Assembly: GCA_031412575.1 (NCBI GenBank) | Contig: JANODG010000088.1 | Coordinates: forward strand, 1-50,864 | Length of the DNA: 50,864 nucleotides | Origin: Bdellovibrionales bacterium | Lineage (GTDB): Bacteria > Bdellovibrionota > Bdellovibrionia > Bdellovibrionales > UBA1609 | Direction of reading: 5' to 3' | Shown: piece after piece, positions 1 to 50,864 of the stretch | Position numbering within the stretch: position 1 is the first letter of the stretch | How the letters are laid out: every line of letters starts with the position of its first letter | The notes under the pieces: model-generated | Databases searched by the model: none | What the model was told of the DNA's origin: nothing | What the model saw: only the letters and a program-made list of their open reading frames with translations | Made by a program: the position numbers and the translations under genes

Positions 1-180
1 GGGAAAACATCCGGGCAACCACGAGGAGCTTGCATTTTACTCATAAATCTTCGACCTCAAATTAAATTACTGTTAGCTTCTATCAATACCAGTCCGCAAA
101 TTAAACAGCTTTATTCGTTCTAACACAAAACAAATTAGTCTAAGATTGACAAGTCTGGCAAGTTTTCATTCAATTTTAGA

Positions 181-753
181 ATGATCAAATTCAAAAATGT
201 GAAAGGAAATTTCAAAACCATTCTGATTTTAAAAATGTTTAGCCTTATGCTATTCTTCATGATGACGCAGACGTGGAATTTCGCCCATGCAGAAAAGTGC
301 GTAAATAAACCCGGTGGAAATTTAAAAGATTTAAAAGGTAAAAGGTGTCCAGAGATGAAACCCCTAGAGCTAGTTAAGATCACAATAAAAGAAGTGAAAT
401 CTTGGAACTCATCTTACCAGCACAACAGCAAATTGCCAGAGCCTCAAAATTTATGGCAAGCTGACGCCAAAGACAAAATGTTTAAAAACCTTGCCGTTGA
501 AGTGATTAAATCTTCAAAAATAAATCAAGAGCATTTCATCTCGGATTATTTTGAAAATCGCCCACAGATCAAGCGTACAAAAGAGGACGAACAACCTAAA
601 CCTTTAGGCGCTATTCCTGCCCACGAGCTTATAAAGCTTGAATTTAGTAACGGACAATCTTTGGTTGTCGGCGAATATCCAGCTTACACATTAAGTGCCC
701 CATACGATCAGCTTTATAAATACGTAAAAACTTTAACACCAACACTTTATTAA
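181..753 (+). CDS. hypothetical secreted protein
   Basis: 190-aa ORF with a hydrophobic N-terminal segment ending ...NFAHA/EK (signal-peptide-like). No family recognised. The true start may be the internal Met at 235. Confidence 0.45.
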   Translation: MIKFKNVKGNFKTILILKMFSLMLFFMMTQTWNFAHAEKCVNKPGGNLKDLKGKRCPEMKPLELVKITIKEVKSWNSSYQHNSKLPEPQNLWQADAKDKMFKNLAVEVIKSSKINQEHFISDYFENRPQIKRTKEDEQPKPLGAIPAHELIKLEFSNGQSLVVGEYPAYTLSAPYDQLYKYVKTLTPTLY

Positions 754-785
754 CAAATCTAAAAACTAATATCCTCGGAGAAATT

Positions 786-1574
786 ATGGCCAAGAAAAAA
801 TCAAAAGAAAAAAAAGCAGCAAAAAAAGTTGTTAAAAAAGCAGCCTCAAAAGCTAAAAGCAAATCTAAAAAAGTAACTAAAAAAGTAACAAAAAAAGTAA
901 CAAAAAAAGTTGCGACAAAGAAAAAATCAGCACCTAAAAAAGTTGCAAAGAAAGTCGCGAAGAGTGCAATGAAGAATGTAGTGAAGAAAGTCGACAAAAA
1001 AGCCAGCCCAAAAAAAGCAGCAAACAAAGCTGCGATGGCACACAAGTCCGTAAGCTCAGTCAAGCCAGCTCAAACGAATTCGACGCCTGCCAAAGCAACG
1101 ACAGCTCATAAATCTTTAAGTGCAGGATTAAAAATCGGTCAAGTTGTTCCTGAATTTCACGCAAAATCAACTTCTGGTGATTTTAAATTATCAAATTTTA
1201 AAGGTAAAAATGTGGTTCTTTATTTCTATCCTAAAGACAATACACCAGGTTGCACTCTTGAAGGTCATGATTTCTCGGAAGCTTTACCTAAATTTAATTC
1301 TAAAAACACAGTTGTATTTGGGATATCTAAAGATTCTGTAAAAACGCACGAAGGCTTTATCAGTAAACAAAACTACAAACACCAATTGATCAGTGATGAA
1401 AACGAAAGTGTGTGCCAGTTGTTTGGTGTAATCCAAGAAAAAAGCATGTACGGCAGAACATACTTAGGCATAGACCGCAGCACGTTTTTAATTGATGCTC
1501 ATGGAGTGCTAAAAGCAGAGTGGAGAAGTGTGAAAGTAAACGGTCACGTTGCTGAAGTGTTAGCAAAAATTTAG
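786..1574 (+). CDS. bcp: Bcp-type peroxiredoxin (thiol peroxidase) with a ~95-aa Lys/Ala-rich histone-H1-like N-terminal extension
   Basis: GGAGA RBS 5 nt upstream. The C-terminal ~150 aa carry the peroxiredoxin motif FYPKDNTPGCTLE (peroxidatic Cys). The N-terminus is KKAAKK/KKVTKK low-complexity sequence. Confidence 0.85.
   Translation: MAKKKSKEKKAAKKVVKKAASKAKSKSKKVTKKVTKKVTKKVATKKKSAPKKVAKKVAKSAMKNVVKKVDKKASPKKAANKAAMAHKSVSSVKPAQTNSTPAKATTAHKSLSAGLKIGQVVPEFHAKSTSGDFKLSNFKGKNVVLYFYPKDNTPGCTLEGHDFSEALPKFNSKNTVVFGISKDSVKTHEGFISKQNYKHQLISDENESVCQLFGVIQEKSMYGRTYLGIDRSTFLIDAHGVLKAEWRSVKVNGHVAEVLAKI
867..914 (+). repeat. 12-bp in-frame tandem repeat (AAAAAAGTAACW x3 plus one degenerate unit) encoding KKVT-KKVT-KKVT-KKVA
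   Basis: Direct reading of 867-914 inside the bcp N-terminal extension. Confidence 0.9.
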
Positions 1575-1607
1575 ATTTTAAAGAAACCACTTGATGGCTA
1601 GGTCCAC

Positions 1608-2249
1608 ATGATTTTTGATACAGAAGGTATAAAAGAAATTTTTGATATTTCACCTTTAATACATAAAGACATCGCTGTCTTTCCGGGTGATACGCCTTTT
1701 GAAAGACAGGTTTTAATGTCCCAGTCGAATGGAAATCATTTGGATCTATCCACAATTAAAACCACTTTGCACCTTGGGGCCCATGCGGATGCATTAAATC
1801 ACTACGGGCCCAATCAACCGGGAATCGAACAAAAGGATTTGCGGGTTTATTTGGGCGGCGCGCAGGTGATAGAAGTAAAAACGTCCTTCGGGCAAAGAAT
1901 TTCGCTTTTTGACTTTGACATAAAAGACGTTCACCGAAGTCGGGTTTTGTTTAAAACGAACTCTTTCCACCCTGATCAATGGCGTGATGACTTTGTAAGT
2001 TTATCCCCAGAAGTTATTCATGCTCTTGCAGACTTAGGCGTAATCTTAGTTGGTATTGATACACCTTCAATTGATCCTTCAACTAACAAAGGTTTAGAGT
2101 CTCATAAGGCAATCCTAGATCGTGAAGTCTCTGTGCTAGAAGGCTTAGTGTTAGATGATGTTTCAGCAGGCGATTATCAACTGATTGCACTGCCCTTAAA
2201 AATTAAAGATGCAGATGCATCTCCGGTCAGAGCTATCTTATTTAGATGA
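1608..2249 (+). CDS. kynB: kynurenine formamidase / cyclase-family protein
   Basis: 213 aa with the cyclase-family metal motif HLGAHADALNH (HxGxHxDxxxH). Tryptophan 2,3-dioxygenase is encoded 3.4 kb away. Confidence 0.7.
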   Translation: MIFDTEGIKEIFDISPLIHKDIAVFPGDTPFERQVLMSQSNGNHLDLSTIKTTLHLGAHADALNHYGPNQPGIEQKDLRVYLGGAQVIEVKTSFGQRISLFDFDIKDVHRSRVLFKTNSFHPDQWRDDFVSLSPEVIHALADLGVILVGIDTPSIDPSTNKGLESHKAILDREVSVLEGLVLDDVSAGDYQLIALPLKIKDADASPVRAILFR

Positions 2250-2272
2250 TGTTTTTTAAAGTAAGTTCAAAA

Positions 2273-4216
2273 TTAAAAATAATAATTAAGGTTTACCCCT
2301 AAACTTGTGGACTCAAGGTCTTTGGACTTTAGATAATCTGCATCCAATGAAATTGAAGAGCTTAAACTTTCAAAATAGTTTTGAAATCGCACTGAAGTTT
2401 GAATGATATTTTCAAAAGCGTTTGAAAAGTCAGTCACAAAAAGTGGTTTGGTTTCAAAAACTAAATTTGTATCTTGCCTCATATTATATTTAAATCCAAA
2501 AAGTGGTGCTACACCATAACGAGCCTTATTTTTAAATCGTCCATTCACCTCAAGGGTGTTAGAAACAAAAAAGTATAATAGCCATGAATCATCTTTAAAA
2601 AGGGATTTAGAAACACCACTGTCGAAGTTAATAAAACCGACCGTCTTGGTCCAATCTTTCAGATACTGTTCGGAATCTAATCCCATTTTAAATCGCCAAC
2701 TAAATTTAGACTCTAATTTATTAATAGGGGTAAATGACTCTACAGAAAGTATGTGCAAATAATTTAAAATTATTTCGTTATCTTTCGAAGAGTCCGTTAA
2801 GGATTGCCTTTCATTTAATAATATAGAAGTGTCTAAATAGTTCAGACCCAAATGCGGATTAAATCCTCGGTTTGAATCCAAAATGTCGTGAAATCCTAAC
2901 TTGTATTTTAAATTCAAACCGCCTTGTTTATAAACGTCGTTAAAATTCTGGGTCTTATATCCAAGACCAAATCGACGGGGTGGGTGAGATAAGTGCGGCG
3001 CATTTTTTAAATCCAAAGGCTTTACGGGATCAGGCGTAGACTTGGTCTGGCTTAATGCCAAAAGTAGGGGTTGTTTTTTTTTAAGTAGTGCGTCTTCATT
3101 GGCCACGTAATCATCAGCGTTTGTGTAGTCAAAATAAAGAAGTAAGGTTTTTAAAAAGTGAGGGTCAAAAGTTTTATCTTTCCAATTAATTCCTTTTTCT
3201 ACATTAAGGTCTTTTGTTAAAGACGTTAATGTTTTAATTTCGGAAGTATTAAGTAAATTAAATCTATCTAAAAGCTGTTGTCTTAAAGAGGGACGATATC
3301 TGATATTTTTTACCAAATCTTTCGATTTTAGCAAACTTTTAACTGTCTCTATGGGAACAACAAACGTACTACTAAAGTAATCGGCTAAATTAAGATCAGG
3401 TTTAATTGCTTCTAATACACGGATCGCCCAGTAGGAACAATTTTTATCTAAAAAGTAATACTTCGACCATGCAGACCCAAGCTCCCAGATGTGAAGGTTT
3501 AGGAATAGCATTTCTGCAGCGCTTAGGTTTAATTGATATTCCCATAAATCTCTGGACTCGTAGTCATTGTATTCTCGGACTTTGTAGTAAAACGGTGTAG
3601 CAGTAAATTCGCCAGGAAAAAATCCTAAAAGACCCTTTAAAGCGTAAAAGAATGCGTTTTTAGTGTCGACTGTGGCGGCGTAGTTAATGCCGTAATTTAA
3701 AAGATCTAAATCGTTAGATTCATCTTTATTTATTTTTAAGAATGTATGCCCAAAGGCTGATGAAGGATTATTAACAAAGTAACTTGAAAAAACCATGGAA
3801 GCCGATTGTCCTTGGAGTCGGTTCATAAATTCATTCATCTTTAAACATTTCGAAAAAATATTCATAGGAAATAGTTTAAGTTTTTGATTGATCCAAAAAA
3901 ATCGAGCAGGGAATCTACAAATGGGATGTTCATCATTAATTTGGGAGTCATCAGATTTGGTTTTTAAAATTTCAATAAAGCTTTGCAGTTCGATTAGGGG
4001 ATCTTTCAGACCTTGCTTCTTTAAAAAAAACTTTTGACTAAAAACTTCACTTTTATATTTATTCAAGCCTTTTTTTTCATAATAAAGAAGTCGAAGCCAT
4101 TCTTTCGAAAAAGCCAATTGATGATCATCATCTTTAGATTGTGCTAAGGCATTTGAAATTAACGATAGGTTAACAACGAAAAAAAATTTAATAAAAACTA
4201 AAAAAAAAAGTCTCAC
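2273..4216 (-). CDS. DUF4105-like (Lnb N-terminal domain) secreted protein with a probable beta-rich C-terminal half
   Basis: 647 aa with a GTG start and signal peptide ...SNALA/QS. The SSAFGHTFLKI motif is typical of DUF4105. The C-terminus ends in ...LNYYF, as in outer-membrane barrels. Confidence 0.5.
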   Translation of the reverse strand: MRLFFLVFIKFFFVVNLSLISNALAQSKDDDHQLAFSKEWLRLLYYEKKGLNKYKSEVFSQKFFLKKQGLKDPLIELQSFIEILKTKSDDSQINDEHPICRFPARFFWINQKLKLFPMNIFSKCLKMNEFMNRLQGQSASMVFSSYFVNNPSSAFGHTFLKINKDESNDLDLLNYGINYAATVDTKNAFFYALKGLLGFFPGEFTATPFYYKVREYNDYESRDLWEYQLNLSAAEMLFLNLHIWELGSAWSKYYFLDKNCSYWAIRVLEAIKPDLNLADYFSSTFVVPIETVKSLLKSKDLVKNIRYRPSLRQQLLDRFNLLNTSEIKTLTSLTKDLNVEKGINWKDKTFDPHFLKTLLLYFDYTNADDYVANEDALLKKKQPLLLALSQTKSTPDPVKPLDLKNAPHLSHPPRRFGLGYKTQNFNDVYKQGGLNLKYKLGFHDILDSNRGFNPHLGLNYLDTSILLNERQSLTDSSKDNEIILNYLHILSVESFTPINKLESKFSWRFKMGLDSEQYLKDWTKTVGFINFDSGVSKSLFKDDSWLLYFFVSNTLEVNGRFKNKARYGVAPLFGFKYNMRQDTNLVFETKPLFVTDFSNAFENIIQTSVRFQNYFESLSSSISLDADYLKSKDLESTSLGVNLNYYF

Positions 4217-4240
4217 AGGATTGAATGTAGTCTGTGAGAC
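4201..4240 (-). terminator. intrinsic terminator (9-bp stem GTCTCACAG/CTGTGAGAC, 13-nt loop, then T9 on the minus strand)
   Basis: Inverted repeat at 4210-4218 and 4232-4240, with an A9 run at 4201-4209 on the plus strand. It lies downstream of the 4299-4778 gene and overlaps the GTG start of the next gene. Confidence 0.55.
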
Positions 4241-4298
4241 TGGTTTTGCAAATGTTTATTTGGCTGATTATTTTAACTGGTTTTTTAAATTGAATAGT

Positions 4299-4778
4299 TT
4301 AACCTAAATCGGCCTGGCACATTTTTGAACTTTGGAGAACAGCATCCATATTTTTTACGATCTGTTCTGTGCTTAACTCGCGGCTTGAAACAACATTGCT
4401 GTAGTTTGATTTCATAAGGTCGGCAAACTCCGTGGCACTCTTGCAATTATAAATGTGAGCTAATACAGAAACAGTTTCCCCTTGCCCTAAAGCAAGCTCG
4501 TTGACTACAGCATTTTTGTTAGCCGCGATGAAAACTTTAGCGCGATCTGATTTTAACGCCAATTTGTTTGCGTCACAGTTTAATGAACCAAAAGTGATTC
4601 CAAAAGTTTGGTTAAAAAACAAAGCGTTTGTTGTTGCGGCCATACCTTGCTCAAACCACTGATTTTTGCCTTCAAAAATAATCGAGCCTATTCCACATCC
4701 TGCGGCACCGTAGCCTGCGGCAAAAGTTTTTATTCCAAAGCATAACATGAGTGTTAAAGCTGCTATTATTTTCATTGC
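4299..4778 (-). CDS. DUF3015-like small secreted protein
   Basis: Start moved to MKIIAALTL..., which has an AGGAGA RBS 7 nt upstream. Signal peptide present. The AAGYGAAGCGIGS motif resembles DUF3015 proteins. Confidence 0.55.
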   Translation of the reverse strand, partial: AMKIIAALTLMLCFGIKTFAAGYGAAGCGIGSIIFEGKNQWFEQGMAATTNALFFNQTFGITFGSLNCDANKLALKSDRAKVFIAANKNAVVNELALGQGETVSVLAHIYNCKSATEFADLMKSNYSNVVSSRELSTEQIVKNMDAVLQSSKMCQADLG

Positions 4779-4858
4779 TGTTTCTCCTGGTTGGTTGATC
4801 GTACAAATATGTCTTATAATGAGGATCAAGTGTTATGACGTAGAGTCAACCTTGAAGC

Positions 4859-5557
4859 CTAATAAAAATTTAAAAGTGAATCTTGAACGTCAAAAGAAAG
4901 TTGAGTTTCCGAAGGGTTAGTTCCGACAGGTTTTGCATTGACCTTGTAAACTGAAATCACCTCTGGAAGTTTTTTATCTGAATTGTCCCTGCAAAGACCT
5001 CTAATAATAGTTGTGCAAGTCCCAGAATATAAATCAACAACTGGCGAATTTGTATATTCAATAAATTGACTTACCGTCACGCAGCCATCGTGAGTTTTAT
5101 TGGCACAGGTCTGGCCTTTAAGCTCTGGAATATAAACGACATCACCTATTTGTAAGGTTTTACGAGAACCAAACCTATCTTCGTCTCGAAAAAATTTTCC
5201 AATAGCAATAGACTCGCAAGAGTCTAAGCAAACTGGTTTACCATTAAATTGTTGAAACTTTAGGAAACCATTTTTGACTTCCGTTGCAAAGCCGTTTGGA
5301 CAATCTGATTGCTTTTGAATTGAAGAAAAGCGTTCTCTGGAACCAAAGAATAAAGTTTTATCCACGGAACCTGTCTCGATACAGTTGCTAAAAACGTTTA
5401 AGGTTTCGTCACTGCAGAAGTCTCGAACAGGCGTATAAAATTTTGTAGGATTCGAAACCTTGCCCAAGAGCTGACTTTTTGAGAGCTCGTTAGGACAACT
5501 TGCTTGAGCGAAGTTTACTAAAAAGAAACACGAAAAAAAAAGAGCAGAACATTTCAC
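4859..5557 (-). CDS. cysteine-rich secreted hypothetical protein (possible 3D/DPBB-like fold)
   Basis: 232 aa, GTG start, signal peptide ...NFAQA/SC and about 14 Cys. The GDVVYIPELKG...HDGC...VVDLY segment is weakly 3D-domain-like. Confidence 0.45.
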   Translation of the reverse strand: MKCSALFFSCFFLVNFAQASCPNELSKSQLLGKVSNPTKFYTPVRDFCSDETLNVFSNCIETGSVDKTLFFGSRERFSSIQKQSDCPNGFATEVKNGFLKFQQFNGKPVCLDSCESIAIGKFFRDEDRFGSRKTLQIGDVVYIPELKGQTCANKTHDGCVTVSQFIEYTNSPVVDLYSGTCTTIIRGLCRDNSDKKLPEVISVYKVNAKPVGTNPSETQLSFDVQDSLLNFY

Positions 5558-5667
5558 ACTTTTATTTTAACCTTAAATCGAATATAAAAGGTATCTTGTT
5601 TTTGGCTAATTTTAAAAAAACAGTTTCGATAGCTAGACCATAGTACTAAGGTGCTGCGTGATCCGCT

Positions 5668-6723
5668 TTAAATAAGATTTTCCGGCGGTTTTGGCAGATG
5701 ACTTTCGGAAATAAAAAACGTCGAAAGTTTAAAAAAGTCAGAAAAAACTTTATGTTTTTCTGCCGCACTTTTTAAGTATTCCGAACCCGAAGAGCCTCCA
5801 GTTCCTACCTTTTGCCCGATCATACGACTAACCATCTGCGCATGTCGGTAGCGCCAAATGGTCCATTTTTCGTCAATGTCCATAAGGTTCATGATCAGCT
5901 CAAAAGCTGGGTAAAGCTTAGGGCTTGACCTGTAAACCTGAATAAATAGTGCCGCCATTAAAGCTTTATATGAAAGTTTCCAAACATTTTCCTGCTTGTA
6001 AGCGTTGTAAGTGTTTTCATCGGTGATCATTTTAAAGTTTAAACGTTCTTGTTCTAGTTTTTTAAGCGAGCTTTCCAAATTTGTTGGATTTAGTACATGC
6101 TTTTTTATCGATGCAATTTCTTGATCAAACATGTGGTCGACAGCCAATTTATATTCAAGCCAAAATTCATATTTATCCGCTTGTAAGTAGGGAGTTCGCT
6201 CTAACCAACGTTCAACACATGAAAACAAGTTCGGAGATTTTTCTGAGGTTAAAACTTTTTCGGTGTCCGTTTGATCCAAGAATTGATGATAAGGGCAGCC
6301 GCCCATAATGGCGCGCTCTTTAGGCATAAGACCCATTTTATTTTCCATCAAGCGAAACTGAGCGCTTTGAAAACCTGAAGCTGAAAATAAGTAATTTCGG
6401 AATTCTAAAAAACCTAGGGGTGTCATCGTTTCTAAAACATCAATTTGCGAAATTAATAGCCTTTGGATTTCGATCACTCTTTTTAGTCTGTGGTTGATGG
6501 TTTGGATTTCAGAATCAGAAACGAAATCTTTATTAAATAAATTAATGATGGAATCGATTTCCCACAAGATCTGTTTAAACCAAAGTTCATAGGCTTGATG
6601 AACAATGATAAAAAGCATTTCGTCGTGTGCCGTTTTGTTTATTTTAGTGCTTACTAAATCCTGTAAATTTGTAAGTTCATTCACTTTTAAATAATTGGTG
6701 TAATTCAAGCTTTCGTTATTCAT
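5668..6723 (-). CDS. kynA: tryptophan 2,3-dioxygenase
   Basis: 351 aa. The N-terminal YTNYLKVNELTNLQ...HDEMLFIIVHQAYELWFKQ is the canonical TDO signature. AAGGAAA RBS upstream. Confidence 0.9.
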   Translation of the reverse strand: MNNESLNYTNYLKVNELTNLQDLVSTKINKTAHDEMLFIIVHQAYELWFKQILWEIDSIINLFNKDFVSDSEIQTINHRLKRVIEIQRLLISQIDVLETMTPLGFLEFRNYLFSASGFQSAQFRLMENKMGLMPKERAIMGGCPYHQFLDQTDTEKVLTSEKSPNLFSCVERWLERTPYLQADKYEFWLEYKLAVDHMFDQEIASIKKHVLNPTNLESSLKKLEQERLNFKMITDENTYNAYKQENVWKLSYKALMAALFIQVYRSSPKLYPAFELIMNLMDIDEKWTIWRYRHAQMVSRMIGQKVGTGGSSGSEYLKSAAEKHKVFSDFFKLSTFFISESHLPKPPENLI

Positions 6724-6943
6724 AGTTTTCCTTTTTAATAAAAGGCAATTTTAATAGCGCCAGTGTCTTCGTACAAGCTGAGGTAAGGCTTGGTCAAAGC
6801 AGCGCATATTTAATGCACTGTTCAAGCTCTTGGTTTTGAATAAAAAGCCAAGAGGTTTAAACTTCCAAATATATTGGACAATGTCCTGAGCTGAGCTATA
6901 TTAGTGCCTCGATAACACATAACACTACGATGCTGGGAATCTT

Positions 6944-7399
6944 ATGAAAACACTTTGGACCTCGTTAAAACTGACTATATTTTTAATTACTTTTGTAGCC
7001 CTCGGGGCCGTTTTGGTCATCTATTACCCATGGATTTTCGGAAAAACCGTTCAAGGTGAAATTATTGAAGTCGAGCGTGTGACTATGCCAAGTGCCGTGA
7101 TCGGCCAAGTCACTAAATTTCAAATGCATTCTTATGCTGTGTTGATTCAGGATCAGTCCGGCGAAATGTACACATCAAGCTCTGAAGACCGTAGGTGGGA
7201 AGTGGCTAAAAAAGGCATGTGTGTGATTTCTTTGTTTTACCGTCACCCACCATGGAGATTATCTTCCGCAGGAGCCTTCTATAATGCTCGTGTGCAAAGA
7301 ATTTTTAGATGCCAAGGTATAGACTATTCAAAGACTGGCGAGCAACCGGTGGAAGAGTCCTCAGAGCCAAAAGTGGATTCACTAAATCCAGAAATGTAA
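6944..7399 (+). CDS. hypothetical membrane-anchored protein
   Basis: 151 aa with one N-terminal TM helix (LTIFLITFVALGAVLVIYYPWIF). No family recognised. Confidence 0.45.
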   Translation: MKTLWTSLKLTIFLITFVALGAVLVIYYPWIFGKTVQGEIIEVERVTMPSAVIGQVTKFQMHSYAVLIQDQSGEMYTSSSEDRRWEVAKKGMCVISLFYRHPPWRLSSAGAFYNARVQRIFRCQGIDYSKTGEQPVEESSEPKVDSLNPEM

Positions 7400-7423
7400 A
7401 AAAAAGGTAACAGTTCCCTTTTT

Positions 7424-8530
7424 TTATGTTCGGGAATCGTTCGTGGGTTCCGCTTTAAATTTGTGTTTAGAAAGTTGACTGGCTTTATTGATCAGTAAAT
7501 CTAAGTCCTCATGAGTTGAATCAAAGCTTGTCATAAGGCGAACGACAGAACGCTTTTCTTCCCAAACATAAAAGAATATTTCCTGTCTAAGTTCTTTAAT
7601 CCAGGTTTTTGGAATTTCACAAAATACTGCGTTCGACTGAACAGGCAAAAGCACTTTGATTTCAGGAATAGCTTTAATGCGCGCCTCTAAGACTTTAGCT
7701 AAATGGGATGAGTGACCTGCGATCTGCTTCCACAGGTCATTTTTAAAATACGTAATAAACTGTTGGGACAAGAATCTTGTTTTGGACGGGAGTTGCATGG
7801 ACTGCTTCCGTTCAAACTTAAAATTTTGCGAAGATGGATATTTGACGAGACCTTCATTTTGGTTTTTTATCAAAACCATTTCACAACCCATAAGTCCGTT
7901 TTTAGTTCCACCAAAACTTAACGCGTCAGCATATTGAGCCATGGTTTTGAAGTCTGTATTTAAATGAACAACAGCATTTGCAAAGCGAGCGCCGTCAATA
8001 TGTAAATAAAGATGATGCTTTCGACAGATCTTATGAATCTCTTCCAATTCACTTAAGCTGTACACAGTTCCAAGTTCAGTGGGTTGTGTAATGGACACCA
8101 CTTTAGGTTGACTGTAATGCTGATCGCCACCACGAATTAATTTATTTTCAATATCTTCAGGCTTAATTTTTCCGTCACGAGTCTTGATCAAATCTAATTT
8201 GCAGCCGATAAGTTTTTCGGGCGCCCCACACTCATCTAAATTCAAATGACTTTCTTCGGCGCAGATGACCGAGTTCCATGGTTTAACCAAATGTTGTAGA
8301 GATAACACATTCGCGGCAGTGCCATTAAAAACTAAATAAGATTCGAACTGCTCACCAAAAATGTGCTTTACGATCTTTTTTAATTCTAAACTTATGTCAT
8401 CGCCTTCATAGCTATGAACATGATTGGAATTAATAGCAATAAGCGAATTCAAAATTTCGGGGTGTACGCCACTGTGGTTATCACTGGCAAGACTTCTTAA
8501 GGGAGCATTTTGTTTTGTTTGTTCGTTCAT
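7424..8530 (-). CDS. threonine aldolase / beta-eliminating lyase family PLP enzyme
   Basis: 368 aa with HIDGARFANA and SFGGTKNG (PLP-lysine region), typical of low-specificity threonine aldolases. It is the last gene of a tightly spaced three-gene minus-strand operon. Confidence 0.7.
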   Translation of the reverse strand: MNEQTKQNAPLRSLASDNHSGVHPEILNSLIAINSNHVHSYEGDDISLELKKIVKHIFGEQFESYLVFNGTAANVLSLQHLVKPWNSVICAEESHLNLDECGAPEKLIGCKLDLIKTRDGKIKPEDIENKLIRGGDQHYSQPKVVSITQPTELGTVYSLSELEEIHKICRKHHLYLHIDGARFANAVVHLNTDFKTMAQYADALSFGGTKNGLMGCEMVLIKNQNEGLVKYPSSQNFKFERKQSMQLPSKTRFLSQQFITYFKNDLWKQIAGHSSHLAKVLEARIKAIPEIKVLLPVQSNAVFCEIPKTWIKELRQEIFFYVWEEKRSVVRLMTSFDSTHEDLDLLINKASQLSKHKFKAEPTNDSRT

Positions 8531-8532
8531 GT

Positions 8533-9489
8533 TTAGATGGCCTTTAAGTTTTTATTCTGTTCTTTTGTGTTAATAAATCTGTAAGCAATTAAAGCGGCAA
8601 GTTTAGAAGTAACGTCATCAAAGTCAAGTGTTGGTGATACTTCATAAATGCCTAAACTGCGAATGTAATAATTTTCAATAAAATAATTCATCATTAAAAA
8701 AAAGAACTCAGGATTTAATCCCGTTGCAAAAGACTGACTGCAGCCCGGGGCATAGGCATTCGAAAAGGCATCAATGTCGACACTTAGAAAACAAGTGGTG
8801 TCTTCGATATTAAAAGATTTCACTAAAGTTTCAAACTTTGCAAAATCAAATTGTCCTAAAGTTAAAAGGTCGTTTAAAAAAATAACATGTCCACCTTTAG
8901 ACTTGATGTACTCATAATGGGCTTTTGTATTGCACTGTTCTTGAATTCCTATTTCTATAAAATCAAAAACGTCTTCTTCTAGAAGTCTATAAAATGGCGT
9001 CCCGCTTGTAATTCCAAAGTCTAAATTTCTGACATCAAAGTGGGCATCAAAATTTACAATTAAAGGTTTTTTTGTGCTGTCAGAGCAAAAAGTTAAAAAT
9101 GATTTTCCGTCCACGTATCCGTAATCGTGTCCACCGCCGAAGCTGATTAAGGTTTTTCCTTGGTCTAAAATACGTTCTATAAAAGTTGTTGCAGTTTTAT
9201 GTCTTGAGGCTAAATCTTTTTCAATTTTTAGATTTCCGTAATCGTAAAGTTTTGGATTTTGAAAATCATGAAACAGTGAAGGTCGCATTTTGTAAAAAAA
9301 TTTTCGAATACTATTCGGCGCAAGACTTGCACCCACTCTTCCACCGTTGTTTTTAATGCCCTCATCATCAGGATGACCTATGACCACATATTGACTGTCG
9401 TCGATATCGTCGGTTAGCCAATCAAACACCCTTGGATCTTTTTTCGGATCAGTGCCGACGATTTTTTGTAAATCTACTTTTTCAAACAT
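8533..9489 (-). CDS. arginase-family ureohydrolase (formimidoylglutamase/agmatinase-like)
   Basis: 318 aa with arginase-fold Mn motifs GGGHD, NFDAHFD and SVDIDAF. A 2-nt gap separates it from the next gene. Confidence 0.75.
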   Translation of the reverse strand: MFEKVDLQKIVGTDPKKDPRVFDWLTDDIDDSQYVVIGHPDDEGIKNNGGRVGASLAPNSIRKFFYKMRPSLFHDFQNPKLYDYGNLKIEKDLASRHKTATTFIERILDQGKTLISFGGGHDYGYVDGKSFLTFCSDSTKKPLIVNFDAHFDVRNLDFGITSGTPFYRLLEEDVFDFIEIGIQEQCNTKAHYEYIKSKGGHVIFLNDLLTLGQFDFAKFETLVKSFNIEDTTCFLSVDIDAFSNAYAPGCSQSFATGLNPEFFFLMMNYFIENYYIRSLGIYEVSPTLDFDDVTSKLAALIAYRFINTKEQNKNLKAI

Positions 9490-9492
9490 AAT

Positions 9493-10218
9493 TTAAAATC
9501 CCCAAGTTTTAATCATTTCACAAATGTGATCACAGGCTAAGTTTGCGATTTTTTTTCCATGTGCAGCTGTTGCAAGGGCAGGGTTCGACGCCATTCGCCC
9601 ATCTGGGTAAAACTTTTTCATCTCTGTTGAACTTAAAGGCCAATGAGTAATTGGTTTTTCAACTTTATAATTTATGGACTGAATGGATTTAAAAGCTTCA
9701 GGATGAAAATACTGCGTCACAGACACTTCGCCGCATGTGGCGTGAAATCCGTTTTCTTCTTTAAAAACTTCTAATTCATAGTCTTGAACACACTTTAAAT
9801 GCCACCAATTCACCAAGGATAATTTTGAGGTTTCGGACCCACGTTTGATTTCAGAAAAAGCCGAAGTCATCGGCGCAATGTTACCACCGTGTCCATTAAT
9901 GAATAAAAAGTTTTTAAAACCCTGACCCTTCCAAGATTCTACCAAATCTTTAATCACCAAAATATAAGTGGAAGGGTTTAGGCTTGCGGATCCACAAAAT
10001 GCCAAGTGATGATTGGCCATTCCATAATTCAAACTTGGCGCAACCAGTCGAGAGGCTTTTTCGCCCACCATTCGACTGATGTCCATAGCTGTTAAAAAGT
10101 CAGTTCCAATTAAAGCTGTGGGGCCATGTTGTTCTGTTGATCCGACAGGCACAATTAGAGTTTGGGAAGATTTCAAGTACTCTTCGATTTGAGTCCAAGT
10201 TTTGAAAGCCAGTTCCAT
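9493..10218 (-). CDS. creatininase-family amidohydrolase
   Basis: 241 aa with GSTEQHGP and INGHGGN, motifs characteristic of the creatininase family. Confidence 0.8.
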   Translation of the reverse strand: MELAFKTWTQIEEYLKSSQTLIVPVGSTEQHGPTALIGTDFLTAMDISRMVGEKASRLVAPSLNYGMANHHLAFCGSASLNPSTYILVIKDLVESWKGQGFKNFLFINGHGGNIAPMTSAFSEIKRGSETSKLSLVNWWHLKCVQDYELEVFKEENGFHATCGEVSVTQYFHPEAFKSIQSINYKVEKPITHWPLSSTEMKKFYPDGRMASNPALATAAHGKKIANLACDHICEMIKTWGF

Positions 10219-10318
10219 TTAGATCCTCATAAAGTAGACAAGATTGGGTATAAAAAGTTATTGTATCCAAATAACTGATTTGAACAAGTCAGACTTGTAA
10301 ACAAACACGGAGACACTC

Positions 10319-10900
10319 ATGCCTTTTAAATTGCCTGAACTTAACTATTCAAAAGATGCTTTATCACCCCATATTTCTGCTGAAACAATCGAATACCATT
10401 ACGGTAAACATCATCAGACTTATGTAGATAAATTAAATGCTGCAATTGAAGGAACTCCTGATGCAGAAAAATCGTTGGAAGATATTGTTAAAAGTTCTAC
10501 CGGTGGGATTTTTAATAATGCGGCTCAGGTTTGGAATCACACGTTCTATTGGAACTCTTTATCTCCGAATGGCGGTGGCGAACCAACAGGTGAATTAGCT
10601 TCAGCTATCAAAAAACAATGGGGTAGTTATCAAGCCTTTAAAGAAGCTTTTACGGCTGCTGCTCTAGGGCAATTTGGTTCAGGGTGGGCTTGGTTAGTTA
10701 AAAAGTCAGATGGCACACTTGCGATCACAACAACTGGAAACGCGGAAACACCACTGACTCAAAAAGGTCATACAGCTTTGTTAACGTGTGACGTTTGGGA
10801 GCATGCTTACTATGTGGATTACAGAAATGCTCGACCAAAATATGTTGAAGCTTTTTGGAGTCTTGTGAACTGGGATTTTGCAACCAAGAACTACAAATAG
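10319..10900 (+). CDS. sodB: iron superoxide dismutase
   Basis: 193 aa. It has [31 protein letters not shown] and the [14 protein letters not shown] block (the latter, from memory, matches E. coli SodB exactly), plus [16 protein letters not shown] upstream. Confidence 0.95.
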
Positions 10901-10925
10901 TTTTTTACTCCGATCAAGTTAATTC

Positions 10926-10968
10926 AAGAAATCTTAAGCTAATCTTAAGATTTCTTAAGTCTCTTTTT
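10926..10968 (+). terminator. intrinsic terminator after sodB
   Basis: Perfect 13-bp stem AAGAAATCTTAAG/CTTAAGATTTCTT with loop CTAAT, followed by a T-rich tail. Confidence 0.7.
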
Positions 10969-11104
10969 AAAGGTTTAGTGAAATCAGCTAGACCTAAATA
11001 CAGAATGTTTAATAAATGAGATTAAAGATCAAATGGTGTTAAGCCGCTTTGTTATTGTGTCGAATATAACATGTCTAAAAACTAAATTATATTAGGATGT
11101 TACG

Positions 11105-12247
11105 ATGAGCGAAGTTGAGAAAAAACATTTTAAGAATCATATTATTGCGGTGGTTATTCTTCTTACCTTTTTAGGTTTTGTCGGCTCCATTTTCTATAAA
11201 AAGTTTCAAACTCAAACAAATCTTGAAATTACAATCAACATTGCCAACCGACAAATCATGCTATCGCAAAAAATAGCAAGTTTAGTGGCTCAGTATAAAA
11301 GCGGTGACAGAAAAGTTGTTGAAGAATTAAAAACTAACTTGAAAATGTTTCGTGACTCGCACACAAGTCTTCTTAAGACTTACGATCAAACTATAATTCC
11401 TAAAAATGAATTACGAGAAATTTATTATGGCAAAGAAAAAGCTTTAAATAATAAAGTCGCGATTTTTATAAACCAAGTCGAAGAGTTCATAAAGCTTCCA
11501 CTAAAAAGTAAAAAATCAAATATTTACTACAAAAAAATCTTTGCACAAGCCAACTCTGATTTAATGCTTTACTTGGACGAAGTTGTAGGTGTGTACCAAG
11601 CTGCAGCGAAAACAAAACTTAACTATTTGTTCACTTTATATATATTGATGTTTTTTTCAGTAACGATTCTTATAGGACTACACTTCAAATATATCTTTTT
11701 ACCAATGATTCAATCTATGAAAAAATATCAAATGCAATTGTCGCAGTCACAGCTGATGGACACGCTGACACAAATACCAAACAGAAAACACTTTTTTAGC
11801 GTTGGTGAAGTAGAAGTTTTACGTTCACGCCGGTTTAGTCGCCCTCTTACAATTTTACTTTTAGACATCGACTACTTTAAGAACTTTAATGAAGCCAACG
11901 GTTATGCAGAAGGCGACAACTTGGTTATTAATGTAACGCGGATGATTAAAAACAATATGCGCACTATTGATATCGTCGGTCGAATGGAAGGTGGAAATTT
12001 TGCTATTTTACTTCCAGAAACAAATTTAAATCAGGCCGTGATATTGGCAGATAGATTAAGACGAGTGATTAGTGCCGAAAACATAGTTACGTCAAAGACC
12101 AAAACCAATAAAATAACTGTAAGTATTGGTGTTGCCGAAGTTCAATATGCCAAAAGTGGAATTGAACAAGCAATTAAAGAGGCCGAAACCAATTTGTATT
12201 TTGCGAAAGAAGCCGGAAGAAATGCTGTAGTGCCAGAAGCGGCCTAA
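11105..12247 (+). CDS. membrane sensor protein: PilJ/NIT-type periplasmic domain plus a degenerate GGDEF domain
   Basis: 380 aa with INIANRQIMLSQKIA (PilJ/NarX P-box-like) and two TM segments. The GGDEF-domain fold is present (TQIPNRKHF...LLLDIDYFKNFNE...), but the signature reads EGGNF where GG(D/E)EF is expected. Confidence 0.75.
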   Translation: MSEVEKKHFKNHIIAVVILLTFLGFVGSIFYKKFQTQTNLEITINIANRQIMLSQKIASLVAQYKSGDRKVVEELKTNLKMFRDSHTSLLKTYDQTIIPKNELREIYYGKEKALNNKVAIFINQVEEFIKLPLKSKKSNIYYKKIFAQANSDLMLYLDEVVGVYQAAAKTKLNYLFTLYILMFFSVTILIGLHFKYIFLPMIQSMKKYQMQLSQSQLMDTLTQIPNRKHFFSVGEVEVLRSRRFSRPLTILLLDIDYFKNFNEANGYAEGDNLVINVTRMIKNNMRTIDIVGRMEGGNFAILLPETNLNQAVILADRLRRVISAENIVTSKTKTNKITVSIGVAEVQYAKSGIEQAIKEAETNLYFAKEAGRNAVVPEAA

Positions 12248-12308
12248 TTAAAAAAAACGAAGTGCAAAAAAGCCTTAAATGTTAAAATGTGTTTGGAAAT
12301 GATTAGTT

Positions 12309-12560
12309 ATGAAAAAAATAAAAATCGTATTGATTATTTGTTCCCTTATAATCTCCATTTTATTCATGTGTTTTGTTTATTATGGCCAAGTGAAATCAAG
12401 TTTGATGAATTCTGAAGTGGCTTTACCTTTAATTTCGATTTGGGCTTATCGCATTTCAGAGCTTTTGATTGAACAATCAAAAGTGCTCTTTTTTGTTCAA
12501 TTGTTTTTAAATGCAGCTTTGATATTTTTAATTGTTCGTCCCAACAAAACAGAAAAGTAA
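12309..12560 (+). CDS. small hypothetical membrane protein
   Basis: 83 aa with two or three hydrophobic helices. No other support. Confidence 0.35.
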   Translation: MKKIKIVLIICSLIISILFMCFVYYGQVKSSLMNSEVALPLISIWAYRISELLIEQSKVLFFVQLFLNAALIFLIVRPNKTEK

Positions 12561-12658
12561 TCCTTCTTATTTCTACCCAAAGACTCAATTTTTAGAAATT
12601 AGTTCATCTTGGGTTTTTTGGTCTTCAACTTTTTTAGATCGAAGTGTAAGTTCTTGTC

Positions 12659-13126
12659 ATGATAAAGATCATTCCCTACGAGCCTCAATTTAAGTCCCAT
12701 TTTTATGAAATAAATAAAGAATGGATCAGTCAAATGTTTCAAATGGAACCCATCGATGAACTTGTTTTAAGTCAGCCCGAAAAAATGCTTTTAGATTCTG
12801 GGGGCTACATTTGGTTTGCCCACGACGATAAGTTGGGAATTATTGGCACTGCAGCCTTAAGAAAAACTTCAGAAGACGAATATGAGCTGACCAAAATGGG
12901 GGTTTATTCTAAGGCCCGTGGATTAAAAGCCGGTGAGTTGTTATTACAACACGTGATTCAATTTGTGAAAGATCAAAAAATTAAAAATTGTTACTTGCTT
13001 ACTAACTCGGATTGCGAAGCTGCCATTCATTTGTATTTAAAAAATGGTTTCGTTCATGATCAAGAGGTTAAGGATAAGCACGGCGCAGAGTACGCCCGCG
13101 CTGATGTGGCAATGAAGCTTAAGTAA
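12659..13126 (+). CDS. GNAT-family N-acetyltransferase
   Basis: 155 aa with an acetyl-CoA motif A-like segment, MGVYSKARGLKAGELLLQHV. Confidence 0.7.
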   Translation: MIKIIPYEPQFKSHFYEINKEWISQMFQMEPIDELVLSQPEKMLLDSGGYIWFAHDDKLGIIGTAALRKTSEDEYELTKMGVYSKARGLKAGELLLQHVIQFVKDQKIKNCYLLTNSDCEAAIHLYLKNGFVHDQEVKDKHGAEYARADVAMKLK

Positions 13127-13158
13127 ACTTTAAGTAAACCTAATCACTATAGCTTTAG

Positions 13159-14223
13159 CTATATGAGCTCAAGCACGCTGTTTTTTAACTGTTCGAGGTC
13201 TACATTTTTTAAATCAATTTTTTTTAAATCCTCTTTAATTTCTACTCCTTTCATATTCATGGCCACAATCAAAGCGTTCCTTTTTAATCCAAAACCCCTG
13301 GATCTAGATAGAGGTGTGCCAAAATATTTTTTTTCTAAGGATTTGTGGGACGATTTAAGAATGTCTAATATTTCCTGAAGAGCTTCCTCGCGGTCGAATT
13401 CATTTTTTTTGTTAATCTGATTTAAAGTGTGCAGTTTAATATTCCAGGGGCAAACATCTTGGCAAATGTCACAACCAAAAAACCAAGACTCAAATTTTTG
13501 AGCCAGGCTCAAGGGCGGCACATTTTTACTTTCGATGGTCCAATACGAAATACATTTGTTCGCATCAAGCTTTTGGGGACTGAGAGCTTTCGTAGGACAG
13601 GCCTCTATGCATTTTGTACATGTACCACATCTATCGGGGTGGTAAGCAACATCCGTCATCTCAGACGCACTGTCAGGGCCCATTAACCTTGGGGTGGGCG
13701 AATCAAGCTCTGCTACGAAATCAAGAGTTGATATGATTTCACCAATTAAAAAGTAACTTCCATAGGTTTGATGAATCAACATTGTATTTTTACCAAACCA
13801 CCCAAGCCCAGCCTGGTAAGCAAAGTCTCTTTCTAAAATTGGTTTTGAATCCGTTGATGTTTTAAAAGTTTCATTTGGAAATATCTCTTGTAGCCTAAGA
13901 ACCGCATCTTCTAGTTTTTGTTTGAAGAAAAAATGATAATCTTCGCCCTTGGCGTAACTTGCCATCTTCATGGAACTTAATTTTTTAGGCTTAGGATGAT
14001 CAAAATAATCTAAAGTGACCATAATGATGGACTTTGCCCGAGGTAAAAAATGAACTAAGTCTTTTTTTTGGTTTAAGTGTTCCTTTAAATAATTCATGTC
14101 TGCGTTTAGACCTTCATCCAACCAATTCTCGTAGAAAGAAAGGCTAATGGGTTTAGTTAAATTAATCATATTCACTTGAGCAAAGTTTAAGTCCTTAAGT
14201 GAATTGATAATTTGTGCTTTCAT
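13159..14223 (-). CDS. queG: epoxyqueuosine reductase
   Basis: Two ferredoxin-type clusters, CGTCTKCIEACP and CDICQDVCPWN, with QueG-like architecture. The start is set at MKAQIINSL to avoid overlap with the divergent cca gene. The ORF is open up to 14280. Confidence 0.8.
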   Translation of the reverse strand: MKAQIINSLKDLNFAQVNMINLTKPISLSFYENWLDEGLNADMNYLKEHLNQKKDLVHFLPRAKSIIMVTLDYFDHPKPKKLSSMKMASYAKGEDYHFFFKQKLEDAVLRLQEIFPNETFKTSTDSKPILERDFAYQAGLGWFGKNTMLIHQTYGSYFLIGEIISTLDFVAELDSPTPRLMGPDSASEMTDVAYHPDRCGTCTKCIEACPTKALSPQKLDANKCISYWTIESKNVPPLSLAQKFESWFFGCDICQDVCPWNIKLHTLNQINKKNEFDREEALQEILDILKSSHKSLEKKYFGTPLSRSRGFGLKRNALIVAMNMKGVEIKEDLKKIDLKNVDLEQLKNSVLELI

Positions 14224-14247
14224 AGGGATACGCATATATTTAAAGAG

Positions 14248-15534
14248 ATGGTGAAGCAAAGACAAATTTTGAATTTCCAAGAATTTATCAAAAACTCTAA
14301 GGTTTTAAATGTCTTAGAAGCTTTATTGAAAGAAGGTTTTGAAGCCTATCTTGCTGGTGGAGCTGTTCGAGATATGCTGTTGGATATTGCCCCTCGTGAT
14401 TTTGACATCGCCACAAATGCTAGACCAAAAGACGTAAAGCGCATGTTCCCACACCATACAAATCGCGGTGAGCGTTTTGGAACCATCGCTGTCATCGTTG
14501 AGTCAGAAACTTTTGAAATTACAACCTACAGATCTGAAGACGTCTATACGGATTTAAGACATCCTGACCAAATTAAATTTGCCGAAAGTTTATTTGAAGA
14601 TTCAAGACGAAGGGATTTTACAATCAATGCGATGTACTCCGACCACAAAGGAAATATTCAAGACCCACAAAATGGGGTTATGGATTTAGAGCAAAAAATC
14701 CTACGAACTGTTGGAATTTCTGAAGAGCGTTTTTCAGAAGACGCTTTAAGGGTGCTCAGGGCTTTTAGGTTTTCAAGCCAGCTCGGATTTTCTATTGAAG
14801 CTAAAACTTTAAATTCAGCCATTGAACATTGGTCAAATATTTCAAAAGTTTCCAGCGAGAGAGTTTATGAAGAATTTAAAAAAATGATTGTTGGAAAAGA
14901 TTTTTACAAACTTTTACCTGAATTGATCAATAATAAATTGTTCGAATATTTCGTAGAATCCAGACATTCCATCAGTCTTAAATATATGCAAGAGCGAATT
15001 AAAAGTTACTCGAAATCCAAGCTTTTGTTCGAAAATTTCCTTCTTGATCTATCCATATCTCAGAAGAATTATTTTGAATTTTACCTCAATTCTTGGAAAG
15101 ATTTTTTACCTTTAAGAAAGATTGAGAAAAATTTCTTTGAAGAGGCTTTTTATTTTATTAAATATTTGGATTTGTTTAAAAACAATTTTCAGAAAGTTAA
15201 AATGTTCGATCTCAACAAAAAAAATTCTGACCCCTTTGTAGGTCGAGCGCTAAGGCTAGCCTTAAATACATGGTCTCTTGAAGAATTGAAAATGTTTTTA
15301 AATACAGATTTTTTTAAATATTTAGACATTGACGCAAAGTTTGCTGAAGCTCTGATCTTGGCTTTAAATAAGTTACCAGAAGACTTAACACCCCTAGTTT
15401 CGGGTAAGGATTTGATTTTAGCGGGGGAGGGTCCAGGCCCAGCGCTTCGTGAAAAGATTAATTTAATTTTTGAACTTCAGCTTGAAAACCCAAGTGATGA
15501 CATTGAATCCTTATTGAAAAAAAGTAGAAGGTAA
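14248..15534 (+). CDS. cca: CCA-adding tRNA nucleotidyltransferase / poly(A) polymerase family
   Basis: Motifs LAGGAVRDMLL...DFDIAT, ERFGT and RRDFTINAM. The start is set at MVKQRQ, which has an AAAGAG RBS. Confidence 0.8.
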   Translation: MVKQRQILNFQEFIKNSKVLNVLEALLKEGFEAYLAGGAVRDMLLDIAPRDFDIATNARPKDVKRMFPHHTNRGERFGTIAVIVESETFEITTYRSEDVYTDLRHPDQIKFAESLFEDSRRRDFTINAMYSDHKGNIQDPQNGVMDLEQKILRTVGISEERFSEDALRVLRAFRFSSQLGFSIEAKTLNSAIEHWSNISKVSSERVYEEFKKMIVGKDFYKLLPELINNKLFEYFVESRHSISLKYMQERIKSYSKSKLLFENFLLDLSISQKNYFEFYLNSWKDFLPLRKIEKNFFEEAFYFIKYLDLFKNNFQKVKMFDLNKKNSDPFVGRALRLALNTWSLEELKMFLNTDFFKYLDIDAKFAEALILALNKLPEDLTPLVSGKDLILAGEGPGPALREKINLIFELQLENPSDDIESLLKKSRR

Positions 15535-15738
15535 TTACTTTTTTAGCTCTTGTTTTCCTATTGACCCACGCTTTTTACCGCTATGGTTACGCCAGTTGTA
15601 ATCACTACTTTGAGTGTATCGGGCTTGCCAAGACTCCCACTTCTTTTTGGGGTGATTGTGTCTGACAGATCCGTCTTTATCAAAAATGTCTGGGGATTTA
15701 CCAAATAAAAAACCACCGATAGCGCTGAATAAACCCAT
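15535..15738 (-). CDS. small hypothetical basic protein
   Basis: 67 aa with an AGGAG RBS 8 nt upstream. I prefer it over the overlapping alternative-frame ORF 15558-15755, which lacks an RBS. Confidence 0.45.
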   Translation of the reverse strand: MGLFSAIGGFLFGKSPDIFDKDGSVRHNHPKKKWESWQARYTQSSDYNWRNHSGKKRGSIGKQELKK

Positions 15739-15779
15739 TTGAAATCTCCTAACAATTTGAATACTAAATTCGTGAAGTG

Positions 15780-16523
15780 CTAAAATTTTGCTTTTAAAGT
15801 TGTCATGTACATTGTGTCGACACGTAATAATCCCGCAACAGCAGGCACGTTGTCAAAGCTATATCTGTAAGCTAATCCAAGTGAAAAGTTACCAGTCAAC
15901 ATAACGCTTAGCGAAGGCTCTATGCGAACTTCCACATCTTCTGTCTCTTCGACATTAAGCTTAGACTCGGCCCAAACTTTTCCAGAAAGTGTAGTGCTGA
16001 ATTTGGAATTAGCCTCAAAGTATGCACGGTAAAAATTGATATCATTTGTGTCACCACTTGCAGGGCCAATTAAATATCCAGTTTCTTGACGATAAAGGTA
16101 ACCATGTTCTGTAAAAAAGTTTTTTTCTTCAGATTTTAAAAAATGGTAAGAAAGACCAGGGCCGACTTCGAAACGATCTTCAAACCCACGAAAATTATCT
16201 TTTGACCAAGACGTAACTGCAAATGCACCAAACATTTCATTAAAAACACGATTGTATTTTAATTCTACAAGTGAATTTTCGGAAGTCAGCTGTTTTGTGC
16301 CCCCAACGACACCTTCGGATTGAAAGTATTCACCTCGGAAAGCGACTTCATCTTTATCCGTAAGTTTGTATTTATCTAAAGTTTTAATGGATACGGACTG
16401 AGAGTCTGCGTTTCCTGAATTCACAACAAGGCCGGCTTCGGTTTCACTGGACCAATTCTTTTTTTCTTGAGCGTGAGCAGATGTCACTGTTACCAAGCTC
16501 AACATAATAAACAGAAAATTCAT
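15780..16523 (-). CDS. DUF481-like outer-membrane beta-barrel protein
   Basis: 247 aa with signal peptide ...SAHA/QE, an alternating beta-strand pattern, an N-terminal W-x-ETEAGLVVNSGN motif and a C-terminal Phe. Confidence 0.6.
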   Translation of the reverse strand: MNFLFIMLSLVTVTSAHAQEKKNWSSETEAGLVVNSGNADSQSVSIKTLDKYKLTDKDEVAFRGEYFQSEGVVGGTKQLTSENSLVELKYNRVFNEMFGAFAVTSWSKDNFRGFEDRFEVGPGLSYHFLKSEEKNFFTEHGYLYRQETGYLIGPASGDTNDINFYRAYFEANSKFSTTLSGKVWAESKLNVEETEDVEVRIEPSLSVMLTGNFSLGLAYRYSFDNVPAVAGLLRVDTMYMTTLKAKF

Positions 16524-16648
16524 GCCCTATGCTCCTAGAGAAATTAGATTTTAAGGACTAGCTATATTACGGAATGACTTGAAATGGAAAGAGTTTTTAA
16601 TTTAAAGTAACAAGTATGTTATTCTATTAATCTAAAGCAGGTGAGCCC

Positions 16649-17635
16649 TTGAAAAAGAAAGAAACTTTAATTTTAAATCGCCCAAGGCGTTTAAGAAAAA
16701 ACCAAACTGTAAGATCTTCGGTAGCAGAAACGCATTTAACAGCGGCAAATTTAGTGCAGCCACTTTTTGTGTCGACAAAAACCGAAAGTATTTTATCAAT
16801 GCCGGGTCAGTCTCGTTTAAGCTTAAAAGATTTTGAAAATAAAATTGTAAGCCTAAAGGATTCTGGCTTGTTTGGCGTGGCTTTGTTTTCTCATGTTGAA
16901 GATAAATTTAAAGACCCAGAAGCTTCTATGGCCTTAAAAGACAATCTATACTTTGAAGCTATCGACTGTGTAAAAAGACTTGCGCCGAAACTTCAAGTGA
17001 TCACTGATGTGGCCCTAGACCCTTACTCTTCTGACGGTCACGACGGGTTGGTATCAAAGAATGGCGAGATTTTAAACGATGAAACTTGTGAAATTTTAGC
17101 AGAAATGGCTTTAATCCACGCAAAGATGGGAGCGGATTTTATTGCCCCTTCAGACATGATGGACGGGCGTGTTTTTGAAATTCGCCAGGCCTTAGAAAAG
17201 AATGATTACAAGAACGTCGGGATTATCAGTTACACCGCGAAATACGCATCAAGTTATTATGGTCCATTTCGTGATGCTTTAGATTCTGCCCCAAAATGGG
17301 GGAACAAAAAGACTTATCAAATGGACTTTGCAAATTCTGACGAGTCTATACGTGAGGCTTTGTTGGATAGCGAAGAGGGTGCGGATTATTTGATGGTTAA
17401 ACCAGCAGGACCCTACTTAGATATTATTTATAGATTAAAAAGTTTAAACCTGGCACCGATCGCCGCGTATCAAGTCAGCGGGGAGTATTCTAGTCTAGTG
17501 GCTGCATTTGAAAAAGATTGGTTGCCACGCCCAAAAGTCATTCACGAGTCCTTGCTGGGGATTCGTCGAGCCGGAGCAAGTTTGATATTTACATACTTTG
17601 CCGAGGAATGGGCTCTTAGAAAAATCTTAACTTGA
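16649..17635 (+). CDS. hemB: porphobilinogen synthase (ALA dehydratase)
   Basis: 328 aa with a TTG start and AGGTGA RBS. It has the N-terminal RPRRLRKN motif, the Schiff-base lysine region YLMVKPAGPYLDI, and IAAYQVSGEY. Confidence 0.93.
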   Translation: MKKKETLILNRPRRLRKNQTVRSSVAETHLTAANLVQPLFVSTKTESILSMPGQSRLSLKDFENKIVSLKDSGLFGVALFSHVEDKFKDPEASMALKDNLYFEAIDCVKRLAPKLQVITDVALDPYSSDGHDGLVSKNGEILNDETCEILAEMALIHAKMGADFIAPSDMMDGRVFEIRQALEKNDYKNVGIISYTAKYASSYYGPFRDALDSAPKWGNKKTYQMDFANSDESIREALLDSEEGADYLMVKPAGPYLDIIYRLKSLNLAPIAAYQVSGEYSSLVAAFEKDWLPRPKVIHESLLGIRRAGASLIFTYFAEEWALRKILT

Positions 17636-17785
17636 TACATTAACATGCACTTTTTTGAGACAATAATTTAAGCTTTTTAAGAAGAGTAAAATAAAAACCA
17701 AAATGCCAAACTAAAATCTTAAATTTCAAACCAAATATGACATTTCCGTGACAAAACCAGGTCTCATTTGGTTTACATTTAAAGG

Positions 17786-18730
17786 GTGAGTCATTCATTG
17801 AACGTTTACCATTTCATTAAAAACGAAGGTCAAAAAGACTTTGATCTTTTAGCGTCTTTGAAAAACTTAGAATCTTCAGACAGCGAAATCTCTTCGAATA
17901 TCATTTGCTTCGAAACATGTTTAAGAAAAATTTGGATTTCTAATTTCGATTTCAATTCAATATCTGAACAAAATAGTTCTTTAAAACTAAATTCCATTAC
18001 GTCTTCTGATTTAAATTTAGAAATCATGAATGATGATGCGGCCTATCACTTTTTACTCGAAGTTTTATGTGGTTTAAAGTCCCCGGTTATTGGTGAGACT
18101 GAAGTTTTTGGCCAGTTTAAAAATCAAGTGTTGAAGAGCTTAAGTTCTAAACACCCTTTGTTTAAAGTGATCACCTCTATAGTTGCAGATACAAAAAACA
18201 TCAGGTCTAAGCATTTAACAAATCTGGGTTCAAGCAGCTATGGAAGCTTAGCTAGAAAGTATTTAACAGGTTTTAAATCTTTAGATATTTTAGGGGCTGG
18301 TCAGTTCGTACAAAGTTTAAAACCATGGATTGAAAAATTAGATATCCACACCCATGTGTATACCCGCGGACCAGAAAAGTATGCTGAGGTCTTTCAAAGT
18401 TCAAAATGGACTTTAAATGTTATATCTGAGTTTTCACCCTTGCTTTCCGAAAAGCCAAAGGCTTTATTTATCTGCGCACCAATAGATTTAAAAAATTATG
18501 ATCTTTCAACTTATGATTTAGTGGTGGATTTCAGGGACCTTTCGAACTTAGATCAGATTCAACATAAAAACTTAAAAGTTTTGGTAGAAATCTTTAAAGA
18601 GATCCAGAAAGATAACTTACAAGCAGAACAAAAAAAGATCGAAGCCTTGGCTTCGGTCGACCAAGCCAGCCAACTGTATATTGCAACAATGAATCATCGC
18701 CCTTTTGGTTGGGACGATTTAAGCGCTTAA
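17786..18730 (+). CDS. hemA: glutamyl-tRNA reductase, short divergent form
   Basis: 314 aa with a GTG start. It has ETCLRKIW (in place of TCNR), HFLLEVLCGLKSPVIGETEVFGQFK and the Rossmann segment ILGAGQFVQ. The usual ~100-aa C-terminal dimerisation domain is missing. Confidence 0.65.
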   Translation: MSHSLNVYHFIKNEGQKDFDLLASLKNLESSDSEISSNIICFETCLRKIWISNFDFNSISEQNSSLKLNSITSSDLNLEIMNDDAAYHFLLEVLCGLKSPVIGETEVFGQFKNQVLKSLSSKHPLFKVITSIVADTKNIRSKHLTNLGSSSYGSLARKYLTGFKSLDILGAGQFVQSLKPWIEKLDIHTHVYTRGPEKYAEVFQSSKWTLNVISEFSPLLSEKPKALFICAPIDLKNYDLSTYDLVVDFRDLSNLDQIQHKNLKVLVEIFKEIQKDNLQAEQKKIEALASVDQASQLYIATMNHRPFGWDDLSA

Positions 18731-18783
18731 TCACGACAGTTCATAATAATGCAAACAATTACAATGATTGAATTCAACATTTA

Positions 18784-20457
18784 ATGATAGACTTGAAAAC
18801 AACAATGACAACATCAGAAAACATCAACTCTATCATCATCGGCTCACGTCAAAGTGACTTAGCTAGGTTACAAGCTTTAACCGTGGGCGAGCTTCTAATT
18901 AAAACAATTCCAACCCTTAAAATTGAATACTTTAATCGTCCGTCGTTTGGGGATTTAAATTTAGACATGAATTTAAAAGAAACTAATTCTAAAGGGGTTT
19001 TCACCCAAGAATTTAAGGACTTATTAAAAAACGGGGACTGTGATTTTGTCGTTCATTCTTGGAAAGACTTGCCCATTGAAAATGATCCAATGACTGAGAT
19101 CCTAACAGTGTCCGAAAGAGAAGATCAAAGAGATCTGCTATTTCTAAAAAATACATCGATTGAAAAGTTTAAAACCAAGGGTGAATCGTCGCCTGGTCAC
19201 AAAAACAAAAAAAGTAGTTTGGTGTTTTTAACATCAAGCCCAAGGCGTGAATACAGTTTAAAAAATTCATTGAAAGACCTTTTGCCTTTTGCAGTCTCCG
19301 AAATTAATTTCGAAGCGATACGAGGAAACATTCCGACCCGATTTTCGAAATTTTTAAATTCAAATGCTGATGGGTTTGTGGTTGCAAAAGCAGCTGTAGA
19401 TCGTTTGATGTCTACAAAAAACATGTCTTGTGCCGACGAGTTTAAATCTATCCGTGAACAGATTTCGAAAGTTTTTAAACACTGCCGATTTATGGTTTTA
19501 CCTTTATCGGAATTTCCTACAGCTGCCGCTCAAGGGGCTTTAGCTATCGAAATTTTAAAGGATCATCCTTTTAAAAAAAAGTTACTTCAAATCGCTGATC
19601 AAACCAATTACGATCTGGTTGAATTAGAACGTCAAACCCATAAACGGTACGGTGGGGGATGTCATCAGGCGATGGGATTTTCAGCATTGAAAACGGAACA
19701 GGGCACTGTGTTTTATTCGTCAGGTGAATTTAAGGATAAAGGTTTTAAAACGAGTCAGCTGATCCCAGACAAGAAATTAAACTCTGTGTTTAAGACGAAT
19801 CAGCTGTTTTCACAGTCGAGCCTAAAATCAGTGAGACAAAAAAGTTTTTTGCACTTAAAAGAAATTGGGGCCGAGCAACTGTTTAGACCTAATTCAGAAT
19901 TCGTCGTGACAAGATATGAAGCCCGTTTAGAGGATTTAAAAAATGAAGAATTCATTGTTTGGGCCTCTGGGACTAAAACATGGAAAAAACTTTCAGAAGA
20001 CGGATATTGGATTAGTGGATCTTTAGATGGTTTGGGAGTAGGGCATAAACCTGAGCTTCCATATTTACATTCAAGCGATGATGAAAAAGATATTTTGCCC
20101 AATAGGAATGAAGACAATTCGACGGATTATATCTGGCTCACAAATTTTTCGTCTATGAATATTTCCGAAGGTGAAGTTACAGAAAGGTTCAAGATGATGT
20201 CCACTTATGAATTGCAGTATGATTTGGATTCGATCAAAGACACTTTACTTAAAGATCTAAAAAACAAAGAATGCTTTTTTTGGATGAGTGGGCATGGGTT
20301 TGAATCCGTGCTTGAAACTTACCCCGAGCTAAAATCCAAAATTCATTTTTGCGGTTTAGGGCGAACGGTGGAAACGTTAAAAAAACATTTGCCCGAAGAT
20401 CAAATTTATTTTTGTTTAAACGAAACTGATTTTGTGAATAAGTGCACAAAATCTTAA
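18784..20457 (+). CDS. hemC: hydroxymethylbilane synthase with a ~230-aa C-terminal extension (candidate fused uroporphyrinogen-III synthase)
   Basis: HemC motifs are IIGSRQSDLARLQA, RGNIPTRFSKF, PTAAAQGALAIE and the cofactor Cys in GGCHQAMG. The protein is 557 aa against about 310 for HemC alone, and no separate hemD lies in the locus. Confidence 0.8.
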   Translation: MIDLKTTMTTSENINSIIIGSRQSDLARLQALTVGELLIKTIPTLKIEYFNRPSFGDLNLDMNLKETNSKGVFTQEFKDLLKNGDCDFVVHSWKDLPIENDPMTEILTVSEREDQRDLLFLKNTSIEKFKTKGESSPGHKNKKSSLVFLTSSPRREYSLKNSLKDLLPFAVSEINFEAIRGNIPTRFSKFLNSNADGFVVAKAAVDRLMSTKNMSCADEFKSIREQISKVFKHCRFMVLPLSEFPTAAAQGALAIEILKDHPFKKKLLQIADQTNYDLVELERQTHKRYGGGCHQAMGFSALKTEQGTVFYSSGEFKDKGFKTSQLIPDKKLNSVFKTNQLFSQSSLKSVRQKSFLHLKEIGAEQLFRPNSEFVVTRYEARLEDLKNEEFIVWASGTKTWKKLSEDGYWISGSLDGLGVGHKPELPYLHSSDDEKDILPNRNEDNSTDYIWLTNFSSMNISEGEVTERFKMMSTYELQYDLDSIKDTLLKDLKNKECFFWMSGHGFESVLETYPELKSKIHFCGLGRTVETLKKHLPEDQIYFCLNETDFVNKCTKS

Positions 20458-20532
20458 AAGTGTAAAAATTTAATTTAATGAAATGAAACATAATTTTTTT
20501 AATAAAAAAAAGGAAATGAAAAAGAGAATCTC

Positions 20533-21843
20533 ATGTATACAAAACCGATTGAAGAATTAAATTCGAATGAACTTTTTGAACGGGCCCTATTGGTGGCACC
20601 AGGCGGAGTGCATTCTCCGGTGCGAGGCTTTCAAAGTGTAGGTGGACATCCCATATTTTTCAAAAGCGGCATGGGTGCAAAGTTAACCAGTGTGGAAGGC
20701 GATGAGTACATTGATTTTTGTCAAAGCTTTGGTCCACTGATTTTTGGTCATCAAGATCCAGATGTAAAAAAAGCCGTTTTATCTATGATCGATACCATTT
20801 GGACGTCGGGCACCTGCGAGCCTTATTCTTTAAGATTAGCGGAGTGGGTGAAATGTTATTCTCCGGCGGTGGATAAACTTCGTTTTGTGTCCAGTGGCAC
20901 AGAAGCTGTGATGAGTGCGATTCGTGTCGCCAGAGGTGCAACCAAAAAAGATAAGATCATTAAGTTTGAAGGTTGTTATCATGGTCACGTGGACGCTCTA
21001 TTAGTGAAGTCTGGGAGTGGTCTTGCTGGGGAATCTGCGTCGGACTCTGCAGGTGTAACCCAATTACTAGCTTCGCAAACTCTCGTTTTACCTTTAGATA
21101 ACGAAGAAAAGTTTAAAGAGTGTATTGATAAATATAAAGATCAAGTTGCAGCCGTTATTTTAGAACCACTTCCTGCAAACTTTGGGCTTTTAATTCAACG
21201 TCCAGAGTATATAAAGTTTGTGACTGAATATGCTCAAAAAAATGATGTCTTAGTGATTTTTGATGAAGTCATATCGGGATTTAGAACATCCTTCGGCGGC
21301 ATGGCTGAAATTTTTAATCTTAAACCAGACTTAGTGACTTACGGTAAAGTTTTAGGTGGTGGACTTCCTGTGGGTTGTTACGGTGGACGAAAAGATCTTA
21401 TGGATCATGTGGCCCCATTAGGACCTGTGTACCAGGCGGGAACTTTAAGTGCATCACCATTAGGGATGGCCGCAGGACATGCGCAACTTAAAAAAATGGC
21501 GGACTGTAAAGTTCATGACGTTTTAGAAAAGCGAGGAGCTAAGTTTCAGTCTAAAATCAATCAAGAGATTACAAACAATTCATGGCCACTTCAGATGGTT
21601 CGATTTGGAAGCTTGTTTTGGTTTGTTCAGAAGTCTGAATCAGCCATCAGACAAGTGTCTGAAATCTCAAGCCACCATAAAGAGTTTTTTAAACATTTTT
21701 TTAAACATTTAATTGAAGAAAGAATTTTTATGGCTCCGAACGGCTATGAAGTTGGATTTATTGGATATGCGCATACGGATGAAATTTTAGATCAAGCCGC
21801 AAACAAAATTATAACAGCCTTGGATAAGACTTACAAAAAATGA
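20533..21843 (+). CDS. hemL: glutamate-1-semialdehyde 2,1-aminomutase
   Basis: 436 aa with PGGVHSPVR, FDEVISGFR and the PLP-lysine context TYGKVLGGGLP. Confidence 0.95.
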   Translation: MYTKPIEELNSNELFERALLVAPGGVHSPVRGFQSVGGHPIFFKSGMGAKLTSVEGDEYIDFCQSFGPLIFGHQDPDVKKAVLSMIDTIWTSGTCEPYSLRLAEWVKCYSPAVDKLRFVSSGTEAVMSAIRVARGATKKDKIIKFEGCYHGHVDALLVKSGSGLAGESASDSAGVTQLLASQTLVLPLDNEEKFKECIDKYKDQVAAVILEPLPANFGLLIQRPEYIKFVTEYAQKNDVLVIFDEVISGFRTSFGGMAEIFNLKPDLVTYGKVLGGGLPVGCYGGRKDLMDHVAPLGPVYQAGTLSASPLGMAAGHAQLKKMADCKVHDVLEKRGAKFQSKINQEITNNSWPLQMVRFGSLFWFVQKSESAIRQVSEISSHHKEFFKHFFKHLIEERIFMAPNGYEVGFIGYAHTDEILDQAANKIITALDKTYKK

Positions 21844-22742
21844 ATGGTGTCATAAGTGTCTCTAATTTAAAGAATAAAAAAGCAGTGTTGGCGCTGCTCT
21901 GGTTTGTATTTACGACTGCGCTTGGAACTTGGTGGGTTTACTTTAGTTACTTACAGTACTCATCCTTAAGTCAAACCCAGTGGGAAAATTCCAGTCAAAC
22001 TTTAAGCTATCAAAAAATGCTCGTCCAAGAAGGGCTTGTGTTTTTGATTTTGGTGATTATTGGTGGTGGGGCCTTGATTTATTATTTTTTAAAAGAAACT
22101 AAACTTTTAAAAGAACGTGAATCTTTTTTTGCGGCTTTCACTCACGATTTAAAAACGACGATCGCAACCCATAGATTGTCCTTAGAAAAAATCATTCAAG
22201 TGAATCGTTCAATCACACCCAGCGAATATAAAAAAATGTTTTCAGAAAGTCAGGCCTTGGGTTTAAAGCTAGAAAATGCACTGCTTTTATCTCAGGAAGA
22301 CAGGGCCTTTGGTGTGTTTTCAGTGTTTAAATTTTCGGAAGTGATATCTTCAGTGAAACGCATGTGGCCCGAGCTTGAAGTCAGCTTGACTAAAGATGTA
22401 TCAGTTCGCGCGGATAAAGTGTTTTTAACAAGTGTGATGATGAATCTATTTCAGAATGCGATTCAACATGCCCAAGCTACGGAAATTCAAATTGAAGTTT
22501 CGGATTCAAAAAACAGCAAGAATAAAACATCAATAGAAATAAAAACTAATGGTGTGAAGTTTGAAGGGGACGTGACCAAACTTGGAGGTAGTCATTATTA
22601 CCGCGGTCAGTATCGTGGATCCGGCCTTGGATTGTACATTTCAAAAATCCTGATTCAAAAGATGAATGGCAATTTATTTTTTCATCATCAACAAGGCCCT
22701 TTAACAGCTGTCCTTGAACTTGAAAAAGCTGGGGTTAATTAA
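21840..22742 (+). CDS. sensor histidine kinase (two TM helices, no obvious sensory domain)
   Basis: ATGA start/stop overlap with hemL. H-box FTHDLKTTIAT, N-box MMNLFQNAIQH and G-box GSGLGLYISK. Confidence 0.85.
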   Translation: MNGVISVSNLKNKKAVLALLWFVFTTALGTWWVYFSYLQYSSLSQTQWENSSQTLSYQKMLVQEGLVFLILVIIGGGALIYYFLKETKLLKERESFFAAFTHDLKTTIATHRLSLEKIIQVNRSITPSEYKKMFSESQALGLKLENALLLSQEDRAFGVFSVFKFSEVISSVKRMWPELEVSLTKDVSVRADKVFLTSVMMNLFQNAIQHAQATEIQIEVSDSKNSKNKTSIEIKTNGVKFEGDVTKLGGSHYYRGQYRGSGLGLYISKILIQKMNGNLFFHHQQGPLTAVLELEKAGVN

Positions 22743-22744
22743 AG

Positions 22745-23416
22745 ATGAAAAAGTCGCCTCATGTTTTTTTACTTGAAGATAACAAAGAGCTTGGACTTTC
22801 TTTACAAGATAAGTTTACAGACTCCGGGTACACATCAAGTTGGTTCACTCATGTTGGCCAAGCAAAAACGTATCAAAATTTTCAAGACATTGATTTATTT
22901 ATATTGGATGTGGGTTTGCCCGATGGAACAGGTTTTGAATTTGCAGAGTGGTTAAAATCTCAAAAGGTAAAACAACCCATTATGTTTTTAACAGCGATGG
23001 GGCAGCCCGAAGATCGCTTAAAGGGTTATGAGCTTGGTGCAGAGGAATATATTCCAAAGCCGTTTTTATATAAAGAATTAGAAATGCGTATTAATCATGT
23101 GTTAGAAAATCACGCCAAGAATTTAATTTTCGAATTTAAAGATTTAGTGATTGATTTTGAATCCATGACTTTTAAATGGAGTAATGGCGAAATTATTTTT
23201 CCACAGTCTAAAGATCTTTTAATTTTAAAACTTTTAATTCAGAAATCGCCACAAGTTATTTCTCGGGACGAGATCTTAAATGAAGTGTGGGGAATGGATG
23301 ATTTTCCTACGGAAAGAACTGTGGATAATAGCATTGTGAGGTTGAGGCAGAGTTTGAAGGAGCATCAAGGGTGTTTGAAGTCGGTGCGTGGGATGGGGTA
23401 TCAATGGCTGGTTTGA
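22745..23416 (+). CDS. OmpR-family response regulator
   Basis: Receiver domain with LFILDVGLPDG and a winged-helix C-terminus (...VRLRQSL...VRGMGYQW). A 2-nt gap follows the kinase gene. Confidence 0.9.
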   Translation: MKKSPHVFLLEDNKELGLSLQDKFTDSGYTSSWFTHVGQAKTYQNFQDIDLFILDVGLPDGTGFEFAEWLKSQKVKQPIMFLTAMGQPEDRLKGYELGAEEYIPKPFLYKELEMRINHVLENHAKNLIFEFKDLVIDFESMTFKWSNGEIIFPQSKDLLILKLLIQKSPQVISRDEILNEVWGMDDFPTERTVDNSIVRLRQSLKEHQGCLKSVRGMGYQWLV

Positions 23417-23581
23417 TTTTTTGGTATCTTATTTTAATGAAAGTTTAATCTTCTTAAATTCCGACACGCCCATCCATGGGCTCTGCGCGAGCCGCCTGCG
23501 GCGGGCGCATCCTGCTCTCGCGAGGTCGGAATTTAAGAAGATTAAACTTTCATTAAAATAAGATTCCAAAAAATCAAACCA
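23409..23581. repeat. 173-bp near-perfect palindrome: 57-bp AT-rich arms (one mismatch) around a 59-bp GC-rich core
   Basis: Arm 23409-23465 is the reverse complement of 23525-23581, apart from T/A at one position. The core 23466-23524 contains CCGCC-TGC-GGCGG. On the minus strand this is the same GCCCGC-NGCA-GGCGG hairpin seen in the repeat family below. The left arm covers the last codons and stop of the response regulator. Confidence 0.9.
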
Positions 23582-23810
23582 AACGTGTGTATGGTTTATA
23601 CTTAGGATTTATTTTTTTATTAATTGTGTAGGTGAGTAGGATTTTAAAATAAGTAACTAAATATGTAAGTAAGTAAGTTAGTAAAAATTTAATTAATTGT
23701 TTAAAAATTTATTGGTTTTTTTTATTTATTAAAAAGATATTTTTTTAAAATTATTTGAAAATTTAAGGATATTAAAGCCTTGTTTTTGTGTGTTTAAGAA
23801 GGGAAGTCAG

Positions 23811-24830
23811 ATGAATTTGAAGTTTCAGGGTGCGTTGAGGAATGAGGTGCAGAAGTGTCCGCCGATTTGGTTTATGAGGCAGGCAGGAAGATATCATGGG
23901 CATTATCAGAATTTGAGATCGAAGCATTCCTTTATGGATTTGTGTAAGGTGCCGGAGTTGGCTTGCGAAGTGGCTTTGGGTCCTATTATGGATTTTGATT
24001 TTGATGTTTCTATTTTGTTTTCGGATTTACTTTTTCCGCTAGAAGCTATGGGTATGGGGCTTGATTATAAGCCAGGTCCTGTATTGGGATGGCATTTAAA
24101 TGCTTCGAACATACATAAATTAAAATCTGTTGAAGATTCTTTGGCTGGTGTTCAATTTCAAAAAGAGGCCGTCGTGTTAACTCGAAGAGCTTTACCTAAA
24201 GATAAAAGTCTTGTGGGTTTTGTCGGAGGGCCTTGGACTTTATTTAGTTATGCGGTCGAAGGAAGTCATAAAGATGGTTTAAAACAAACTAAAAAGTCTT
24301 TGGCCTTATTTAATCCTTTTTGTGAAAAATTACTTCCGCTTTTGATTGAAAACATCAAACTGCAATTAGCGGGTGGGGTTGAAGTGGTTATGATGTTTGA
24401 TACGTCTGTGGGTGAAATTAGCCCCTATATTTTTAAAGCTTACATTGAACCTGTGCTTTTAGGTTTAGCTCAAAAGTTTCCAGGTAAGTTAGGGTATTAC
24501 TCTAAAGGCACGACTGAGGCGCATTATTCGGTAGAACTAAAAAATGCGCCATGGGCTGGATTTGGATTTGATCACCGGTGGGATTTACCGAAGTGGTTAA
24601 AGACTGAAAAAAAGAAAGGTTTTGTTCAGGGTAATTTTGATCAGTTGTTTTTATTTCAAGATTTTTCTGACTTTAAAAAAACTTTGGACCAATATTTAAA
24701 AACTTACCAAGATATTTCTGTAGAGGCCCGTGCCGGATGGGTGTGTGCTTTAGGGCACGGTGTCCTTCCTGAAACTCCAGAAAAAAACGTTAAATACTTT
24801 GTCGAGCGCGTTAGAGAGGTGCTTTCATGA
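23811..24830 (+). CDS. hemE: uroporphyrinogen decarboxylase
   Basis: PPIWFMRQAGRY signature. The start is set at the ATG at 23811 (GGGAAG RBS). The ORF is open from the GTG at 23790. Confidence 0.92.
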   Translation: MNLKFQGALRNEVQKCPPIWFMRQAGRYHGHYQNLRSKHSFMDLCKVPELACEVALGPIMDFDFDVSILFSDLLFPLEAMGMGLDYKPGPVLGWHLNASNIHKLKSVEDSLAGVQFQKEAVVLTRRALPKDKSLVGFVGGPWTLFSYAVEGSHKDGLKQTKKSLALFNPFCEKLLPLLIENIKLQLAGGVEVVMMFDTSVGEISPYIFKAYIEPVLLGLAQKFPGKLGYYSKGTTEAHYSVELKNAPWAGFGFDHRWDLPKWLKTEKKKGFVQGNFDQLFLFQDFSDFKKTLDQYLKTYQDISVEARAGWVCALGHGVLPETPEKNVKYFVERVREVLS

Positions 24831-26170
24831 TTGATCTATTAAGTAAGTACGATGTTCCCGTACCACGTTACACTAGCTATCCTACAGTGCCTTACTGGCA
24901 AGATAACCCGACATCCAAAGAATGGCTTTCTTCCTTAGAAAAACATTTTTCTAAAGACGATGCCACTTGGTCTATGTACTTACACATTCCTTTTTGTGAA
25001 ACCTTATGTACCTTTTGTGGCTGTAACACCATCATTACAAAAGATCATAAACGTGAACATCCTTACGTAACTCACTTGTTATCGGAATGGAAAATCTATT
25101 TAGATAAAATGCCGTATATTAAAGATAAAGAATTAAAAGAGATCCACTTAGGTGGAGGAACTCCAACTTTTTTAAGTTCTGAAAATTTAGTTTTTTTGAT
25201 GACCAATCTTTTTAAAGATATTAAAAAATCCAAAGACTTTGAAGCTTCCATCGAAGTGGACCCAAGACGCACAACTTCTGATCAGCTTAAGGCCCTATAT
25301 GACATTGGGTTTCGCAGGGTCAGTATGGGTGTACAGGATTTTGATCCTGAAGTGCAACGCCTAGTAAACCGTATACAGCCAGAAAGTATGACTTTGAATT
25401 TAACCCAAAGAGCTAGGGCCATGGGTTACACTTCCGTCAATTATGATTTGATTTACGGTTTACCAAAACAAACCAAAGCAAGTATAAAGACACTTGCTGA
25501 AAAAACCTTAGAACATAAACCAGACCGCATAGCTTTATATTCTTTTGCCTTAGTGCCATGGATTAAACCTACGCATAGGCTTTACAAAGATGAAGATTTG
25601 CCAATGGGTTTAGAAAAGCGTGAGCTTTATGAAATCGCACGAACCATTTTACTTAAAGGTGGTTACAAAGAAATCGGAATGGATCACTTTGCATTGCCAA
25701 CGGATTCTTTATCGAAAGCTTTGCAAAGTAAAAAACTTCACAGAAATTTTATGGGTTACACTCATCACAGATCAGATATATTGTTGGGTTTAGGGGTAAG
25801 TTCGATTTCTGAAACTCCAGATTGTTTTCACCAAAATGAAAAAAAATATCAGATCTATCAAAGATTTATCGAGCAAGAACAAATTCCAACTCTTCGTGGG
25901 CATAAACTTTCTGATCAAGACCGAAAACGACGAGAACAGATTTTAAAACTCATGACCACTTGGGAAACTGTTTTAGATGATTTTAAACATGAAGAAGAAG
26001 TGAAAGTGTTTTTAAATGAACTGATTCAAGATGGTTTAGCTAAAGTCGAAAATCAAAAAATTATGGTGACAGAAAAAGGTCAGCCGTTTTTAAGAAACAT
26101 ATGCATGTCTTTAGATGAACGCTTGCGCTTAAATAAGCCAACTCAACAGGTGTTTTCAAAAGCGCTATGA
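24827..26170 (+). CDS. hemN: oxygen-independent coproporphyrinogen III oxidase (radical SAM)
   Basis: ATGA overlap with hemE. It has the HemN-specific PRYTSYPTVPYW motif and the radical-SAM motif CETLCTFCGC. Confidence 0.92.
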   Translation: MIDLLSKYDVPVPRYTSYPTVPYWQDNPTSKEWLSSLEKHFSKDDATWSMYLHIPFCETLCTFCGCNTIITKDHKREHPYVTHLLSEWKIYLDKMPYIKDKELKEIHLGGGTPTFLSSENLVFLMTNLFKDIKKSKDFEASIEVDPRRTTSDQLKALYDIGFRRVSMGVQDFDPEVQRLVNRIQPESMTLNLTQRARAMGYTSVNYDLIYGLPKQTKASIKTLAEKTLEHKPDRIALYSFALVPWIKPTHRLYKDEDLPMGLEKRELYEIARTILLKGGYKEIGMDHFALPTDSLSKALQSKKLHRNFMGYTHHRSDILLGLGVSSISETPDCFHQNEKKYQIYQRFIEQEQIPTLRGHKLSDQDRKRREQILKLMTTWETVLDDFKHEEEVKVFLNELIQDGLAKVENQKIMVTEKGQPFLRNICMSLDERLRLNKPTQQVFSKAL

Positions 26171-27372
26171 AGAAAGTCGCCATCATCGGATTTGGATTTT
26201 CTGGACTGTCTGCAGCTTGGGCTTTTGCAAGGCGCGGGCATGATGTGGAAGTTTTTGAAAAAGTATCAAAAATTGGTGGAATACTTCAAACTGAAAACTC
26301 TGAGTTTGGGATTATAGAAACCGCCGCCAATGCTATTTTACGCTCGGAAAACGTAAGCGTGATGGCTAAGGACTTCGATATCACCTGGGCTGAGCGAAAG
26401 AAATCTGCTAAAGCTAAATGGGTATTCACAGATAAACCAAGACGCTGGCCACTGACTACGATTGAGACTTTAAAGTTCATAAACCCGATGTTTAAATTAG
26501 CTCTGGGATCTGAAAGTATAAAACCAAAAAGTTTAGAGTCCGTCGCTAATTGGGGACAAAGGGTTTTTAAATCTCCAGTGTTTGTCGATCATCTTTTGGG
26601 TCCTGCACTTCAAGGAGTTTATGCAAATTCATCTGATCATCTTTCAGCCTCTTTATGTTTAAACACTTTTTTTGCCACCCAAAAAATAAGACATGAAGGA
26701 TCACACGCACCAAAAAAAGGAATGTCAGACTTTTTTAATTCTGGATTAAAATTTTTAACGAAACATAATAATTTTAAATTAAATCTAAATTCTCAAATCA
26801 CAAATTATGAAAATTTAGATGCAGACATCATTTTAGACACGCGCCCAGACCCTATAAACGTAAATTATTTAAGTGTTTATTCACTAACATTATTTTTCAG
26901 AACAGAAGACCGCCCGAAGTTTCAAGGGTTCGGTTGCTTGTTTGCGAAATCTAAAAGCGTACTAGGAGTCTTATTCAACTCCGACATCTTCGAAGACCGC
27001 ACTAAAGAAGACCTTTTTAGTGAGACCTGGATTATCACGCCCGCTGCAGGCGGAAAAGTTCCAGCGAAGAGCGCAGGGCGTGCGCAGCCGCCCGAAGAGC
27101 GCTCGAGTGAACTAGACATGATCAAACACACCCTCGCTTTTCGCGAACAAGCCTTCGGCATAAAATCCGAACCTGTATTCTCGAAGCTCACTCATTGGCC
27201 ACAAGGTATTCCCAACTACAGCCTTCAACATGAGACTTTCTTACAGGATAAATTTAAATTTGAAACTTCGATGGGACAGACTAAGATATTCAAAATCGGA
27301 AACTACACGGGGCAAATTGGTCTCAATAAAATGTTAGAAGAAAATGTAAAATTAGCTCGTAAATTCAGCTGA
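26167..27372 (+). CDS. hemY: FAD-dependent protoporphyrinogen oxidase carrying an in-frame repeat-element insertion
   Basis: ATGA overlap with hemN. It has the dinucleotide-binding N-terminus KVAIIGFGFSGLSAAW...EVFEK and sits between hemN and hemH. Residues ~292-318 (AAGGKVPAKSAGRAQPPEERSSELD) are encoded by the GC-rich repeat. Confidence 0.72.
   Translation: MKKVAIIGFGFSGLSAAWAFARRGHDVEVFEKVSKIGGILQTENSEFGIIETAANAILRSENVSVMAKDFDITWAERKKSAKAKWVFTDKPRRWPLTTIETLKFINPMFKLALGSESIKPKSLESVANWGQRVFKSPVFVDHLLGPALQGVYANSSDHLSASLCLNTFFATQKIRHEGSHAPKKGMSDFFNSGLKFLTKHNNFKLNLNSQITNYENLDADIILDTRPDPINVNYLSVYSLTLFFRTEDRPKFQGFGCLFAKSKSVLGVLFNSDIFEDRTKEDLFSETWIITPAAGGKVPAKSAGRAQPPEERSSELDMIKHTLAFREQAFGIKSEPVFSKLTHWPQGIPNYSLQHETFLQDKFKFETSMGQTKIFKIGNYTGQIGLNKMLEENVKLARKFS
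27039..27118 (+). repeat. GC-rich multi-hairpin repeat, copy A (intragenic, in-frame in hemY)
   Basis: GCCCGCTGCAGGCGGAAAAGTTCCAGCGAA-GAGCGC-A-GGGCGTGCGCAGCCGCCC-GAA-GAGCGCTC-GAGTGAACTAGACA. It shares both terminal boxes and the central hairpin with copies B-F. Confidence 0.9.
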
Positions 27373-27465
27373 AACAAAAATAAATAGATAGATAAAAATT
27401 GAGTCACACGATAATGCGAAAAAAATTAATAAGAAGATTTAAGAAAAATTAAAAACTAGGAACAC

Positions 27466-28470
27466 ATGAAAAAAAAAGCAGTCATATTTTTAAATATTGG
27501 TTCACCTTCAACCACTGAAGTTAAAGATGTTAAAAAATATTTAAATCGATTTTTAATGGATCCTTATGTGATCAATCTTCCATCTTTTTTAAGATGGTTA
27601 TTTGTTACAAAACTTATCGTTCCAAGACGTGCTCCGAAATCGGCTGAAGCTTATAAAAAGGTTTGGACTAAAGATGGCTCTCCATTGGTGTCGATCACAA
27701 AGCGCCTGATGGAAAACTTAAATTTAATAGATACAGAACATGAATGGTTTTCAGCGATGAGATATTCTGAGCCTGAAGTGTTAGACGTGCTCGCTGAAAT
27801 AAAAAACAAAGGTTATGACAGCCTTGTTGTTTTCCCGGCCTATCCCCAGTACGCGGCTTCATCAACGGAATCCATTGTTCAGTATGTAAATGAAAAGTTA
27901 AAGGTTATGGGATGGAAACCTAACCTTTATCAAATTCAAGATTTTTATTTAGAGCCAGAGTTTATTGATAACATTGCTCTTGAAATTCCAAAAAATATAA
28001 ACCCTAAAGAATTTGATCATGTTCTTTTCTCATTTCACGGCCTTCCCGAAAGTCATCTTAAGAAAGTCAGCTCCACATGTCAGTTTTCAACGTGCTGTGA
28101 TCAAATCACCGAAGTGAATAAAAAATGTTACCGCGCCCAATGTTATCAAACGGCAAAAGCAGTGGCAGAAAAACTTGGTCTAGAAAAACGCAAGTGGACT
28201 ATGTCTTTTCAAAGTCGACTGGGTCCTGTCAAATGGATTGAACCTTATACCGATGTGGTTTCTGTCGAACAAGCAAAACAAAAAAATAGTCTTTTGGTGT
28301 TTTCACTGGCTTTTGTCACAGATTGTTTAGAGACTTTAGAAGAGTTAGACATTGGTTTAAGAGAAGATTTTTTCGAGCACGGTGGCGAAAAATTTGAACG
28401 TGTTCCTTGTTTAAATGAAAAATTTTATTCCGCTGTTGGAGTAGCGAAAAAAGCCATAAAACTAATATAA
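27466..28470 (+). CDS. hemH: ferrochelatase
   Basis: 334 aa with the N-terminal VIFLNIGSP, FSFHGLPE and a C-terminal ...DCLETLEELD segment, all typical of HemH. Confidence 0.92.
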   Translation: MKKKAVIFLNIGSPSTTEVKDVKKYLNRFLMDPYVINLPSFLRWLFVTKLIVPRRAPKSAEAYKKVWTKDGSPLVSITKRLMENLNLIDTEHEWFSAMRYSEPEVLDVLAEIKNKGYDSLVVFPAYPQYAASSTESIVQYVNEKLKVMGWKPNLYQIQDFYLEPEFIDNIALEIPKNINPKEFDHVLFSFHGLPESHLKKVSSTCQFSTCCDQITEVNKKCYRAQCYQTAKAVAEKLGLEKRKWTMSFQSRLGPVKWIEPYTDVVSVEQAKQKNSLLVFSLAFVTDCLETLEELDIGLREDFFEHGGEKFERVPCLNEKFYSAVGVAKKAIKLI

Positions 28471-28604
28471 AGTTTTAAAAAACGCGCAATTTTAATTAAA
28501 TTTTAATTGTGCTGAATTTTGTCAGCTGAATTGACAACCCACAAAAGAAGTAGAAATCGCAAAATAAAACCAAGAGGAATATTCCCCCTCAGTTAACCAA
28601 ACTA

Positions 28605-29744
28605 TTATTTACAAGCAGCTAGCATAATAGTTTTAAGCTCTACCAAAGCTTCTCTAACCTCATATTCTAAGGGCAACCTTTGGGCTAACGAACTACTTAG
28701 TTGAAATGACGATGTATATTTTTGTTTAAGGTTTTTTTCTTCGAGAATATCATTAATATAATTTTCTAATGATCCACAATTATCAAATATCAATCGATTA
28801 CTTGATAAAAAACGATAAGCAAGACTTAACATAATTAGGCGTTCTCTTTTTGATTTTGAAATGCTAGAAATTCGTTCTTCAATTTCGGTATAAAAGTCTT
28901 TTAATCGCTCTATATCTTCATAATTAGAAAGCACTTTGCCATCTTTGGTGATCTTATTATAGTAATTAGAGGCTGAATTAAACCCCCTTTGAAATGCATC
29001 GGCTGGGGATACGTCTAAGAATGTACCAACTCGAACAATACCAATGCCTCGCGATTTTAACCAATAAAGTGTTTCTAAATCCACAGCCTTCGTTGTTGGA
29101 ATAACTATTAACGAATCCGTGTTTGAGTAATGTCTAGAAAAGTTCACGTTTATAGATATCAAATAATCTGGTTTATTTAAGTAATAGTTATCTATACCCA
29201 TGCTGAACACGATATCTTCGTGATCTTTGAACAATACTTCAAACTCTTCTTTATAATCAATCGCACGACCTACTTTGAACAAATAATCATTCCCATCAGC
29301 AGAAGTTAACATTTCAGCATGAAGTGCATAAAAGAACGATAGCTTTTGCAACCAATCATAACTTATCCCATTCTGAGTATATCTTCTTATCAATTTGTGA
29401 GTGAATGATTGTAAGACTTCAGCAGACGCTTTTACGTCCTCTCGATCAGATTTATTTATTAATCCAGTTAAAGAATCAAGGAGGCTATTTAAAGTATGAA
29501 GTACTGGCTCAGATTTTAAAACAGCTTTTTTCTTCCAATTGATAAATGGGATTGTAAATCTCGGCTTAGAGTTTCTTATCTCTTGAGCCACTTGATAAAT
29601 TTCATCTCTGACTTGATATCTAAATTCTTCTGAATCTTTAGCGCCCTTGTCAGAGCGTAAATAAATGTCACACTGTATAGTTTTGGCGTGGGTTGTAAAA
29701 GAAAAAAGTAAAAGAACTAAATAAACTTTAATGTATTTTTTCAT
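28605..29744 (-). CDS. hypothetical secreted protein
   Basis: 379 aa with signal peptide ...TTHA/KT. No family recognised. Confidence 0.5.
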   Translation of the reverse strand: MKKYIKVYLVLLLFSFTTHAKTIQCDIYLRSDKGAKDSEEFRYQVRDEIYQVAQEIRNSKPRFTIPFINWKKKAVLKSEPVLHTLNSLLDSLTGLINKSDREDVKASAEVLQSFTHKLIRRYTQNGISYDWLQKLSFFYALHAEMLTSADGNDYLFKVGRAIDYKEEFEVLFKDHEDIVFSMGIDNYYLNKPDYLISINVNFSRHYSNTDSLIVIPTTKAVDLETLYWLKSRGIGIVRVGTFLDVSPADAFQRGFNSASNYYNKITKDGKVLSNYEDIERLKDFYTEIEERISSISKSKRERLIMLSLAYRFLSSNRLIFDNCGSLENYINDILEEKNLKQKYTSSFQLSSSLAQRLPLEYEVREALVELKTIMLAACK

Positions 29745-30235
29745 GACATCCTCTATTTAAATTTTTTTTATTGGAAATTTGCATAATCTAAGCCAATTTT
29801 AGTAATCGCTAGATCAATTCAAAACCGCAACAAAATAAAAAGCTATTCAAAAGTGCCAAATTTTGACCCATTGAAAGCTTAGCTTCGTTCAAAATGGTCT
29901 CTTGGCTTGTCTTCCAATTCATTTTTATTTCGGCCGGATTAGTGGCGAGAGTATATTTTACACCGAAAAGAGGGCCTGCTCATTAAATAATATTTAGGTC
30001 CCCTTTGATCTGTAAATGAAGAAATAGCCCGTATCTCCGGTTTTTTGGTGCAATCTATGGGAAACAAGCTGGGACATAATAAGTGGTTATATACTCCATT
30101 TGCCCTTTTGATTGGACCTATATCCTTCTTTTCTGTACTTCTACAACCCGGGATTAACGTTGACTTCAATTGCAGAAGTTCACGTTGTTTTAGAAATAGT
30201 TTTTCTAAATTAAAAGTGATGAGGGGTTTCAAATC

Positions 30236-31048
30236 GTGAATAGAATTTGTTATATTTTGCTGACACTTTTATTGAGCACCACAAGTTTTTCGGCTGATTT
30301 TGTCAAAGTTGGTATTTTTGATATTAGCTTTTATAAAGTTGAACAACTCATCCCTGAAAGCCTAACTCCAACAACAATTATGACCCCACACAATTTATAC
30401 TCTCCGCATGGTGCATCTGTGGCCTCGCTTATCTTTAATCCTGAATATGGTGGCTCGTCTCACGGGAAGTTATTGCTGATGAACACGGGTATCCAGTATG
30501 AAGACTTTTACAAAGGTATTCAAAAAGCCATTGAGCTTAAAATCCAAGTCATAAGTATATCTTTATCTTTAATAAACTCTTCGATTGCAGAATTAATCAA
30601 TCAAGCCAACCAAGATCATGGGATCCTGTTTGTCGTTTCGGCTGGTAACGCTGCCCAAAGAAAAGGGCGCGCGCTTCCTTCGTACTATAAAGATCTTAAA
30701 GCGATCATAGCGTCTTGCATCGACCTTAACGGTGATGTTCCTGATTTTGCTCAGCTCGATTCAAGCGTTGACATTCTGGCTCCGTGTGGTCGCTCTAATA
30801 TTATGACTCAGATTTATGAACTCCGTCGTGGGGTCATCGATCATCCTTTTGGAGGGACAAGTGCCGCAGTTCCGCAAGTCGTATCTTTTATGATTGATGA
30901 GCTACACAATAACAGTAGTCTGAATCTTGACGATTTTAAACAACTTATGAAATCTCAGGCGAAGTACTTTTATAATTACGAAGGTTCTGTTTATCCCGTT
31001 TTAAATAATATTCAAAAAATTAAAGTTCAACCAGAACTCTCCATGTGA
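30236..31048 (+). CDS. compact subtilisin-like (S8) serine peptidase
   Basis: 270 aa, GTG start, signal peptide. The triad contexts are GIFDIS (Asp), SPHGASVASL (His), SAGNAA (oxyanion Asn) and GGTSAAVPQV (Ser). Confidence 0.7.
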   Translation: MNRICYILLTLLLSTTSFSADFVKVGIFDISFYKVEQLIPESLTPTTIMTPHNLYSPHGASVASLIFNPEYGGSSHGKLLLMNTGIQYEDFYKGIQKAIELKIQVISISLSLINSSIAELINQANQDHGILFVVSAGNAAQRKGRALPSYYKDLKAIIASCIDLNGDVPDFAQLDSSVDILAPCGRSNIMTQIYELRRGVIDHPFGGTSAAVPQVVSFMIDELHNNSSLNLDDFKQLMKSQAKYFYNYEGSVYPVLNNIQKIKVQPELSM

Positions 31049-31159
31049 TTTCGTTTGGAAGACCTAAGTGTGAAAGGATCTTCTTAGAACTCACGAAATT
31101 ATTACATTTATTGTACATACCTTAAGACACCTCGACAGTAGTTTGATACTTACTATTTT

Positions 31160-32632
31160 ATGAAAGCTTATCTTGTTTGTTTATTATTAGTAAACTTTAT
31201 TTTATCGACCGCTTCAGCAAACAGAAACGACTCCGCGCTGTGTAGTGAATACTTGAACCAACAATCTTCTTTAAGATTGGCCGCGATATCAGTCAATGAA
31301 GCTGCACGAAGTATTAAGACCAACGAAGGCGAAATCAAAATACCAGCGACACAAGAACTTACTGATCGCTTCCTAGATGATTCGCCTTTGACTTTATTGA
31401 TAGAAAATCAATTAATTTATTCTGCATTTTTTAAAGAAAAAATCAAAAACATAGCTTTATCTAGAGCCATAAATTTTAAAGCTGAGTTTCCTGAAGAGAT
31501 TCGAGCTCTGACAGCTCAACAAATTCAAGAGCTCGCAAGAAAAATTTATTCAAATATGCTCTCTGAACTGCTGCAATTAACATCTATGGAAGATCCAAGA
31601 TACCAAACTTCGAACACTTCAAAACTTAAAACCTTAAGGTCTTTGAGTCAGGATTATGTTCTTAAGAAGTTTGAAGAGGCTCTGATTGAAATTGGCCAGC
31701 GAAATAGTTTTTTAAACTACTCTTCTGAATTGGCAGAAATGAACAAAAAAAGAGGATTTTTCACTAAAAGTAGCTTTCTTGAAAACTATATATTGGTGCC
31801 AGCACTCACGCTCCCTGGAGTCTTACTCTATAACGGAGATTACACTTCCATTATACCACATGCTTTTTTTGCAGTTGTTTTTTCAATTCTTCCTGATTTT
31901 TTAGGCGGTGATTTAAAAAAATCTATTCATCGAAGAAAACTATTAAAACAAATTCACATAAATCATGAAGTCACTAGAAAAACGCACCTGGAAAATATAT
32001 CGCCGTCTGATTATAGCGCTTTAGATTTAACTAAGTTCGACGTCTTAATTGAAAACTACAAACTAGATAAACAGCAGGGTCTAACAGCGTCAAAAAAACT
32101 TAGGCTAATTCAAGACATCTACACGCCCTTAACCAGATTTTTTATTTCAGACTATTTAACTGCAGTTCAAAAAACAAAACTTAACGATATTGATTTTTTT
32201 AATCGAATCAAAGAAAGTCTACGAACCTTTAAGCCTTTAAGCAGTGAAGATGCTAAAAAACTCAAAGAAATAAGTTCAGTTTCATCTGAAGTCCGAACTT
32301 CCGCTGAAGGCGCTTTAACTATCTTAAAATACCTAGTTGATGAAATTTCAAACTTTTCTTTTGATGAAAAAAAATCTTTAAGAGATGAAGAATTAGAAGA
32401 ATTAGCTTTATCATTAACAGTTCAAGGTCAAACGTTAATCGCTATTGAACAAACCATAAAACACGCCTCTGGTATTATTTCAGGGGCCAGAAAACTTGAA
32501 ATCGCAGAATCGGCTGTCCTTGTTAATAACTTACTAAGCACAAACAGCACAAGTTACCATGATACCTTATCTAAACTTTTTAAAGAGCTCGAACAATTTA
32601 CGAGAATTTCAGATTTTAGTAAAATTGAGTAG
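31160..32632 (+). CDS. hypothetical secreted/membrane protein
   Basis: 490 aa with a signal peptide, a central hydrophobic pair (ILVPALTLPGVLLY...AFFAVVFSILPDFLGG), and otherwise helical or coiled-coil-like sequence. Confidence 0.5.
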   Translation: MKAYLVCLLLVNFILSTASANRNDSALCSEYLNQQSSLRLAAISVNEAARSIKTNEGEIKIPATQELTDRFLDDSPLTLLIENQLIYSAFFKEKIKNIALSRAINFKAEFPEEIRALTAQQIQELARKIYSNMLSELLQLTSMEDPRYQTSNTSKLKTLRSLSQDYVLKKFEEALIEIGQRNSFLNYSSELAEMNKKRGFFTKSSFLENYILVPALTLPGVLLYNGDYTSIIPHAFFAVVFSILPDFLGGDLKKSIHRRKLLKQIHINHEVTRKTHLENISPSDYSALDLTKFDVLIENYKLDKQQGLTASKKLRLIQDIYTPLTRFFISDYLTAVQKTKLNDIDFFNRIKESLRTFKPLSSEDAKKLKEISSVSSEVRTSAEGALTILKYLVDEISNFSFDEKKSLRDEELEELALSLTVQGQTLIAIEQTIKHASGIISGARKLEIAESAVLVNNLLSTNSTSYHDTLSKLFKELEQFTRISDFSKIE

Positions 32633-32674
32633 GGCTATTCTCTTCAGGTACACCAATTGCAACGCTGAAGACAT

Positions 32675-33718
32675 ATGATTCTAAAAAAGGTTCAATTCGC
32701 CATTAAAGCGATTTTAGCATGGGTTTGTCTATCAAGCTTAGCTTTTGCTAATAGTACCGATGACAATTTTTGGCGTGATTTTCTAGCTAAGCATTACCCG
32801 CGAATAAGCTCTCAGGAAGCTTCACGATGGCAGTCACAAACTATAGAGATTTTTAAGTCTCAGGGGATTAATCATAGTCATCTGTCAAAGATTTCTCAGA
32901 GTGATTATTTTAAATTGTGGAATATCGCTTATGAATCGGCCCAAAGACCAAAGTTTGAGGATTTAATATTAATTGTTGATTTCTGGATTTCTGAATTAGG
33001 CTTAAAGAGTCTGAATCAATTTCTTAATAATACAACTCATTCAAACCCTTACCATATTTTTACAATAAATTTGGAAGGGTGGATTGCGTTTCGTGATCTG
33101 CTTTTAAATATTGGTGTTTTCGATGAAGATCCTCGCTCTGATAGAAGTGTGCAAGCATTTTTACTTAGATTTAATTGGGCGGAAGGAATTGCCACCAGCA
33201 AAAAAATGACCCCTGAGTTTTGGAATGGATGGAAAGATGTTTTTTTAAGTCATAAAACTATGAAATCTCAAGTGACCAAGTCTTTTAGTGTTTCTTACTT
33301 AAGTGATTATGCCAATCAAGATTTGATTCAACGATTATATGTTTCGCTGCCTCAGGGCTTACTTACATTATCGCTAAACAATGCAGATCTTATTTCCTCT
33401 GATTTGCTCATAGATTTTATAAACTCCGAAGATAAAATCTTGAGATCTGGGTTTGATGCCACGATCGAAGATACTCTTCGAACTCTAAATCAGTTGGTCT
33501 TAGGCAATATAAAAATATCGGGCAGACAATTCTCTGCAAGCGTTGCTAAATCGGTTGTTGCGAAATTAGTCTTTAGGGTCATGCGAGACCCTAATATAAT
33601 AAAAAACGAACGATATTTAAAATATGTAATTAAAGAAATTCTTTCGGATTTAAAAGAAGAAAGACTTCTAGAATCCACTAGGAGCGCGGGTAGAATCTGC
33701 GGGGAATATCTTAAATAA
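32675..33718 (+). CDS. hypothetical secreted protein
   Basis: 347 aa with signal peptide ...LAFA/NS. No family recognised. Confidence 0.5.
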   Translation: MILKKVQFAIKAILAWVCLSSLAFANSTDDNFWRDFLAKHYPRISSQEASRWQSQTIEIFKSQGINHSHLSKISQSDYFKLWNIAYESAQRPKFEDLILIVDFWISELGLKSLNQFLNNTTHSNPYHIFTINLEGWIAFRDLLLNIGVFDEDPRSDRSVQAFLLRFNWAEGIATSKKMTPEFWNGWKDVFLSHKTMKSQVTKSFSVSYLSDYANQDLIQRLYVSLPQGLLTLSLNNADLISSDLLIDFINSEDKILRSGFDATIEDTLRTLNQLVLGNIKISGRQFSASVAKSVVAKLVFRVMRDPNIIKNERYLKYVIKEILSDLKEERLLESTRSAGRICGEYLK

Positions 33719-33720
33719 GC

Positions 33721-33784
33721 ACACCGAAGGTGGAAAAACCAATCCGCGTGAGCTAGACAGCGCCGTATTGCGGCAGCCGGATTG
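33721..33784 (+). repeat. GC-rich repeat, truncated/degenerate copy
   Basis: CACC-GAA-GGTG hairpin plus GAAAAACC, fused to AATCCGCGTGAGCTAGACAGCGCC (compare AATCCGAGTGAACTAGACAGC in copy F). CAATCCG/CGGATTG pairing flanks it. Confidence 0.6.
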
Positions 33785-33874
33785 AAAAAAGATTAGTCAC
33801 TTAAACCTCAAATCTAAGTGAAGGACAGTACGATTAGGGAATGAAAATTGCCTTAAGTTTAATGGAGGTACGTT

Positions 33875-34804
33875 ATGAACGACATTAAAATTCAAAGAAA
33901 TTTGAAGGGGACAATTAAGGGGTTAGTTGTTTTGTTGTTAACATTAAATTTTAGTTTTATAGCAAATGCAGGACTGGTGTGTCCAAATTCAATACTCCGT
34001 GATTCTGCTTACGGTATGAGTAATTCACAATTAGTTCGTTTCAAGTCCAACCTTACAGAAAACAGAAACCGCGGTGTTACAAGAAGCGAAAAAGTGACCC
34101 GTGTTAAGGAAGCTGTCGAACATAGGAACGGAAATCTAGGATTTCCTGTTGGACACGATTCTCAGTCAGTTGCTGAAGCTGCAGTTTGGGCTGCAGGTTG
34201 TACAGGAAATGATTTCAGTGTTTTTGCTGCGATACTTAGTGTTGAATCTGGATATTGCGGAGACCTAAGAGGTGGTGGAGCAGACTCTGGATGTTCACAG
34301 TTATCTGTAAGAAAAGGAGCATCAGTTCACGAACTAAAAAGTCAGTTAAACTTAAAAGGCGGCGACGGTAAAGCAAACCCTGACGTGACCCAAGCGGCAA
34401 AAGACATGGTGATGACGTGTTTAAATAATGATAAATCCCAGTATGATGCTTTTATGACTTTTTATAATCGTCCGTTCGAAGAAATCAAAACCGATTTAAG
34501 AAGTGGCCAAAATGTTTACTTCGATGTGCTTATGGGCGCGCTCTACTTAAAATTTGTGACTGCCTTAGCTGGTGGATACATTGTTCCAGGGGATTCTCCG
34601 GGTGGGATCGCAAGATACAACGGCGGTGGAGTTCCAAATTACCTAGGCAAAGTTCAAGGACTTAACCAAGGAGAAGGTCGCTTAGAACAAATTTCAGGTA
34701 CATGTTATGAAGACAAATTTACACCTAACGTACTAGGCGAAGCCTGCGGAACTATGGGACTTAAAGGAGAACTGTGCAACAGCGTAAGTGGGATAGAGAT
34801 ATAG
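33875..34804 (+). CDS. secreted lytic-transglycosylase-like (SLT/lysozyme-like) protein
   Basis: 309 aa with a signal peptide. AILSVESGY (catalytic Glu-Ser), GCSQLS and ARYNGGG resemble the SLT motifs ES / GLMQ / AYNxG. The TAG stop abuts repeat copy B. Confidence 0.5.
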   Translation: MNDIKIQRNLKGTIKGLVVLLLTLNFSFIANAGLVCPNSILRDSAYGMSNSQLVRFKSNLTENRNRGVTRSEKVTRVKEAVEHRNGNLGFPVGHDSQSVAEAAVWAAGCTGNDFSVFAAILSVESGYCGDLRGGGADSGCSQLSVRKGASVHELKSQLNLKGGDGKANPDVTQAAKDMVMTCLNNDKSQYDAFMTFYNRPFEEIKTDLRSGQNVYFDVLMGALYLKFVTALAGGYIVPGDSPGGIARYNGGGVPNYLGKVQGLNQGEGRLEQISGTCYEDKFTPNVLGEACGTMGLKGELCNSVSGIEI

Positions 34805-34955
34805 CGCCCCACGCAGTGGGAAAAGTTCCGCCCGCTGCAGGCGGAAAAGTTCCAGCGAGCACTTGGGGGCCACTGCATGCATCGCTGTACAGCTCTCGCA
34901 TGTGGCCGTCGTGCGAAGCCGCCCAAAAGTGTGCGAGTGAACTAGACAGCGCAAC
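34805..34955 (+). repeat. GC-rich multi-hairpin repeat, copy B (long form with extra internal hairpin)
   Basis: Two [stem-GCA-stem]-GAAAAGTTCC boxes (CCCAC-GCA-GTGGG and CCGC-TGCAG-GCGG), then AGCGAG, the outer stem CACTT/AAGTG, an extra GGCCAC...GTGGCC hairpin, and GAGTGAACTAGACAGCGCAAC. Confidence 0.9.
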
Positions 34956-35877
34956 AAAAACAACTAACTATAATCTTAAAAAGATTATAGTTAGTTGTTT
35001 TTATTCACTCATCCTTCTCCTCAACCTCACATCCTGCAGCAAAGACCACACTTACATCAACGCCCCAAACCCAGACCCAAACTCTAGCTACCAAACCGGC
35101 CCCACATGGAATCGCGAAAAATTAATCCTAACCACAAATCTACCATTTCAAATTTTAAACATGAACCGTGCTTATAAGGGTGACGTGGGCGTCGGCGTTT
35201 ACTTAGGGGAATTTAAGGGAAAACACATTGGCATGACGGCGGCCCACCTTTACCCAGATCTGACATCTTGCAAAGACGAAGTTTCTTTCTTAATTCAAGA
35301 TCAAGAACAATTTCATTACTACCCTTGCGACGGGTGGAGTTTCACACTTAAAGATAACGACATTATGTTTTTTGAAATCAGCATTCAATCCGCAGACATA
35401 AACTTATTGTCCCCAGTGAACGTATCAAAAAATCCCACATCAATTAATCAGCAGCTGAAACTTATAACCTTTGAACGAAATTTCGAAGATCAGACAGTTG
35501 AACTTTATTCCGATTCAAGCACCGAATGTAAAACATTAAGCAATGAAGCTAAGCAGATCGCCGATCCTGATATCAGCGACGACCGTATGATCACCTCGTG
35601 GTCAATGGCCATGGGCTGTGATTCGAGGCACGGGGATTCGGGTGCCCCTGTTTACAATGAAGTCCAGCAATTAGTAGGTCTTCTTTGGACGGGTAAATAT
35701 CCTAAAAATCAATCCAGCCAAAGTTTTAGTTCTTTAACTGAAACTCAACTGTGGGAAGACTATAATTATTTTGTTCCCGTTGAAAAAATCAAAGAAGAAC
35801 TTGGGAAATTAATGGTTAGCTCTCAAGTGAAAACTTCCGACCAAAATACTTTATCCCAAATCTTTAACTCTTTTTAA
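34900..35877 (+). CDS. trypsin-like (S1) serine peptidase, probable lipoprotein; start uncertain
   Basis: The triad contexts are MTAAHLY (His), DNDIMFF (Asp) and GDSGAPVY (Ser), with a lipobox-like LLLNLTSC. The only in-frame ATG/GTG upstream of the signal peptide (34774, 34816, 34900) lie inside repeat copy B. Confidence 0.65.
   Translation: MWPSCEAAQKCASELDSATKTTNYNLKKIIVSCFYSLILLLNLTSCSKDHTYINAPNPDPNSSYQTGPTWNREKLILTTNLPFQILNMNRAYKGDVGVGVYLGEFKGKHIGMTAAHLYPDLTSCKDEVSFLIQDQEQFHYYPCDGWSFTLKDNDIMFFEISIQSADINLLSPVNVSKNPTSINQQLKLITFERNFEDQTVELYSDSSTECKTLSNEAKQIADPDISDDRMITSWSMAMGCDSRHGDSGAPVYNEVQQLVGLLWTGKYPKNQSSQSFSSLTETQLWEDYNYFVPVEKIKEELGKLMVSSQVKTSDQNTLSQIFNSF
34956..35007. terminator. very strong hairpin: perfect 22-bp stem, 3-nt loop, A5/T5 flanks (bidirectional terminator-like)
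   Basis: AAAAACAACTAACTATAATCTT (34956-34977) is the exact reverse complement of 34981-35002. The right arm also encodes KKIIVSCF of the downstream ORF. Confidence 0.75.
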
Positions 35878-36147
35878 AAATTCAGACTTAGTCATGAGGT
35901 TCACTGACTCGGTTGTTGGGTCGAAAACAATATGAATTTCTTTTTTATTAAGTTGCCTTTGAATCTGTTGGATCTTTAAATCCAGACTGGCTTCGAAGTT
36001 CCCGTAGTCCGTGCCTTCTCGCTGAATGAATTCCTCGATGATCGATTGAAGGATCTCGCTTGATAACTGCTCGGGCTTGATTTCAATTGGATTACTATCT
36101 GAATCATTTGTTTTTTCTTCATCAAAAATATTTTCGTTAGTCATCAT
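35851..36147 (-). CDS. YheU-family (UPF0270) protein
   Basis: 98 aa. LQSIIEEFIQREGTDYG matches the YheU signature (LIEEFVxREGTDYG). It overlaps the convergent protease gene by 27 nt. Confidence 0.7.
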   Translation of the reverse strand: MMTNENIFDEEKTNDSDSNPIEIKPEQLSSEILQSIIEEFIQREGTDYGNFEASLDLKIQQIQRQLNKKEIHIVFDPTTESVNLMTKSEFLKRVKDLG

Positions 36148-36384
36148 TAACTATCCCTAGCATAGTGTGTAATCTAAACAGTAGAACTTAGTATAAATAG
36201 CCATAAGCATAATTTAGGCCTTAAGTTTTTTAAATTTAAAAGTGCCTCAAAAAGACAGTCTTGTGTTAAAAGTAACCATTTATATTTGTGATGCAAACTT
36301 AAGTTCTCTATATCATAGCATTAAATGGCATGTTTAGTGCTGATAATAAACGGTCTAATAGTTTATAAAATCTAAGGAGTTAAA

Positions 36385-37164
36385 ATGAAGTCATTAAAAA
36401 TTGGTATTTCTGCGTTATTGGTTTTGAATACAATTAGTGTTCAAGCTCAGTCTTTAAGCCCATCCACTGAAAAGTCATTGGATCAGATTGCAAATGATAT
36501 CAATCAGTCGGAATCTATTATCTGGTCGGAAGAGCTTAAATTGCGCGGGGAATTACTTTTAAAAGAATCTATCTTAGAAGGTTTTGAGAGCATGGATTCA
36601 TTTAACGAAGCTGCTGGTTTGAACAGTGAATATGGTAAGTTTGTGGCTATTCCAGCTGCGGTAGCGAGTATTTACTTTTTAGCCGTAGGCACACCGAAAG
36701 CCATAAGCCTTGTGAATTTGTTAACCCCAGCAGAAAAATTAAAAGTATTTACAAGTGAATTAAACGCTATCGAGAGAGAAGTTAGAATTGCGAAAGGTGT
36801 TCTATCAAGTGCTGAGGCCTCGGCAAAAAAATTACAAGATGATGTTGCTAGCGGCAGAATATCTGCAGATGCGAATGCATTAGTTTCAGCAGAGGAAAAA
36901 ATCAAAGCTTCAAAATTAAGATATGAAGCAGCAATTGGTAGAAAGACATTACATCTACAAGTGAAGCCAGGCGTATTTTATAAGACTGGTCGATTTATTC
37001 GTGGGGCCGCTAAGACTACACTTGTGGTTGGTGGAGTCGTGTTGTCAGTAAGTATGATTTCAGATGTGGTGATTTTATGGCTACCAGAAAACGTTGAAGC
37101 TTATAAAAATCAAACAACTGCAGATGTTCTTGCTTTAAGAAGTTTGCTCGGACAAGACTTCTAA
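36385..37164 (+). CDS. hypothetical secreted/membrane protein with coiled-coil segment
   Basis: 259 aa with a GGAG RBS, a signal peptide and two hydrophobic helices flanking an Ala/Lys/Glu-rich helical region. Confidence 0.5.
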   Translation: MKSLKIGISALLVLNTISVQAQSLSPSTEKSLDQIANDINQSESIIWSEELKLRGELLLKESILEGFESMDSFNEAAGLNSEYGKFVAIPAAVASIYFLAVGTPKAISLVNLLTPAEKLKVFTSELNAIEREVRIAKGVLSSAEASAKKLQDDVASGRISADANALVSAEEKIKASKLRYEAAIGRKTLHLQVKPGVFYKTGRFIRGAAKTTLVVGGVVLSVSMISDVVILWLPENVEAYKNQTTADVLALRSLLGQDF

Positions 37165-37167
37165 ACA

Positions 37168-38274
37168 ATGCTTGTGTTTCTTTTTCTTTTTTTAAGTTCG
37201 CATACGCAAGCTTTTGAAAAACAATTGCAAGCTTTCGTAGTTCAAAAAGAAAAAGTCGCCAAAGAGTTTGGTGATGAGGTCTTACAAGCACTTTATGACT
37301 ATCGAAAAGAAGTCGAAAAAAATGCGTATCAAAATACGCTTCAACTGTGTGAAGGCTATCGTCGTGCAAAAGGTCTTGGGCCACACCCAGCTCACGGCAA
37401 GTATATGTTCTCGGCAAACGATGCGGCATCGGCATGGGGTAAGATTATTGTAGAAGGTGCCAAACAACCCATATCTGGAACATTTGGACAGAAGGCTGAC
37501 TTCTTACATTACGGTAGATACGGCATGTTCAGTTGGGACAGTTGGTTTCAGTCCATGTACACGATGTACTTAGTGAACTCGTTTGGTTTTTTAGGTGGGG
37601 CAGTTCATTGTTTAGGTACCATAGATGAAAGTGAAATTCAAAAATTCGCGCTAGCGATTGTGGATGTCGATATCGCAGCGTCGTCGATCACGATAGCTGG
37701 CGGTCTTATTGTTACTTTTTTTATTCCCGAACTGCTTTTCCCTAAAATTGTTCAAGCCACTAAATTTGTATTTCGTCCGGTGGTAAAGTTATTTAGTTTA
37801 ATGGGGTTTAGAATAGGAAATACGGTCCCTTTAAAAGTTGCTGGTATTACAATTAGCGGAGTTATAGCAGACAACTTTTTGATCTACTTAGAAAATAAAG
37901 ATCAATTTCAAACCGAATTACAAGATTTGATTAATCCGGACAGTGATGCAGGAAGAGATTCTGCTCAGCGGAAACGGTTTCTACTTCTGACCAAAACATT
38001 TCAGTTATTTTATAAATTATATCAAGACGAAAAAAAGTTAAGAGAACAAAGTGGCAGTGGAGCATGCCAAGCTTGTCAAAATCTTTACAAACCCTATTAT
38101 GAATATTTAATCGAGCATTATAGTAAAGAACTTTTAATAACCACAAAGGCAGATTTTGAAAATTTGTCCTCGAAATATTTTCTTTCTCAAGAAGAAACTC
38201 TTTATTTCGAATTATTAAATGCCTATTTACCCATTTTAAATGAACATTTTCTTATTTCTTTCTCGAACTTTTAA
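37168..38274 (+). CDS. hypothetical multi-pass membrane protein
   Basis: 368 aa. It starts 4 nt after the previous stop (coupled). Signal peptide plus at least 3 TM helices. No family recognised. Confidence 0.5.
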   Translation: MLVFLFLFLSSHTQAFEKQLQAFVVQKEKVAKEFGDEVLQALYDYRKEVEKNAYQNTLQLCEGYRRAKGLGPHPAHGKYMFSANDAASAWGKIIVEGAKQPISGTFGQKADFLHYGRYGMFSWDSWFQSMYTMYLVNSFGFLGGAVHCLGTIDESEIQKFALAIVDVDIAASSITIAGGLIVTFFIPELLFPKIVQATKFVFRPVVKLFSLMGFRIGNTVPLKVAGITISGVIADNFLIYLENKDQFQTELQDLINPDSDAGRDSAQRKRFLLLTKTFQLFYKLYQDEKKLREQSGSGACQACQNLYKPYYEYLIEHYSKELLITTKADFENLSSKYFLSQEETLYFELLNAYLPILNEHFLISFSNF

Positions 38275-38422
38275 TTGAACATAAGCTTAAGGCTTCGACG
38301 AACGTCTAGACTGAATTAATAATTATTTAATAAAATTTATCCAAATCAAAAATATCAACTCTGTAAGTTTAAGAATTAGAATTAAATTTTTATGTTTGAT
38401 CTTTTTATGTCGATATAAAACC

Positions 38423-40483
38423 ATGAGCCAATCCGCACTACAAAAAAATGAAGCCGAAGTCATTGAAGATCAAATTTTAAACCCGGAAGAGGAATCTGCC
38501 CAAATTGCAAATTTTGGTTTGGAAAAACCGGCAGGTCAAACTTCCAATAATAATCCAGAAAATCCCTCTGAAGCTTTTTTAACTTTTTTAAATCTTTACG
38601 AAAAAGATAAAAAAGAGGGGATTCCAAATTCTAAAACTGACATTGATGATCTAAATTCCAAGGAGCTTTTTTTAAATGATGTGGCCAGCCAACTTAAATC
38701 AGAATTTATTGGTCTAGATCAACAAATTGATAAAATCATAAATACATTACGTCCTTGGTATTTAATCCCTAAATCTTTAAATAAGCCCGTAATTTTATCT
38801 TTGTGGGGGATGTCTGGTGTTGGTAAAACAAGTTTGGTTTATCGCTTGGTTGAAAAATTAAATTTCGAAAGTACTTTTTTTAAATATGATTTGGGTAAAA
38901 TTTCTGATGTTCAAAGCGGAATGGGATATCATCTTTCATATTTTGCTAATCGCCAAAGTGTTTTATTCTTTGATGAAGTTCAAATGGCCAGAACCTTAGA
39001 TGCTGTAGGGCATGATATTGATCGCCCCCAACTTCGTGATTTCTGGACTTTATTAGACACGGGAATGCTTCCTATTTTATTCACTGAAATTGTTAGAATG
39101 AGAAACGACATCAAAAGCAGATATCAAGGTTTTGTCGCGAATCCTTATGGGCCTGAACTTTTAATGACAGATTATGATTTTGATTATTTAGCACCGGTCT
39201 TAGGGTTAAGCCGGGACTATAATACGCTTTTAAAAAAGTGTGTTGTCGACGACACCAATCGTTTGATGAATTGGATCATTAACGAAATAGAAAAAAAGAT
39301 TTCAAAAAACGTTTATGAAGATCACACCAAGGCTTTAATCATTTTAGCAGGTAACATTGACGAAGCGTATTCGCAGTTGATGACGGTAGAGCCTGATGAG
39401 TTTACGGCCGAAGAGCTTAAAGAAAATTTGAACACTGTGACGCCTACAAAAATTAAAAAGGGTTTACTGACTCGATTTAGAACCGAGCAAGTCGCAAGAA
39501 TGGGGACTTCTTTAATATTGTTTCCCACACCTTCAGAAAGTTCGTATCAAGGAATTATTAAGCAAAAGCTTTCTAGAATTGAAAACAAAATCAAAAAGGA
39601 TTTTGTTTTTGAATTTAAATTCGAACAATCAGTGCACGATATGATTTATAAAAAGGGTGTCATTCCCACTCAAGGTGTCCGCCCCATTTTATCTATGATC
39701 TCTGAACAGGTGGAATCTAGATTACCAACTTGGATTGTTGAAAGTGCAAAAAATGGATTTTCAGAATACAGCGTGAACTTCGACGGAGCTAAAAATGCTT
39801 TTACAATCAGTCACAAAAATAAAACCATATTTACAGATGTGCTATTAACGGAAATTGAAAGTATCAAAATTAAAATTCCTGATGCTAAATTCATTGAATA
39901 CTTAGCGATACACGAAGCTGCACATTTGGTTGTAGGGATTAGCTTAATGGGGATGTTGCCTCAACGAATAATTTTTAAAGAAAGTTTTGCTGGAAATGTT
40001 ATGCCTCAGGTCAGATTTAGACCTACATCCCTTTTAACTGCAAAAATTTCCATGGATTTTGTCGCAATGAACTTAGCGGGCTATGCGGCTGAAATTAAAA
40101 AGTACGGTAAGGAAGGTTTAAGTTCAGGGGCAACTATGGATCTTAAATCTGCAACAGGTTTAGTATCCCAAATGATCATGGAAATGGGTATGGGATCGCA
40201 CATAGGTGTCACACTGCCGCACCCAGATCTGGTTCACAACATCAAATCGATGCAAGCGGCCGACGACGAAGCCAAAGAAAAACTTCTTAAACAGGCCTAC
40301 GTGACTGCAGAACAAGAACTTAAAACACAATCCTTGTTTTATGATCACGTTGTTGAAGAACTAAAAACAAAACACTGTTTACCTCAAGAGCGCTTAGCCG
40401 AATTGCTGTTCAAACACTTCGAAGCCACAGACGAAGAAAAAGTAAATATCGTCAATCGTAAAAACCACAAGTATATGGATTAA
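38423..40483 (+). CDS. soluble AAA+/P-loop ATPase fused to an FtsH-type (M41) zinc-metallopeptidase domain
   Basis: Walker A is GMSGVGKTS and Walker B is VLFFDEVQ. The C-terminal AIHEAAHLVVG (HEXXH) ...NLAGYAAEIKKYG...SGATMDLKSATGLVSQMIMEMGMG parallels the FtsH protease domain. The N-terminus has no TM helix. The start is set at MSQSAL. Confidence 0.78.
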   Translation: MSQSALQKNEAEVIEDQILNPEEESAQIANFGLEKPAGQTSNNNPENPSEAFLTFLNLYEKDKKEGIPNSKTDIDDLNSKELFLNDVASQLKSEFIGLDQQIDKIINTLRPWYLIPKSLNKPVILSLWGMSGVGKTSLVYRLVEKLNFESTFFKYDLGKISDVQSGMGYHLSYFANRQSVLFFDEVQMARTLDAVGHDIDRPQLRDFWTLLDTGMLPILFTEIVRMRNDIKSRYQGFVANPYGPELLMTDYDFDYLAPVLGLSRDYNTLLKKCVVDDTNRLMNWIINEIEKKISKNVYEDHTKALIILAGNIDEAYSQLMTVEPDEFTAEELKENLNTVTPTKIKKGLLTRFRTEQVARMGTSLILFPTPSESSYQGIIKQKLSRIENKIKKDFVFEFKFEQSVHDMIYKKGVIPTQGVRPILSMISEQVESRLPTWIVESAKNGFSEYSVNFDGAKNAFTISHKNKTIFTDVLLTEIESIKIKIPDAKFIEYLAIHEAAHLVVGISLMGMLPQRIIFKESFAGNVMPQVRFRPTSLLTAKISMDFVAMNLAGYAAEIKKYGKEGLSSGATMDLKSATGLVSQMIMEMGMGSHIGVTLPHPDLVHNIKSMQAADDEAKEKLLKQAYVTAEQELKTQSLFYDHVVEELKTKHCLPQERLAELLFKHFEATDEEKVNIVNRKNHKYMD

Positions 40484-40484
40484 A

Positions 40485-40599
40485 GCCCGCAGAAGGAAAA
40501 GTTCCGCCCGCGGCAGGCGGAAAAGTTCCAGCGAGTTGGCCTTAAGGGCGTGCGAAGCCGCCCTAAAGGAAGGCCAACGAGTGAACTAGACAGCGCAAC
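40485..40599 (+). repeat. GC-rich multi-hairpin repeat, copy C (archetypal)
   Basis: GCCCGCAGAAGGAAAAGTTCC-GCCCGCGGCAGGCGGAAAAGTTCC-AGCGAG-TTGGCCTT-AA-GGGCGTGCGAAGCCGCCC-TAAAGG-AAGGCCAA-C-GAGTGAACTAGACAGCGCAAC. It begins 1 nt after the TAA stop of the upstream gene. Confidence 0.92.
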
Positions 40600-40723
40600 A
40601 ACTACCAACTTCCACTCAACATGTTAAATAGTTCAACAGCTCCTATCGCTCATAAATCACTAAATCCCTTGCTGTCTTGGCATAAACAATGCTTAGTTAA
40701 TCCTGATCCTAGAGGGCGATTCA

Positions 40724-42262
40724 ATGTACGTACGGACATTTCGATTTTTACTTTTCTGGACACTAAGTCATTTCTTTGTCTTTGCGACGTCTTGGGGTAA
40801 TTCCGAAAGTATTCACATTTCCTTTGCAGGCTGCAGACAATTTCAGGTTAAAGGTGAACTTCCATCAAGTTTAGGGGATCAAATCGTGATGGCGTCTTCC
40901 TTAAAAGTTGATGAGCGTTGGATCAAGGACTTAGAGTCAGTTTTCCTTCAACATAATCAAAATTCCGCTCACACTTTAGATCATATATTAAGCTCTCCAG
41001 CTTTCTTTCATTATCAAGCAGTCCCTTTTAATCTGTCGATGATTAATAGCTCAACCCAAGAAGCCTCAATCCATGGATCTTTTGAGTTAAACTTTAGAGC
41101 CAGTGATTTCGCTTTTGCAAAGAAAAATAATTTTATCTGGGTTAGATCAAAGGATTTTAATTTTTTAGTGCTGATCACTCCAGGCACCGATGCTTGTGAT
41201 AAAATTAGTTTTAAGGTTCAGTCGGCCTTCACGAAAGATCTTCCAAAATTCCAAAAAGTGTTATTAGCGGCACCCACCCAAAAAATCTACAAAGCCAAAG
41301 ACATGCCTAAGGATCTTGAGCCTAAAAATTTTAAACAAGTGGCAGACTCCATGCGCAGTTATGCACAACAAAACTGTTCAGGCACTTTTATCTCAACCGA
41401 TGGTTATTACTTAACGGCATTGCACTGCATAGGTCCTGTGCTGGAAAAAATGAAAAAAGCCAAAGTGCTTTCGTGGCCATTAACTACAGAAGACCCCGGG
41501 CTTAACGCCAACTTTGCTGCACGAACAATCGTCCCAATCTTACCTTTGGATAAAAATATGAAAGTATCCAGCACAGCTGATCCTTCAATGTCCGCGAAGC
41601 TTATGGGCATTGAAGATGGTGAACCCTTAATTGCTGCGATAGGAACTTCGGGTTTTACGATTCGACCTTCGATCGAACACTGGTCCGAATATCCAGAATC
41701 TATGCGCCAATTTTTTATCCTTAATGATATGGACTGGGTCATTCTTAAGTACGACTTAAAAGATAAAAAAGTACCATGCACACGGCTGGCAAATTTAAAC
41801 TCGAACTTCGGTGATCCGCTGTGGGCAATGGGTTTTCCCGCCAAAGATATTTCACAACCATCCGAGTTCTCGAATAAAAATAGGGAGCTATTCGTTTCTT
41901 TAGGTCATCATCGAAAAGACTATACAGAACTTGCGCCTCATTTGGGATTTATTGGAGAGTACATTCATGACAGTGAGTACTTCATCAGTCATTTGGCGAC
42001 AAACCAAATGCTTAACAACGAACTTTCCATACTGTCAGACCATTTAGCCACCGCCGGCATGAGTGGTGGGCCATTGATCAACGAAGAGGGGGAATTGACG
42101 GGAGTGTTGTTCGAGGCTTCTCATCGTTATAAAACAGCCGAATATTCATCCCTGTACACCAACACTATGCTTCGCTCGATTCGATCCGACGTGATTCAAA
42201 AAGAAGTTATAAAACAAGTTGGCGACGTTAAGTCCAATGCTATTTTTAGCTGTGCTTTATAA
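40724..42262 (+). CDS. secreted trypsin-like (S1/Trypsin_2) serine peptidase with a ~200-aa N-terminal domain
   Basis: 512 aa with a signal peptide. The triad contexts are YYLTALHCIGP (His), DMDWVILKY (Asp) and TAGMSGGPLIN (Ser). Confidence 0.7.
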   Translation: MYVRTFRFLLFWTLSHFFVFATSWGNSESIHISFAGCRQFQVKGELPSSLGDQIVMASSLKVDERWIKDLESVFLQHNQNSAHTLDHILSSPAFFHYQAVPFNLSMINSSTQEASIHGSFELNFRASDFAFAKKNNFIWVRSKDFNFLVLITPGTDACDKISFKVQSAFTKDLPKFQKVLLAAPTQKIYKAKDMPKDLEPKNFKQVADSMRSYAQQNCSGTFISTDGYYLTALHCIGPVLEKMKKAKVLSWPLTTEDPGLNANFAARTIVPILPLDKNMKVSSTADPSMSAKLMGIEDGEPLIAAIGTSGFTIRPSIEHWSEYPESMRQFFILNDMDWVILKYDLKDKKVPCTRLANLNSNFGDPLWAMGFPAKDISQPSEFSNKNRELFVSLGHHRKDYTELAPHLGFIGEYIHDSEYFISHLATNQMLNNELSILSDHLATAGMSGGPLINEEGELTGVLFEASHRYKTAEYSSLYTNTMLRSIRSDVIQKEVIKQVGDVKSNAIFSCAL

Positions 42263-42449
42263 ATAGTGAACACAATTATAGGGCCGAAAAACGTCACCCA
42301 AATCCCTGATTGAATACCTTAACGACCAAATTTGACCAAAAAACCCATCAATTCAGCCTAATTACATATTTAATCTGGCTTAGAATTTGCCTTATTAGAC
42401 CGAGCTAAGTCGCAGAACGATAAGGTCCACTAAGCTCTAGGTTGGAGGC

Positions 42450-43625
42450 ATGAAAATGCAACATTTAATAGTAAAACGGATTTTAAAAGGCTCAATGCTT
42501 ACGTTTCTTTTTTCAGGCTTAATGGCTTGTAAAGAATCTGATGGATTTTCATCTGCAAAAGGTGGAATCGAAGGCTTTACACATGCACGTGTACAACCGG
42601 TTGTGTTGATACCATTAACTGAAGAAGCCGCTCAAGGCATTCAAGATCGTTTAGAAGCTTTAGCTAGTTTAGAAGAAAACATCGAACTTAAAGATGAACG
42701 CATTCAACAATTAGAGGACGAACTTGCTGAACGAGTAAGTGCTTTGGATGCAAAGATTCTTGAAAATCAAACTAAACTTTTAGCAATTCAATCACAAAAC
42801 GGCGACATCACTCCAAATGATGTTCGTAAGATGAATCAAGAGCGCGCGGAATTAAAAGCACAAGTTGACCAATTTACGGAAGAGTATTTAGAAAATGTTG
42901 AAAATTACAAAGCTGAATTCGAAACCATGATCGCAAGCTTTTCTGAATTAGTGACTGAGCTGTCGAAATATGAATCTACGGAAGAACTTGAAAGTTTTAG
43001 AACTTTGATTTTAGAGAAGTTAAAAGTTTTAGAAGCTGACCGTGATTTAGTTTTAGCGCGTATCTCAGAAAAAGAATCTTCAATTTCAGAACTTCAATCA
43101 CGAATTGCAGATCTTGAAGGCGACACAAGCCCGGAAGCTATATCTGAACTTAATGGATTAAAAGAAGACCTGGTTGAAGAGCAATCAAGTCTTGCAGAAG
43201 ACGCAGCAATAGCTGGTGCATTGAATGGTTTACTTGAATCTTCTAACGAAGTTTTAGCTCCAGTAACTCCAGTAATGCCAACAGGTGCAGCTTTGGATCA
43301 GCCATCGACGCCAGTAGCAGGTGATGTTCCGGTGATCAGTAACCAGTTAACTCCAGCAGCACAGGCTATGGAAATAAATCAACAGATCAAGGATCTTAAG
43401 GCTGCTAACGAAAGTTTAAACGCCATTCTTGCTTCGTTAAACGCTGAGATTAAACAGAAGGATGATGCGATTGCATTAAACAACACGACTCAATTACAAG
43501 TACAAAAGAGTGGTTTGTTAACAGAAAAATCAGAAACTTTGGAAGCCATCACAATGAATGAAGCTAAAATCGCTCCATTAAAAGTGGCATTAACTCGCCT
43601 CCAACGAATGATCGTTGGTATGTAG
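42450..43625 (+). CDS. coiled-coil lipoprotein
   Basis: 391 aa with lipobox FSGLMAC and a long Glu/Leu/Lys heptad-like region. The TAG stop abuts repeat copy D. Confidence 0.6.
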   Translation: MKMQHLIVKRILKGSMLTFLFSGLMACKESDGFSSAKGGIEGFTHARVQPVVLIPLTEEAAQGIQDRLEALASLEENIELKDERIQQLEDELAERVSALDAKILENQTKLLAIQSQNGDITPNDVRKMNQERAELKAQVDQFTEEYLENVENYKAEFETMIASFSELVTELSKYESTEELESFRTLILEKLKVLEADRDLVLARISEKESSISELQSRIADLEGDTSPEAISELNGLKEDLVEEQSSLAEDAAIAGALNGLLESSNEVLAPVTPVMPTGAALDQPSTPVAGDVPVISNQLTPAAQAMEINQQIKDLKAANESLNAILASLNAEIKQKDDAIALNNTTQLQVQKSGLLTEKSETLEAITMNEAKIAPLKVALTRLQRMIVGM

Positions 43626-43741
43626 CCCCACGCAGTAGGAAAAGTTCCGCTCCGCGCAGCGGGAAAAGTTCCAGCGAAGTGCGCAGGGCGTGCGCAGCCG
43701 CCCGAAAAGCGCACGAGTGAACTAGACATCGCCCCCGCGCA
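43625..43741 (+). repeat. GC-rich multi-hairpin repeat, copy D
   Basis: CCCCAC-GCA-GTAGG-AAAAGTTCC, CCGC-GCA-GCGG-GAAAAGTTCC, AGCGAA, the outer stem GTGCGC/GCGCAC around GGGCGTGCGCAGCCGCCC, then GAGTGAACTAGACA. Confidence 0.92.
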
Positions 43742-43747
43742 CAAAGC

Positions 43748-43781
43748 AAAAAAAAGACACCTATCCAGGTGTCTTTTTTTT
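43748..43781 (+). terminator. intrinsic terminator (A8-GACACCT-ATCC-AGGTGTC-T8)
   Basis: Perfect 7-bp GC-containing stem with a 4-nt loop and a T8 tail. It lies immediately after repeat copy D. Confidence 0.8.
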
Positions 43782-43973
43782 GTTATCATTTAAACTTTCA
43801 AAACCTTAGACCTGATAATTCATTACAAATTTATAGGGTGAAGCTCTTATGAGACATTACGTTTCAGCTAAGTTATTACTTTACCGTCCGCTCTGTCATA
43901 TTTTCAATGCAACTTTCCTTACAGATTTAATGAATATACACTTTTCTTATTTAAACTTTTAGGAGGTAATTTT

Positions 43974-44438
43974 ATGATTAAATCTTTTTTTGTTGTTCTA
44001 TCGTTTGCATGTTTGGGAACGGCCGCACAAGCTGTTAACTTAGATGGTTACTATCAGACATATGGCTGCGTTAACTATAAAGGGCAAAATGATACTCTAT
44101 GGTCGACGGTTGTTTCAATTCACCTAAGTTCAGATGGGCAAATAGCTGTTTCTGATCAAGTATTTGAAGGTCCAGATTGTAAGACCGCATATTTTGCGAG
44201 CCACAAATACGGAACTTATTTAGTCACTGGCGATAATCTTCGATTCAGCATGAATAAATCTAATTTTATCGTTCTTTCAAATTCTGAAGAGCTAAAAGAT
44301 ATTCCATCAAGTAGCGACGACGTAATCAAAGAAGAAGGCTACTATCTTTTAGAAACCTCATTTACTGCAGCAACCCGCGATGTGTCTATAAACTACGGCG
44401 GATTCAGATTGGGTAAAATTGGAATTTCTAATAAGTAG
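43974..44438 (+). CDS. hypothetical secreted protein
   Basis: 154 aa with an AGGAGG RBS and signal peptide ...AAQA/VN. Confidence 0.55.
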   Translation: MIKSFFVVLSFACLGTAAQAVNLDGYYQTYGCVNYKGQNDTLWSTVVSIHLSSDGQIAVSDQVFEGPDCKTAYFASHKYGTYLVTGDNLRFSMNKSNFIVLSNSEELKDIPSSSDDVIKEEGYYLLETSFTAATRDVSINYGGFRLGKIGISNK

Positions 44439-44512
44439 AATACGGATACAAACCCTTTGTTTATAATCTAATTTAAAATTGTTATATTAAATTTAGCCTT
44501 TTCATTTCAGGC

Positions 44513-44545
44513 AAAAAAAAAGACACCCTTACAGGTGCCTTTTTT
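44513..44545. terminator. bidirectional intrinsic terminator (A9-GACACC...GGTGCC-T6), a paralogue of the one at 43748
   Basis: The 7-bp stem is fully paired on the minus strand (one G-U pair) and serves rpsD. It has one mismatch on the plus strand. Confidence 0.7.
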
Positions 44546-44568
44546 GATCTCAATTTAAAAAAATTAAA

Positions 44569-45198
44569 TTAAGCTTTTCTAATTGAATAATACTCAGTGA
44601 TTAAACCAGATTGAAACGCAAAAGGAATCGCTTCCAAACCAGGAATGTTCACGATTTTTCCGATTTCTTTTCCATCTTTAGCTTCTTTAGCTAAAAAGTC
44701 CGGAGTTTCCATTCTTGGGTTATCTTTTGCTCTTAAGTAACACTGATGCTCGTAAGATGTATCTTTCAAAGTAACAACATCACCAACTCTTAATACCGCA
44801 GAACCAACGTCAATTTTTTTACCATTAAGTAAAACGTGACCGTGACCAATAAGCTGTCTTGCAGCGCGGATACTAGGTGCGAAATTTAAACGAAATACAA
44901 CGTTATCTAAACGTCTCTCTAATAAACCAGCTAATGAATTAATCCAGTTCGCAGAAGAACCTTTTTTAGAGTCTCTAATGAAACGACGTAATTGTTTTTC
45001 ACGTAAGCAATAGTTGTGTAAGATCTTTTGTTTTTCTTCAAGTTGAAGAGCATAGTTAGAGAATTTTTTTCTTTTTGAACCGTGCTCACCTGGTGGATAA
45101 GGTTTTCTTTCTAAAGCTCCAGCTTTTCCTAAACCTGGAAGTTCAACACCAAGTCTTCTTTGGGTTTTGTACTTAGGTTTAACCCGTTGTTTTGACAT
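44569..45198 (-). CDS. rpsD: 30S ribosomal protein S4
   Basis: 209 aa with an N-terminal ...KYKTQRRLGVEL... segment and the S4 RNA-binding domain RLDNVVFRLNFAPSIRAARQLIGHGHVLLNGKKIDV. Confidence 0.97.
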   Translation of the reverse strand: MSKQRVKPKYKTQRRLGVELPGLGKAGALERKPYPPGEHGSKRKKFSNYALQLEEKQKILHNYCLREKQLRRFIRDSKKGSSANWINSLAGLLERRLDNVVFRLNFAPSIRAARQLIGHGHVLLNGKKIDVGSAVLRVGDVVTLKDTSYEHQCYLRAKDNPRMETPDFLAKEAKDGKEIGKIVNIPGLEAIPFAFQSGLITEYYSIRKA

Positions 45199-45371
45199 TA
45201 AGAGATCTCCTTATTATTAATAAATCTTAAATTTTGAATCTAGAAAAATACACGAAAAAGCTAGAATTACCAACTTTAAAAGTGCCCTAAACGTGAAGCT
45301 ATGCATAATACCCTAAACAGCCAAAATCAATCTAAAATTGCAAAAGGTTAAGTTTTTATCTACTTTGGGAC

Positions 45372-45806
45372 ATGGCTAATTCTATTGAAAAGATCCAAAG
45401 CGAAATCATTGAAGAGTTTTTAGGCCTCGAAAATTGGGAAATGCGTTACAAACATTTAATTCAACTTGGCAAAAAATTAGCGCCTATGGCTGAAACTGAC
45501 AAGACGGAAGACTTAAAAGTTAAAGGTTGTCAGTCCCAAGTGTGGCTAAAGGCTAATGTAACGCCCGAGGGTTTAGTTCACTTTCAAGCGGATAGTGATG
45601 CCTTGATTGTGAAAGGACTTGTGGCGTTACTTTTAAGGGTCTTTAGCGACCAAGCTCCTATGGCGATTCTTGAGGCAAAGCTTGATTTCATCGAAAAAAT
45701 TGAACTGAACCATCATTTATCAGCTAGTCGAACAAATGGCCTTAATAGTATGATTCAGCAAATTAGATACTACGCAAAAGCCTTTCATATGCTTTTAAAT
45801 CGATAG
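45372..45806 (+). CDS. sufE: SufE-type cysteine desulfuration (sulfur acceptor) protein
   Basis: 144 aa with the KVKGCQSQVWL active-site Cys motif and the N-terminal ...FLGLENWEMRYKHLIQLGKKL. Confidence 0.85.
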   Translation: MANSIEKIQSEIIEEFLGLENWEMRYKHLIQLGKKLAPMAETDKTEDLKVKGCQSQVWLKANVTPEGLVHFQADSDALIVKGLVALLLRVFSDQAPMAILEAKLDFIEKIELNHHLSASRTNGLNSMIQQIRYYAKAFHMLLNR

Positions 45807-45871
45807 CAGTGACTGAGGGCATTGATAGATTGCGCTCAATGATTAATAGATTTTTAAAAAGTAGGTGATTT

Positions 45872-46591
45872 ATGGGAAAACAGTGGAAAAAAGATTCTAA
45901 AGCAGACTCAGCCTCAAAGCGAGGAGCTCTGTTCACTAAATTTGTTAAAGAAATTCAAGTCGCGTCTAAACTGGGTGGCATTGATCCCAACACAAACATT
46001 CGCTTAAGACTCGCTATTGATGTTGCCAAAGCAGCATCTTGTCCTAAAGACACTATTGAAAAAGCCATTAAGCGCGGTGCTGGATTATTGGATGACGGCA
46101 AAGAGATCGAAAACTTAACTTACGAAGGTTACGGACCCCATCAAGTGGGCGTGATTATTGAGTGTCAGACCGACAATCGTGCGCGTACAGCTTCGGACAT
46201 GCGCTTGATTTTTAATAAGGGCGGAGGCCAACTGGGCGAGTCAGGTGCCGTCGGTTGGATGTTTGACCGCATTGGTTTATTGGAAGCCGAACGAAAGGGA
46301 ACTTTCGATTTAGATGAAGAAGCTATCGAAGCAGGGGCTAACGATGTGGAGTTGTTAGAAGAAAAAGCCGACAGCGTAAAGTCAGTGGCTTTTTACACAG
46401 CGTCTGATGAGCTTGCTTTGGTTAGAGATGTTTTGGTCGATCGAGGTTGGGACATTAAAGTGGCGGAACTTTCTTTTAAACCAAAAAATATCACTGACTT
46501 AAATGAAGAAAAGAAAAATGAAGTTTACGAGTTTTTAAATAAACTTGAAGATCATGATGATTCACATCGTGTTTATGCGACTGTTGAGTAG
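45872..46591 (+). CDS. yebC: YebC/PmpR-family transcriptional regulator
   Basis: 239 aa with N-terminal GKQWKKDSKADSASKRGALFTKFVKEI and YEGYGPHQVGVIIECQTDNRARTASD. Confidence 0.93.
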   Translation: MGKQWKKDSKADSASKRGALFTKFVKEIQVASKLGGIDPNTNIRLRLAIDVAKAASCPKDTIEKAIKRGAGLLDDGKEIENLTYEGYGPHQVGVIIECQTDNRARTASDMRLIFNKGGGQLGESGAVGWMFDRIGLLEAERKGTFDLDEEAIEAGANDVELLEEKADSVKSVAFYTASDELALVRDVLVDRGWDIKVAELSFKPKNITDLNEEKKNEVYEFLNKLEDHDDSHRVYATVE

Positions 46592-46655
46592 ATTTTCATC
46601 TGGCTCATAATATCATTACCAAAATAAATTACTAAAAAGTCTGCGCAAAAATTAT

Positions 46656-46690
46656 ATAAGTTCGTTAACCATGATGATTAACGAACTTAT
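46656..46690. terminator. 13-bp perfect hairpin between convergent yebC and serpin genes
   Basis: ATAAGTTCGTTAA / TTAACGAACTTAT with a 9-nt loop. There is no strong T-tract, so terminator function is uncertain. Confidence 0.45.
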
Positions 46691-46705
46691 TGGTATAAAT
46701 ACTAT

Positions 46706-47890
46706 TTAATTAGCAGGATTAAAAACTATACCTTCAAATACTCTTTCGTTGTTTTCATTATTACGAATCATATAAGAAAAAGGTCCATTGATTTTCATGG
46801 AAGTTACCATTGGAGCGCTAACTACTTCCATTCCTCCAATTGTTACTGCTGCGGCCTCTGCACCTTCTTCATTAACAATGATTTTAGCTTTCTGGAGAAT
46901 TTCAGAAATTTGAAGATTTTCGCTGGACATGTTTGATAATGCCCCAGCTGCGAATAAACTCGAAAGACCTACTTGATTTAATTTATCTTCGATACTCTTA
47001 ATTTCGGTCTCAATAGTAAATTTTGGAATTTCTAAAAAAAGATCTCCACCTAAATTACTTTTTTCAAGTTCGGAATTGGCTTTGGAATTAATAATATAAT
47101 CCTTAAAAATTCTTTGCAAACGCTTTCCAGATTTGTATGAAAATCCAGGATCTTGATAGTTTTCATCATCATAATCGTATTCTTTATACTGTGCGGGCAT
47201 TGCGATGATCATCGAATATTTGTCACCTTTAAATGGTAGCTCTAAAACTACAACTTTATCTTTTTCATTATACGCAAAATTGTAAGCTTCGCCAGACGTC
47301 ATAGTGTCGACTAAACCTGCGCCATGAAAATCCTTAGGCTCGGTTAAAGCTTCGTTAAATTTATCCTTCCATTCTCCTTTGAAATAAATGGCGTTTGCCA
47401 AGATAGTCGCTAAATCTGGGGTTACGAAATCTTGATTAATAACTTTTGTTATTAAATTATTTGTGTTGTCTGCGGCCCAAGAGTTTACGCTATCGACAAC
47501 TTCACTTTTATTATTCACGTCCATAATTTCCGGCACGACGGAAAATTTTGAAGACACATCTGAAATGTAGCTTGGAAGAAGATTGTATTTTTGATCGACC
47601 CAAATTTGATAGCCCACTAATACACTTACGCCAGGAGATTGCTCTTTTAATGCAGAGATATCTTTAGCTTTGTTTTCCAAAGATGTTCCATTCCAATAAG
47701 AAACCAATTCATTCTGTTGCTTCTGACCTAGGCCGAAGCTGATTAAAGATAATAAACCATCGACAGATGTGTTTGAAAAAACGTAATTTTCTTTTTGCTT
47801 TAATTTTTCGGCCATAACCGTTTCACTTAAGGTGTTGGCTTGGACTGCAGTACTTATAAATAATATGGCTACTAAATATTTAAAACTCAT
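46706..47890 (-). CDS. secreted serpin (serine protease inhibitor)
   Basis: 394 aa with a signal peptide. It has the NAIYFKGEWK serpin motif, the hinge/RCL EEGAEAAAVTIGGMEVVSAP, and a C-terminal ...F...I....G.V.NP pattern. Confidence 0.88.
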   Translation of the reverse strand: MSFKYLVAILFISTAVQANTLSETVMAEKLKQKENYVFSNTSVDGLLSLISFGLGQKQQNELVSYWNGTSLENKAKDISALKEQSPGVSVLVGYQIWVDQKYNLLPSYISDVSSKFSVVPEIMDVNNKSEVVDSVNSWAADNTNNLITKVINQDFVTPDLATILANAIYFKGEWKDKFNEALTEPKDFHGAGLVDTMTSGEAYNFAYNEKDKVVVLELPFKGDKYSMIIAMPAQYKEYDYDDENYQDPGFSYKSGKRLQRIFKDYIINSKANSELEKSNLGGDLFLEIPKFTIETEIKSIEDKLNQVGLSSLFAAGALSNMSSENLQISEILQKAKIIVNEEGAEAAAVTIGGMEVVSAPMVTSMKINGPFSYMIRNNENNERVFEGIVFNPAN

Positions 47891-47980
47891 AATTTTCTCC
47901 TTTTAGGTTTTGTTTATTAAAAGGACATTTATCAGCACGCTATAATTAACAGCAGTTAGTCTTGGTTAGTTTGTAAATAA

Positions 47981-48080
47981 GAAAAGTTCCAGCGAGCACT
48001 TGGGCGTGCGTACGGAAGTCCCAGCGAAGCGGACTGAACGGTAGCCGCCCGAAAAGCGCACGAGTGAACTAGACAGCGCC
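47981..48080 (+). repeat. GC-rich repeat, copy E (chimeric, with a nested 33-nt hairpin in the central loop)
   Basis: GAAAAGTTCCAGCGAG-CACTTGGGCGTGCG-[TACGGAAGTCCCAGCGAAGCGGACTGAACGGTA]-GCCGCCCGAAAAGCGCAC-GAGTGAACTAGACAGCGCC. The 5' half resembles copy B. The 3' half is identical to copy D. Confidence 0.85.
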
Positions 48081-48165
48081 GTCCGCAGGACGAAAAGTTC
48101 CAGCGAGGACTGGCAAGGGCGTGCGAAGCCGCCCGAGAAAGCCAATCCGAGTGAACTAGACAGCA
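48081..48165 (+). repeat. GC-rich repeat, copy F (tandem to E)
   Basis: GTCC-GCA-GGAC-GAAAAGTTCC-AGCGAG-GACTGGC-AA-GGGCGTGCGAAGCCGCCC-GAGAAA-GCCAATC-C-GAGTGAACTAGACAGC. Confidence 0.9.
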
Positions 48166-48179
48166 AGCCACACGCAAGC

Positions 48180-48896
48180 TTACCCCTGCGGCCAATCCCC
48201 CTTGATAGCCTTATCAAGAAGTTTATTAAGCCTCAACGCCTGCCTAAAATCTTCGATCACAGCATCACTAAACTTAGCTGAAGAAAAATTCTTCAATTTG
48301 ATCTCTTTCAAAACCACAAAGTTTTTTAATTTTATCCAAGCGATATCGGGGTGATCTTCAGAAAATCCTTTGGGAACTCGGCTAGCGGTATTGTCTATCG
48401 AAAACCCACTTTCAAAACGCGACTTAAATTCAGGATCTTTAAAAAGTTCATGAAAAGGTTCTGCATCTTCATTGATGGCTTCGCGGATTCGTCGGGTTTG
48501 CGGGGATGTGGGTTGCCATAAACCGCCAGCCAGCAAAATTTTTTGTTCTTCGTTCGGGAATAGTCCAAAGAATAAATGAGGATTACTTTCGAAGCGCGAT
48601 TTAGAAGGCCTAGATGCAATCATCGAAATCCAGTCTTTGTATTGAGGCTGTCCTCCTGCCACTTTAAAATCAGGACGTTTGATGCGGGCTAAGCCTTTGC
48701 TTGGAAAGTGATAATCGGGAGCTAAAGGCTTTAAAGCATTTTTAACTTTCTCAGCCAATTCAATAAAAGGTTTTTTTAAAACCTCTTCGTACTCTTCCAC
48801 ATTTTTATCTAACCAATCGGACTTTTTTTGTCGACCTGCTTTGACTAAAAAATCAAGAGAGGCTTTTGAAAATTTAAAAGATTTTGTTTTTGTCAT
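48180..48896 (-). CDS. DUF2461 (TIGR02453) family protein
   Basis: 238 aa. The N-terminal FSKASLDFLVKAGRQKKSDWLDKNVEEYEE and overall length match the DUF2461 pattern. Confidence 0.7.
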   Translation of the reverse strand: MTKTKSFKFSKASLDFLVKAGRQKKSDWLDKNVEEYEEVLKKPFIELAEKVKNALKPLAPDYHFPSKGLARIKRPDFKVAGGQPQYKDWISMIASRPSKSRFESNPHLFFGLFPNEEQKILLAGGLWQPTSPQTRRIREAINEDAEPFHELFKDPEFKSRFESGFSIDNTASRVPKGFSEDHPDIAWIKLKNFVVLKEIKLKNFSSAKFSDAVIEDFRQALRLNKLLDKAIKGDWPQG

Positions 48897-49257
48897 CTTT
48901 TAACATTCAGTTAAAATAAATTTTTTGTAAATATAAGTCTTTAAAAGATATGAATTTCCATATTTAGATTTTGCTTAAATCATCTTGGAAAGAAGATTTT
49001 TGAAACTAAACCAAATATAAATTATCTACATCCTTTAGTTTGAATGACAAAAATAAATATGAATAAAATTAATTTTTAAAATTATTGGTTGATTAAGCAG
49101 GTATTGATACTAGGTGAAGGGGGTATGTTTGTGTGTTGAACTTTTAGCTAAGTCACCAACATTTGGTCATTCTTAATTTACATTAATCACGCTAAATAAT
49201 TGAAATTACTTGATATTTTGATTTATTTTTTAGGTCATAGTATTGCAAGGCAAAAGC

Positions 49258-50169
49258 ATGAGTTTAAGCCTAAAAAAAGCCCTCAGTAGCTTTGCATTCC
49301 TCCTTGGGATAAAGCTTTTAGTCTTAAACTTCGCAAGCGCAGAAACTGCGGACTCGTACATCATTCCTACAGACTCACAAAGTGTGAGATCAAGAGCTGA
49401 GTACTCAATTTACCGCACCGGTGAATATCCAATCGGGGGCGCAACATCCGAAGAAATCACAATAGCTAAAAGAAGATTTCCAATGAACACCGTCGAAGGC
49501 CGTACAGAGCTGATTCAACTTTATCCAAGATTCAATACACGTGCTGGATTTTGCGGAAGCTATGTTTACTCTGGACCAGAAAACGTTGTTGAAGAATCAT
49601 TTGCCCACCCGGTAACTGCCTGTGTGATTACAAGACTTGCTGAAGAATGGAGAAAAAACTTCTGTCCGTCGAACAGACCATGCCGCCTTGAAATGGGAGA
49701 TATCGCACATCATACAGAGCCAGACTTTGATGGTCATAGCACTCATGATGATGGTTATTGTATTGATCTTAGACCAATAAAAACAGAAGGCGAGGGCGAG
49801 CGCGCTTTATCTAATCCTGATTACACCGGCGCATTAACCCATGAAGATCCAAATTATGATCAAGCAAAAACTAGACAGCTTTTAGGTTTAATTACACGTT
49901 TAGGTGGAGACACCTTAAAATCTAGTGACGAACAACCGGATACTTTAATATTTAATGATCCAGATTTAATTGAAGAAGGCATTGCAAGAAGAGCCGAAGA
50001 TCACGACAACCACATACATGTTTGTTTTCGTCCAGAAAATCCATTAGTTCAAAAATCATGTGCCGAATACACCCCAGACGAAAAATTATGTCCAACTGCT
50101 GGAGTTTTATTCAATCATCCAGTAATGTCTGATAAAGTAAAGGAGTTAAATGAAACTCTTAGCCAATAA
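49258..50169 (+). CDS. secreted LAS-superfamily zinc peptidase (MepA/M74-like murein endopeptidase candidate)
   Basis: Signal peptide ...FASA/ET. It has HSTHDDGYCIDL (H-x(n)-D) and the DHDNHIHVCF (HxH) metal-ligand pattern. The ORF is open from the TTG at 49243. Confidence 0.5.
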   Translation: MSLSLKKALSSFAFLLGIKLLVLNFASAETADSYIIPTDSQSVRSRAEYSIYRTGEYPIGGATSEEITIAKRRFPMNTVEGRTELIQLYPRFNTRAGFCGSYVYSGPENVVEESFAHPVTACVITRLAEEWRKNFCPSNRPCRLEMGDIAHHTEPDFDGHSTHDDGYCIDLRPIKTEGEGERALSNPDYTGALTHEDPNYDQAKTRQLLGLITRLGGDTLKSSDEQPDTLIFNDPDLIEEGIARRAEDHDNHIHVCFRPENPLVQKSCAEYTPDEKLCPTAGVLFNHPVMSDKVKELNETLSQ

Positions 50170-50725
50170 TCAAAACAAAAAAAATCATAAGGTCAAAGTA
50201 ATGATAGCACTTCTTCTAACACTACTACTTCAAACACCTTTTGCCTTAGCAAAACAGATCACTTCACCCACTTGTGATGGCGTGAAGGGCCTAAAAGTCT
50301 TTTCAGATTATACACCCGAAGGCACACCATTTATTCGTAAAGTCATTACCAATTTATTTAATGCCTTCGACGACGATCACAATTTCAATCATCTCATCAT
50401 TGACACAACAAAATTTAAATCAGGTAATATCGAAATTACTTTCGAAACCTTAAACAAAGAAAACAAACCCATCAAAAAAACAGTCTTAAAAAATTGGATC
50501 ACTGACAAAAAATTTCCAAATCAAAAAATTTCAAAAATTGCAGTTTCAAAAATCATAAAAAATAATCTTTCACAACTTCACGACAAATACATCAACCTCA
50601 CCAAAGAGCAAAAAGCCAACACAAACATGACCAAAATTCCATTCAACGGCAAATTCTATATATCTCAAAAAAACAAACCCGCGTTCTGCATCTTCGACTT
50701 CAAGTACGCCTACAAGTACCAATAA
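50150..50725 (+). CDS. hypothetical secreted protein
   Basis: 191 aa with an AAGGAG RBS 5 nt upstream. It overlaps the previous gene by 20 nt. The hydrophobic signal segment is MIALLLTLLLQTPFALA/KQ. Confidence 0.5.
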   Translation: MKLLANNQNKKNHKVKVMIALLLTLLLQTPFALAKQITSPTCDGVKGLKVFSDYTPEGTPFIRKVITNLFNAFDDDHNFNHLIIDTTKFKSGNIEITFETLNKENKPIKKTVLKNWITDKKFPNQKISKIAVSKIIKNNLSQLHDKYINLTKEQKANTNMTKIPFNGKFYISQKNKPAFCIFDFKYAYKYQ

Positions 50726-50864
50726 CAACCGCCCCAACAACCCAGCCGCCTCATTTAATTTAAACCCAAATTTTTAAATCCTTTATTCTTAAATATGAAA
50801 GTTTTATTTATCGTCAAAAATATTATTAAAAGGGATTTGCACTTCAAAAATAAGTTCGGCTTGG

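Follow-up and report, generated by a model that had tools for sequence, protein, structure and literature searches.

A clade-specific family of modular hairpin repeats, probably selfish palindromic DNA, in uncultured Bdellovibrio-like bacteria

The stretch of DNA analyzed here (50,864 nucleotides from a Bdellovibrionales bacterium, hereafter called the window) contains a hairpin repeat family in seven copies, of which six are full and one is degenerate; all lie on the plus strand at the positions originally given. The family was previously undescribed and is confined, within the searches made, to a small clade of uncultured Bdellovibrio-like bacteria. The copies are probably small, non-autonomous, selfish palindromic DNA repeats specific to this clade, of the kind represented by REP sequences and Rickettsia palindromic elements.

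The existence of a dispersed, modular family in the window, as originally noted from the sequence, is borne out by the occurrence of two conserved boxes. The 3′ box GAGTGAACTAGACA is present as six exact matches plus one with two mismatches, where 0.22 are expected by chance and none of 100 shuffled sequences reached seven matches. Likewise, the 5′ box GAAAAGTTCCAGCGA has six exact matches against 0.30 expected. A covariance model recovers the six full cores with E values ranging from 4e-23 to 2e-08 (Table 1), and the degenerate fragment at 33721 to 33784 gives no match to this model at E ≤ 1. The elements also stand apart in G+C content (0.51 to 0.66, versus 0.34 to 0.39 in adjoining DNA), and they are found past stop codons, within a gene, and as tandem copies, all of which had been noted.

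Table 1. Family copies and related features of the window (scores are those of the covariance model)
Feature	Position	Core	Strand	Composition	Context	Score or basis
Array	27039-27121	27053-27121	+	One small hairpin module (GCCCGCTGCAGGCGG plus AAAAGTTCC) and core	In frame within protoporphyrinogen-oxidase-like gene (HemY) 26167-27372; translation PAAGGKVPAKSAGRAQPPEERSSELD	93.5 bits, E 1.1e-22
Degenerate fragment	33721-33784		+	S-like hairpin CACCGAAGGTG, AAAAACC, 3′ box GCGTGAGCTAGACAGCGC with two mismatches	First nucleotide 2 nt past TAA of ORF 32675-33718	Sequence, fold
Array	34805-34951	34844-34951	+	Two small hairpin modules and core; extra hairpin inserted in the core's inner hairpin, about 34866-34905	Abuts TAG of ORF 33875-34804	42 bits, E 1.9e-08
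AT-rich terminator-like hairpin	about 34958-35003				Downstream of array 34805-34951	
Array	40485-40595	40520-40595	+	Two small hairpin modules (first one imperfect) and core; outer stem of core 9 bp, GTTGGCCTT/AAGGCCAAC	Starts 2 nt past TAA of FtsH-like ORF 38396-40483	65.6 bits
Array	43625-43731	43663-43731	+	Two small hairpin modules and core	Begins at TAG stop of ORF 42450-43625	95.1 bits, E 4e-23
Copy	47981-48078	47981-48078	+	Core without small hairpin, TAAATAAG ahead of core; nested mini-module GGAAGTCCCAGCGAAGCGGACTGAACGG within loop of inner hairpin	Flanked by two minus-strand genes	52.7 bits
Copy	48079-48165	48092-48165	+	One small hairpin (CGTCCGCAGGACG) and core; head to tail with 47981-48078	3′ end about 15 nt from stop of minus-strand DUF2461 gene 48180-48896	66.4 bits
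Small hairpin	23486-23500		−	Family type; reverse complement GCCCGCCGCAGGCGG; lacks the AAAAGTTCC tail		

As a single strand, the core of about 65 nt forms one long hairpin that includes the helices P1, P2, and P3. Its unpaired letters are invariant and comprise GAAAAG at the 5′ end, the internal loop CCAGCGA/GAGT (GAGU in RNA), a GNA loop or a tetraloop of the d(GCGAAGC) type, and the 3′ tail TAGACAGC (UAGACAG in RNA). Small hairpins with GCA loops, each followed by AAAAGTTCC, can precede the core. Copies are stacked head to tail and are also nested within each other's loops. The module inserted in array 34805 to 34951 has GCTGTACAGCT and GCATGTGGCCGT in common with locus L029, and the mini-module nested in copy 47981 to 48078 recurs in L009, L010, L014, L019, and L020. 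The anatomy originally proposed was right: GCA-loop hairpins with AAAAGTTCC are followed by AGCGA, an outer stem that varies, an inner hairpin that is conserved, and finally GAGTGAACTAGACAGC. Both this arrangement and the suggested closing pairing of AGTTC with GAACT are supported by covariation across genomes.

Indeed, 95.8% of the cells in the helices pair, a value that falls to between 26 and 40% when the partners are slid, and double-sided changes are found at 13 of 20 pairs; the observed values were reached by none of 500 shuffles. All three helices covary, such that sequence changes freely while complementarity is kept, as is illustrated by the P1 versions AGTTC/GAACT, AGCGC/GCGCT, AGCAC/GTGCT, and AGTCC/GGACT. 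Among 42 copies there are about 20 distinct middle sequences with near-identical boxes, although the conservation of the boxes is partly built in because the loci were selected by exact box matches. Folding energies of single copies are unexceptional (z from −0.2 to −3.0), and thus the structure is supported by covariation rather than by energy. Since G-T/T-G cells (16) and A-C/C-A cells (15) are nearly equal in number, neither strand is favored. These strand-neutral mismatches, together with the copies within genes, support a constraint that acts at the level of DNA rather than RNA.

The consensus extends well beyond the window. The covariance model yields 57 matches across the window and 26 further loci (256 kb, three genomes), and a further four assemblies, all from one Bdellovibrionales clade, carry the family, namely the MAGs GFS_9291 and JTS-AC215, one Logan assembly, and, as a variant, MFD03250. 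Copy number is modest (about 30 copies with exact boxes in GFS_9291). When 185,579 species genomes were scanned for the exact boxes, only two Bdellovibrionales MAGs gave matches. Outside this clade, no family match was found in Rfam, viral contigs, JGI metagenomes, or the literature searched, in agreement with the original statement that no known family could be matched. At gathering thresholds Rfam gives no matches in the window and seven loci, and a permissive scan of one copy reaches only 11.6 to 13.4 bits against thresholds of 40 to 49.5.

The elements are placed with respect to genes in a consistent manner. The start lies at most 9 nt past the stop codon of a co-oriented ORF in 17 (automatic assignment) to 21 (after correction by hand) of the 31 intergenic arrays, and eight of 40 arrays are located within ORFs, every one in sense. 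Orientation had been thought to be independent of the host transcript, a view that is not supported: across the 40 arrays it matches that of the upstream gene, with the two copies originally labeled E and F as the exception. At L025, where two genes converge, a sense copy is associated with each. Only one ORF reads into an element, compared with about 20 that end just ahead of one, and where copies are not at a stop codon, TAA or TAG is nevertheless 0 to 4 nt upstream in nine of 13 cases (counted by eye). By a rough estimate, stop codons are enriched about 20-fold over other nearby TAA/TAG triplets, and this enrichment is incompletely explained by a target preference combined with selection.

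In-frame hosts include MutS (two sites), PheT (within the CLM domain), HemY (in the window), HemC, and a 134-amino acid ORF in L011 with the array at its N-terminal end; two further host ORFs are without a Pfam match, and for one of these the name GlnD-like was assigned solely by eye. In both MutS cases and in PheT, Pfam domains flank the insert on either side. The HemY segment, which follows a conserved FSETWI and represents a net gain of 16 to 18 amino acids, is missing from 13 aligned homologs, and a syntenic HemY ortholog in L003 likewise lacks it. Each element has only one stop-free sense frame, which encodes a hydrophilic peptide (KSSSE...SELD). Copies in genes appear to replace about 7 to 12 native codons rather than being purely added, an outcome that simple cut-and-paste insertion would not predict.

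When orthologous sites were compared as filled or empty, no site was shared in any of five comparisons. Because copies occupy different sites in related genomes, the family is regarded as mobile. No direct repeat is apparent at the junctions, whose exact positions are blurred by the DNA identity of only about 70 to 78% between the available genomes. As had been noted, the window encodes no recognizable mobility gene: Pfam scans of its 46 ORFs revealed no transposase, RAYT, or integrase (33 match non-mobility families only and 13 have no match), and tblastn searches of the window and the 26 loci (256 kb) returned no Y1 transposase below E = 0.2 with approximate versions of IS200 TnpA and Escherichia coli RAYT as queries.

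We infer that the element is copied or moved in trans by an enzyme whose gene lies at another place in the genome and which would read the conserved unpaired motifs of the folded single strand. Indeed, the fact that the conserved letters are almost all unpaired while the helices vary freely indicates what a mobilizing or binding protein must read. Our best guess for this enzyme is an HUH/Y1 protein that may be RAYT-like or IS200/IS605-like. Insertion would occur just 3′ of TAA/TAG or AAG and would leave the target without a visible duplication, and selection would retain those copies that lie past stop codons in sense or in frame within tolerant protein loops. Two features could favor the sense orientation, the first being that the complementary strand would form a hairpin followed by UUUUC(UUU), which resembles a terminator, and the second that the sole frame free of stops would add a hydrophilic peptide.

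A different reading, which we consider unlikely, is that the copies are functional RNA modules of 3′ untranslated regions and that their spread is secondary. Each module would be bound by a clade-specific protein or would block exonucleases, thereby setting mRNA stability or the expression of neighboring cistrons as some E. coli REPs do. Sense copies directly past the stops of many unrelated genes, or between cistrons such as hemN and hemY in L030 and L063, count in its favor, and covarying helices with invariant unpaired motifs are what one usually sees in a structured RNA. The same argument has been made in the REP literature, and the native terminator at 34958 to 35003 suggests that the copy upstream of it is probably transcribed. 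A conserved RNA function is difficult to reconcile, however, with the lack of any conserved site in five comparisons between related genomes, with eight arrays inside coding sequences (MutS, PheT, HemY, and HemC among them), and with a sense strand that has no excess of G-U over A-C cells. Rfam offers no match, and selfish DNA typically shows the tandem and nested copies and the dead fragments observed here.

Also conceivable, if quite unlikely, is that placement is set by the insertion mechanism and not by selection, wherein the element, acting on transcribed DNA, would target the TAA or TAG of genuine stop codons in the sense strand. This could proceed by single-strand transposition into the non-template strand that is exposed after the ribosome departs, or through an RNA-mediated step. 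We retain this reading because of the roughly 20-fold enrichment, the imbalance between ORFs that enter elements and those that end before them, and the nine of 13 remaining copies preceded by TAA/TAG; if it were true, the family would be a mobile element that aims at stop codons.

The terminator-like character of the complementary strand, which may account for the sense bias of the selfish repeats favored above, also invites the proposal that the copies are one-way terminators or insulators that stop opposing transcription at gene 3′ ends and act as the terminator of convergent genes, the working strand being the complement of the one originally written out. Read in antisense, each of the copies forms a GC-rich hairpin with UUUUC behind it, and 25 of 45 copies have at least seven T (U in RNA) residues among the 12 nt that follow the hairpin, versus none of 45 in the sense reading. 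The small hairpins are flagged as terminator-like on the minus strand by a consensus scan. Moreover, the pair at 47981 to 48165, which gives hairpins followed by U-tracts when read from the strand of the DUF2461 gene, and the copy at 5076 to 5144 of L007 are located 2 to 15 nt past the stop of an opposite-strand gene, and the two copies between the convergent genes of L025 amount to a two-way arrangement. We nevertheless find this proposal improbable, given that the genes on either side of most copies point the same way, so that convergent transcription is not expected, that the helix beside the U-tract is a weak, A/T-rich 5-bp stem followed by a large internal loop and thus poorly suited to intrinsic termination, that copies in ORFs are left unexplained, and that the whole terminator scan finds 15 sites versus 14.3 in shuffles.

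Integron attC sites, or other tyrosine-recombinase sites marking the 3′ ends of gene cassettes, likewise fold from a single strand into imperfect palindromes whose ends are conserved, whose central spacer is unpaired, and whose middle is variable, and they lie past the stop in gene orientation, but this identity is most improbable for a family whose boxes read GAAAAGTTCC ... GAGTGAACTAGACAG rather than RYYYAAC / GTTRRRY core sites, whose neighbors are core housekeeping genes in conserved synteny and not cassettes, whose copies are also found within genes and in gene-free tandem arrays, and for which no integrase was found among the window ORFs (Pfam, with 13 of 46 lacking a family). Nor do the ends of the elements (GAAAAG... 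and ...TAGACAGC) form the mutual inverted repeats of a MITE, and near the ends nothing pairs apart from the 5-bp P1.

The analogies originally drawn to REP/BIME sequences and to Rickettsia palindromic elements are apt. The REP/BIME/REPIN sequences of proteobacteria are GTAG- and CGTC-tagged palindromic repeats, for which positions next to stop codons and in-frame insertions in genes for DNA repair and tRNA synthetases are documented (Di Nocera et al. 2013, PMC3733652). Like them, the selfish repeats proposed here are imperfect palindromes, short and rich in G+C, that number tens to hundreds of copies and whose stems are maintained by compensatory change. Both tend to lie no more than 20 bp from the 3′ end of the upstream ORF, with a variable distance to the next gene, at times overlap the stop codon with their ends, occur in frame in some DNA-repair and tRNA-synthetase genes, and form clusters. 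In contrast to REP sequences, the family lacks a GTAG/CGTC tag: the 4-mers ahead of the small hairpins are mixed (AAGC, TAGC, TCGC, and others), the invariant ends are GAAAAG and TAGACAG(C), and TAA/TAG, although often 0 to 4 nt upstream, is not a fixed tag. The unit is also longer (about 65 nt) and has three helices and an internal loop that is large and conserved, accompanied by small accessory hairpins and nested modules, and it is hosted by an AT-rich Bdellovibrionales clade with no RAYT found in the window and 26 loci. Whereas REPINs are typically inverted pairs, arrays here run head to tail (L002, L020, L023, L030, L063, and 47981 to 48165 of the window), and inverted arrangements are seen at L005 and L025 only.

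Rickettsia palindromic elements (Ogata et al. 2000, as cited in PMC10969869) share with the family an AT-rich genome, palindromic form, in-frame positions in housekeeping genes, a hydrophilic peptide placed in loops, and the lack of a known transposase. They are longer, at about 100 to 150 nt (65 to 150 nt with modules for the family), seem to have no sequence relationship to it so far as one can tell, and belong to a different host phylum; most family copies are instead intergenic and right past stops, with about eight of 40 arrays in genes. Since the genome scans matched two Bdellovibrionales MAGs only, the exact boxes of the family are not present in Rickettsia. Yeast mitochondrial GC clusters and the "byp" inserts of Magnusiomyces mitochondria are GC-rich hairpin modules that spread in an AT-rich genome and are nested, in tandem, and within coding sequences, all of which are traits of the family as well. 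Both of these are organellar, and the "byp" inserts are skipped by the ribosome, whereas the family copies leave the frame open, for which translation through the insert is the simplest reading. We know of no systematic stop-codon placement or in-frame insertion into essential genes among BOX elements. These Streptococcus pneumoniae repeats (PMC10969869) resemble the family in having a variable number of small modules joined to fixed end modules and in being transcribed with neighboring genes (probably so in the case of the family), and they differ in sequence and module size.

How REP-like and RPE-like repeats spread, and how they come to be positioned at stop codons or in frame in essential genes, is only partly understood, and the family provides a compact case for this question. 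It also brings the Rickettsia style of peptide decoration of housekeeping proteins (HemY, MutS, PheT, and HemC) to a free-living lineage of predatory bacteria. In practice, such repeats break assemblies, create false ORFs (e.g., 34774 to 35877 as listed), and introduce odd loops into protein predictions from MAGs.

An inverted module had also been proposed at 23466 to 23524. The part that stands is the 15-nt small hairpin at 23486 to 23500, and the resemblance to the family, which extends over these 15 nt only, is weak. It lies in a different structure, a 173-nt AT-rich palindrome (23409 to 23581) that follows a response-regulator gene and has this hairpin in its GC-rich center.

The sequences originally predicted to form a repeat family are present in the window as described, and the same families were recovered there by a repeat finder. 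Six perfect matches and one with two mismatches were found for the 3′ box, GAGTGAACTAGACA (0.22 expected by chance), and six perfect matches for the 5′ box, GAAAAGTTCCAGCGA (0.30 expected by chance), in every case on the plus strand. A covariance model of the family, as had been proposed, identifies six complete cores in the window, at E values from 4e-23 to 2e-08. The predicted copy at 33721 exists as a fragment but is missed by the model. Likewise, the region first read as an inverted module contains one 15-nt small hairpin of the family type, but this hairpin is embedded in a different palindrome of 173 nt. The contrast in base composition is as claimed, with a G+C content of 0.51 to 0.66 for the elements versus 0.34 to 0.39 for the genome background.

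Positions of repeat copies and of other features in the window and in loci from other assemblies (L numbers)
Sequence	Position	Strand	Feature
Window	27039	+	Copy
Window	33721-33784	+	Fragment of a copy
Window	34805-34951	+	Copy with extra hairpin
Window	34866-34905		Extra hairpin within the preceding copy
Window	40485	+	Copy
Window	43625	+	Copy
Window	47981 and 48079 (pair, 47981-48165)	+	Two tandem copies
Window	48013-48045		Nested sister module
Window	23466-23524		Region predicted as inverted module
Window	23486-23500	−	15-nt small hairpin
Window	23409-23581		AT-rich palindrome
L013	5665-6100		AT-rich palindrome
L007	2294-2550		AT-rich palindrome
L017	3751-3984		AT-rich palindrome
L018	2882-3122		AT-rich palindrome
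Window	26167-26170		hemN/hemY overlap (ATGA)
L030	9850-10000		Array between hemN and hemY
L063	9840-10000		Array between hemN and hemY
L029	16880-16915		Hairpin module of MAG MFD03250
L009	2664-2740 and 328-398		Copies followed by a second repeat
Window	18784-20457		ORF with porphobilinogen-deaminase domain
Window	34774-35877		Listed 367-aa ORF
Window	~34958-35003		Terminator-like hairpin
Window	28500-44500		Ferrochelatase to ribosomal protein S4
Window	786-1574		AhpC/TSA peroxiredoxin ORF
Window	795-1032		12-nt repeats within the peroxiredoxin ORF

Every core adopts one common fold. A 5′ tail (GAAAAG) is followed by the P1 helix (AGUUC pairing with GAACU), an asymmetric internal loop (CCAGCGA opposite GAGU), a P2 helix of 4 to 9 bp, a P3 helix of 5 to 7 bp carrying a bulged T, a loop such as GCGAAGC, GCGCAGC, GCGTAGC or GCTTTAGC, and the 3′ tail UAGACAGC. 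The sequence d(GCGAAGC) is a classic, very stable DNA mini-hairpin. The core is preceded by zero, one or two small modules, each composed of GC, a 5-bp stem, GCA and the stem complement, then AAAAGTTCC. Mini-elements of ~30 nt, in which P1 closes CA plus GCGAAGC, also occur, as does a sister module (ACGGAAG-P1-CAGCGAAG-P1′-CTGAACGG) that is nested in P3 loops in the window and in L009, L010, L014, L019 and L020.

The fold is supported by nucleotide covariation. Because stem lengths differ among copies, RNAalifold did not recover the helices from a plain MAFFT alignment, which was replaced by a hand-set structure and the covariance model. The seed of this model has 10 rows, six of them padded by one base to equalise length, and was used for detection only; pairs were counted on the real sequences of 57 model-aligned copies. 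Paired cells amount to 95.8%, versus 26 to 40% when the partners are slid, although fitting the alignment to the model somewhat favours the structure. Double-sided changes are found at 13 of 20 pairs, and none of 500 shuffles matched the observed values. P1 covaries as well (AGCGC/GCGCT, AGCAC/GTGCT and AGTCC/GGACT). About 20 distinct middles are present among 42 typical copies, with a median identity of 66%, and the most frequent type is found in all three genomes from which the copies come. The boxes are nearly invariant, but this conservation is partly built in by selection, since the loci were fetched by exact boxes; the window copies and the secondary copies at each locus are independent of that selection. 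Folding-energy z-scores of single copies (−0.2 to −3.0) are unremarkable for GC-rich DNA and were therefore left out of the evidence.

The positions of the elements differ between related genomes. Around the hem genes, the window is syntenic with L003 at ~72% DNA identity, and three further orthologous pairs (L015/L024, L002/L011 and L010/L020) align at 70 to 78% identity. Detailed alignment of five filled sites showed the partner genome to be empty at every one, and block coordinates are suggestive of an empty partner for two more. The hemN and hemY genes, which overlap in the window, are separated in L030 and L063 by 150 to 160 nt of element array, the last part of which lies directly 5′ of the hemY start codon and ribosome-binding site. 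Insertion of the array must have uncoupled these two cistrons. Elements that are conserved in sequence but not in position are the hallmark of a mobile family for which a factor acts in trans. The same holds for tandem arrays that combine unlike subtypes, for nested insertions and for dead fragments. Moreover, the extra hairpin in the copy at 34805 and the hairpin module of the Bdellovibrionales MAG MFD03250 have GCTGTACAGCT and GCATGTGGCCGT in common, indicating that hairpin modules have spread across genomes, by exchange or by inheritance, on their own rather than with the core.

No mobility gene had been noted in the window, and indeed, of 46 ORFs scanned, 33 match only non-mobility Pfam families and 13 match none. 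A tblastn search of 256 kb with IS200 TnpA and E. coli RAYT queries did not find a Y1 transposase. No target duplication was seen, at a divergence that leaves exact junctions unreadable. Searches with exact proteins for strain variants of the window genome yielded contigs of only 1 to 1.4 kb, on which no polymorphism at junctions was visible. We propose that the folded single strand might be recognised by an HUH-type enzyme and that the target of insertion would be TAR-proximal.

The original prediction placed copies right after stop codons, and this proves to be common in the family. Of the 40 arrays, 31 lie between genes and have a visible upstream ORF in the same orientation, and 17 of these (automatic rule), or 21 after hand correction for missed small hairpins, begin at most 9 nt from the upstream stop codon, including those at 33721, 34805, 40485 and 43625 in the window. 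TAA is the usual stop codon, TAG is found in some cases and TGA in one; the element and the TAA share bases in L005 and L023 (T|AAGAAAAGTTCC). Only a single ORF reads into an element, ending at the TGA of the 3′ box. By a rough estimate, true stop codons are preferred ~20-fold over other TAA or TAG triplets in the same spacers. By-eye inspection of 13 copies away from stop codons showed that nine still have TAA or TAG 0 to 4 nt upstream, which suggests that TAR belongs either to the target or to the end of the element.

Orientation is also biased. In the original prediction, the pair at 47981 was taken as a sign that orientation is untied to the host transcript. This pair is an exception from which no general rule follows, as the 5′ neighbour of a copy is nearly always a co-oriented gene. 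One reading is that orientation follows the replication strand, as for IS200/IS605, which would agree with the position of 42 of 53 copies on the strand that is locally G-rich. An equal count, 42 of 53, matches the majority gene direction, however, and the two explanations are therefore confounded; the uniform plus orientation of all seven window copies fits either one. Gene direction is favoured by L025, in which each of two convergent genes has a sense copy of its own. Read on the complementary strand, all copies present a hairpin with UUUUC after it, those that lack a small hairpin read UUUUCUUU, and at least seven T residues within 12 nt are found for 25 of 45 copies, versus none of 45 in the sense direction. 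In a consensus scan, the small hairpins are flagged as terminator-like on the minus strand. Antisense insertions into genes or operons would thus be expected to end transcripts prematurely and be lost, and antisense in-frame readings would yield Cys- and Phe-rich peptides. From these features, we infer that the orientation bias reflects selection against antisense insertions.

Copies inside genes conform to this pattern, as all eight in-ORF arrays are in the sense direction. The host genes encode HemY (window), HemC (L003 and L063), MutS (two sites in L009), PheT (within the CLM domain, L019), an ORF without Pfam match that was read by eye as GlnD-like (L009) and a 134-aa ORF carrying its array at the N-terminal end (L011). 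The MutS and PheT inserts are flanked by Pfam domains on either side. The L003 host ORF has no Pfam match and was named HemC because it is syntenic with the window ORF that has a porphobilinogen-deaminase domain. Of the three sense frames, two are closed by the 3′ box (TGA, TAG), and the open one reads SELD; the 5′ box reads KSSSE or KVPAK. The copy originally placed inside a gene lies in HemY, where measurement against 12 homologues and the syntenic orthologue gives a net gain of 16 to 18 residues after a conserved FSETWI. This element seems to have replaced ~9 native codons, and a similar replacement seems to have occurred in two other cases. A 73-aa concatenation of the in-frame peptides matched none of 5.8 billion proteins at E ≤ 1. 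In L009, a second short repeat (...CAGTCGAGTTTCAC...) follows the element in MutS and in the neighbouring large GlnD-like ORF, reads in frame as QSSFTS(C/S)PAD and suggests that this genome holds further in-frame repeat families.

A scan with both boxes of 185,579 species, one genome each, returned 26 stretches, every one in the Bdellovibrionales MAGs GFS_9291 (JAYUKW01) or JTS-AC215 (JBGSLV01), and a looser scan permitting any P1 sequence added only one. The window is absent among these loci and hence represents a third genome. The covariance model also detects copies in a Logan assembly (L063), and a variant mini-element, GGAAAACCGCCAGCGTAGCGCGGTAGACAG, is present in MFD03250 (CAWDNU01); the consensus is therefore not confined to the window. 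The model found no match in 17 loci of more distant Bdellovibrionia or in three closer relatives (L060, L061 and L065), and viral contigs and JGI metagenome contigs gave none. The HemY-like protein of the window is 51 to 59% identical to proteins of uncultured Bdellovibrionales/Pseudobdellovibrionaceae, and its next relatives reach only ~34%. Rfam returned no match at gathering or permissive thresholds, and in the literature searched neither the 12- to 13-mer boxes nor any link between Bdellovibrio and such repeats was found. The sequence family is real, newly described and confined to one small clade.

Its behaviour is already known, resembling that of both REPs and Rickettsia palindromic elements (RPEs), the analogies drawn at the outset. 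The GTAG ends of REPs often supply a TAG stop, and REPs also occur inside ORFs, with repair and tRNA-synthetase genes as prominent cases (Di Nocera et al., PMC3733652). RPEs are the textbook case of in-frame insertion (Ogata et al. 2000, cited in PMC10969869). However, the GTAG/CGTC tag was not found in the family copies and inverted doublets are not the common unit, two departures from REPs, and the family does not fit the definition of a MITE. It is thus of the REP/RPE kind but outside any named family, and selfish palindromic DNA with a REP/RPE-like lifestyle is probably the best explanation. The clean covariation and the precision at stop codons may appeal to the specialist but are not very surprising.

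Other readings fare less well. Were the variable stems guides or captured targets, they should resemble flanking DNA; the longest word that a copy shares with its own flanks has a mean length of 8.8 nt, versus 7.1 nt for other flanks, but this difference is driven by tandem neighbours, leaving no clear signal of flank copying. A functional RNA might be expected from the covariation, yet G-T (16) and A-C (15) are equally common in helix cells, so that selection at the RNA level on one strand is not apparent. Sites of the attC type, small ribozymes such as the hammerhead and K-turn motifs were considered and rejected, either because the consensus features are missing or because Rfam gave no match.

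Several further observations concern the surroundings of the copies. The genes of the window are of ordinary types, among them those for ribosomal protein S4, a serpin and proteases and a cluster for haem synthesis. The interval from ferrochelatase to ribosomal protein S4 measures ~16 kb in the window versus 4 to 6 kb in L060 and L061. This variable stretch encodes trypsin-like proteases, a subtilase, an FtsH-like ATPase and ORFs without family, and most window copies lie inside or adjoin it. The start of the listed 367-aa ORF falls within the preceding gene. This ORF runs through an element and a terminator-like hairpin, and its trypsin-like match is restricted to residues 185 to 313; the annotated start is probably false and illustrates how repeats can induce ORF artefacts. 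The AT-rich palindromes are perfect or near-perfect, 170 to 440 nt long and have a GC-rich centre, which in L007, L013 and L017 is a copy of the hairpin family. They look like a second, larger class of palindromic repeat or two-way terminators. Finally, the AhpC/TSA peroxiredoxin ORF carries an N-terminal stretch of ~110 residues made of Lys/Ala-rich 12-nt repeats (AAAAAAGTAACA...), an arrangement reminiscent of a redox enzyme with a fused tail like that of histone H1.

Follow-up and report, generated by a model that had tools for sequence, protein, structure and literature searches.

Several kinds of small palindromic element are known from bacterial genomes. The Correia elements of Neisseria (CREE) have conserved terminal repeats of about 26 bp, show a TA target duplication and occur in hundreds of copies. 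The ERIC/IRU and YPAL elements of the enterobacteria and Yersinia, about 127-170 bp in length, fold near end to end into a hairpin, are transcribed from intergenic positions and affect the processing or stability of mRNA. The Rickettsia palindromic elements (RPE) are small palindromes that are tolerated inside coding sequences or at their ends; they are multi-copy and have a family consensus. REP hairpins that lie within about 15 nt of a stop codon reportedly lower expression in E. coli, as Liang, Rudd and Deutscher are said to have found in 2015. With regard to function, one account of the Correia elements (PMC2649163) states that promoters can arise at their ends and that they are able to bind RNase III, being either cleaved by the enzyme or blocking it. 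With regard to origin, template switching has been proposed to explain the perfection and concerted evolution of bacterial inverted repeats (PMC5941160).

Here we describe a long interrupted palindrome in the heme biosynthesis locus of a Bdellovibrionales bacterium, situated between the genes for an OmpR-family response regulator (RR) and for uroporphyrinogen decarboxylase (hemE). The palindrome was first noticed in a sequence-only reading of the DNA, made without database searches, and its structure, its setting and the corresponding junction in related genomes are analyzed below.

Materials and Methods

The window, by which we mean the whole stretch of DNA that was analyzed, comprises the whole of a metagenomic contig (50,864 nt, 36.8% GC). 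The RR-hemE junction was collected from about 30 related loci, the closest genomes being metagenome assemblies of Bdellovibrionales/Pseudobdellovibrionaceae, on which ground an origin in Leptospira, suggested by the gene order, was rejected; all percentages of RR identity given below are identities to the RR of the window. One more distant relative, L003 (RR identity 72%), is represented by a 986-kb contig (CAWDNU010000004.1, bin MFD03250.bin.2.22), whose name presumably points to a long-read project. As a second assembly we used the Logan re-assemblies of public sequencing runs, from which contig L062 (run SRR20217183) was taken; the k-mer length of these assemblies we take to be 31. A neighbor-joining tree was built from five proteins (hemL, the histidine kinase, the RR, hemE and hemN). 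The searchable sequence amounted to about 51 kb of the window's genome and 12.7 kb of the L003 genome, an extent in which a dispersed family could be missed.

The palindrome and its setting

The repeat search identified a 173-nt interrupted palindrome, with a left arm at 23409-23465 and a right arm at 23525-23581 (57 nt each, no strand being assigned). The arms are complementary at 56 of the 57 positions (98%), and the right arm is the reverse complement of the left arm except at T23565, which faces T23425. These are the arm coordinates and the single mismatch given by the sequence-only reading. Both arms are AT-rich, like the local composition. The 59-nt core that separates them (23466-23524, likewise without strand) is GC-rich and compositionally foreign; it contains the sub-hairpins GCCCAT-CC-ATGGGC, CCGCC-TGC-GGCGG and CGCGAG...CTCGCG, and the claim that it is rich in hairpins is supported by a DNA fold of -21.9 kcal/mol (z = -2.5). 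No other inverted repeat in the window comes near the palindrome in length: among the other closely spaced ones, the next are one of 25 nt (96%) and one of 29 nt (76%), and none exceeds 29 nt. When folded as RNA, positions 23400-23590 give -107.9 kcal/mol, compared with -42.9 +/- 4.5 kcal/mol for shuffled sequences (z = -14.5), and 0 of 200 shuffles folded as well. It is confirmed that the palindrome is real and well beyond chance.

The order of the genes, as identified by Pfam, places the palindrome between two blocks of heme genes, in keeping with the earlier description. Upstream lie hemB (start at 16649), hemA (17786), hemC/D (18784), hemL (20533), a histidine kinase (21840) and the RR (22745); downstream lie hemE (23811), hemN (24827), hemY (26167) and hemH (27466). 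The RR gene occupies 22745-23416 of the plus strand in the list of open reading frames, and its product has Pfam matches to Response_reg and Trans_reg_C. Its final two codons (CTG GTT) and its stop codon, TGA at 23414-23416, are contained in the left arm, which is the overlap with a stop codon that had been reported. Since the match to the DNA-binding domain ends at residue 220 of 223, the insertion leaves this domain intact.

Between the right arm and hemE there is an AT-rich spacer (23582-23810, plus strand) that has no counterpart in relatives outside the closest subclade. Its positions 23600-23799 have a GC content of 16.5%, and a (GTAA)3-GTTA-GTAA run is found at 23665-23684; both the AT-rich spacer and the GTAA run had been pointed out from the sequence. 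A promoter of its own for hemE is presumed to lie in the spacer, and no sigma-70-like site was called on the plus strand there. It also holds two TTAATTAATTGT-like boxes that are 73 nt apart (23616 and 23689). We considered TTAATTAATTGT as a binding box for the RR and rejected it, the two occurrences in the spacer and none elsewhere in the window being no more than chance. The hemE gene follows at 23811-24830 of the plus strand, with a likely start at ATG 23811 that gives a protein of 339 aa, as in the homologues.

The window also contains a family of GC-rich repeats, the unit of which consists of GAAAAGTTCCAGCGA, a covarying stem and GAGTGAACTAGACA. Core positions 27-42 (23492-23507, minus strand; CCGCCTGCGGCGGGCG) form a 16-nt hairpin module that matches the 5' module of this family, CGCCCGCNGCAGGCGG, at 15 of 16 positions and in inverse orientation, in the copies at 27038, 34829 and 40505. 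The sequence-only reading was therefore right that the core and the repeat family have a module in common. No alignment of the core to the family termini was found, and a scan with a regular expression recovered 10 distinct family units (6 in the window and 4 in L001, L002 and L030), none of which is in the palindrome. The core is not a member of the GC-rich family, with which it has only the 16-nt module in common. No long flanking inverted arms were found on the family copies. Together with other GC-rich repeats, the family repeatedly sits at gene ends and junctions of the heme operon in this clade; its copies abut stop codons, and one copy is inserted in frame within hemY. The family patterns gave no match in IMG/VR.

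Support from a second assembly

A palindrome of this kind could also be a chimeric fold-back join made by the assembler or by library artefacts, and it is true that the arm length of 57 is near common assembler k values and that the window is a metagenomic contig. An independent assembly makes this explanation very unlikely. Logan contig L062 encodes exactly the hemE of the window. Its first base corresponds to position 23535 of the window, 30 nt before the mismatch position 23565, so that it independently contains the hemE flank joined to the outer 47 nt of the right arm. With an assumed k of 31, the de Bruijn graph of the assembly becomes ambiguous 30 nt inward of the arm mismatch if the k-mers of the inner arm are also present in the sample as their reverse complement, and this is where L062 breaks. 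A break of this kind is the mark of a true inverted repeat, and the link between the right arm and hemE is reproduced by a second assembler. The gene order is also collinear on either side of the palindrome, and an analogous palindrome is present in the 986-kb contig of L003.

The RR-hemE junction in related genomes

The gap between the RR and hemE is 395 nt in the window. In related loci it is about 12 nt in L001 (RR identity 81%), 22 nt in L018 (84%), 24 nt in L019-24 (79%) and 27 nt in L028/29 (76%). Longer gaps, none of them with a long inverted repeat, occur in L002 (70 nt; RR identity 78%), L032 (85 nt; 81%) and L030 (96 nt; 78%), and the distant L009 and L011 (44-46%) have gaps of about 30-40 nt. 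The same clade provides nine palindrome-free versions of the junction, which either have a gap of 12-96 nt or run into some other repeat at their end. L031 (79%) has a different GC-rich repeat directly after the RR codons W-L-Y-N; this repeat extends the reading frame, and the contig ends inside it.

From the tight junctions in the relatives it follows that the tight state is ancestral and that the 395-nt gap of the window is a lineage-specific gain. The earlier statement that the palindrome splits the heme locus holds in a stronger form than the one in which it was made, since the RR-hemE boundary of the relatives is a tight operon junction and the palindrome a lineage-specific insertion into it. 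The sequence-only reading had named as the contrary outcome a unique sequence conserved simply as an ordinary long terminator. That outcome does not hold: the palindrome is not conserved beyond the closest subclade, and it has no U-tract.

The three closest relatives (RR identity 91-93%, from three samples) have RR-side contigs that end 53, 53 and 33 nt past the RR stop codon, and hemE-side contigs that begin in an (AGTTTT)n microsatellite, so that the RR-hemE junction of the closest relative could not be reconstructed. The terminal 30-mers of the RR-side contigs are locus-specific and mutually dissimilar. Breaks at these positions fit self-complementary repeats and are suggestive of palindromes in those genomes as well; they are also compatible with strain-level variation. 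If the breaks do mark palindromes, then the arms differ between sister lineages while staying complementary within each genome, which would be concerted evolution of the type ascribed to template switching (PMC5941160).

Palindromes in a second lineage

Long, closely spaced inverted repeats were found only three times in the window and the roughly 30 related loci, namely the palindrome of the window and two palindromes in L003. The first of the L003 palindromes is at the RR-hemE junction and differs from that of the window. Its arms (6655-6718 and 6825-6889) are about 64 nt long with one indel, and its core is 106 nt. The left arm, on the RR side, begins at the conserved Leu codon after W221 and includes the RR stop (TTA TTT TAG), and the right arm ends at the ribosome-binding site of hemE. 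At the RR-hemE junction, the palindromes of the window and of L003 both have the conserved Leu codon and the stop codon of the RR within their outer ends. The second L003 palindrome is more degenerate and is located at the hemN-hemY junction, where it spans about 9268-9472; a core of 88 nt separates its arms, each of about 58 nt. In the window, L025 and L011, hemN and hemY overlap here at an ATGA.

The two L003 cores are related to each other. They have a 20-nt exact match across the arm/core boundary and agree at 23 of the first 26 core positions. The core termini are CGAGTTCTTTGGCATG...TGTCTGAG, both cores ending in TGTCTGAG, and the two cores are flipped relative to each other, so that they have opposite orientations with respect to the operon. 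The arms of the L003 palindromes are unrelated to each other and to the arms of the window. Similarity among the arms of all three palindromes was considered and found not to be significant. With 57, 58 and 64 nt, the arms of the three palindromes are closer in length than template switches over random distances would make them, an observation that goes against an origin of the arms in place.

Opposite core orientations might be expected of an invertible DNA switch, in which the 57-bp inverted repeats would let the 59-bp core flip and change the expression of hemE-hemH, and in the window the inverted repeats do flank a short segment upstream of one half of the operon. We consider such a switch to have very little probability. 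In the 50.9 kb of the window no recombinase or invertase was found, and the core, 59 nt of GC-rich hairpins, has no promoter-like hexamers; the invertible segments that are known contain a promoter and exceed this length.

In the neighbor-joining tree, the palindrome-free L018, L001, L019/L032, L031 and L002 fall between the window clade and L003. Two independent gains at the RR-hemE junction are therefore more parsimonious than one gain followed by at least three losses, and are probably what happened, with a bootstrap support of only 64-69% for the intermediate branches; the clade of the window and P0002 has a support of 100%. That a second lineage has a palindrome at this junction too points either to selection or to a hotspot.

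Comparison with element classes

The palindrome had been described as MITE-like, and in its shape it is. It has 57-bp terminal inverted repeats, a short core and a total length of 173 bp, and it has no convincing coding potential, only chance reading frames of at most 57 aa. A classical non-autonomous MITE or foldback element of the ERIC, YPAL or Correia type would be multi-copy, would have arrived with pre-formed 57-bp terminal repeats, and would have supplied a new stop codon on landing at the end of the RR. The palindrome sits at a gene junction within a transcription unit, as do other small repeats of the clade, and the contigs of the close relatives break right after the RR, as contigs do at repeats. 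The search covered about 1-2% of the genome (assuming a size of a few Mb), and a second copy of a moderate family is expected to be missed in such a fraction. The remaining evidence argues against a MITE. No direct target-site duplication was found at the palindrome of the window (flanks ...ATGGC/TGG...CCA/AACGT..., the slashes marking its ends) or at either of the L003 palindromes. No second copy of the arm was found in the 50.9-kb window, the about 30 related loci, the PLSDB plasmids or IMG/VR; when the window and the related loci were searched by BLAST with the arm, the core and the spacer, only chance matches of 11-16 nt were returned. Among the window ORFs of at least 120 aa (50.9 kb), no Pfam match to a transposase or recombinase was obtained. 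The mutual dissimilarity of the terminal 30-mers in the broken contigs of the relatives is also not what a family with common ends would give. Finally, the related cores with unrelated arms in L003 are the reverse of a MITE, in which the terminal repeats are the conserved part. Of the MITE-like description only the shape stands. The missing target duplication and the pattern of cores and arms in L003 disfavor a classical multi-copy MITE, which we consider less probable than the reading favored below and yet a serious competitor to it.

The related cores and unrelated arms of L003 would also be explained if a long AT-rich hairpin, for example a terminator, had been there first and a GC-rich core had entered its loop, in the way that some IS elements target REP loops. 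Perfect AT-rich hairpins that have no core do occur in the window, one with a 25-bp stem at 34953-35005, directly after a copy of the GC-rich family, and one with a 16-bp stem at 43747-43782. This explanation nevertheless appears quite improbable. The relatives have no hairpin at the RR-hemE junction, two rare events at one site would be needed three times over, and instability would be expected of a hairpin of 57 bp whose loop is short, given what is generally known of SbcCD and palindromes.

Several other identities were tried and rejected. An intrinsic (Rho-independent) terminator is not indicated, as there are 0 terminator-like sites in 22700-24000 and the right arm is followed by AACGTGTG. 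The outer ends, TGGTTTGAT...ATCAAACCA, have both the wrong order and the wrong consensus for an integron attC site (R'' RYYYAAC, R' GTTRRRY); the stem is perfect rather than imperfect with extrahelical bases, and there is no integron context. Rfam gave 0 matches at the gathering thresholds, and below threshold only generic long-hairpin plant miRNA models, on both strands. The reading frames in the core are short and unconvincing as a small protein, and a search of 5.8 billion proteins with the concatenated ORF translations of the window and L003, a search of low power, gave no match. The terminus of the L003 core had 28 matches in IMG/VR, all of them attributable to chance and none with flanking inverted repeats.

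A 16-nt match of the arm to the histidine-kinase genes of relatives is coincidental and due to A-rich coding sequence; at that site the kinase gene of the window differs. An inverted triplication, with the arm similar to the downstream spacer, was not significant. The similarity of the arms to the RR-hemE spacers of relatives was likewise not significant against the natural AT-rich background, the best case being the left arm against the tail of L016 (p about 0.04).

Proposed origin and effect

We tentatively favor a reading in which the palindrome makes up the first 173 nt of a lineage-specific, hairpin-forming insertion at the RR-hemE junction, with locus-specific arms that fold-back copying has produced on the spot or keeps perfect there, and with a hairpin that, as RNA, would uncouple hemE-hemH. 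The unit that arrives and recurs would be a small hairpin-forming core, which in the window would be a GC-rich module drawn from the genome's pool of GC-rich repeats. The long arms would be generated in place around the core by fold-back (snap-back or template-switch) copying of the adjacent sequence. The same process would later keep the arms nearly perfect, and the arms would not be carried as the fixed terminal repeats of a transposon.

Several observations point to arms made in place. The L003 pair has the same core termini with different arms, the arms of the window share the AT-rich composition of their surroundings while the core is foreign to it, and the RR-side arms of both the window and L003 contain native RR codons. 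If the contig breaks of the closest relatives do mark palindromes, the difference of the arms between sister lineages and their perfection within each would be a further one. Others point the opposite way. No relative was found with an 'empty' site that bears one arm only, and homology of the arms to the spacer of any relative was not demonstrable (best p about 0.04). Furthermore, the ancestral junction was tight, too short to be the source of the arm, and the left arm therefore contains roughly 49 non-coding bases that must be new as well.

As for the effect, the RR and hemE of relatives are only 12-27 nt apart, which implies that the operon is read through at this point. In the window, a read-through transcript of the operon would form a hairpin of about -108 kcal/mol, starting inside the last RR codons, 5 nt before the stop. 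Because the hairpin starts there, terminating ribosomes would have to melt its base. It could act as a barrier, as a processing site specific for double-stranded RNA, or as a protector of the 3' end that blocks 3' exonucleases. The hemE-hemN-hemY-hemH genes would thereby be uncoupled from hemA...RR, and would come to depend on signals in the new 230-nt AT-rich spacer. Assuming read-through of the operon, the predicted duplex of 57 bp with one U-U mismatch is longer than the uninterrupted double-stranded stretch, of two helical turns or so, that RNase III requires as a minimum. As DNA, the palindrome would be made tolerable by the 59 nt between its arms and would still be prone to form a cruciform. 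Both the RNase III and the cruciform readings of the earlier description are physically plausible predictions.

A broader proposal can be made, which we hold to be distinctly unlikely as it stands. Hairpin cores of the Pseudobdellovibrionaceae may create an inverted duplication of about 60 bp of the flank of their insertion site, or may seed such palindromes, and may have been repeatedly recruited to cut the heme operon into separately controlled segments, by two probably independent gains at RR-hemE and one at hemN-hemY. We know of no bacterial mobile element with an 'inverted target-site duplication' as its signature. 

If the arms do form on the spot around a hairpin core that has inserted, a previously unknown route to long palindromes in bacterial chromosomes would be at hand. 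The insertion signature would be new as well, and one that is missed by repeat finders built on conserved terminal repeats. In functional terms, an operon would have been re-wired by a structural insertion, a distance of 12-27 nt in the relatives corresponding in the window to a hairpin of about -108 kcal/mol and a spacer of 230 nt.

Relation to known systems

The closest functional precedent for the proposed effect is provided by the Correia elements (PMC2649163). The CREE/NEMIS of Neisseria (about 100-155 bp) resemble the palindrome of the window in being small non-coding inverted-repeat elements with a core, located at gene junctions and co-transcribed. The palindrome differs from CREE in its arms, which are 57 bp long and unique in all the sequence available, in the absence of a target duplication, and in having no sequence in common with them. 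In folding almost end to end into one long hairpin it is similar to ERIC and YPAL. Those elements are multi-copy and have a conserved consensus and imperfect stems, whereas the stem here is AT-rich, paired at 56 of 57 positions and single-copy so far, and it encloses a foreign GC-rich core.

With regard to its origin, the palindrome is comparable to the products of quasi-palindrome correction and fold-back duplication, in which hairpin-primed copying creates or perfects inverted repeats about a hairpin center (PMC5941160; PMC7467729); copying of this kind would give locus-specific, near-perfect arms. The bacterial cases of template switching in the same two sources involve either short inverted repeats or very large duplications, unlike the arms of about 60 bp seen here. 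REP/BIME and the GC-rich family of the window provide a parallel for the core, which consists of GC-rich hairpins just past a stop codon and has the 16-nt module in common with the family. The core differs from that family in lacking the termini GAAAAGTTCCAGCGA...GAGTGAACTAGACA, and the family copies differ from the palindrome in having no long flanking inverted arms. Like RPE, the palindrome contributes to a coding sequence, in that the RR takes its last codons and its stop from one arm, and the copy of the GC-rich family in frame in hemY is a similar case; unlike RPE, the palindrome of the window is not, in the sequence searched, a multi-copy element with a family consensus.

To our knowledge, there is no earlier description of arms of this length (about 60 bp) that are built around an inserted core and recur at operon junctions. 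The element is best filed among the small palindromic insertions of bacteria, where it is distinguished by related cores with unrelated arms of about 60 bp that recur at the junctions of one operon.

Insertions at operon junctions

The operon junctions in the clade of the window are insertion hotspots. At the hemN|hemY junction of the heme-biosynthesis operon, the two genes meet in an ATGA overlap in the window (26167–26170) and in the loci L025 and L011 of related genomes. In other related loci the same junction is occupied by tandem units of a GC-rich repeat family (L001, 9031–9187), by one unit of this family (L030, 3687–3788), by 111 nt of AT-rich sequence (L019, 9062–9174) or by a palindrome (L003, a more distant relative, 9260–9548). 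A single heme operon of L003 has two long interrupted palindromes, at 6655–6889 and at about 9268–9472. Their cores have common termini (AAAACGAGTTCTTTGGCATG...TGTCTGAG.TTTT) and are flipped relative to one another, and the arms, of approximately 58–64 nt, are unrelated.

At the end of the response regulator (RR) gene of the related locus L031, another GC-rich repeat (4531–4609), distinct from the others, begins directly 3' of the codons W-L-Y-N and lengthens the RR ORF to 231 aa. One and the same 20-mer is present at the two ends of the contig (1–20 and in 4531–4609), an indication of a multi-copy repeat.

Spacer upstream of hemE

The AT-rich spacer that precedes hemE in the window has (GTAA)3-GTTA-GTAA at 23665–23684 and two TTAATTAATTGT-like boxes (23616–23627 and 23689–23700), which are 73 nt apart. 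In the closest relatives, L025, L026 and L027, the contigs on the hemE side start within (AGTTTT)n of at least five units (positions 1–30). These sequences may belong to a new control region of hemE, as simple-sequence features or as operators.

Elsewhere in the window, 12-nt-period repeats (AAAAAAGTAACA-like) encode the Lys-rich N-terminal extension, approximately 115 aa long, of an AhpC/TSA peroxiredoxin ORF (786–1574).

GC-rich structured repeat family

A unit of the GC-rich family is bounded by GAAAAGTTCCAGCGA on the 5' side and GAGTGAACTAGACA on the 3' side. Between these lie the two halves of a variable stem, X and X', which covary from copy to copy and may have a GGGCGTGCGNAGCCGCCC hairpin between them. 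One or two small stem-GCA-stem modules are often found 5' of the units, which are sometimes in tandem, L001 having at least two full units and the start of a third. In the window, copies are located at 27053–27118 (inside hemY), 34844–34948, 40520–40592, 43663–43728, 47981–48075 and 48092–48162, and in related loci at L001 9046–9140, L002 3198–3265, L030 3689–3753 and L025 3390–3438 (in hemY). The elements that follow the stop codons at 34804, 40483 and 43625 of the window begin, with their 5' modules included, 0–2 nt later. The family is kept across species approximately 20–25% apart in protein sequence, and no match to it was found in Rfam or IMG/VR.

AT-rich hairpins are also present in the window. 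A perfect 25-bp hairpin with a 3-nt loop (34953–35005) lies immediately 3' of a family copy, and two similar 16-bp hairpins flanked by an A-tract and a T-tract (43747–43782 and 44514–44545), 732 nt apart, are of the bidirectional-terminator type.

The copy inside the window hemY ORF (26167–27372) is in frame (27038–27123) and provides 18 extra residues (PAAGGKVPAKSAGRAQPP) that are missing in the four orthologues compared; hemY of the closest relative (L025) has the family at the matching position. In this respect the copy in the window hemY is like the palindromic elements that occur in frame in Rickettsia.

Follow-up and report, generated by a model that had tools for sequence, protein, structure and literature searches.

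A palindrome-centred, G-rich and C-depleted tract spanning a response regulator gene and hemE in a Bdellovibrionales genome

What could have made the end of one bacterial gene, a palindrome, a spacer and the beginning of a second gene rich in G and poor in C on a single strand, irrespective of where the genes start and stop? This question is raised by contig JANODG010000088.1 of the Bdellovibrionales assembly GCA_031412575.1 (positions 1 to 50,864 of the forward strand, referred to here as the window), in which a first-pass annotation had marked positions 23282-24120 as a compositional anomaly and had interpreted it as the local trace of mutation or recombination, marked by an apparent excess of A-to-G changes on the plus strand, rather than the outcome of selection on one gene.

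Composition and layout of the regulator-hemE locus

The tract lies in a gene order (kinase-regulator-hemE-hemN) that is conserved among relatives, and comprises the regulator tail, the palindrome, the spacer and the head of hemE. The features of the locus, in window coordinates, are as follows.

22745..23416, plus strand: OmpR-type response regulator gene (Pfam Response_reg, E 4e-18; Trans_reg_C, E 1e-17)
23282..23416, plus strand: left portion of the tract, comprising some 45 codons at the 3′ end of the regulator gene, shifted towards codons with G or T in third position (third positions A6 G19 C1 T14)
23409..23581, no strand assigned: palindrome of 173 bp with 57-bp AT-rich arms (self-alignment on the opposite strand)
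23462..23528, plus strand: asymmetric, GC-rich core, shortened relative to other members of its repeat family (BLAST matches to at least 13 other loci)
23582..23810, plus strand: untranslated spacer up to the hemE ATG, AT-rich and C-depleted (5 C against 32 G in 23581-23790)
23811..24110, plus strand: right portion of the tract, comprising ~100 codons from the start of hemE, with a shift to G- and T-ending codons that fades with distance (codon ratios)
23811..24830, plus strand: hemE, encoding uroporphyrinogen decarboxylase (Pfam URO-D, E 1e-79)

The regulator stop codon falls within the left arm of the palindrome, and the recoded regulator tail, whose protein sequence is conserved, can be aligned with its orthologues. 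The ATG at 23811 agrees with the N-termini of orthologous HemE proteins and was taken as the start of this gene; the automatic open reading frame begins at a GTG at 23790. A promoter and terminator scan of 23250-23900 detected neither a plus-strand consensus promoter nor a terminator-like site in the spacer, and its single minus-strand promoter-like site is below the count obtained in shuffled sequences. Homology searches of the spacer against other C-free flanks returned low-complexity AT-rich matches only; the spacer may in part be the remnant outer arm of a formerly longer palindrome.

Over its 839 bp, the tract has a GC skew of +0.37 and an AT skew of -0.12. The 99.9th percentile of |GC skew| among 6784 genome-wide windows of 839 nt is 0.317, and the 400-nt window starting at 23601 (skew 0.54) ranks second by extremity in the genome (3.0 Mb), placing the skew far outside normal genomic variance. 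Recounting the bases reproduced the earlier figures for 23341-23400 (27 G and 5 C in 60 nt) and for the initial 130 nt of hemL, which had served as a comparison (32 G and 25 C), and moved two others by one: 23811-23940 contains the 16 C reported, with 40 rather than 41 G, and 23581-23790 contains 5 rather than about 6 C, together with 75 A and 98 T.

Third-position ratios bear out the shift in codon choice described at the end of the regulator gene and in roughly the first 100 codons of hemE. In regulator codons 179-224, G/(A+G) is 0.76 and C/(C+T) is 0.07, compared with 0.28-0.35 and 0.17-0.26 before codon 179 and a genome mean third-position G/(A+G) of 0.32. In hemE, the two ratios are 0.86 and 0.06 in codons 0-50, 0.53 and 0.07 in codons 50-100, and at baseline (0.26-0.40 and 0.13-0.36) past codon 100, confirming that the bias crosses gene boundaries and fades inside hemE. 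Only 6 of 49,249 45-codon windows in the genome combine a G/(A+G) of at least 0.75 with a C/(C+T) of at most 0.10, and three of these six are in hemE. The spacer is C-depleted, yet its G is not raised over A; its G/(A+G) of 0.30 would not be predicted by a purely distance-dependent A>G pressure, unless the spacer is young or constrained.

Direction of change relative to same-genus orthologues

Four same-genus orthologues provided the outgroup for polarising substitutions, which were compared by Fisher tests. The skew at regulator-hemE is absent from all four, whose regulator tails have G/(A+G) of 0.37-0.50 and C/(C+T) of 0.30-0.57, and the ~230-nt spacer has no counterpart at the orthologous loci, where the gap between regulator and hemE is 11 nt (genome G001), 47 nt (G002) or 66 nt (G004). 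Palindrome-free orthologues do not share the composition of the tract. At third positions, A>G occurred at 18 of 26 sites in the tract compared with 24 of 158 outside (p = 4e-8), as expected from the plus-strand A-to-G excess originally proposed, while the reverse change, G>A, was seen at 0 of 15 sites in the tract and 14 of 62 outside, and T>C at 3 of 39 and 39 of 201, respectively. The excess extends to first and second positions at lower frequency (A>G at 7 of 76 sites in the tract and 12 of 509 outside, p = 0.007). Within the hemE part alone, 54 polarisable synonymous sites show 13 A>G and no G>A changes, and three replacements (N7G, K10R and K30G) are towards G-rich codons. In this lineage, G has replaced A and C has been depleted on the plus strand around the element, at silent sites and more weakly at sites that change amino acids. 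The first 75 codons of purH, beside a 512-bp palindrome, provide a replicate: G/(A+G) is 0.77 and C/(C+T) is 0.16, compared with 0.24-0.39 and 0.21-0.41 in the four orthologues.

The same substitutions bear on whether the tract is an assembly or sequencing error near a hairpin in a low-coverage metagenome bin. Word depth is just about 5.4 in the sole run listed as containing the stretch, which is its probable source; no RNA run is listed for it. However, contigs from a second assembler, built from the same run, match both flanks with no differences, and a similar pattern is present at about 60 loci. Moreover, the changes respect the reading frame (18/26 at third positions against 7/76 at first and second) and conserve the protein, which sequencing errors would not do. 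We regard an artefact as barely credible.

A recombinational origin, in which the regulator tail, palindrome and hemE start were imported from a diverged strain or converted from another copy and carry the composition of the donor, would account for the fairly sharp edges of the tract, its extent across both genes and the inserted element, and its restriction to this lineage; the skewed repeats known as GRINS are likewise associated with gene conversion (PMC8256042). However, when the two halves of the tract were searched against the whole genome by BLASTN, the tract itself was the only match, so that neither half has a second copy that could have acted as donor. Nor does an ordinary donor genome favour G- and T-ending but not C-ending codons, and the four relatives of the genus do not. 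Since the bias recurs beside dozens of unrelated palindromes and fades with distance, a single import cannot explain it, and we consider this origin highly improbable. Of the footprint first proposed, the mutational form is supported, whereas a donor for conversion was not found in the genome.

Long palindromes and their flanks across the genome

Folded as single-stranded DNA, the palindrome has an energy of -75 kcal/mol (z = -16.9 relative to shuffles). Its core at 23462-23528 belongs to cluster 0, which comprises 32 palindromes of this genome. Members share a design in which a common GC-rich asymmetric core is enclosed by complementary AT-rich arms that are unique to each copy. Other cluster 0 copies have a core of ~112 nt and, beyond the inner arms on either side, conserved outer boxes; at hemE the core is shortened and the outer boxes are missing, and a fuzzy search for the conserved boxes recovered the right core box alone; at 173 bp, the hemE copy is a short form compared with 229-731 bp in other copies of the core family. 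The outer parts of some of these palindromes may have been extended through composition alone. The hemE copy resembles the TwoAYGGAY RNA (Rfam RF01731) in having a long stem around a small hairpin, the loop of which reads AUGGAU on the minus strand, but its score of 31.3 bits is below the gathering score of 43, and among 13 other copies one matched at 29.5 bits and 12 gave no match. A match to a plant miRNA family in Rfam is spurious and was caused by the long hairpin, and a shared peptide encoded by convergent gene tails within the 731-bp palindrome was rejected, as the peptides differ.

The genome contains 79 long palindromes (100-731 bp), and a gradient similar to that at hemE is present beside most of them. 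Among the 64 with 250-nt flanks at both sides, the outward-reading strand is G-rich on one or both sides in 44 (12 '-+', 18 '-0' and 14 '0+'); the remainder are 9 '++', 1 '--', 2 '0-' and 8 '00', with no '+-' or '+0'. Random positions are '00' in 57% and '-+' in 0.8% of cases. In genes facing palindromes with their 3′ ends (n = 105), C/(C+T) is 0.56 over the 60 codons closest to the palindrome and 0.35 farther away; in those facing with their 5′ ends (n = 30), G/(A+G) is 0.43 near and 0.25 farther. With the hemE locus removed, C/(C+T) in successive 25-codon steps from the 3′ end is 0.65, 0.54, 0.48, 0.44, 0.41, 0.36 and 0.35 (n = 104), and G/(A+G) from the 5′ end declines smoothly from 0.48 to 0.25 (n = 29). 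The bias decays over ~125-150 codons (~400 nt), in genes and spacers alike and regardless of gene boundaries. Of 70 genes with C-rich 3′ ends, 33 have a long palindrome no more than 300 nt away, compared with 85 of 1783 for all genes. G-ending starts and C-ending ends were rejected as a general trait of genes in this genome, as the ratios for all genes together move little, from 0.31 to 0.37 and from 0.325 to 0.359, respectively.

The regulator-hemE locus is the strongest case and belongs to a minority of about 17 loci at which the same strand is G-rich on both sides. Its left flank opposes the mirror pattern of the majority and is the most extreme such flank of the 64. At these same-strand loci, the sign of the local skew matches the contig-wide GC skew in 13 of 17 (p = 0.025), although the magnitudes differ widely: without the locus, the contig-wide skew is 0.018, whereas the local skew is 0.37-0.73 and the tract is over within 1 kb. 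The anomaly noticed at first is hence real at this locus, but it is one instance of a genome-wide, palindrome-linked pattern and not a one-off.

On the vertebrate mitochondrial heavy strand, C>T and A>G changes arise from deamination while that strand is single-stranded. Chemical damage of this kind could operate here if the plus strand beside the hairpin were long exposed, whether because it serves as template for the lagging strand at a stalled fork or because an RNA-DNA hybrid displaces it; deamination would then turn C into U and A into hypoxanthine, yielding C>T and A>G. The joint occurrence of C loss and A>G on one strand at hemE fits this explanation, as does the agreement with contig-wide skew at 13 of the 17 same-strand loci, and at human breaks the single-stranded side carries C>N and A>N changes that are asymmetric between strands (PMC7615360). 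At the mirror-pattern loci, which form the majority, however, A>G is seen alone on the outward strand, whereas deamination should make C>T dominate, and coding-strand G/(A+G) of 3′-facing genes is nearly flat (0.24 compared with 0.25). In addition, the outward strand is not the one exposed by normal 5′-3′ resection (PMC7615360). Deamination is thus a distinctly doubtful cause.

Relatives that carry similar palindromes provide a control. In the sister species G003, none of the eight long palindromes has outward-G flanks, although palindromes occupy both orthologous sites, in the regulator-hemE spacer and at purH, and are unskewed there. G004 has a single complete copy of the same core family, again with unskewed flanks. 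Since the G003 palindromes lack the skew, a palindrome alone is insufficient and a lineage factor must be assumed. Searches of this genome recovered neither SbcD nor SbcC, the subunits of the hairpin nuclease, and no SbcD passed the family cut-off in any of 25 genomes of the order. MutS, MutL and Rho are present in the genome.

These relatives are also informative about selection at the RNA level. C-poor, G-rich flanks resist Rho loading and avoid G-C pairing, so that read-through and an open hemE ribosome site might have been maintained after the palindrome and the 230-nt spacer entered a tight operon; conversely, where a palindrome separates convergent genes, their C-rich 3′ ends would load Rho and so end transcription ahead of the hairpin. 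Rho is encoded, the operon order is conserved with a tiny ancestral spacer (11 nt in G001), and the absence of a plus-strand consensus promoter from the spacer implies that hemE may depend on read-through. Scored for composition alone, the regulator tail and hemE head are G-rich and C-poor; a Rho loading (rut) site would be unstructured, C-rich and G-poor RNA ahead of the termination point, with the converse composition expected where read-through is required. Gene ends entering palindromes are mostly C-rich, G-poor and similar to Rho loading sites, and G-rich 3′ ends are found in 7 of 24 upstream genes of co-directional pairs compared with 7 of 64 convergent-pair ends. Nevertheless, G-rich 3′ ends at convergent pairs serve no read-through, C-rich 3′ ends are no general feature of the genome, amino acids have been altered too, and a smooth fade over ~400 nt is hard to reconcile with a Rho site of ~80 nt. 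The correspondence between same-strand sign and contig-wide skew is a further point against this explanation. Finally, because the palindromes of G003, including that in the very same spacer, and of G004 lack skewed flanks, a general RNA-level or functional need is disfavoured. Selection of this type is, in our assessment, unlikely, and G003 as the control favours mutation bias over selection on nucleotide content.

A probable mutational footprint and its relation to known systems

On balance, the tract is probably a mutational footprint, specific to this lineage and to one strand, that the hairpin-forming palindrome has caused, an interpretation that we hold with moderate confidence. The palindrome would fold during replication and block the polymerase, and the adjoining DNA would repeatedly be copied anew during gap filling or restart, out of reach of mismatch correction. 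Mis-insertion of G opposite template T would then give A>G on the new strand. At most loci, the re-made strand would run 5′ to 3′ outward from the palindrome on each side, generating the mirror pattern. Because the left flank at hemE runs against this majority pattern, a second sub-mechanism is needed: at hemE and ~16 other loci, one strand may have been affected on both sides, as with a single nascent strand gapped across the element, its sign usually being that of the contig-wide GC skew. We infer this enzymology from the polarity and the distance decay. Besides this left flank, the spacer composition, the unskewed palindromes of G003 and a polarity at most loci opposite to that of human hotspots, further observations count against the footprint: MutS and MutL are present; mismatches between palindrome arms, a polarisation-free comparison of little information in which most mismatches come from poorly aligned outer arms, show no excess of purine transitions (127 A/G compared with 109 C/T, and 439 transversions); and the genome is a metagenome assembly with a word depth of about 5 at the locus.

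More broadly, and only tentatively, a hairpin-triggered, strand-specific A>G mutator may have recoded ~400 nt on each side of ~80 palindromes, changing the outgoing strand with a polarity opposite to that of classical resection damage. If so, this genome would be a naturally occurring archive of bacterial mutagenesis induced by DNA structure, and could supply a mechanistic origin for the GRINS skew islands of other phyla. Housekeeping genes such as hemE and purH can have their codon usage, and some of their amino acids, altered by neighbouring repeat elements, which is relevant to methods that take codon bias as a marker of expression level or horizontal transfer. Lineages without a detected SbcCD hairpin nuclease can retain dozens of palindromes of up to 731 bp, and the visible anchor, decay length and polarity of the islands, together with a sister species that has similar palindromes and no islands, turn the difference into a testable question of which replication or repair step has changed. 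A full-text search with partial coverage of the literature returned no publication on skewed flanks of bacterial palindromes.

Replication skew in bacteria is of low amplitude, constant within each replichore and switches only at the origin and terminus. The tract shares with it, and with the mitochondrial single-strand gradient, one strand with more G than C and more T than A, but chromosomal skew here is ~0.02-0.07 over megabases, whereas the tract, with a repeat element at its centre, attains 0.37-0.73 in under 1 kb, and it is therefore not replication skew on the scale of a chromosome.

Mirror-image strand asymmetry about a centre, including A>G and with limited reach, has been described at human meiotic break hotspots, where changes occur on the strand exposed by resection, which left of the break is the forward one (Hinch et al., 2023; PMC7615360). 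The polarity here is opposite, with the A>G strand running outward from the centre at most loci, and the hotspot polarity is fitted solely by the left flank at hemE. In yeast, long inverted repeats raise mutation in flanking DNA, an effect attributed to extended single-stranded DNA and its faulty re-synthesis (Saini et al., 2013; PMC3681665). The likeness lies in a hairpin- or cruciform-forming repeat that affects genes on both sides in a distance-dependent manner. However, the yeast effect was measured in a eukaryotic reporter assay, has a reach of 8 kb and depends on breakage and Pol zeta (PMC3681665), whereas the pattern here is a bacterial evolutionary footprint of ~0.4 kb with a defined strand polarity and an A>G spectrum, in a genome in which the SbcCD hairpin nuclease was not found.

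GRINS, skew islands within working genes, are the closest known skew elements. As defined in PMC8256042, they exceed 500 bp, are duplicated with >80% identity to another region of the same cluster or genome, and have mean |GC skew| and mean |TA skew| >0.15, the two being correlated. They share with the tract an intense local GC skew, which in GRINS is accompanied by TA skew in G+T-rich or C+A-rich stretches, a location within working genes with the strongest effect at third codon positions, and an amino-acid shift towards G- and T-rich codons (PMC8256042). The tract is comparable in length and GC skew (839 bp and 0.37), and its TA skew has the same sign as its GC skew (+0.12 overall and +0.19 in 23790-24120, each calculated over the whole interval, where PMC8256042 uses 150-nt windows), but it is single-copy by BLASTN and so lacks the duplicate with >80% identity. 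The part of PMC8256042 available describes neither a central palindrome nor a distance gradient for GRINS, whereas the islands in this genome are anchored on long palindromes, with a defined polarity and a measurable decay over ~125-150 codons.

Composition and codon usage around the regulator-hemE junction

The tract at 23282-24120 (+), which is G/T-rich and C-depleted, runs from the tail of a response regulator gene through a palindrome and spacer into the start of hemE. It lies within a conserved gene order (hemL-like aminotransferase, kinase, regulator, hemE, radical-SAM hemN and hemY-like oxidase), of which the kinase-regulator-hemE arrangement is kept among relatives. With genes called by longest-ORF heuristics, the features are as follows:

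22745-23416, OmpR-type response regulator
23409-23581, 173-bp palindrome, folding as single-stranded DNA at -75 kcal/mol (z = -16.9)
23462-23528, GC-rich core, matching at least 13 other loci
23811-24830, hemE (URO-D)

Recounting confirmed the base counts of the first-pass annotation at 23341-23400 (27 G and 5 C) and over the opening 130 nt of hemL (32 G, 25 C). At 23811-23940 the 16 C stood but G came to 40 rather than 41, and the C scarcity of the spacer (23581-23790) held with 5 C rather than about 6. The spacer (75 A, 98 T, 32 G, 5 C) is C-depleted without G-enrichment, a composition that is poorly explained and may reflect a remnant outer arm, a younger age or constraint. Over the whole tract, AT skew is -0.12 and GC skew is +0.37; a suggestion that the latter might fall within normal genome variance did not survive sliding-window analysis of the genome (3.0 Mb, 254 contigs, the window being contig C88), since the 99.9th percentile of absolute GC skew is 0.317 (839-nt windows, n = 6784). 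Among 400-nt windows, the one that begins at 23601 (0.54) comes second genome-wide. The top-ranked window (-0.61, C3:14401-15117) flanks a 298-bp singleton palindrome (C3:14820-15117), and the third (-0.52) lies at the contig end, 50401-50800, where the last gene turns to C-ending codons towards its 3′ end (50150-50725); a further palindrome probably lies just past the window's end. The genome is a metagenome bin with a word depth of about 5.4 at this locus, and both flanks were reproduced exactly by a second assembler from the same run.

Codon choice shifts with the tract, as had been proposed. Expressed as third-position G/(A+G) and C/(C+T) on the coding strand, in that order, the last 45 regulator codons give 0.76 / 0.07 against 0.28-0.35 / 0.17-0.26 in preceding codons; hemE codons 0-50 give 0.86 / 0.06, fading to 0.53 / 0.07 in codons 50-100 and 0.26-0.40 / 0.13-0.36 later. 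The genome mean for G/(A+G) is 0.32 (sd 0.12; 99.9th percentile 0.857; 49,522 45-codon windows). With high-GC contigs removed, only 6 of 49,249 such windows combine G/(A+G) of at least 0.75 with C/(C+T) of at most 0.10: three in hemE, two in a gene adjoining a further member of the window's palindrome family and one on contig C197. Top-ranking G+T third positions occur at C197:2923-3261 and C117:702-3407 (codons 390-450) with no adjoining long palindrome detected, the C197 stretch having only a 27-bp palindrome (3381-3407). Twelve short contigs (C56, C62, C110, C114, C119, C135, C213, C222, C237, C239, C243 and C245; 1.5-2.8 kb) have 51-68% GC against 37% for the genome, with GC-rich codons on both strands, and are probably bin contamination.

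Four same-genus genomes lack this codon composition, with 0.37-0.50 / 0.30-0.57 in the regulator tail and 0.21-0.36 / 0.20-0.36 in the first 100 hemE codons; their regulator-hemE spacers measure 11, 47, 66 and 237 nt, whereas here the regulator and the hemE ATG are 394 nt apart. Changes were polarised using the base agreed by at least three of the four relatives and compared by Fisher tests with the remaining regulator, remaining hemE and hemN. The resulting counts are parsimony estimates only, because synonymous sites are fairly saturated within the genus (about 72-78% DNA identity), and they bear out the anticipated plus-strand A>G excess: at third positions, A>G occurred at 18/26 sites in the tract and 24/158 outside (p = 4e-8), G>A at 0/15 and 14/62, T>C at 3/39 and 39/201, and C>T at 2/2 and 11/27. 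First and second positions also show A>G (7/76 against 12/509, p = 0.007), including hemE N7G, K10R and K30G.

Palindromes and skewed flanks genome-wide

Self-BLAST of every contig recovered 124 local palindromes, 79 of at least 100 bp, although some extents may have been over-extended through composition. The long palindromes form core clusters of 32 (including the window's), 13, 8, 7, 4, 3 and 2, plus 10 singletons. Other copies of the window's core family are much larger (229-731 bp) and combine a roughly 112-nt core with conserved outer boxes and with AT-rich arms, the arms being complementary inside each copy and differing from copy to copy; the boxes are also present beside other cores and at contig ends. 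The 79 span 100-731 bp and several core families (for example C229:12176-12906, C238:3600-4233 and C187:6899-7517), their copy-specific arms often overlap the neighbours' stop codon and last codons, and many contigs terminate in palindromes. An Rfam search with the palindrome returned only a sub-threshold resemblance to TwoAYGGAY. Such matches occur in two core copies (window 23421-23569, minus strand, and L013:1033-1228), centred on a small hairpin whose loop reads AUGGAU.

For 64 palindromes with 250-nt flanks on both sides, top-strand GC skew of the left and right flanks was classed by sign at a threshold of 0.15, giving '-+' 12, '-0' 18, '0+' 14, '00' 8, '++' 9, '0-' 2, '--' 1 and neither '+-' nor '+0'; random positions gave 57% '00' and 0.8% '-+'. 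As a rule, then, G-richness falls on the strand that leaves the palindrome in the 5′ to 3′ direction. Genes follow suit: those whose 3′ ends face a palindrome (n=105) have C/(C+T) of 0.56 in the nearest 60 codons against 0.35 deeper, and those facing with their 5′ ends (n=30) have G/(A+G) of 0.43 against 0.25. Computed without the window's own locus, C/(C+T) declines smoothly per 25 codons (0.65, 0.54, 0.48, 0.44, 0.41, 0.36, 0.35; n=104), and G/(A+G) runs 0.48, 0.37, 0.40, 0.29, 0.33, 0.30, 0.26, 0.25 (n=29). Averaged over all genes, codon shifts are small. C-rich, G-poor 3′ ends mark 70 genes, and 33 of these have a long palindrome no more than 300 nt away, compared with 85 of all 1783 genes; another 15 of the 70 adjoin contig ends, and two of five remaining cases inspected have hairpins missed by the screen. 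The purH gene provides a replicate, starting 14 nt from a 512-bp palindrome with 0.77 / 0.16 in its first 75 codons against 0.24-0.39 / 0.21-0.41 in four orthologues.

The window's right flank (0.73) has the top skew of the 64 palindromes, and no flank departs from the mirror rule as strongly as its left one (+0.37). This same-strand form occurs at about 17 loci including the window, which are mostly '++' once oriented by core and share the sign of the contig-wide GC skew in 13 cases out of 17 (one-sided p = 0.025), associations that draw on small contigs and are not independent of gene orientation.

Relatives as controls and the nature of the process

In the sister species (G003), the regulator-hemE spacer holds a different palindrome and purH has one about 220 nt upstream, both without codon skew. 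Eight further long palindromes of a G003 family (198-293 bp; nine loci examined, eight with a palindrome) class as '+0' or '0-' (5), '00' (2) and '--' (1), none with outward-G flanks. In relative G004, the only complete member detected of the window's core family likewise has unskewed flanks. Long palindromes alone are thus not enough, and a lineage factor is needed. The G003 palindromes at the two shared sites (235 bp, L017, contig C4, regulator-hemE; 175 bp, L077, purH) look unrelated to those of this genome, and G001 and G004, closer relatives, have none at either site; repeated insertion or ancestral presence followed by loss would each account for the sharing.

Selection at the RNA level, for resistance to Rho loading or for hairpin insulation, would account for a co-transcribed pair differing from convergent pairs, but it loses ground given the controls in G003 and G004, the convergent pairs with G-rich ends and the amino-acid changes. 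The evidence instead points to a neutral, strand-specific, palindrome-anchored process rather than selection on either gene, because A>G changes on one strand are silent and in part non-silent, because C has been lost, because the bias decays smoothly over about 400 nt and, as first noted, ignores gene boundaries from regulator through palindrome and spacer into hemE, and because dozens of unrelated loci are affected while relatives are not.

Possible mechanism and known systems

Such a process could consist of repeated re-synthesis beginning at the hairpin, in which G mis-inserted opposite T would escape correction and yield A>G on the outgoing strand, the polarity seen at most loci. The window's same-strand form might arise if one nascent strand were gapped where it crosses the element or, alternatively, if the lagging-strand template stayed exposed for long. 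Searches for SbcD and SbcC found neither in this 98%-complete genome, and among 25 genomes from the order, this one and 24 relatives, SbcD never reaches its family cut-off; this fits long-palindrome survival and speaks against a trigger by SbcCD cleavage. The genome does carry Rho, MutS, MutL, RecG and one Y-family polymerase. Two weak Y1 transposase-like matches (IS200/RAYT-type domain frames at C123:4086-4358 and C3:2876-3148, just above the Pfam cut-off) are candidate enzymes for the hairpin repeats on domain similarity.

In the literature searched, we found no description of bacterial palindromes with skewed flanks. The tract resembles GRINS (PMC8256042) in its intense third-position skews within working genes, and may share the correlation of TA with GC skew (the two have the same sign here), but GRINS are defined by duplication, which the tract did not show when tested. 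In yeast, inverted repeats increase mutation of flanking genes (PMC3681665). Repair of an induced chromosomal double-strand break can initiate divergent synthesis in E. coli without RecG (PMC4752480), whereas the present genome has RecG. At human break hotspots, where resection exposes single strands (PMC7615360), the polarity is opposite to that at most of the loci described here.

Follow-up and report, generated by a model that had tools for sequence, protein, structure and literature searches.

A palindromic repeat of a new Bdellovibrionales family, probably translated in frame as part of HemY

Known intragenic repeats and the element in hemY

Palindromic repeats that lie in frame within genes are documented well beyond Rickettsia (PMC3733652). 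Those of Rickettsia are the palindromic elements (RPEs), numbered RPE-1 to RPE-10 (Ogata et al. 2000, 2002; reviewed in PMC10969869 and PMC3733652). Here we describe a repeat, copy A, that resides inside the hemY gene of an uncultured Bdellovibrionales bacterium (UBA1609), in a stretch of 50,864 nt of the metagenome-type contig JANODG010000088.1 (assembly GCA_031412575.1), which we call the window. The hemY case is a further member of the already documented intragenic REP phenomenon, and the family it belongs to is new. The initial annotation had presented it as an independent case of what is seen in Rickettsia. The recurrence of in-frame copies speaks for this, but the novelty is lower than such wording implied, given that the phenomenon is known from elsewhere (PMC3733652).

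Several properties are shared with the RPEs. Both are multi-copy palindromes, a sizeable fraction of which lies in frame in unrelated housekeeping genes that stay open. A family-specific peptide is encoded in both cases, and the insertion into HemY, like those of RPEs, is probably accommodated by the protein fold. The fraction itself differs, since nearly half of the copies are in frame for three of the ten RPE families, as opposed to about 15% of full copies here. RPEs measure about 100-150 bp, whereas the present unit has 47-110 nt and is built of modules. Strict sense orientation and tight intergenic placement after stop codons are further peculiarities of our element. The hosts of RPEs are obligate intracellular Alphaproteobacteria, while ours is a member of Bdellovibrionota, probably free-living or predatory. 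On the basis of the motif scan, which places our element only in Bdellovibrionales, we regard the RPEs as a functional analogue and not as members of the same family.

The REPs and BIMEs, among them GTAG- and CGTC-tagged REPs mobilised by RAYT transposases (Di Nocera et al. 2013, PMC3733652), are imperfect palindromes with compensatory changes, often arranged in tandem or inverted groups. Most of them lie no more than about 20 bp from the 3´ end of the ORF upstream, and some copies lie wholly inside ORFs, notably those of DNA-repair genes and tRNA synthetases (PMC3733652). In all these respects they resemble our family, which has MutS and PheT among its hosts. However, the ends are GAAAAGTTCCAGCGA and GAGTGAACTAGACAG here, with no conserved GTAG/CTAC or CGTC/GACG tag, and a longer composite unit stands in place of a single hairpin of 20-40 bp. 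Further, no RAYT gene was found within the one 51-kb contig and about 230 kb of relatives.

With MITEs such as ERIC, BOX, Nezha, the Anabaena MITEs and QMITE1 (PMC10969869), the element shares its small size and non-autonomous nature, in-frame fusions to ORFs and stable RNA hairpins. The terminal inverted repeats are, however, imperfect (AGTTC..CG is shared) and there is no consistent target-site duplication: TAA or TAG flanks both sides of some copies, though not of the one in hemY. A 4-nt ATCA considered as a target duplication at hemY was rejected, because it would break the frame and is absent at other copies.

GC clusters of yeast and the "byp" elements of Magnusiomyces are GC-rich mobile inserts in AT-rich mitochondrial genes. 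Like these, the copies described here are rich in GC, form hairpins and lie in coding regions of a genome that is AT-rich. The ribosome jumps over byps, for which an in-frame position is not required, whereas our copies are consistently open and preserve the frame, which indicates translation.

Copy A within HemY

The host gene is part of a haem operon. Pfam searches of the cluster return URO-D, radical SAM (HemN), amine-oxidase/NAD-binding (HemY) and ferrochelatase, the order hemE-hemN-hemY-hemH is kept in four relatives, and hemA, hemC and hemL lie upstream. Coupling of hemN to hemY, with hemH behind them, had been noted before and agrees with the ATGA overlap and the position of hemH (Table 1). 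HemY itself matches NAD_binding_8 and Amino_oxidase, and its profile matches PPO chains with E 3e-45; the AF2 model (pLDDT 94.6) has the PPO structures 1SEZ, 2IVD, 3I6D and 3NKS as its best Foldseek matches (E 1e-22 to 1e-26). Residues G8, G10 and G13 of the N-terminal dinucleotide-binding motif are invariant in the homologue alignment. Downstream of the insert, the invariant or near-invariant R326, P349, Y351, N379, G382, G385 and L386 are all kept, and the 84 codons on this side remain open in a genome of 37% GC. Judged by sequence and model, the enzyme most likely stays functional with its insert.

Table 1. Haem genes and repeat copies in the window (positions are those of the window)
Feature	Coordinates	Strand	Evidence and remarks
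hemN (oxygen-independent coproporphyrinogen oxidase, radical SAM)	24827..26170	+	stop overlaps hemY start (ATGA, 26167-26170)
hemY (protoporphyrinogen oxidase, PgoX-type), 401 aa	26167..27372	+	ORF, Pfam, AF2/Foldseek, synteny; hosts the insertion
hemH (ferrochelatase), downstream operon partner	27466..28470	+	ORF, Pfam
Copy A, read in frame as residues ~292-317 (PAAGGKVPAKSAGRAQPPEERSSELD)	27038..27119	+	family match, CM 82 bits, codon reading
Copy A, leading small hairpin (CCGCU-GCA-GGCGG), then conserved GAAAAGTTCC	27041..27053	+	RNA fold; module also precedes B, C and D
Copy A, core: conserved 5´ end GAAAAGTTCCAGCGA, three-tier stem, conserved 3´ end CGAGTGAACTAGACAT	27053..27119	+	fold, covariation
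Copy A, stem P1	27057-27065/27107-27113		
Copy A, stem P2	27069-27074/27099-27104		
Copy A, stem P3	27076-27083/27087-27093		
Decayed seventh copy	33719..33775	+	directly after TAA stop of ORF 32675-33718
Copy B: two small hairpin modules and core with ~40 nt inserted in hairpin	34805..34950	+	directly after TAG stop of ORF 33875-34804; extragenic
Copy C	40484..40597	+	directly after TAA stop of ORF 38396-40483 (AAA/M41 protease-like)
Copy D, closest relative of copy A	43626..43733	+	directly after TAG stop of ORF 42450-43625
Copies E1 and E2, tandem	47981..48163	+	antisense to flanking minus-strand genes; E1 with nested mini-copy

Copy A lies wholly inside the hemY ORF, which runs through it uninterrupted, as had been reported; the family match and a covariance model (CM) show it to be a genuine member of the repeat family. 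Its limits, originally set at 27039-27118, were nearly right and move by 1-2 nt to 27038-27119 when the other copies are taken into account. GC content reaches 65% at 27040-27119, compared to 36.8% (~37%) in the whole window. The CM score of 82 bits (E ~1e-19) is the second best of the six full copies in the window, and copy D (at 43656-43729) is 93% identical across 74 nt.

The element encodes 26-27 residues (P292-D317), close to the approximately 27 added residues that had been counted, but the net gain over orthologues is only 18 (292-309). These positions are occupied in none of 115 homologues (0/115), while the flanks 285-291 and 318-329 are occupied in all of them (115/115). HemY of GFS_9291 (P0003) and JTS-AC215 (P0012) is without the insert, though both genomes carry the repeat family. 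The peptide is thus missing from orthologues, as an alignment had been expected to reveal; the anticipated clean indel of 27 residues was not obtained, as the columns of the element-encoded EERSSELD (310-317) are filled by native residues in 102-113 of the 115. The net gain of 18 residues together with these occupied columns points to an insertion accompanied by the loss or replacement of about 8 native loop residues. Because an element of 81-82 nt has added only 18 residues, we assume a second event in which approximately 24 nt of the native loop were lost. Identity to the nearest HemY orthologue is no more than 59%; at such a distance there is no true empty-site allele by which the exact boundaries and age of the insertion could be fixed.

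Structure prediction had been proposed as a way to see whether the insert maps to a surface loop, and its outcome is in keeping with a loop. Within a very confident PPO fold, pLDDT falls to 57-64 only at about residues 291-310, and the insert, flanked by strand 283-290 and helix 309-330, forms the sole coil of low confidence. When aligned to 2IVD and 1SEZ, it falls in the same strand-to-helix loop. This loop varies in length among homologues, one of which (P0014) has an unrelated insertion of 16 aa there. Low pLDDT and the secondary structure around it suggest that the loop is probably solvent-exposed.

Only one of the three sense frames of copy A is stop-free at its 3´ end, the others meeting TGA or TAG, and hemY uses the open one. 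Sitting in this frame, copy A would be transcribed and translated with the gene. The sense strand shows no T-run after the hairpin, which was for this reason not called as a terminator.

The repeat family and its in-frame copies

The unit is composite. One or two small hairpins with GCA loops, each followed by GAAAAGTTCC, precede a three-tier stem, and the conserved ends of the element are GAAAAGUUCCAGCGA and GAGUGAACUAGACAG. In an alignment of 36 copies the ends GTTCCA... and ...AGNGAACTAGAC are invariant, even across genomes whose orthologous proteins share 57-79% identity. The ends that form P1 are only partly complementary (AGTTC/GAACT plus two pairs). On reading of the sequence alone, a canonical kink-turn in P1 was rejected, and so was an integron attC site, as the GTT and AAC boxes stand in reverse order and the copies have housekeeping genes as hosts.

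A CM census covering 255 kb from three genomes returned 52 matches. Among these copies, 94.5% of cells are paired, against 32-47% when partners are slid; compensatory changes occur in 13 of the 20 pairs, and P2 and P3 co-vary (131 double-change cells, 42 in shuffles). Consensus folding with MAFFT only mis-registered P2, and CM-based alignment was used instead. The RNA fold of copy A has dG of -32.9 kcal/mol (z -2.0); with DNA parameters, the fold of the single copy is no better than shuffles (z -0.46). Counts of G.U and A.C in P2/P3 (18 and 15), taken as a test for RNA-level selection, are not discriminating. Rfam gave no match, neither for the whole window at the gathering threshold nor for 26900-27250 at E up to 10.

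The distribution of the family is narrow. A scan for the element motif in 185,579 species genomes (GTDB) found it in only two MAGs, both Bdellovibrionales, and a relaxed scan of GTDB genomes added loci and no additional genomes; relatives that carry the family are the MAGs GFS_9291 and JTS-AC215. The motif had no matches in JGI metagenomes. A HMMER search with the insert peptide against 1.8 billion representatives also returned none, although at 30 residues the query is too short for this to be informative. Of 28 intergenic sites, 20-22 have the element in the orientation of the upstream gene, with its start mostly 0-7 nt past the stop codon of that gene. Copies grouped in tandem or inverted are found in L002, L005, L019, L022, L024 and L067. 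Neither a Y1_Tnp match nor a transposase was detected in the ORFs between the oppositely oriented copies of L013 or beside the window copies; the L013 ORFs code for an M15 peptidase-like protein and a small coiled-coil protein. Copy number and distribution suggest present or past mobility of the element.

The window holds six intact copies, all recovered by the CM as full, and a decayed one. An intrinsic terminator lies 3´ of copy D, at 43748-43781. Copy B was considered as an intragenic copy at the N-terminus of ORF 34774-35877; it is probably extragenic, since it lies between the stop of the previous gene and a signal peptide or plausible start. The same grounds apply to N-terminal copies in L003, L006 and L010.

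In GFS_9291, in-frame copies reside in MutS (two), PheT, a Mur ligase and an ORF of 841 codons, with hosts confirmed by Pfam and PDB alignments; this lends weight to the analogy with Rickettsia drawn in the initial annotation. For the first MutS copy, a net insertion relative to Taq MutS could not be shown, and the copy is gapped in the nearest orthologue. All eight in-frame copies are sense-oriented, although two frames are open in the antisense direction. None contains a stop, they end with AGT GAA CTA GAC, read as SELD, and they score as well in the CM as intergenic copies. The length of the core is divisible by 3 in six of seven in-frame copies and in nine of 36 intergenic ones (Fisher p=0.0045), an enrichment that points to translation and not to excision. 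The copy in the Mur ligase is degraded in its DNA sequence and has lost its hairpin, yet the frame is kept, which shows that such inserts persist as coding sequence.

Explanations and their meaning

We consider it probable that copy A belongs to the non-autonomous palindromic repeats of REP/MITE kind and is translated in hemY, where it adds a tolerated loop. A repeat confined to a narrow lineage of Bdellovibrionales would have landed, sense-oriented, in the codons of a length-tolerant loop, and would be transcribed and translated along with hemY via its sole stop-free sense frame. The product would be a net 18 residues, hydrophilic and rich in Ala, Gly, Pro and Lys, that probably form a disordered loop; the last 8 codons (EERSSELD) would replace the beginning of the helix that comes next. 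We infer that the HemY protein retains the segment and is active.

Other readings have to be weighed against this one. The insertion might have turned hemY into a young pseudogene whose frame is open by chance. Copy A is intact, with all stems perfect, so its arrival could be recent, and HemY is the fastest-evolving protein of the operon (57% identity, 76-79% for its neighbours). Still, we find this very improbable: the insertion keeps the frame, and does so in the single stop-free sense frame, the downstream codons stay open with the invariant residues of the family, the remainder of HemY models at pLDDT >90, indispensable genes of a relative (PheT, MutS) bear like insertions, and frame-preserving lengths are enriched among intragenic copies. 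Even less credence is due to removal or skipping of the segment by RNA splicing, programmed translational bypass or protein splicing, which would leave mature HemY without it. The initial annotation had mentioned such a possibility, and the strong local hairpin and foreign composition could be cited in its favour; ribosomes do bypass GC-rich mobile inserts in mitochondria of some yeasts (byps of Magnusiomyces). But removal would not need an open, frame-preserving insert, and yet the intragenic copies are all stop-free, with 6/7 cores divisible by 3 compared to 25% of intergenic ones. Nor does the insert look like an intron, intein or bypass site: the search for Rfam introns or ribozymes was negative even at E up to 10, 26 residues are far too short for an intein, no in-frame stop follows a take-off codon, and the decayed Mur-ligase copy holds its frame without a hairpin. 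That the insertion is an artefact of assembly, a repeat-induced misjoin or collapsed read, is highly improbable. The contig is of metagenome type and assemblers can be misled by repeats; nevertheless, both flanks are collinear parts of a single hemY gene, with order and frame correct, copy A has variants of its own (for example, the compensatory GAGCGC/GCGCTC stem where copy D has GTGCGC/GCGCAC), and the phenomenon recurs in another genome that was assembled independently.

A further proposal, which we judge unlikely, and which is compatible with a translated and tolerated repeat rather than exclusive of it, is that the family is a lineage-specific functional module exapted by the host and not merely tolerated selfish DNA. 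It would then be a hairpin, of RNA or DNA, with protein-recognised ends acting at the 3´ ends of genes, placed by mechanism or selection right after stops and in sense orientation, where it could control the fate of mRNA 3´ ends or termination, with possible roles in mRNA stability, processing, translation termination or ribosome rescue. In-frame copies would supply core enzymes including HemY, MutS and PheT with a shared hairpin or ...SELD peptide as a regulatory handle. The co-orientation and post-stop position at intergenic sites, the sense orientation of all in-frame copies (8/8) despite two open antisense frames, the invariant ends, the compensatory changes that maintain the hairpin and the equal CM scores of in-frame and intergenic copies would all agree with this. 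On the other hand, REPs of many bacteria are placed alike without a demonstrated specific function (PMC3733652). G.U and A.C counts carry no sense-strand (RNA) signature, host genes and insertion sites are mutually unrelated, the DNA of the Mur-ligase copy has decayed and Rfam is without a match.

With its invariant ends, hairpins backed by covariation, one usable frame that gives every host ...SELD and near-obligatory placement after stops, the family is well suited to study. Through it, one can follow as a natural experiment how loop insertions are tolerated or exploited in essential enzymes. It also calls for caution in annotation and in protein families built from MAGs, since GC-rich blocks in AT-rich genes are here repeats and not domain innovations. 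Should the rules of orientation and stop-codon placement stem from function and not from insertion bias, the family could serve as a tractable model for post-transcriptional control of REP type.

The repeat copy within hemY

The window is AT-rich (36.8% GC), and within hemY positions 27040-27119 reach 65% GC, with the ORF running uninterrupted across them. This segment is 93% identical over 74 nt to window 43656-43729 and has its end motifs in common with window copies near 34.8, 40.5 and 48.0 kb. Run over the window with filters off, a covariance model derived from 36 copies recovers exactly six full copies, namely the hemY copy (copy A), B, C, D, E1 and E2. The initial annotation had proposed a repeat inside hemY that is read in frame, and this is confirmed; its coordinates were off by just 1-2 nt from the limits set by comparison with other copies. 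It had also described hemY as coupled to hemN and followed by hemH, in agreement with the ATGA overlap of hemN stop and hemY start and with the ferrochelatase gene downstream (see table).

Gene order hemE-hemN-hemY-hemH is common to the window and GFS_9291, another Bdellovibrionales MAG bearing the family. Amino acid identities to its locus (L026) are 79% for HemE, 79% for HemN, 76% for HemH and just 57% for HemY. About 200 nt upstream of hemE lies a palindrome of a different, MITE-like kind.

Coordinates and properties of the features discussed
Feature	Sequence	Position	Length	Description
12-nt periodic A-rich direct repeat	window	795-1032		AAAAAAGTAACT and similar; would encode a low-complexity Lys/Ala/Val-rich protein segment
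MITE-like palindrome	window	23409-23581	~173 bp	57-nt AT-rich arms, 98% complementary, around a 59-nt GC-rich centre
hemE	window	23790-24830		Pfam URO-D
hemN	window	24827-26170		Pfam radical SAM
hemY	window	26167-27372	401 codons	Pfam NAD_binding_8/Amino_oxidase
hemY copy (copy A)	window	27038-27119		second among window copies, 82 bits
hemH	window	27466-28470		Pfam ferrochelatase
Decayed seventh copy	window	33719-33775		directly 3' of the TAA stop of ORF 32675-33718; small hairpin, GAAAAACC and GCGTGAGCTAGACAGCGCC retained, central hairpin gone
Copy B	window	34844-34949		~40 extra nt within hairpin
Serpin-family gene	window	46706-47890 (-)		flanks E1/E2
Copy E1	window	47981-48076		apparent nested mini-copy (GAAGTCCCAGCGAAGCGGACTGAAC) in loop of inner hairpin P3
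DUF2461 gene	window	48180-48896 (-)		flanks E1/E2
MutS	GFS_9291		863 aa	two in-frame copies, KKSSSEGAGRAKPTEERLSELDS and KKSSSEPAAGAEAPTKCAERASELDS
PheT	GFS_9291		858 aa	in-frame copy GKSSSEPTAGAEAPTKSAERASELDK
Mur-ligase family protein	GFS_9291, L009	6379-7875	498 aa	DNA-decayed in-frame copy, end ...SASELDSD
ORF	GFS_9291		841 codons	three in-frame copies
Composite copy	GFS_9291, L005	2144-2258		resembles one copy inserted in another
Tandem mini-copies	JTS-AC215, L067	9872-10000		two and a half 47-nt units filling the spacer from hemN stop to hemY start

A search of 5.8 billion proteins gave nearest homologues of HemY with only 51-59% identity. When the window HemY was aligned with 115 homologues (116 sequences), residues 292-309 (PAAGGKVPAKSAGRAQPP) had no counterpart in any homologue, while the flanks 285-291 (SETWIIT) and 318-329 were occupied in all 115. 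The columns of the element-encoded EERSSELD (310-317) carry native residues in 102-113 of the 115. By this alignment, the 26-27 codons of the element thus yield a net gain of only 18 residues, and some 8 native loop residues must have been lost or replaced. The previously suggested addition of about 27 residues therefore holds for what the element encodes and fails as a net gain, and the expected clean 27-residue indel narrows to 292-309. HemY of GFS_9291 and that of JTS-AC215, the second MAG with the family, both lack the insert; homologue P0014 carries, in the same loop, a 16-residue insertion of unrelated sequence.

The AlphaFold2 model derived from this alignment (mean pLDDT 94.6, pTM 0.92) has protoporphyrinogen oxidases 1SEZ, 2IVD/2IVE, 3I6D and 3NKS as top Foldseek matches. 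Its sole weak stretch, at about 291-310 (block means 64 and 57), is the coil joining strand 283-290 to helix 309-330, and profile alignment to 2IVD and 1SEZ likewise puts the insert in the loop from a conserved strand to the next helix. The check by structure prediction that the initial annotation proposed, for a surface loop, puts the insert in a low-confidence coil that would probably lie at the surface.

Architecture and distribution of the family

Copies are modular. Up to two small GCA-triloop hairpins (0-2), each followed by GAAAAGTTCC, precede a core composed of GAAAAGTTCCAGCGA, variable stem P2, inner hairpin P3 (typically GGGCGTGCGAAGCCGCCC), the P2 complement and (C/T)GAGTGAACTAGACAG; the paired ends form outer stem P1 (AGUUC/GAACU plus two pairs). 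Minimal versions of 47 nt hold the conserved ends around a single simple hairpin. The hemY copy folds as RNA at -32.9 kcal/mol with three perfect stems (z -2.0); folded alone with DNA parameters it does no better than shuffles. Over 52 model-aligned copies, 94.5% of cells are paired, a share that drops to 81% in shuffles and to 32-47% when the pairing partners are slid; the fitting of the alignment to the model somewhat favours the structure. Compensatory changes occur in 6/6 P2 pairs and 5/7 P3 pairs. G.U and A.C counts in P2 and P3 are nearly equal (18 vs 15) and do not discriminate between selection of the hairpin as RNA and as DNA. Rfam gave no match.

Among 185,579 species, one genome each, the motif is confined to GFS_9291 (JAYUKW01, many loci) and JTS-AC215 (JBGSLV01), and a relaxed pattern returned the same two MAGs. 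JGI metagenomes gave no motif match, and no copies occur in the hem neighbourhoods of three other relatives (two of ~20 kb, one of ~11 kb). The hem operon was struck independently in JTS-AC215, at a different place from the window; the last mini-copy there extends into the hemY start region. In the window, hemN and hemY overlap instead.

At 20-22 of 28 intergenic sites the repeat is co-oriented with its upstream gene, and it or its leading small hairpin mostly starts 0-7 nt past the stop, e.g. TAA directly followed by GAAAAGTTCC. Window copies B, C and D obey this placement, B and D sitting between stop codon and terminator-like hairpin. The exceptions in the window are E1 and E2, the only antisense-oriented pair. 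Read on the minus strand they give hairpins and then CTTTTC; speculatively, they could act as a weak terminator for the DUF2461 gene. Copies seemingly intragenic at ORF N-termini (B in window ORF 34774-35877; loci L003, L006 and L010) are best read as extragenic, and Di Nocera et al. caution likewise (PMC3733652).

In-frame copies in other genes

The key result of our analysis is in-frame read-through in several GFS_9291 genes. Pfam hits bear out the hosts: MutS shows domains I, III, IV and V, the Mur-ligase family protein its ligase domains, and PheT its domains on either side of the insert, where 56 residues stand in place of 11 in E. coli PheT. Both MutS blocks fall where the protein is variable, and the nearest orthologue has gaps opposite them. 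At the DNA level, the 5' half and hairpin of the Mur-ligase copy are gone, but CGAGTGAACTAGACAG and the frame persist, which suggests an ancient insertion now preserved as coding sequence. All in-frame copies (8/8) are in sense orientation and end AGT GAA CTA GAC (S-E-L-D), because the other two sense frames meet TGA or TAG in GAGTGAACTAG.

Proposed explanation and relation to known repeats

We consider it quite probable, and the likeliest reading, that hemY received a sense-oriented palindromic repeat of REP/MITE-like type in a loop that tolerates changes of length, with the repeat occupying its one open frame. The element would be translated into a hydrophilic loop that is probably disordered, its final codons making the start of the following helix, and the enzyme is predicted to stay functional. 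We infer retention of the segment in the protein, HemY activity, and mobility of the element together with its way of moving; the small amount of sequence examined held no transposase, and no consistent target-site duplication was found across copies. Since the sense strand after the hemY hairpin has no T-run and is not called as terminator, operon transcription should still reach hemH.

Removal or bypass of the segment at RNA or protein level, which the initial annotation offered as an alternative, is highly improbable. Of the seven in-frame cores found by the covariance model, six have a length that is a multiple of 3 and begin K-S-S-S-E; among intergenic cores, 9/36 have such a length (Fisher p=0.0045). 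This pattern is expected under translation, not splicing or bypass. The hemY core (67 nt) starts K-V-P-A in another frame, and its leading module brings the gene back into frame. Only marginally more credible is a hemY pseudogene; the downstream frame is intact, with the invariant or near-invariant R326, P349, Y351, N379, G382, G385 and L386 kept. In-frame copies recur in other core genes. An assembly artefact seems the remotest option. A host-exapted functional module is rather unlikely, though well ahead of these, and would be compatible with insertion and translation as we propose them.

Rickettsia palindromic elements form in-frame fusions with numerous housekeeping ORFs (PMC10969869). The hemY-type repeat behaves alike; this likeness, which the initial annotation drew from hemY, is supported by the copies in MutS, PheT and the Mur ligase. 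GTAG- and CGTC-tagged REPs lie ~20 bp or less from the ends of upstream ORFs; several species also have copies wholly within ORFs, in repair and tRNA synthetase genes in particular (PMC3733652), and our repeat resembles them in both placements. However, it belongs to neither family, being longer, composite, from another phylum and without a conserved GTAG/CGTC tag. Unlike for RAYT-associated REPs, no RAYT was identified in the small amount of sequence examined. Literature searches returned no account of such repeats in Bdellovibrionota. In-frame palindromic repeats in genes are a rare phenomenon, already established. Should its strict sense orientation, its siting immediately past stop codons and its ends, which do not vary between genomes with orthologous proteins just 57-79% identical, prove functional, the family would gain in interest.

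Follow-up and report, generated by a model that had tools for sequence, protein, structure and literature searches.

The described repeats that come closest to those reported here are the Rickettsia palindromic elements (RPE; Ogata et al. 2000, as summarised in PMC10969869). RPEs are small palindromes that lie between genes and, in many cases, in frame within housekeeping genes unrelated to one another; their frame and orientation are always the same, and each adds a short peptide. REP, BIME and REPIN-RAYT sequences (PMC3116915, PMC3337134) are short, abundant, imperfect palindromes with a conserved foot below a variable stem, which form clusters, are transcribed in 3′ UTRs and are candidates for mobilisation as single-stranded hairpins. 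Bacterial MITEs (Correia/NEMIS, ERIC, BOX and RUP; PMC10969869) have a non-autonomous size, fold into long hairpins, vary in presence between strains, and can become fused to ORFs and change the expression signals of neighbouring genes. The attC sites of integrons have conserved boxes around a variable palindrome whose structure is conserved, and lie directly behind the stop of an ORF, in the same orientation as the ORF.

These traits recur in a repeat family present in the window, i.e. the whole stretch of 50,864 nt that was analysed, from a Bdellovibrionales bacterium. Positions 34805-34950 are one copy (copy B) of this undescribed, GC-rich, hairpin-forming interspersed family. The other copies in the window are the following:

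27038-27118 (+): copy A, within the HemY-like oxidase ORF 26167-27372 and in its frame
33719-33790 (+): copy F, degenerate, begins right after the TAA of 32675-33718; below the covariance-model threshold
40484-40597 (+): copy C, begins right after the TAA of an FtsH-like gene; the site is empty in L025
43626-43733 (+): copy D, begins right after the TAG of 42450-43625, upstream of a canonical terminator (43750-43781)
47978-48165 (+): copies E1 and E2, a tandem pair lying antisense to the genes on either side

The family differs from RPEs, which were compared by description, in its unrelated host phylum with no known sequence relation, in its shorter and modular make-up (45-146 nt, with optional small hairpins, tandem arrays and nested copies), and in being GC-rich in an AT-rich genome, with intergenic copies tight against stops. 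Unlike REPs, it is not confined to extragenic sites (13 of 51 copies are in frame in genes) and has no invariant GTAG-type tetranucleotide, GTAG being present in copy D only; its arrays are mostly direct, inverted doublets of the REPIN kind not being the rule, and the 284 kb examined showed no RAYT transposase. Compared to MITEs, its terminal inverted repeat is weak (8 of 14 positions) and no parent insertion sequence is known. Its copies inside genes also set it apart from attC sites, and an attC assignment was rejected: the RYYYAAC / GTTRRRY core sites are absent from both strands of the invariant boxes, and the same genes are found in the same synteny without the element in L023, L025 and L026, so that the gene is not a cassette.

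The 3′ box, GAGTGAACTAGACA, occurs in the window as 6 exact copies and 1 with 2 mismatches, all on the + strand (0.22 expected). Over the window and 24 related loci, 51 such boxes were counted; loci L028-L030, outside these 24, were chance matches. The invariant parts of the repeat are GAAAAGTTCC and G(T)GAACTAGAC; the boxes stay unchanged, although the proteins of orthologous genes share only 50-72% identity. The 5′ box, compared with the reverse complement of its 3′ counterpart, agrees at AGTTC and CG, and these positions form helices P1/P1b. Repeat interiors fold (median z −3.3), and the stems covary: in an alignment fitted to a hand-seeded covariance model, 96.6% of the cells were paired and 11 of 20 pairs had changed on both sides, which none of 500 shuffles reached, compared to 25-40% paired in slid controls. 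MAFFT combined with RNAalifold mis-registered the variable stem and gave partial detection only. Direct tandem arrays were found in L010, L012, L017 and L019 as well as in E1/E2, beside nested copies and one convergent pair (L003). A CRISPR-like array was discarded, as its 'spacers' all prove to be hairpins that share one loop and foot. So was an intrinsic terminator: there is no U tract, the repeat stem being followed by GAGUGAACUAGACA, and the canonical terminator near copy D is a separate structure 17 nt further on.

By a specific pattern search, the family was found in two GTDB species only; L025, the closest relative, and the population of the window itself have it too. Scans of JGI metagenomes gave 0 matches with the exact pattern and, with a degenerate one, 3 chance matches in the coding sequence of a GC-rich organism. 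The locus itself was found in one DNA metagenome only, RNA-seq data having been searched as well. The family has thus far been seen only in one narrow, AT-rich Bdellovibrionales-like lineage, and a literature search brought up no account of repeats like these from Bdellovibrio-like organisms.

Copy B separates a conserved gene from a protease gene. The features of this site are:

33875-34804 (+): upstream gene, 309 aa, a conserved secreted protein with no Pfam match
34764-34776 (+): AAGGAG (34764-34769), 4 nt, then GTG 34774, the earliest start codon in frame with the long ORF
34774-35877 (+): S1/trypsin-like serine protease ORF
34805-34829 (+): small-hairpin module 1 of copy B, CCCAC-GCA-GTGGG followed by GAAAAGTTCC, containing GTG 34816
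34830-34858 (+): small-hairpin module 2 of copy B and 5′ box GAAAAGTTCCAGCGA (34844-34858)
34859-34933 (+): variable stem region of copy B, larger through a nested hairpin insert
34934-34948 (+): 3′ box CGAGTGAACTAGACA of copy B, two frames closed by TGA and TAG, the third reading S-E-L-D
34956-35002 (+): AT-rich 22-bp hairpin inside the signal-peptide codons, with ATT 34984 and ATA 34987 in its 3′ arm
34978-35037 (+): lipoprotein signal codons KKIIVSCFYSLILLLNLTSC, lipobox LTSC, Cys codon 35035-35037

The covariance model matches copy B over 34841-34950 (E = 7.8e-8), and the nested insert (~34867-34907, GGCCAC..GTGGCC) carries ATG 34900. A promoter and terminator scan of 33700-36300 gave no call at the junction, and a tRNA/tmRNA search found none.

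The first-pass annotation had noticed that two genes, 33875-34804 and 42450-43625, end in the same TAG-C(G)CCCCACGCAGTRGGAAAAGTTCC string. This is readable in the sequence: CCCCACGCAGTRGGAAAAGTTCC is found at 34807 and 43626, just past the TAG stops 34802-34804 and 43623-43625, with 0 expected by chance. It had taken these stops as apparently belonging to the element edge, a reading on which the element carries its own terminal TAG, supplies the stops and has rebuilt the 3′ ends of both genes. Orthologues without the repeat speak against this, as they stop at the identical codon at 4 of 4 gene ends (F, B, C and D), and the C-termini are unaltered. Gene 33875-34804 ends in ..GIEI in the window and, at the same codon, in ..GISI and ..GIAL in the repeat-free L023 and L024. 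The end of 42450-43625 is ..IVGM both in the window and in L025, and ..VVGL in L026/L027, which lack the repeat; the stop position is also identical for 38396-40483 compared with L025, and for 32675-33718 compared with L023. Moreover, no TAR precedes 2 of the 3 intragenic copies that have a small hairpin (window copy A, L002). What can be said for an element-borne stop is that B and D share ATRTAG and an identical module, that in tandem arrays the small hairpin comes after ..CTAGACAGC, which resembles TAG|GC at solitary copies, that the TAG of site D is TAA in relatives, so that the triplet itself could have been overwritten, and that a CoA-transferase A gene (L018) ends at the 3′-box TGA of its copy. 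We regard this origin of the stops as highly improbable. The shared stop positions indicate instead that the stops at the four window gene ends are ancestral and that the element landed 0-1 nt behind them; with an insertion exactly 3′ of an existing stop, the upstream protein would be unchanged. Copies lie 0-7 nt past stop codons, the median gap being 3.5 nt on the left (stop to element) and 84.5 nt on the right.

The element had also been described as open in one frame and trapped by stops in the two others. One frame of the 3′ box does contain a TGA and another a TAG, and the frame AGT GAA CTA GAC is open through copies A, B and D as proposed, and also through C and E2, although not E1. This architecture holds for the box and for the intragenic copies, which read in the third frame, but not for the interior, which is equally open in the three frames (30, 34 and 29 of 46 copies); nor does the core length have a phase preference. 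Since the interior is open in all frames, openness follows from GC richness and the 3′ box: the open frame is a by-product of these, and not a coding design. As the box has stops in two frames and the rest rarely has any, a copy that survives inside a gene must use the third. The copies in frame inside genes (mutS, twice, pheT, mpl, hemY and others) are all sense, with no real antisense intragenic copy among the 51; copy A encodes 26 aa where orthologues have 8-9. Copies are co-oriented with the majority of genes in ~20 of 24 loci; the L008 copy is, like E1/E2, antisense to both neighbours.

At the 5′ end of the protease gene, a real change has taken place. In repeat-free orthologues the protease ATG overlaps the upstream stop or comes 5 nt later; in the window this junction ATG is absent and the repeat fills the junction, which bears out the earlier proposal that the repeat remodelled this 5′ end. 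The lipoprotein signal was recognised correctly, the Cys at 35035-35037 aligning with the lipobox Cys of homologues, whose signals are 18-36 aa long. As had been noted too, no canonical start lies between the repeat and the signal: ATG, GTG and TTG are absent between 34903 and the start of the KKIIVSCF codons (34978). We infer that the protease, otherwise intact, would now have to start in or upstream of the repeat. The perfect 22-bp hairpin reported in the signal codons was recovered (stem 34956-34977 / 34981-35002, −25.1 kcal/mol, z = −10.4). Rfam gave no match over the whole window at gathering thresholds and, in E-value mode over 34700-35100, only generic sub-threshold hairpin matches on this AT hairpin. 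It is kept in L023, without the repeat (z = −8.2), and in L025 (z = −5.2), so it is ancestral and separate from the repeat, and not its product. In L025 an ATG stands at the position of ATA 34987, and the paired CAT is changed to TAT.

Three canonical codons are in frame in ORF 34774-35877, i.e. GTG 34774, GTG 34816 and ATG 34900. GTG 34816 lies 12 nt past TAG 34802-34804 and could be reached by termination-reinitiation; L025 has the same small-hairpin module with a GTG in the same frame, 12 codons upstream of its ATG. It is the candidate we put first, without holding it to be probable. A start at GTG 34774, 31 nt inside the upstream gene, is possible: its AAGGAG forms a strong anti-SD duplex (−8.7 kcal/mol) that beats 75% of 36 window genes, and the codon has a homologue in L026. 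ATG 34900, in the nested insert, is unlikely. A start at either GTG would place 55-69 residues ahead of the signal-peptide lysines, which is unusual for a lipoprotein.

Two further possibilities make no use of these codons. Translation might begin at ATT 34984 or ATA 34987 independently of the repeat, which would then be a mere upstream UTR. Both codons are permitted initiators in translation table 11, the ATG of L025 aligns exactly with ATA 34987, and run X1, assembled independently from the same population, has this ATA without variant; among the contigs assembled from the own population, which break at the repeat, none is repeat-free and none has an ATG variant. Against this, an SD sequence is lacking, the −25 kcal/mol hairpin encloses the codon, and the signal peptide would lose the Lys residues kept just upstream in all four orthologues, a conservation suggesting that translation begins further upstream in all; we find such a start quite improbable. 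That the insertion abolished translation, leaving a young pseudogene, would agree with the missing canonical start near the signal peptide, with ATA here versus ATG in the relative, and with the odd composition of synonymous sites just 3′ of the repeat. Yet the 300-codon ORF is intact, with His, the GDSG serine motif and several Asp invariant in the aligned homologues, the frame is still open through the whole repeat, and L025 is occupied at the same site, so the insertion is old. Here too we see only a slim chance.

Presence of the repeat varies between orthologous sites. Site B is filled in the window and empty in L023, L024 and L026; site A is empty in L002 and L010; the hemN/hemY junction has a repeat in L010 only; site D has a full copy in the window, a minimal one in L025 and none in L026. 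No transposase or clean terminal inverted repeat was found, and no target-site duplication was visible at A, B, C, D or F, where the empty sites come from relatives 25-50% diverged, so mobility is deduced from presence and absence only. A tblastn search of 284 kb with an IS200 TnpA query gave no match, a weak negative. On balance, the family of copy B probably acts like a small non-autonomous mobile element, which inserted 3′ of the stop and displaced the protease start. Ancestrally, the upstream gene adjoined the protease gene stop-to-start (TAATG, or TAG, 5 nt and ATG); the protease had an ordinary lipoprotein signal, with the AT-rich hairpin in its first codons. The repeat would then have inserted exactly 3′ of the existing stop, with loss of the original ATG, and the element may move in folded, single-stranded form, its invariant boxes serving for recognition. 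A broader version, in which the family targets, in sense orientation, the nucleotide directly behind stops (TAR) and then routinely rebuilds the initiation region of the next gene, is doubtful to us. Homing could rely on a folded single strand that recognises a short target, as in IS200/IS605 or RAYT systems; because operon genes abut stop-to-start, the element would rebuild the next initiation region, supplying a small-hairpin GTG, melted by the terminating ribosome, and in some copies an AAGGAG-like tail.

The same position and orientation might instead reflect a functional RNA element kept in transcripts by selection, for example a 3′-UTR stabiliser or a modulator of termination and translational coupling, and not a selfish mobile element, comparable to the E. 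coli REPs near stops. REPs within ~15 nt of a stop reportedly stall ribosomes and lower expression in E. coli (Liang et al., Mol Cell 2015). The covarying stems with invariant single-stranded tails, the predominant co-orientation with genes and the short distance to stops would suit such a role, and copy D, between a stop codon and a canonical terminator, should be transcribed. This is nevertheless rather unlikely as the whole explanation, given that a quarter of the copies lie inside housekeeping coding regions, that E1/E2 and the L008 copy are antisense to both neighbours, that sites are gained or lost between close relatives, and that nested and tandem copies occur; an RNA function is also compatible with mobility.

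With the mobile-element reading, the family would be a second, independent example of the phenomenon known from RPEs, selfish palindromes tolerated in essential proteins, in a free-living lineage of predatory bacteria. The analysis separates apparent from real change at these repeats, the stops being untouched and one start lost and necessarily replaced. The tight association with stop codons could reveal how the element inserts, or a role of its RNA after the stop. Automatic gene calls beside these repeats will have wrong starts, and the 367-aa call here, like the 286-aa call for P0003, is doubtful.

Two minor observations concern single copies. The loop of E1 contains a nested mini-hairpin. 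In L018, a copy does provide a stop codon: the CoA-transferase A gene enters it by 18 codons before ending at its TGA.

GC-rich islands (∼62% GC) with a common sequence are scattered through the window, whose overall GC content is 36.8%. They are copies of one hairpin repeat, at the following positions:

27038-27118, + strand: copy A
33719-33790, + strand: copy F, degenerate
34805-34950, + strand: copy B, between gene 33875-34804 and the S1/trypsin-like protease ORF 34774-35877
40484-40597, + strand: copy C
43626-43733, + strand: copy D
47978-48165, + strand: copies E1 and E2

A unit starts with optional small hairpin(s), NNNN-GCA-NNNN, then GAAAAGTTCC; the 5′ box GAAAAGTTCCAGCGA, a variable stem P2 with inner hairpin P3, and the 3′ box (C)GAGTGAACTAGACA follow. 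The window contains six exact copies and one two-mismatch copy of the 3′ box, on the + strand every time, for a chance expectation of 0.22. The string CCCCACGCAGTRGGAAAAGTTCC (expected 0) is found at 34807 and 43626, each immediately 3′ of the TAG closing a long ORF. The first-pass annotation had reported the 3′ box, the TAG-adjoining strings, a missing protease start and a 22-bp hairpin, and all were confirmed in the window.

AGUUC of the 5′ box base-pairs with GAACU of the 3′ box, and copies folded separately have a common P1-P1b-P2-P3 shape. In a covariance-model alignment of 42 copies, biased towards the structure since it is fitted to the model, pairing was found in 96.6% of cells, with two-sided changes at 11 of the 20 pairs (83 cells), a level reached by none of 500 shuffles. 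When partners were slid as a control, pairing fell to 25-40%. Independently of this alignment, repeat interiors are more stable than dinucleotide shuffles (median z = −3.3). The interiors of 44 copies begin with 33 different 8-mers; the boxes are invariant between genomes whose orthologous proteins share only 50-72% identity. A smaller second hairpin unit with box-like ends (GGAAGTCCCAGCGAAGCGGACTGAACGG) lies inside the P3 loop of some copies (window 47999-48040, related loci L008 and L015), and a similar unit occurs alone in L012.

Only 2 of 185,579 GTDB species genomes matched the specific two-box pattern, GFS_9291 and JTS-AC215, both Bdellovibrionales MAGs, and pattern scans of JGI metagenome contigs did not detect the repeat. 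The repeat is also present in L025, a closer relative reached via protein look-up. An Rfam search returned no family resembling it. Tandem arrays are formed by E1/E2 and in L010, L012, L017 and L019, and minimal units of 35-45 nt are found in L010 and L025. Hairpins are nested within the loops of copies in E1, L008 and L015, and the insert of copy B bearing ATG 34900 is a further nested hairpin.

We then compared gene ends with those of relatives. The gene pair of site B is found without an intervening repeat in L023/L026 (GFS_9291 population) and in L024; L025 spans the protease-to-rpsD stretch.

C-terminal residues preceding the stop of genes upstream of repeat copies
Site B, 33875-34804: window ..GIEI; ..GISI (L023), ..GIAL (L024)
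Site C, 38396-40483 (FtsH-like): window ..YMD; ..YLD (L025, empty site)
Site D, 42450-43625: window ..IVGM; ..IVGM (L025), ..VVGL (L026/L027, no repeat)
Site F, 32675-33718: window ..EYLK; ..QYLR (L023, no repeat)

The stop is ancestral at all four gene ends, and the repeat starts 0-1 nt behind it; therefore the repeat neither donated these stops nor altered these C-termini. The earlier proposal that it supplied the stops and remodelled the 3′ ends of 33875-34804 and 42450-43625 is thus refuted for both genes, as repeat-free orthologues stop at the same codon. Tight placement behind stop codons is general for the family: where the upstream ORF is co-oriented, the element follows its stop at a median distance of 3.5 nt, and the median distance on to the next gene is 84.5 nt. 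TAR itself is not part of the element; two of the three intragenic small-hairpin copies lack it. An exception is found in L018, where the CoA-transferase A ORF (4421-5179, +) enters the repeat for 18 codons and ends at the 3′-box TGA. The subunit B ATG lies there 21 nt past the 3′ box, preceded by AAGGA, and L019 similarly has GACAGCAAGGAG, 7 nt and ATG; the 3′ tail of the repeat may be an SD source at these two loci.

Remodelling of the protease 5′ end, also proposed at first pass, is supported: the junction ATG of repeat-free orthologues is missing in the window, on either side of copy B. Homologues of the protease are lipoproteins with an ATG start and an 18-36-aa signal, whose lipobox Cys aligns with Cys 35035. 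The ATG is 5 nt past the upstream TAG in L023/L026 and overlaps the upstream TAA in L024 (TAATG), and therefore the two ancestral genes were presumably joined stop-to-start, as is typical of translationally coupled genes. In L024 (949-1032), the overlapping ATG 949 gives a normal signal peptide, whereas the database start of the orthologue P0003, ATG 1030, is only 5 residues ahead of the lipobox Cys, making the signal too short; the deposited gene call is probably too short.

The L025 contig starts within a repeat copy at site B, which is therefore occupied there, making the insertion older than the divergence of L025 and the window. The L025 protease 5′ region reads ..GAGCTAGACA TACT CGCCGCAGTGGGAAAAGCTCC AAGCCATAGTCTTCAAAAGATT ATG GCT.., and ATA 34987 of the window occupies the exact position of this ATG; the hairpin partner has changed too, from CAT to TAT. 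ATA 34987 and the surrounding sequence were confirmed in a contig assembled from the single public run that contains the window's population. An in-frame GTG is present in the L025 small-hairpin module, and initiation there would yield a textbook 23-residue lipoprotein signal, MGKAPSHSLQKIMAVAFLLTLSSC.

Where does translation start in the window? ORF 34774-35877 stays open across all of copy B, and the only ATG, GTG or TTG codons ahead of the KKIIVSCF.. signal are GTG 34774, GTG 34816 and ATG 34900. Conservation of the lysines directly preceding the hydrophobic core in all four orthologues suggests a start upstream of them. Of the candidate starts, GTG 34816 shares module and frame with L025 and lies 12 nt past the TAG, within a 5-bp hairpin that a ribosome terminating at the TAG would already have opened, but it has no SD (−2.9 kcal/mol). 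The SD of GTG 34774 (AAGGAG, −8.7 kcal/mol) exceeds that of 75% of window genes, at a spacing of only 4 nt. ATG 34900 is a canonical codon, but within the nested insert and without SD. Finally, the homologue of the L025 ATG, ATT/ATA 34984-34989, is buried in a hairpin and also lacks an SD.

This hairpin (34956-35002) has a perfect 22-bp stem (dG −25.1 kcal/mol, z = −10.4). Equivalents are 20 bp long in repeat-free L023 (z = −8.2), 12 bp in L025 (z = −5.2) and weak in L024, at the same codons in each orthologue, with different sequence. It is not part of the repeat. Its A-tract-stem-T-tract layout resembles that of AT-rich terminators or attenuators of the bidirectional type.

The reading-frame architecture described at first pass stands in part. 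The 3′ box reads GAG-TGA, ..AAC-TAG or AGT-GAA-CTA-GAC, closing two of three sense frames; among 46 distinct cores, 30 leave the S-E-L-D frame free of stops, and none leaves either of the other two open. When the 3′ box is disregarded, 30, 34 and 29 of the 46 are open in the respective frames, versus 53% in composition-matched shuffles, and core lengths cover all three residues mod 3. The interior being equally open in three frames, stops were not purged from any one frame in particular: the frames are open owing to GC richness and are closed by a single conserved box.

All 13 intragenic copies are in sense orientation and read in the S-E-L-D frame. Their hosts include MutS (two copies), an Mpl-type Mur ligase and PheT of relatives, an FtsL-like protein (directly 3′ of the rsmH stop, like copy B behind its upstream stop), a HemY-like oxidase (26 aa in place of 8-9 aa) and the protease. 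The GFS_9291 genes (mutS, Mpl-type, pheT, FtsL-like) are at L007 2470-5061 (−) and 6379-7875 (−), L016 1908-4484 (−) and L009 3312-3713 (+), and each copy adds a peptide of the form ..KKSSSE..SELDS. Antisense ORFs across copies were rejected as shadow ORFs. Two of three antisense frames are usually open too, and frame therefore does not account for the missing intragenic copies in antisense orientation; the repeat's strand tracks gene direction and GC skew alike, the two being inseparable in these loci.

Filled versus empty orthologous sites, arrays and nesting point to mobility. The repeat, palindromic and presumably non-autonomous, would be mobilised in trans, settle immediately 3′ of stop codons and be tolerated elsewhere only in frame; the copies and loci examined revealed neither a transposase nor a clear TIR or TSD. 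It could also act at the RNA level, as stabiliser or coupling modulator, as E. coli REPs near stop codons reportedly do (Liang et al. 2015).

The repeat forms a family of its own, akin to elements already described. For in-frame copies inside genes, the closest analogue is the RPEs, palindromic elements with in-frame intragenic copies (PMC10969869). For hairpins, arrays and 3′-UTR placement it is REP/BIME/REPIN (PMC3116915, PMC3337134), although their defining extragenic location, GTAG and inverted doublets are not found in the repeat. The attC site was discarded, as the repeat lacks its defining features.

Several further features lie near copies. Immediately 3′ of copy B (35035-35400), synonymous sites carry a strand-asymmetric C excess, fading over ∼400 nt: third-position C is found in 13 of the first 20 codons past the lipobox Cys, whereas the orthologue in L025 has 2 of 20, with T at 12 of 20. 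The excess is also seen behind copies A, C and E2 and behind those of L007; over 35 copies, the 30 nt that follow the repeat contain 25% C (background 17.7%), with no rise in G. Copy C is the left border of a 1.95-kb segment (40484-42430) with an extra trypsin-like gene (40724-42262), missing from the syntenic L025 locus. Copies B and C have a common tail behind the 3′ box, GCGCAACAA, and each is followed by a protease gene. The hemN/hemY junction, an ATGA overlap in the window, holds 3.5 minimal units with a 49-nt period in L010 (755-900); in L002 (reverse strand) hemY begins ATGAAAAGTTCACG, matching the 5′-box core at 9 of 9 positions, which could be a repeat remnant or a target mimic.

Two palindromic A8-stem-T8 terminators (43750-43781 and 44514-44545) surround a window-specific 730-nt segment containing a 154-aa ORF (43974-44438); L025 has a single terminator and lacks the ORF. 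A 57-nt inverted repeat (23409-23581, 98% complementary, 59-nt spacer), intergenic and ahead of 23790-24830, bears no relation to the family. ORF 786-1574 contains a histone H1-like, Lys/Ala-rich tandem coding repeat at 786-1063 (AAAAAAGTAAC.., 12-nt period).
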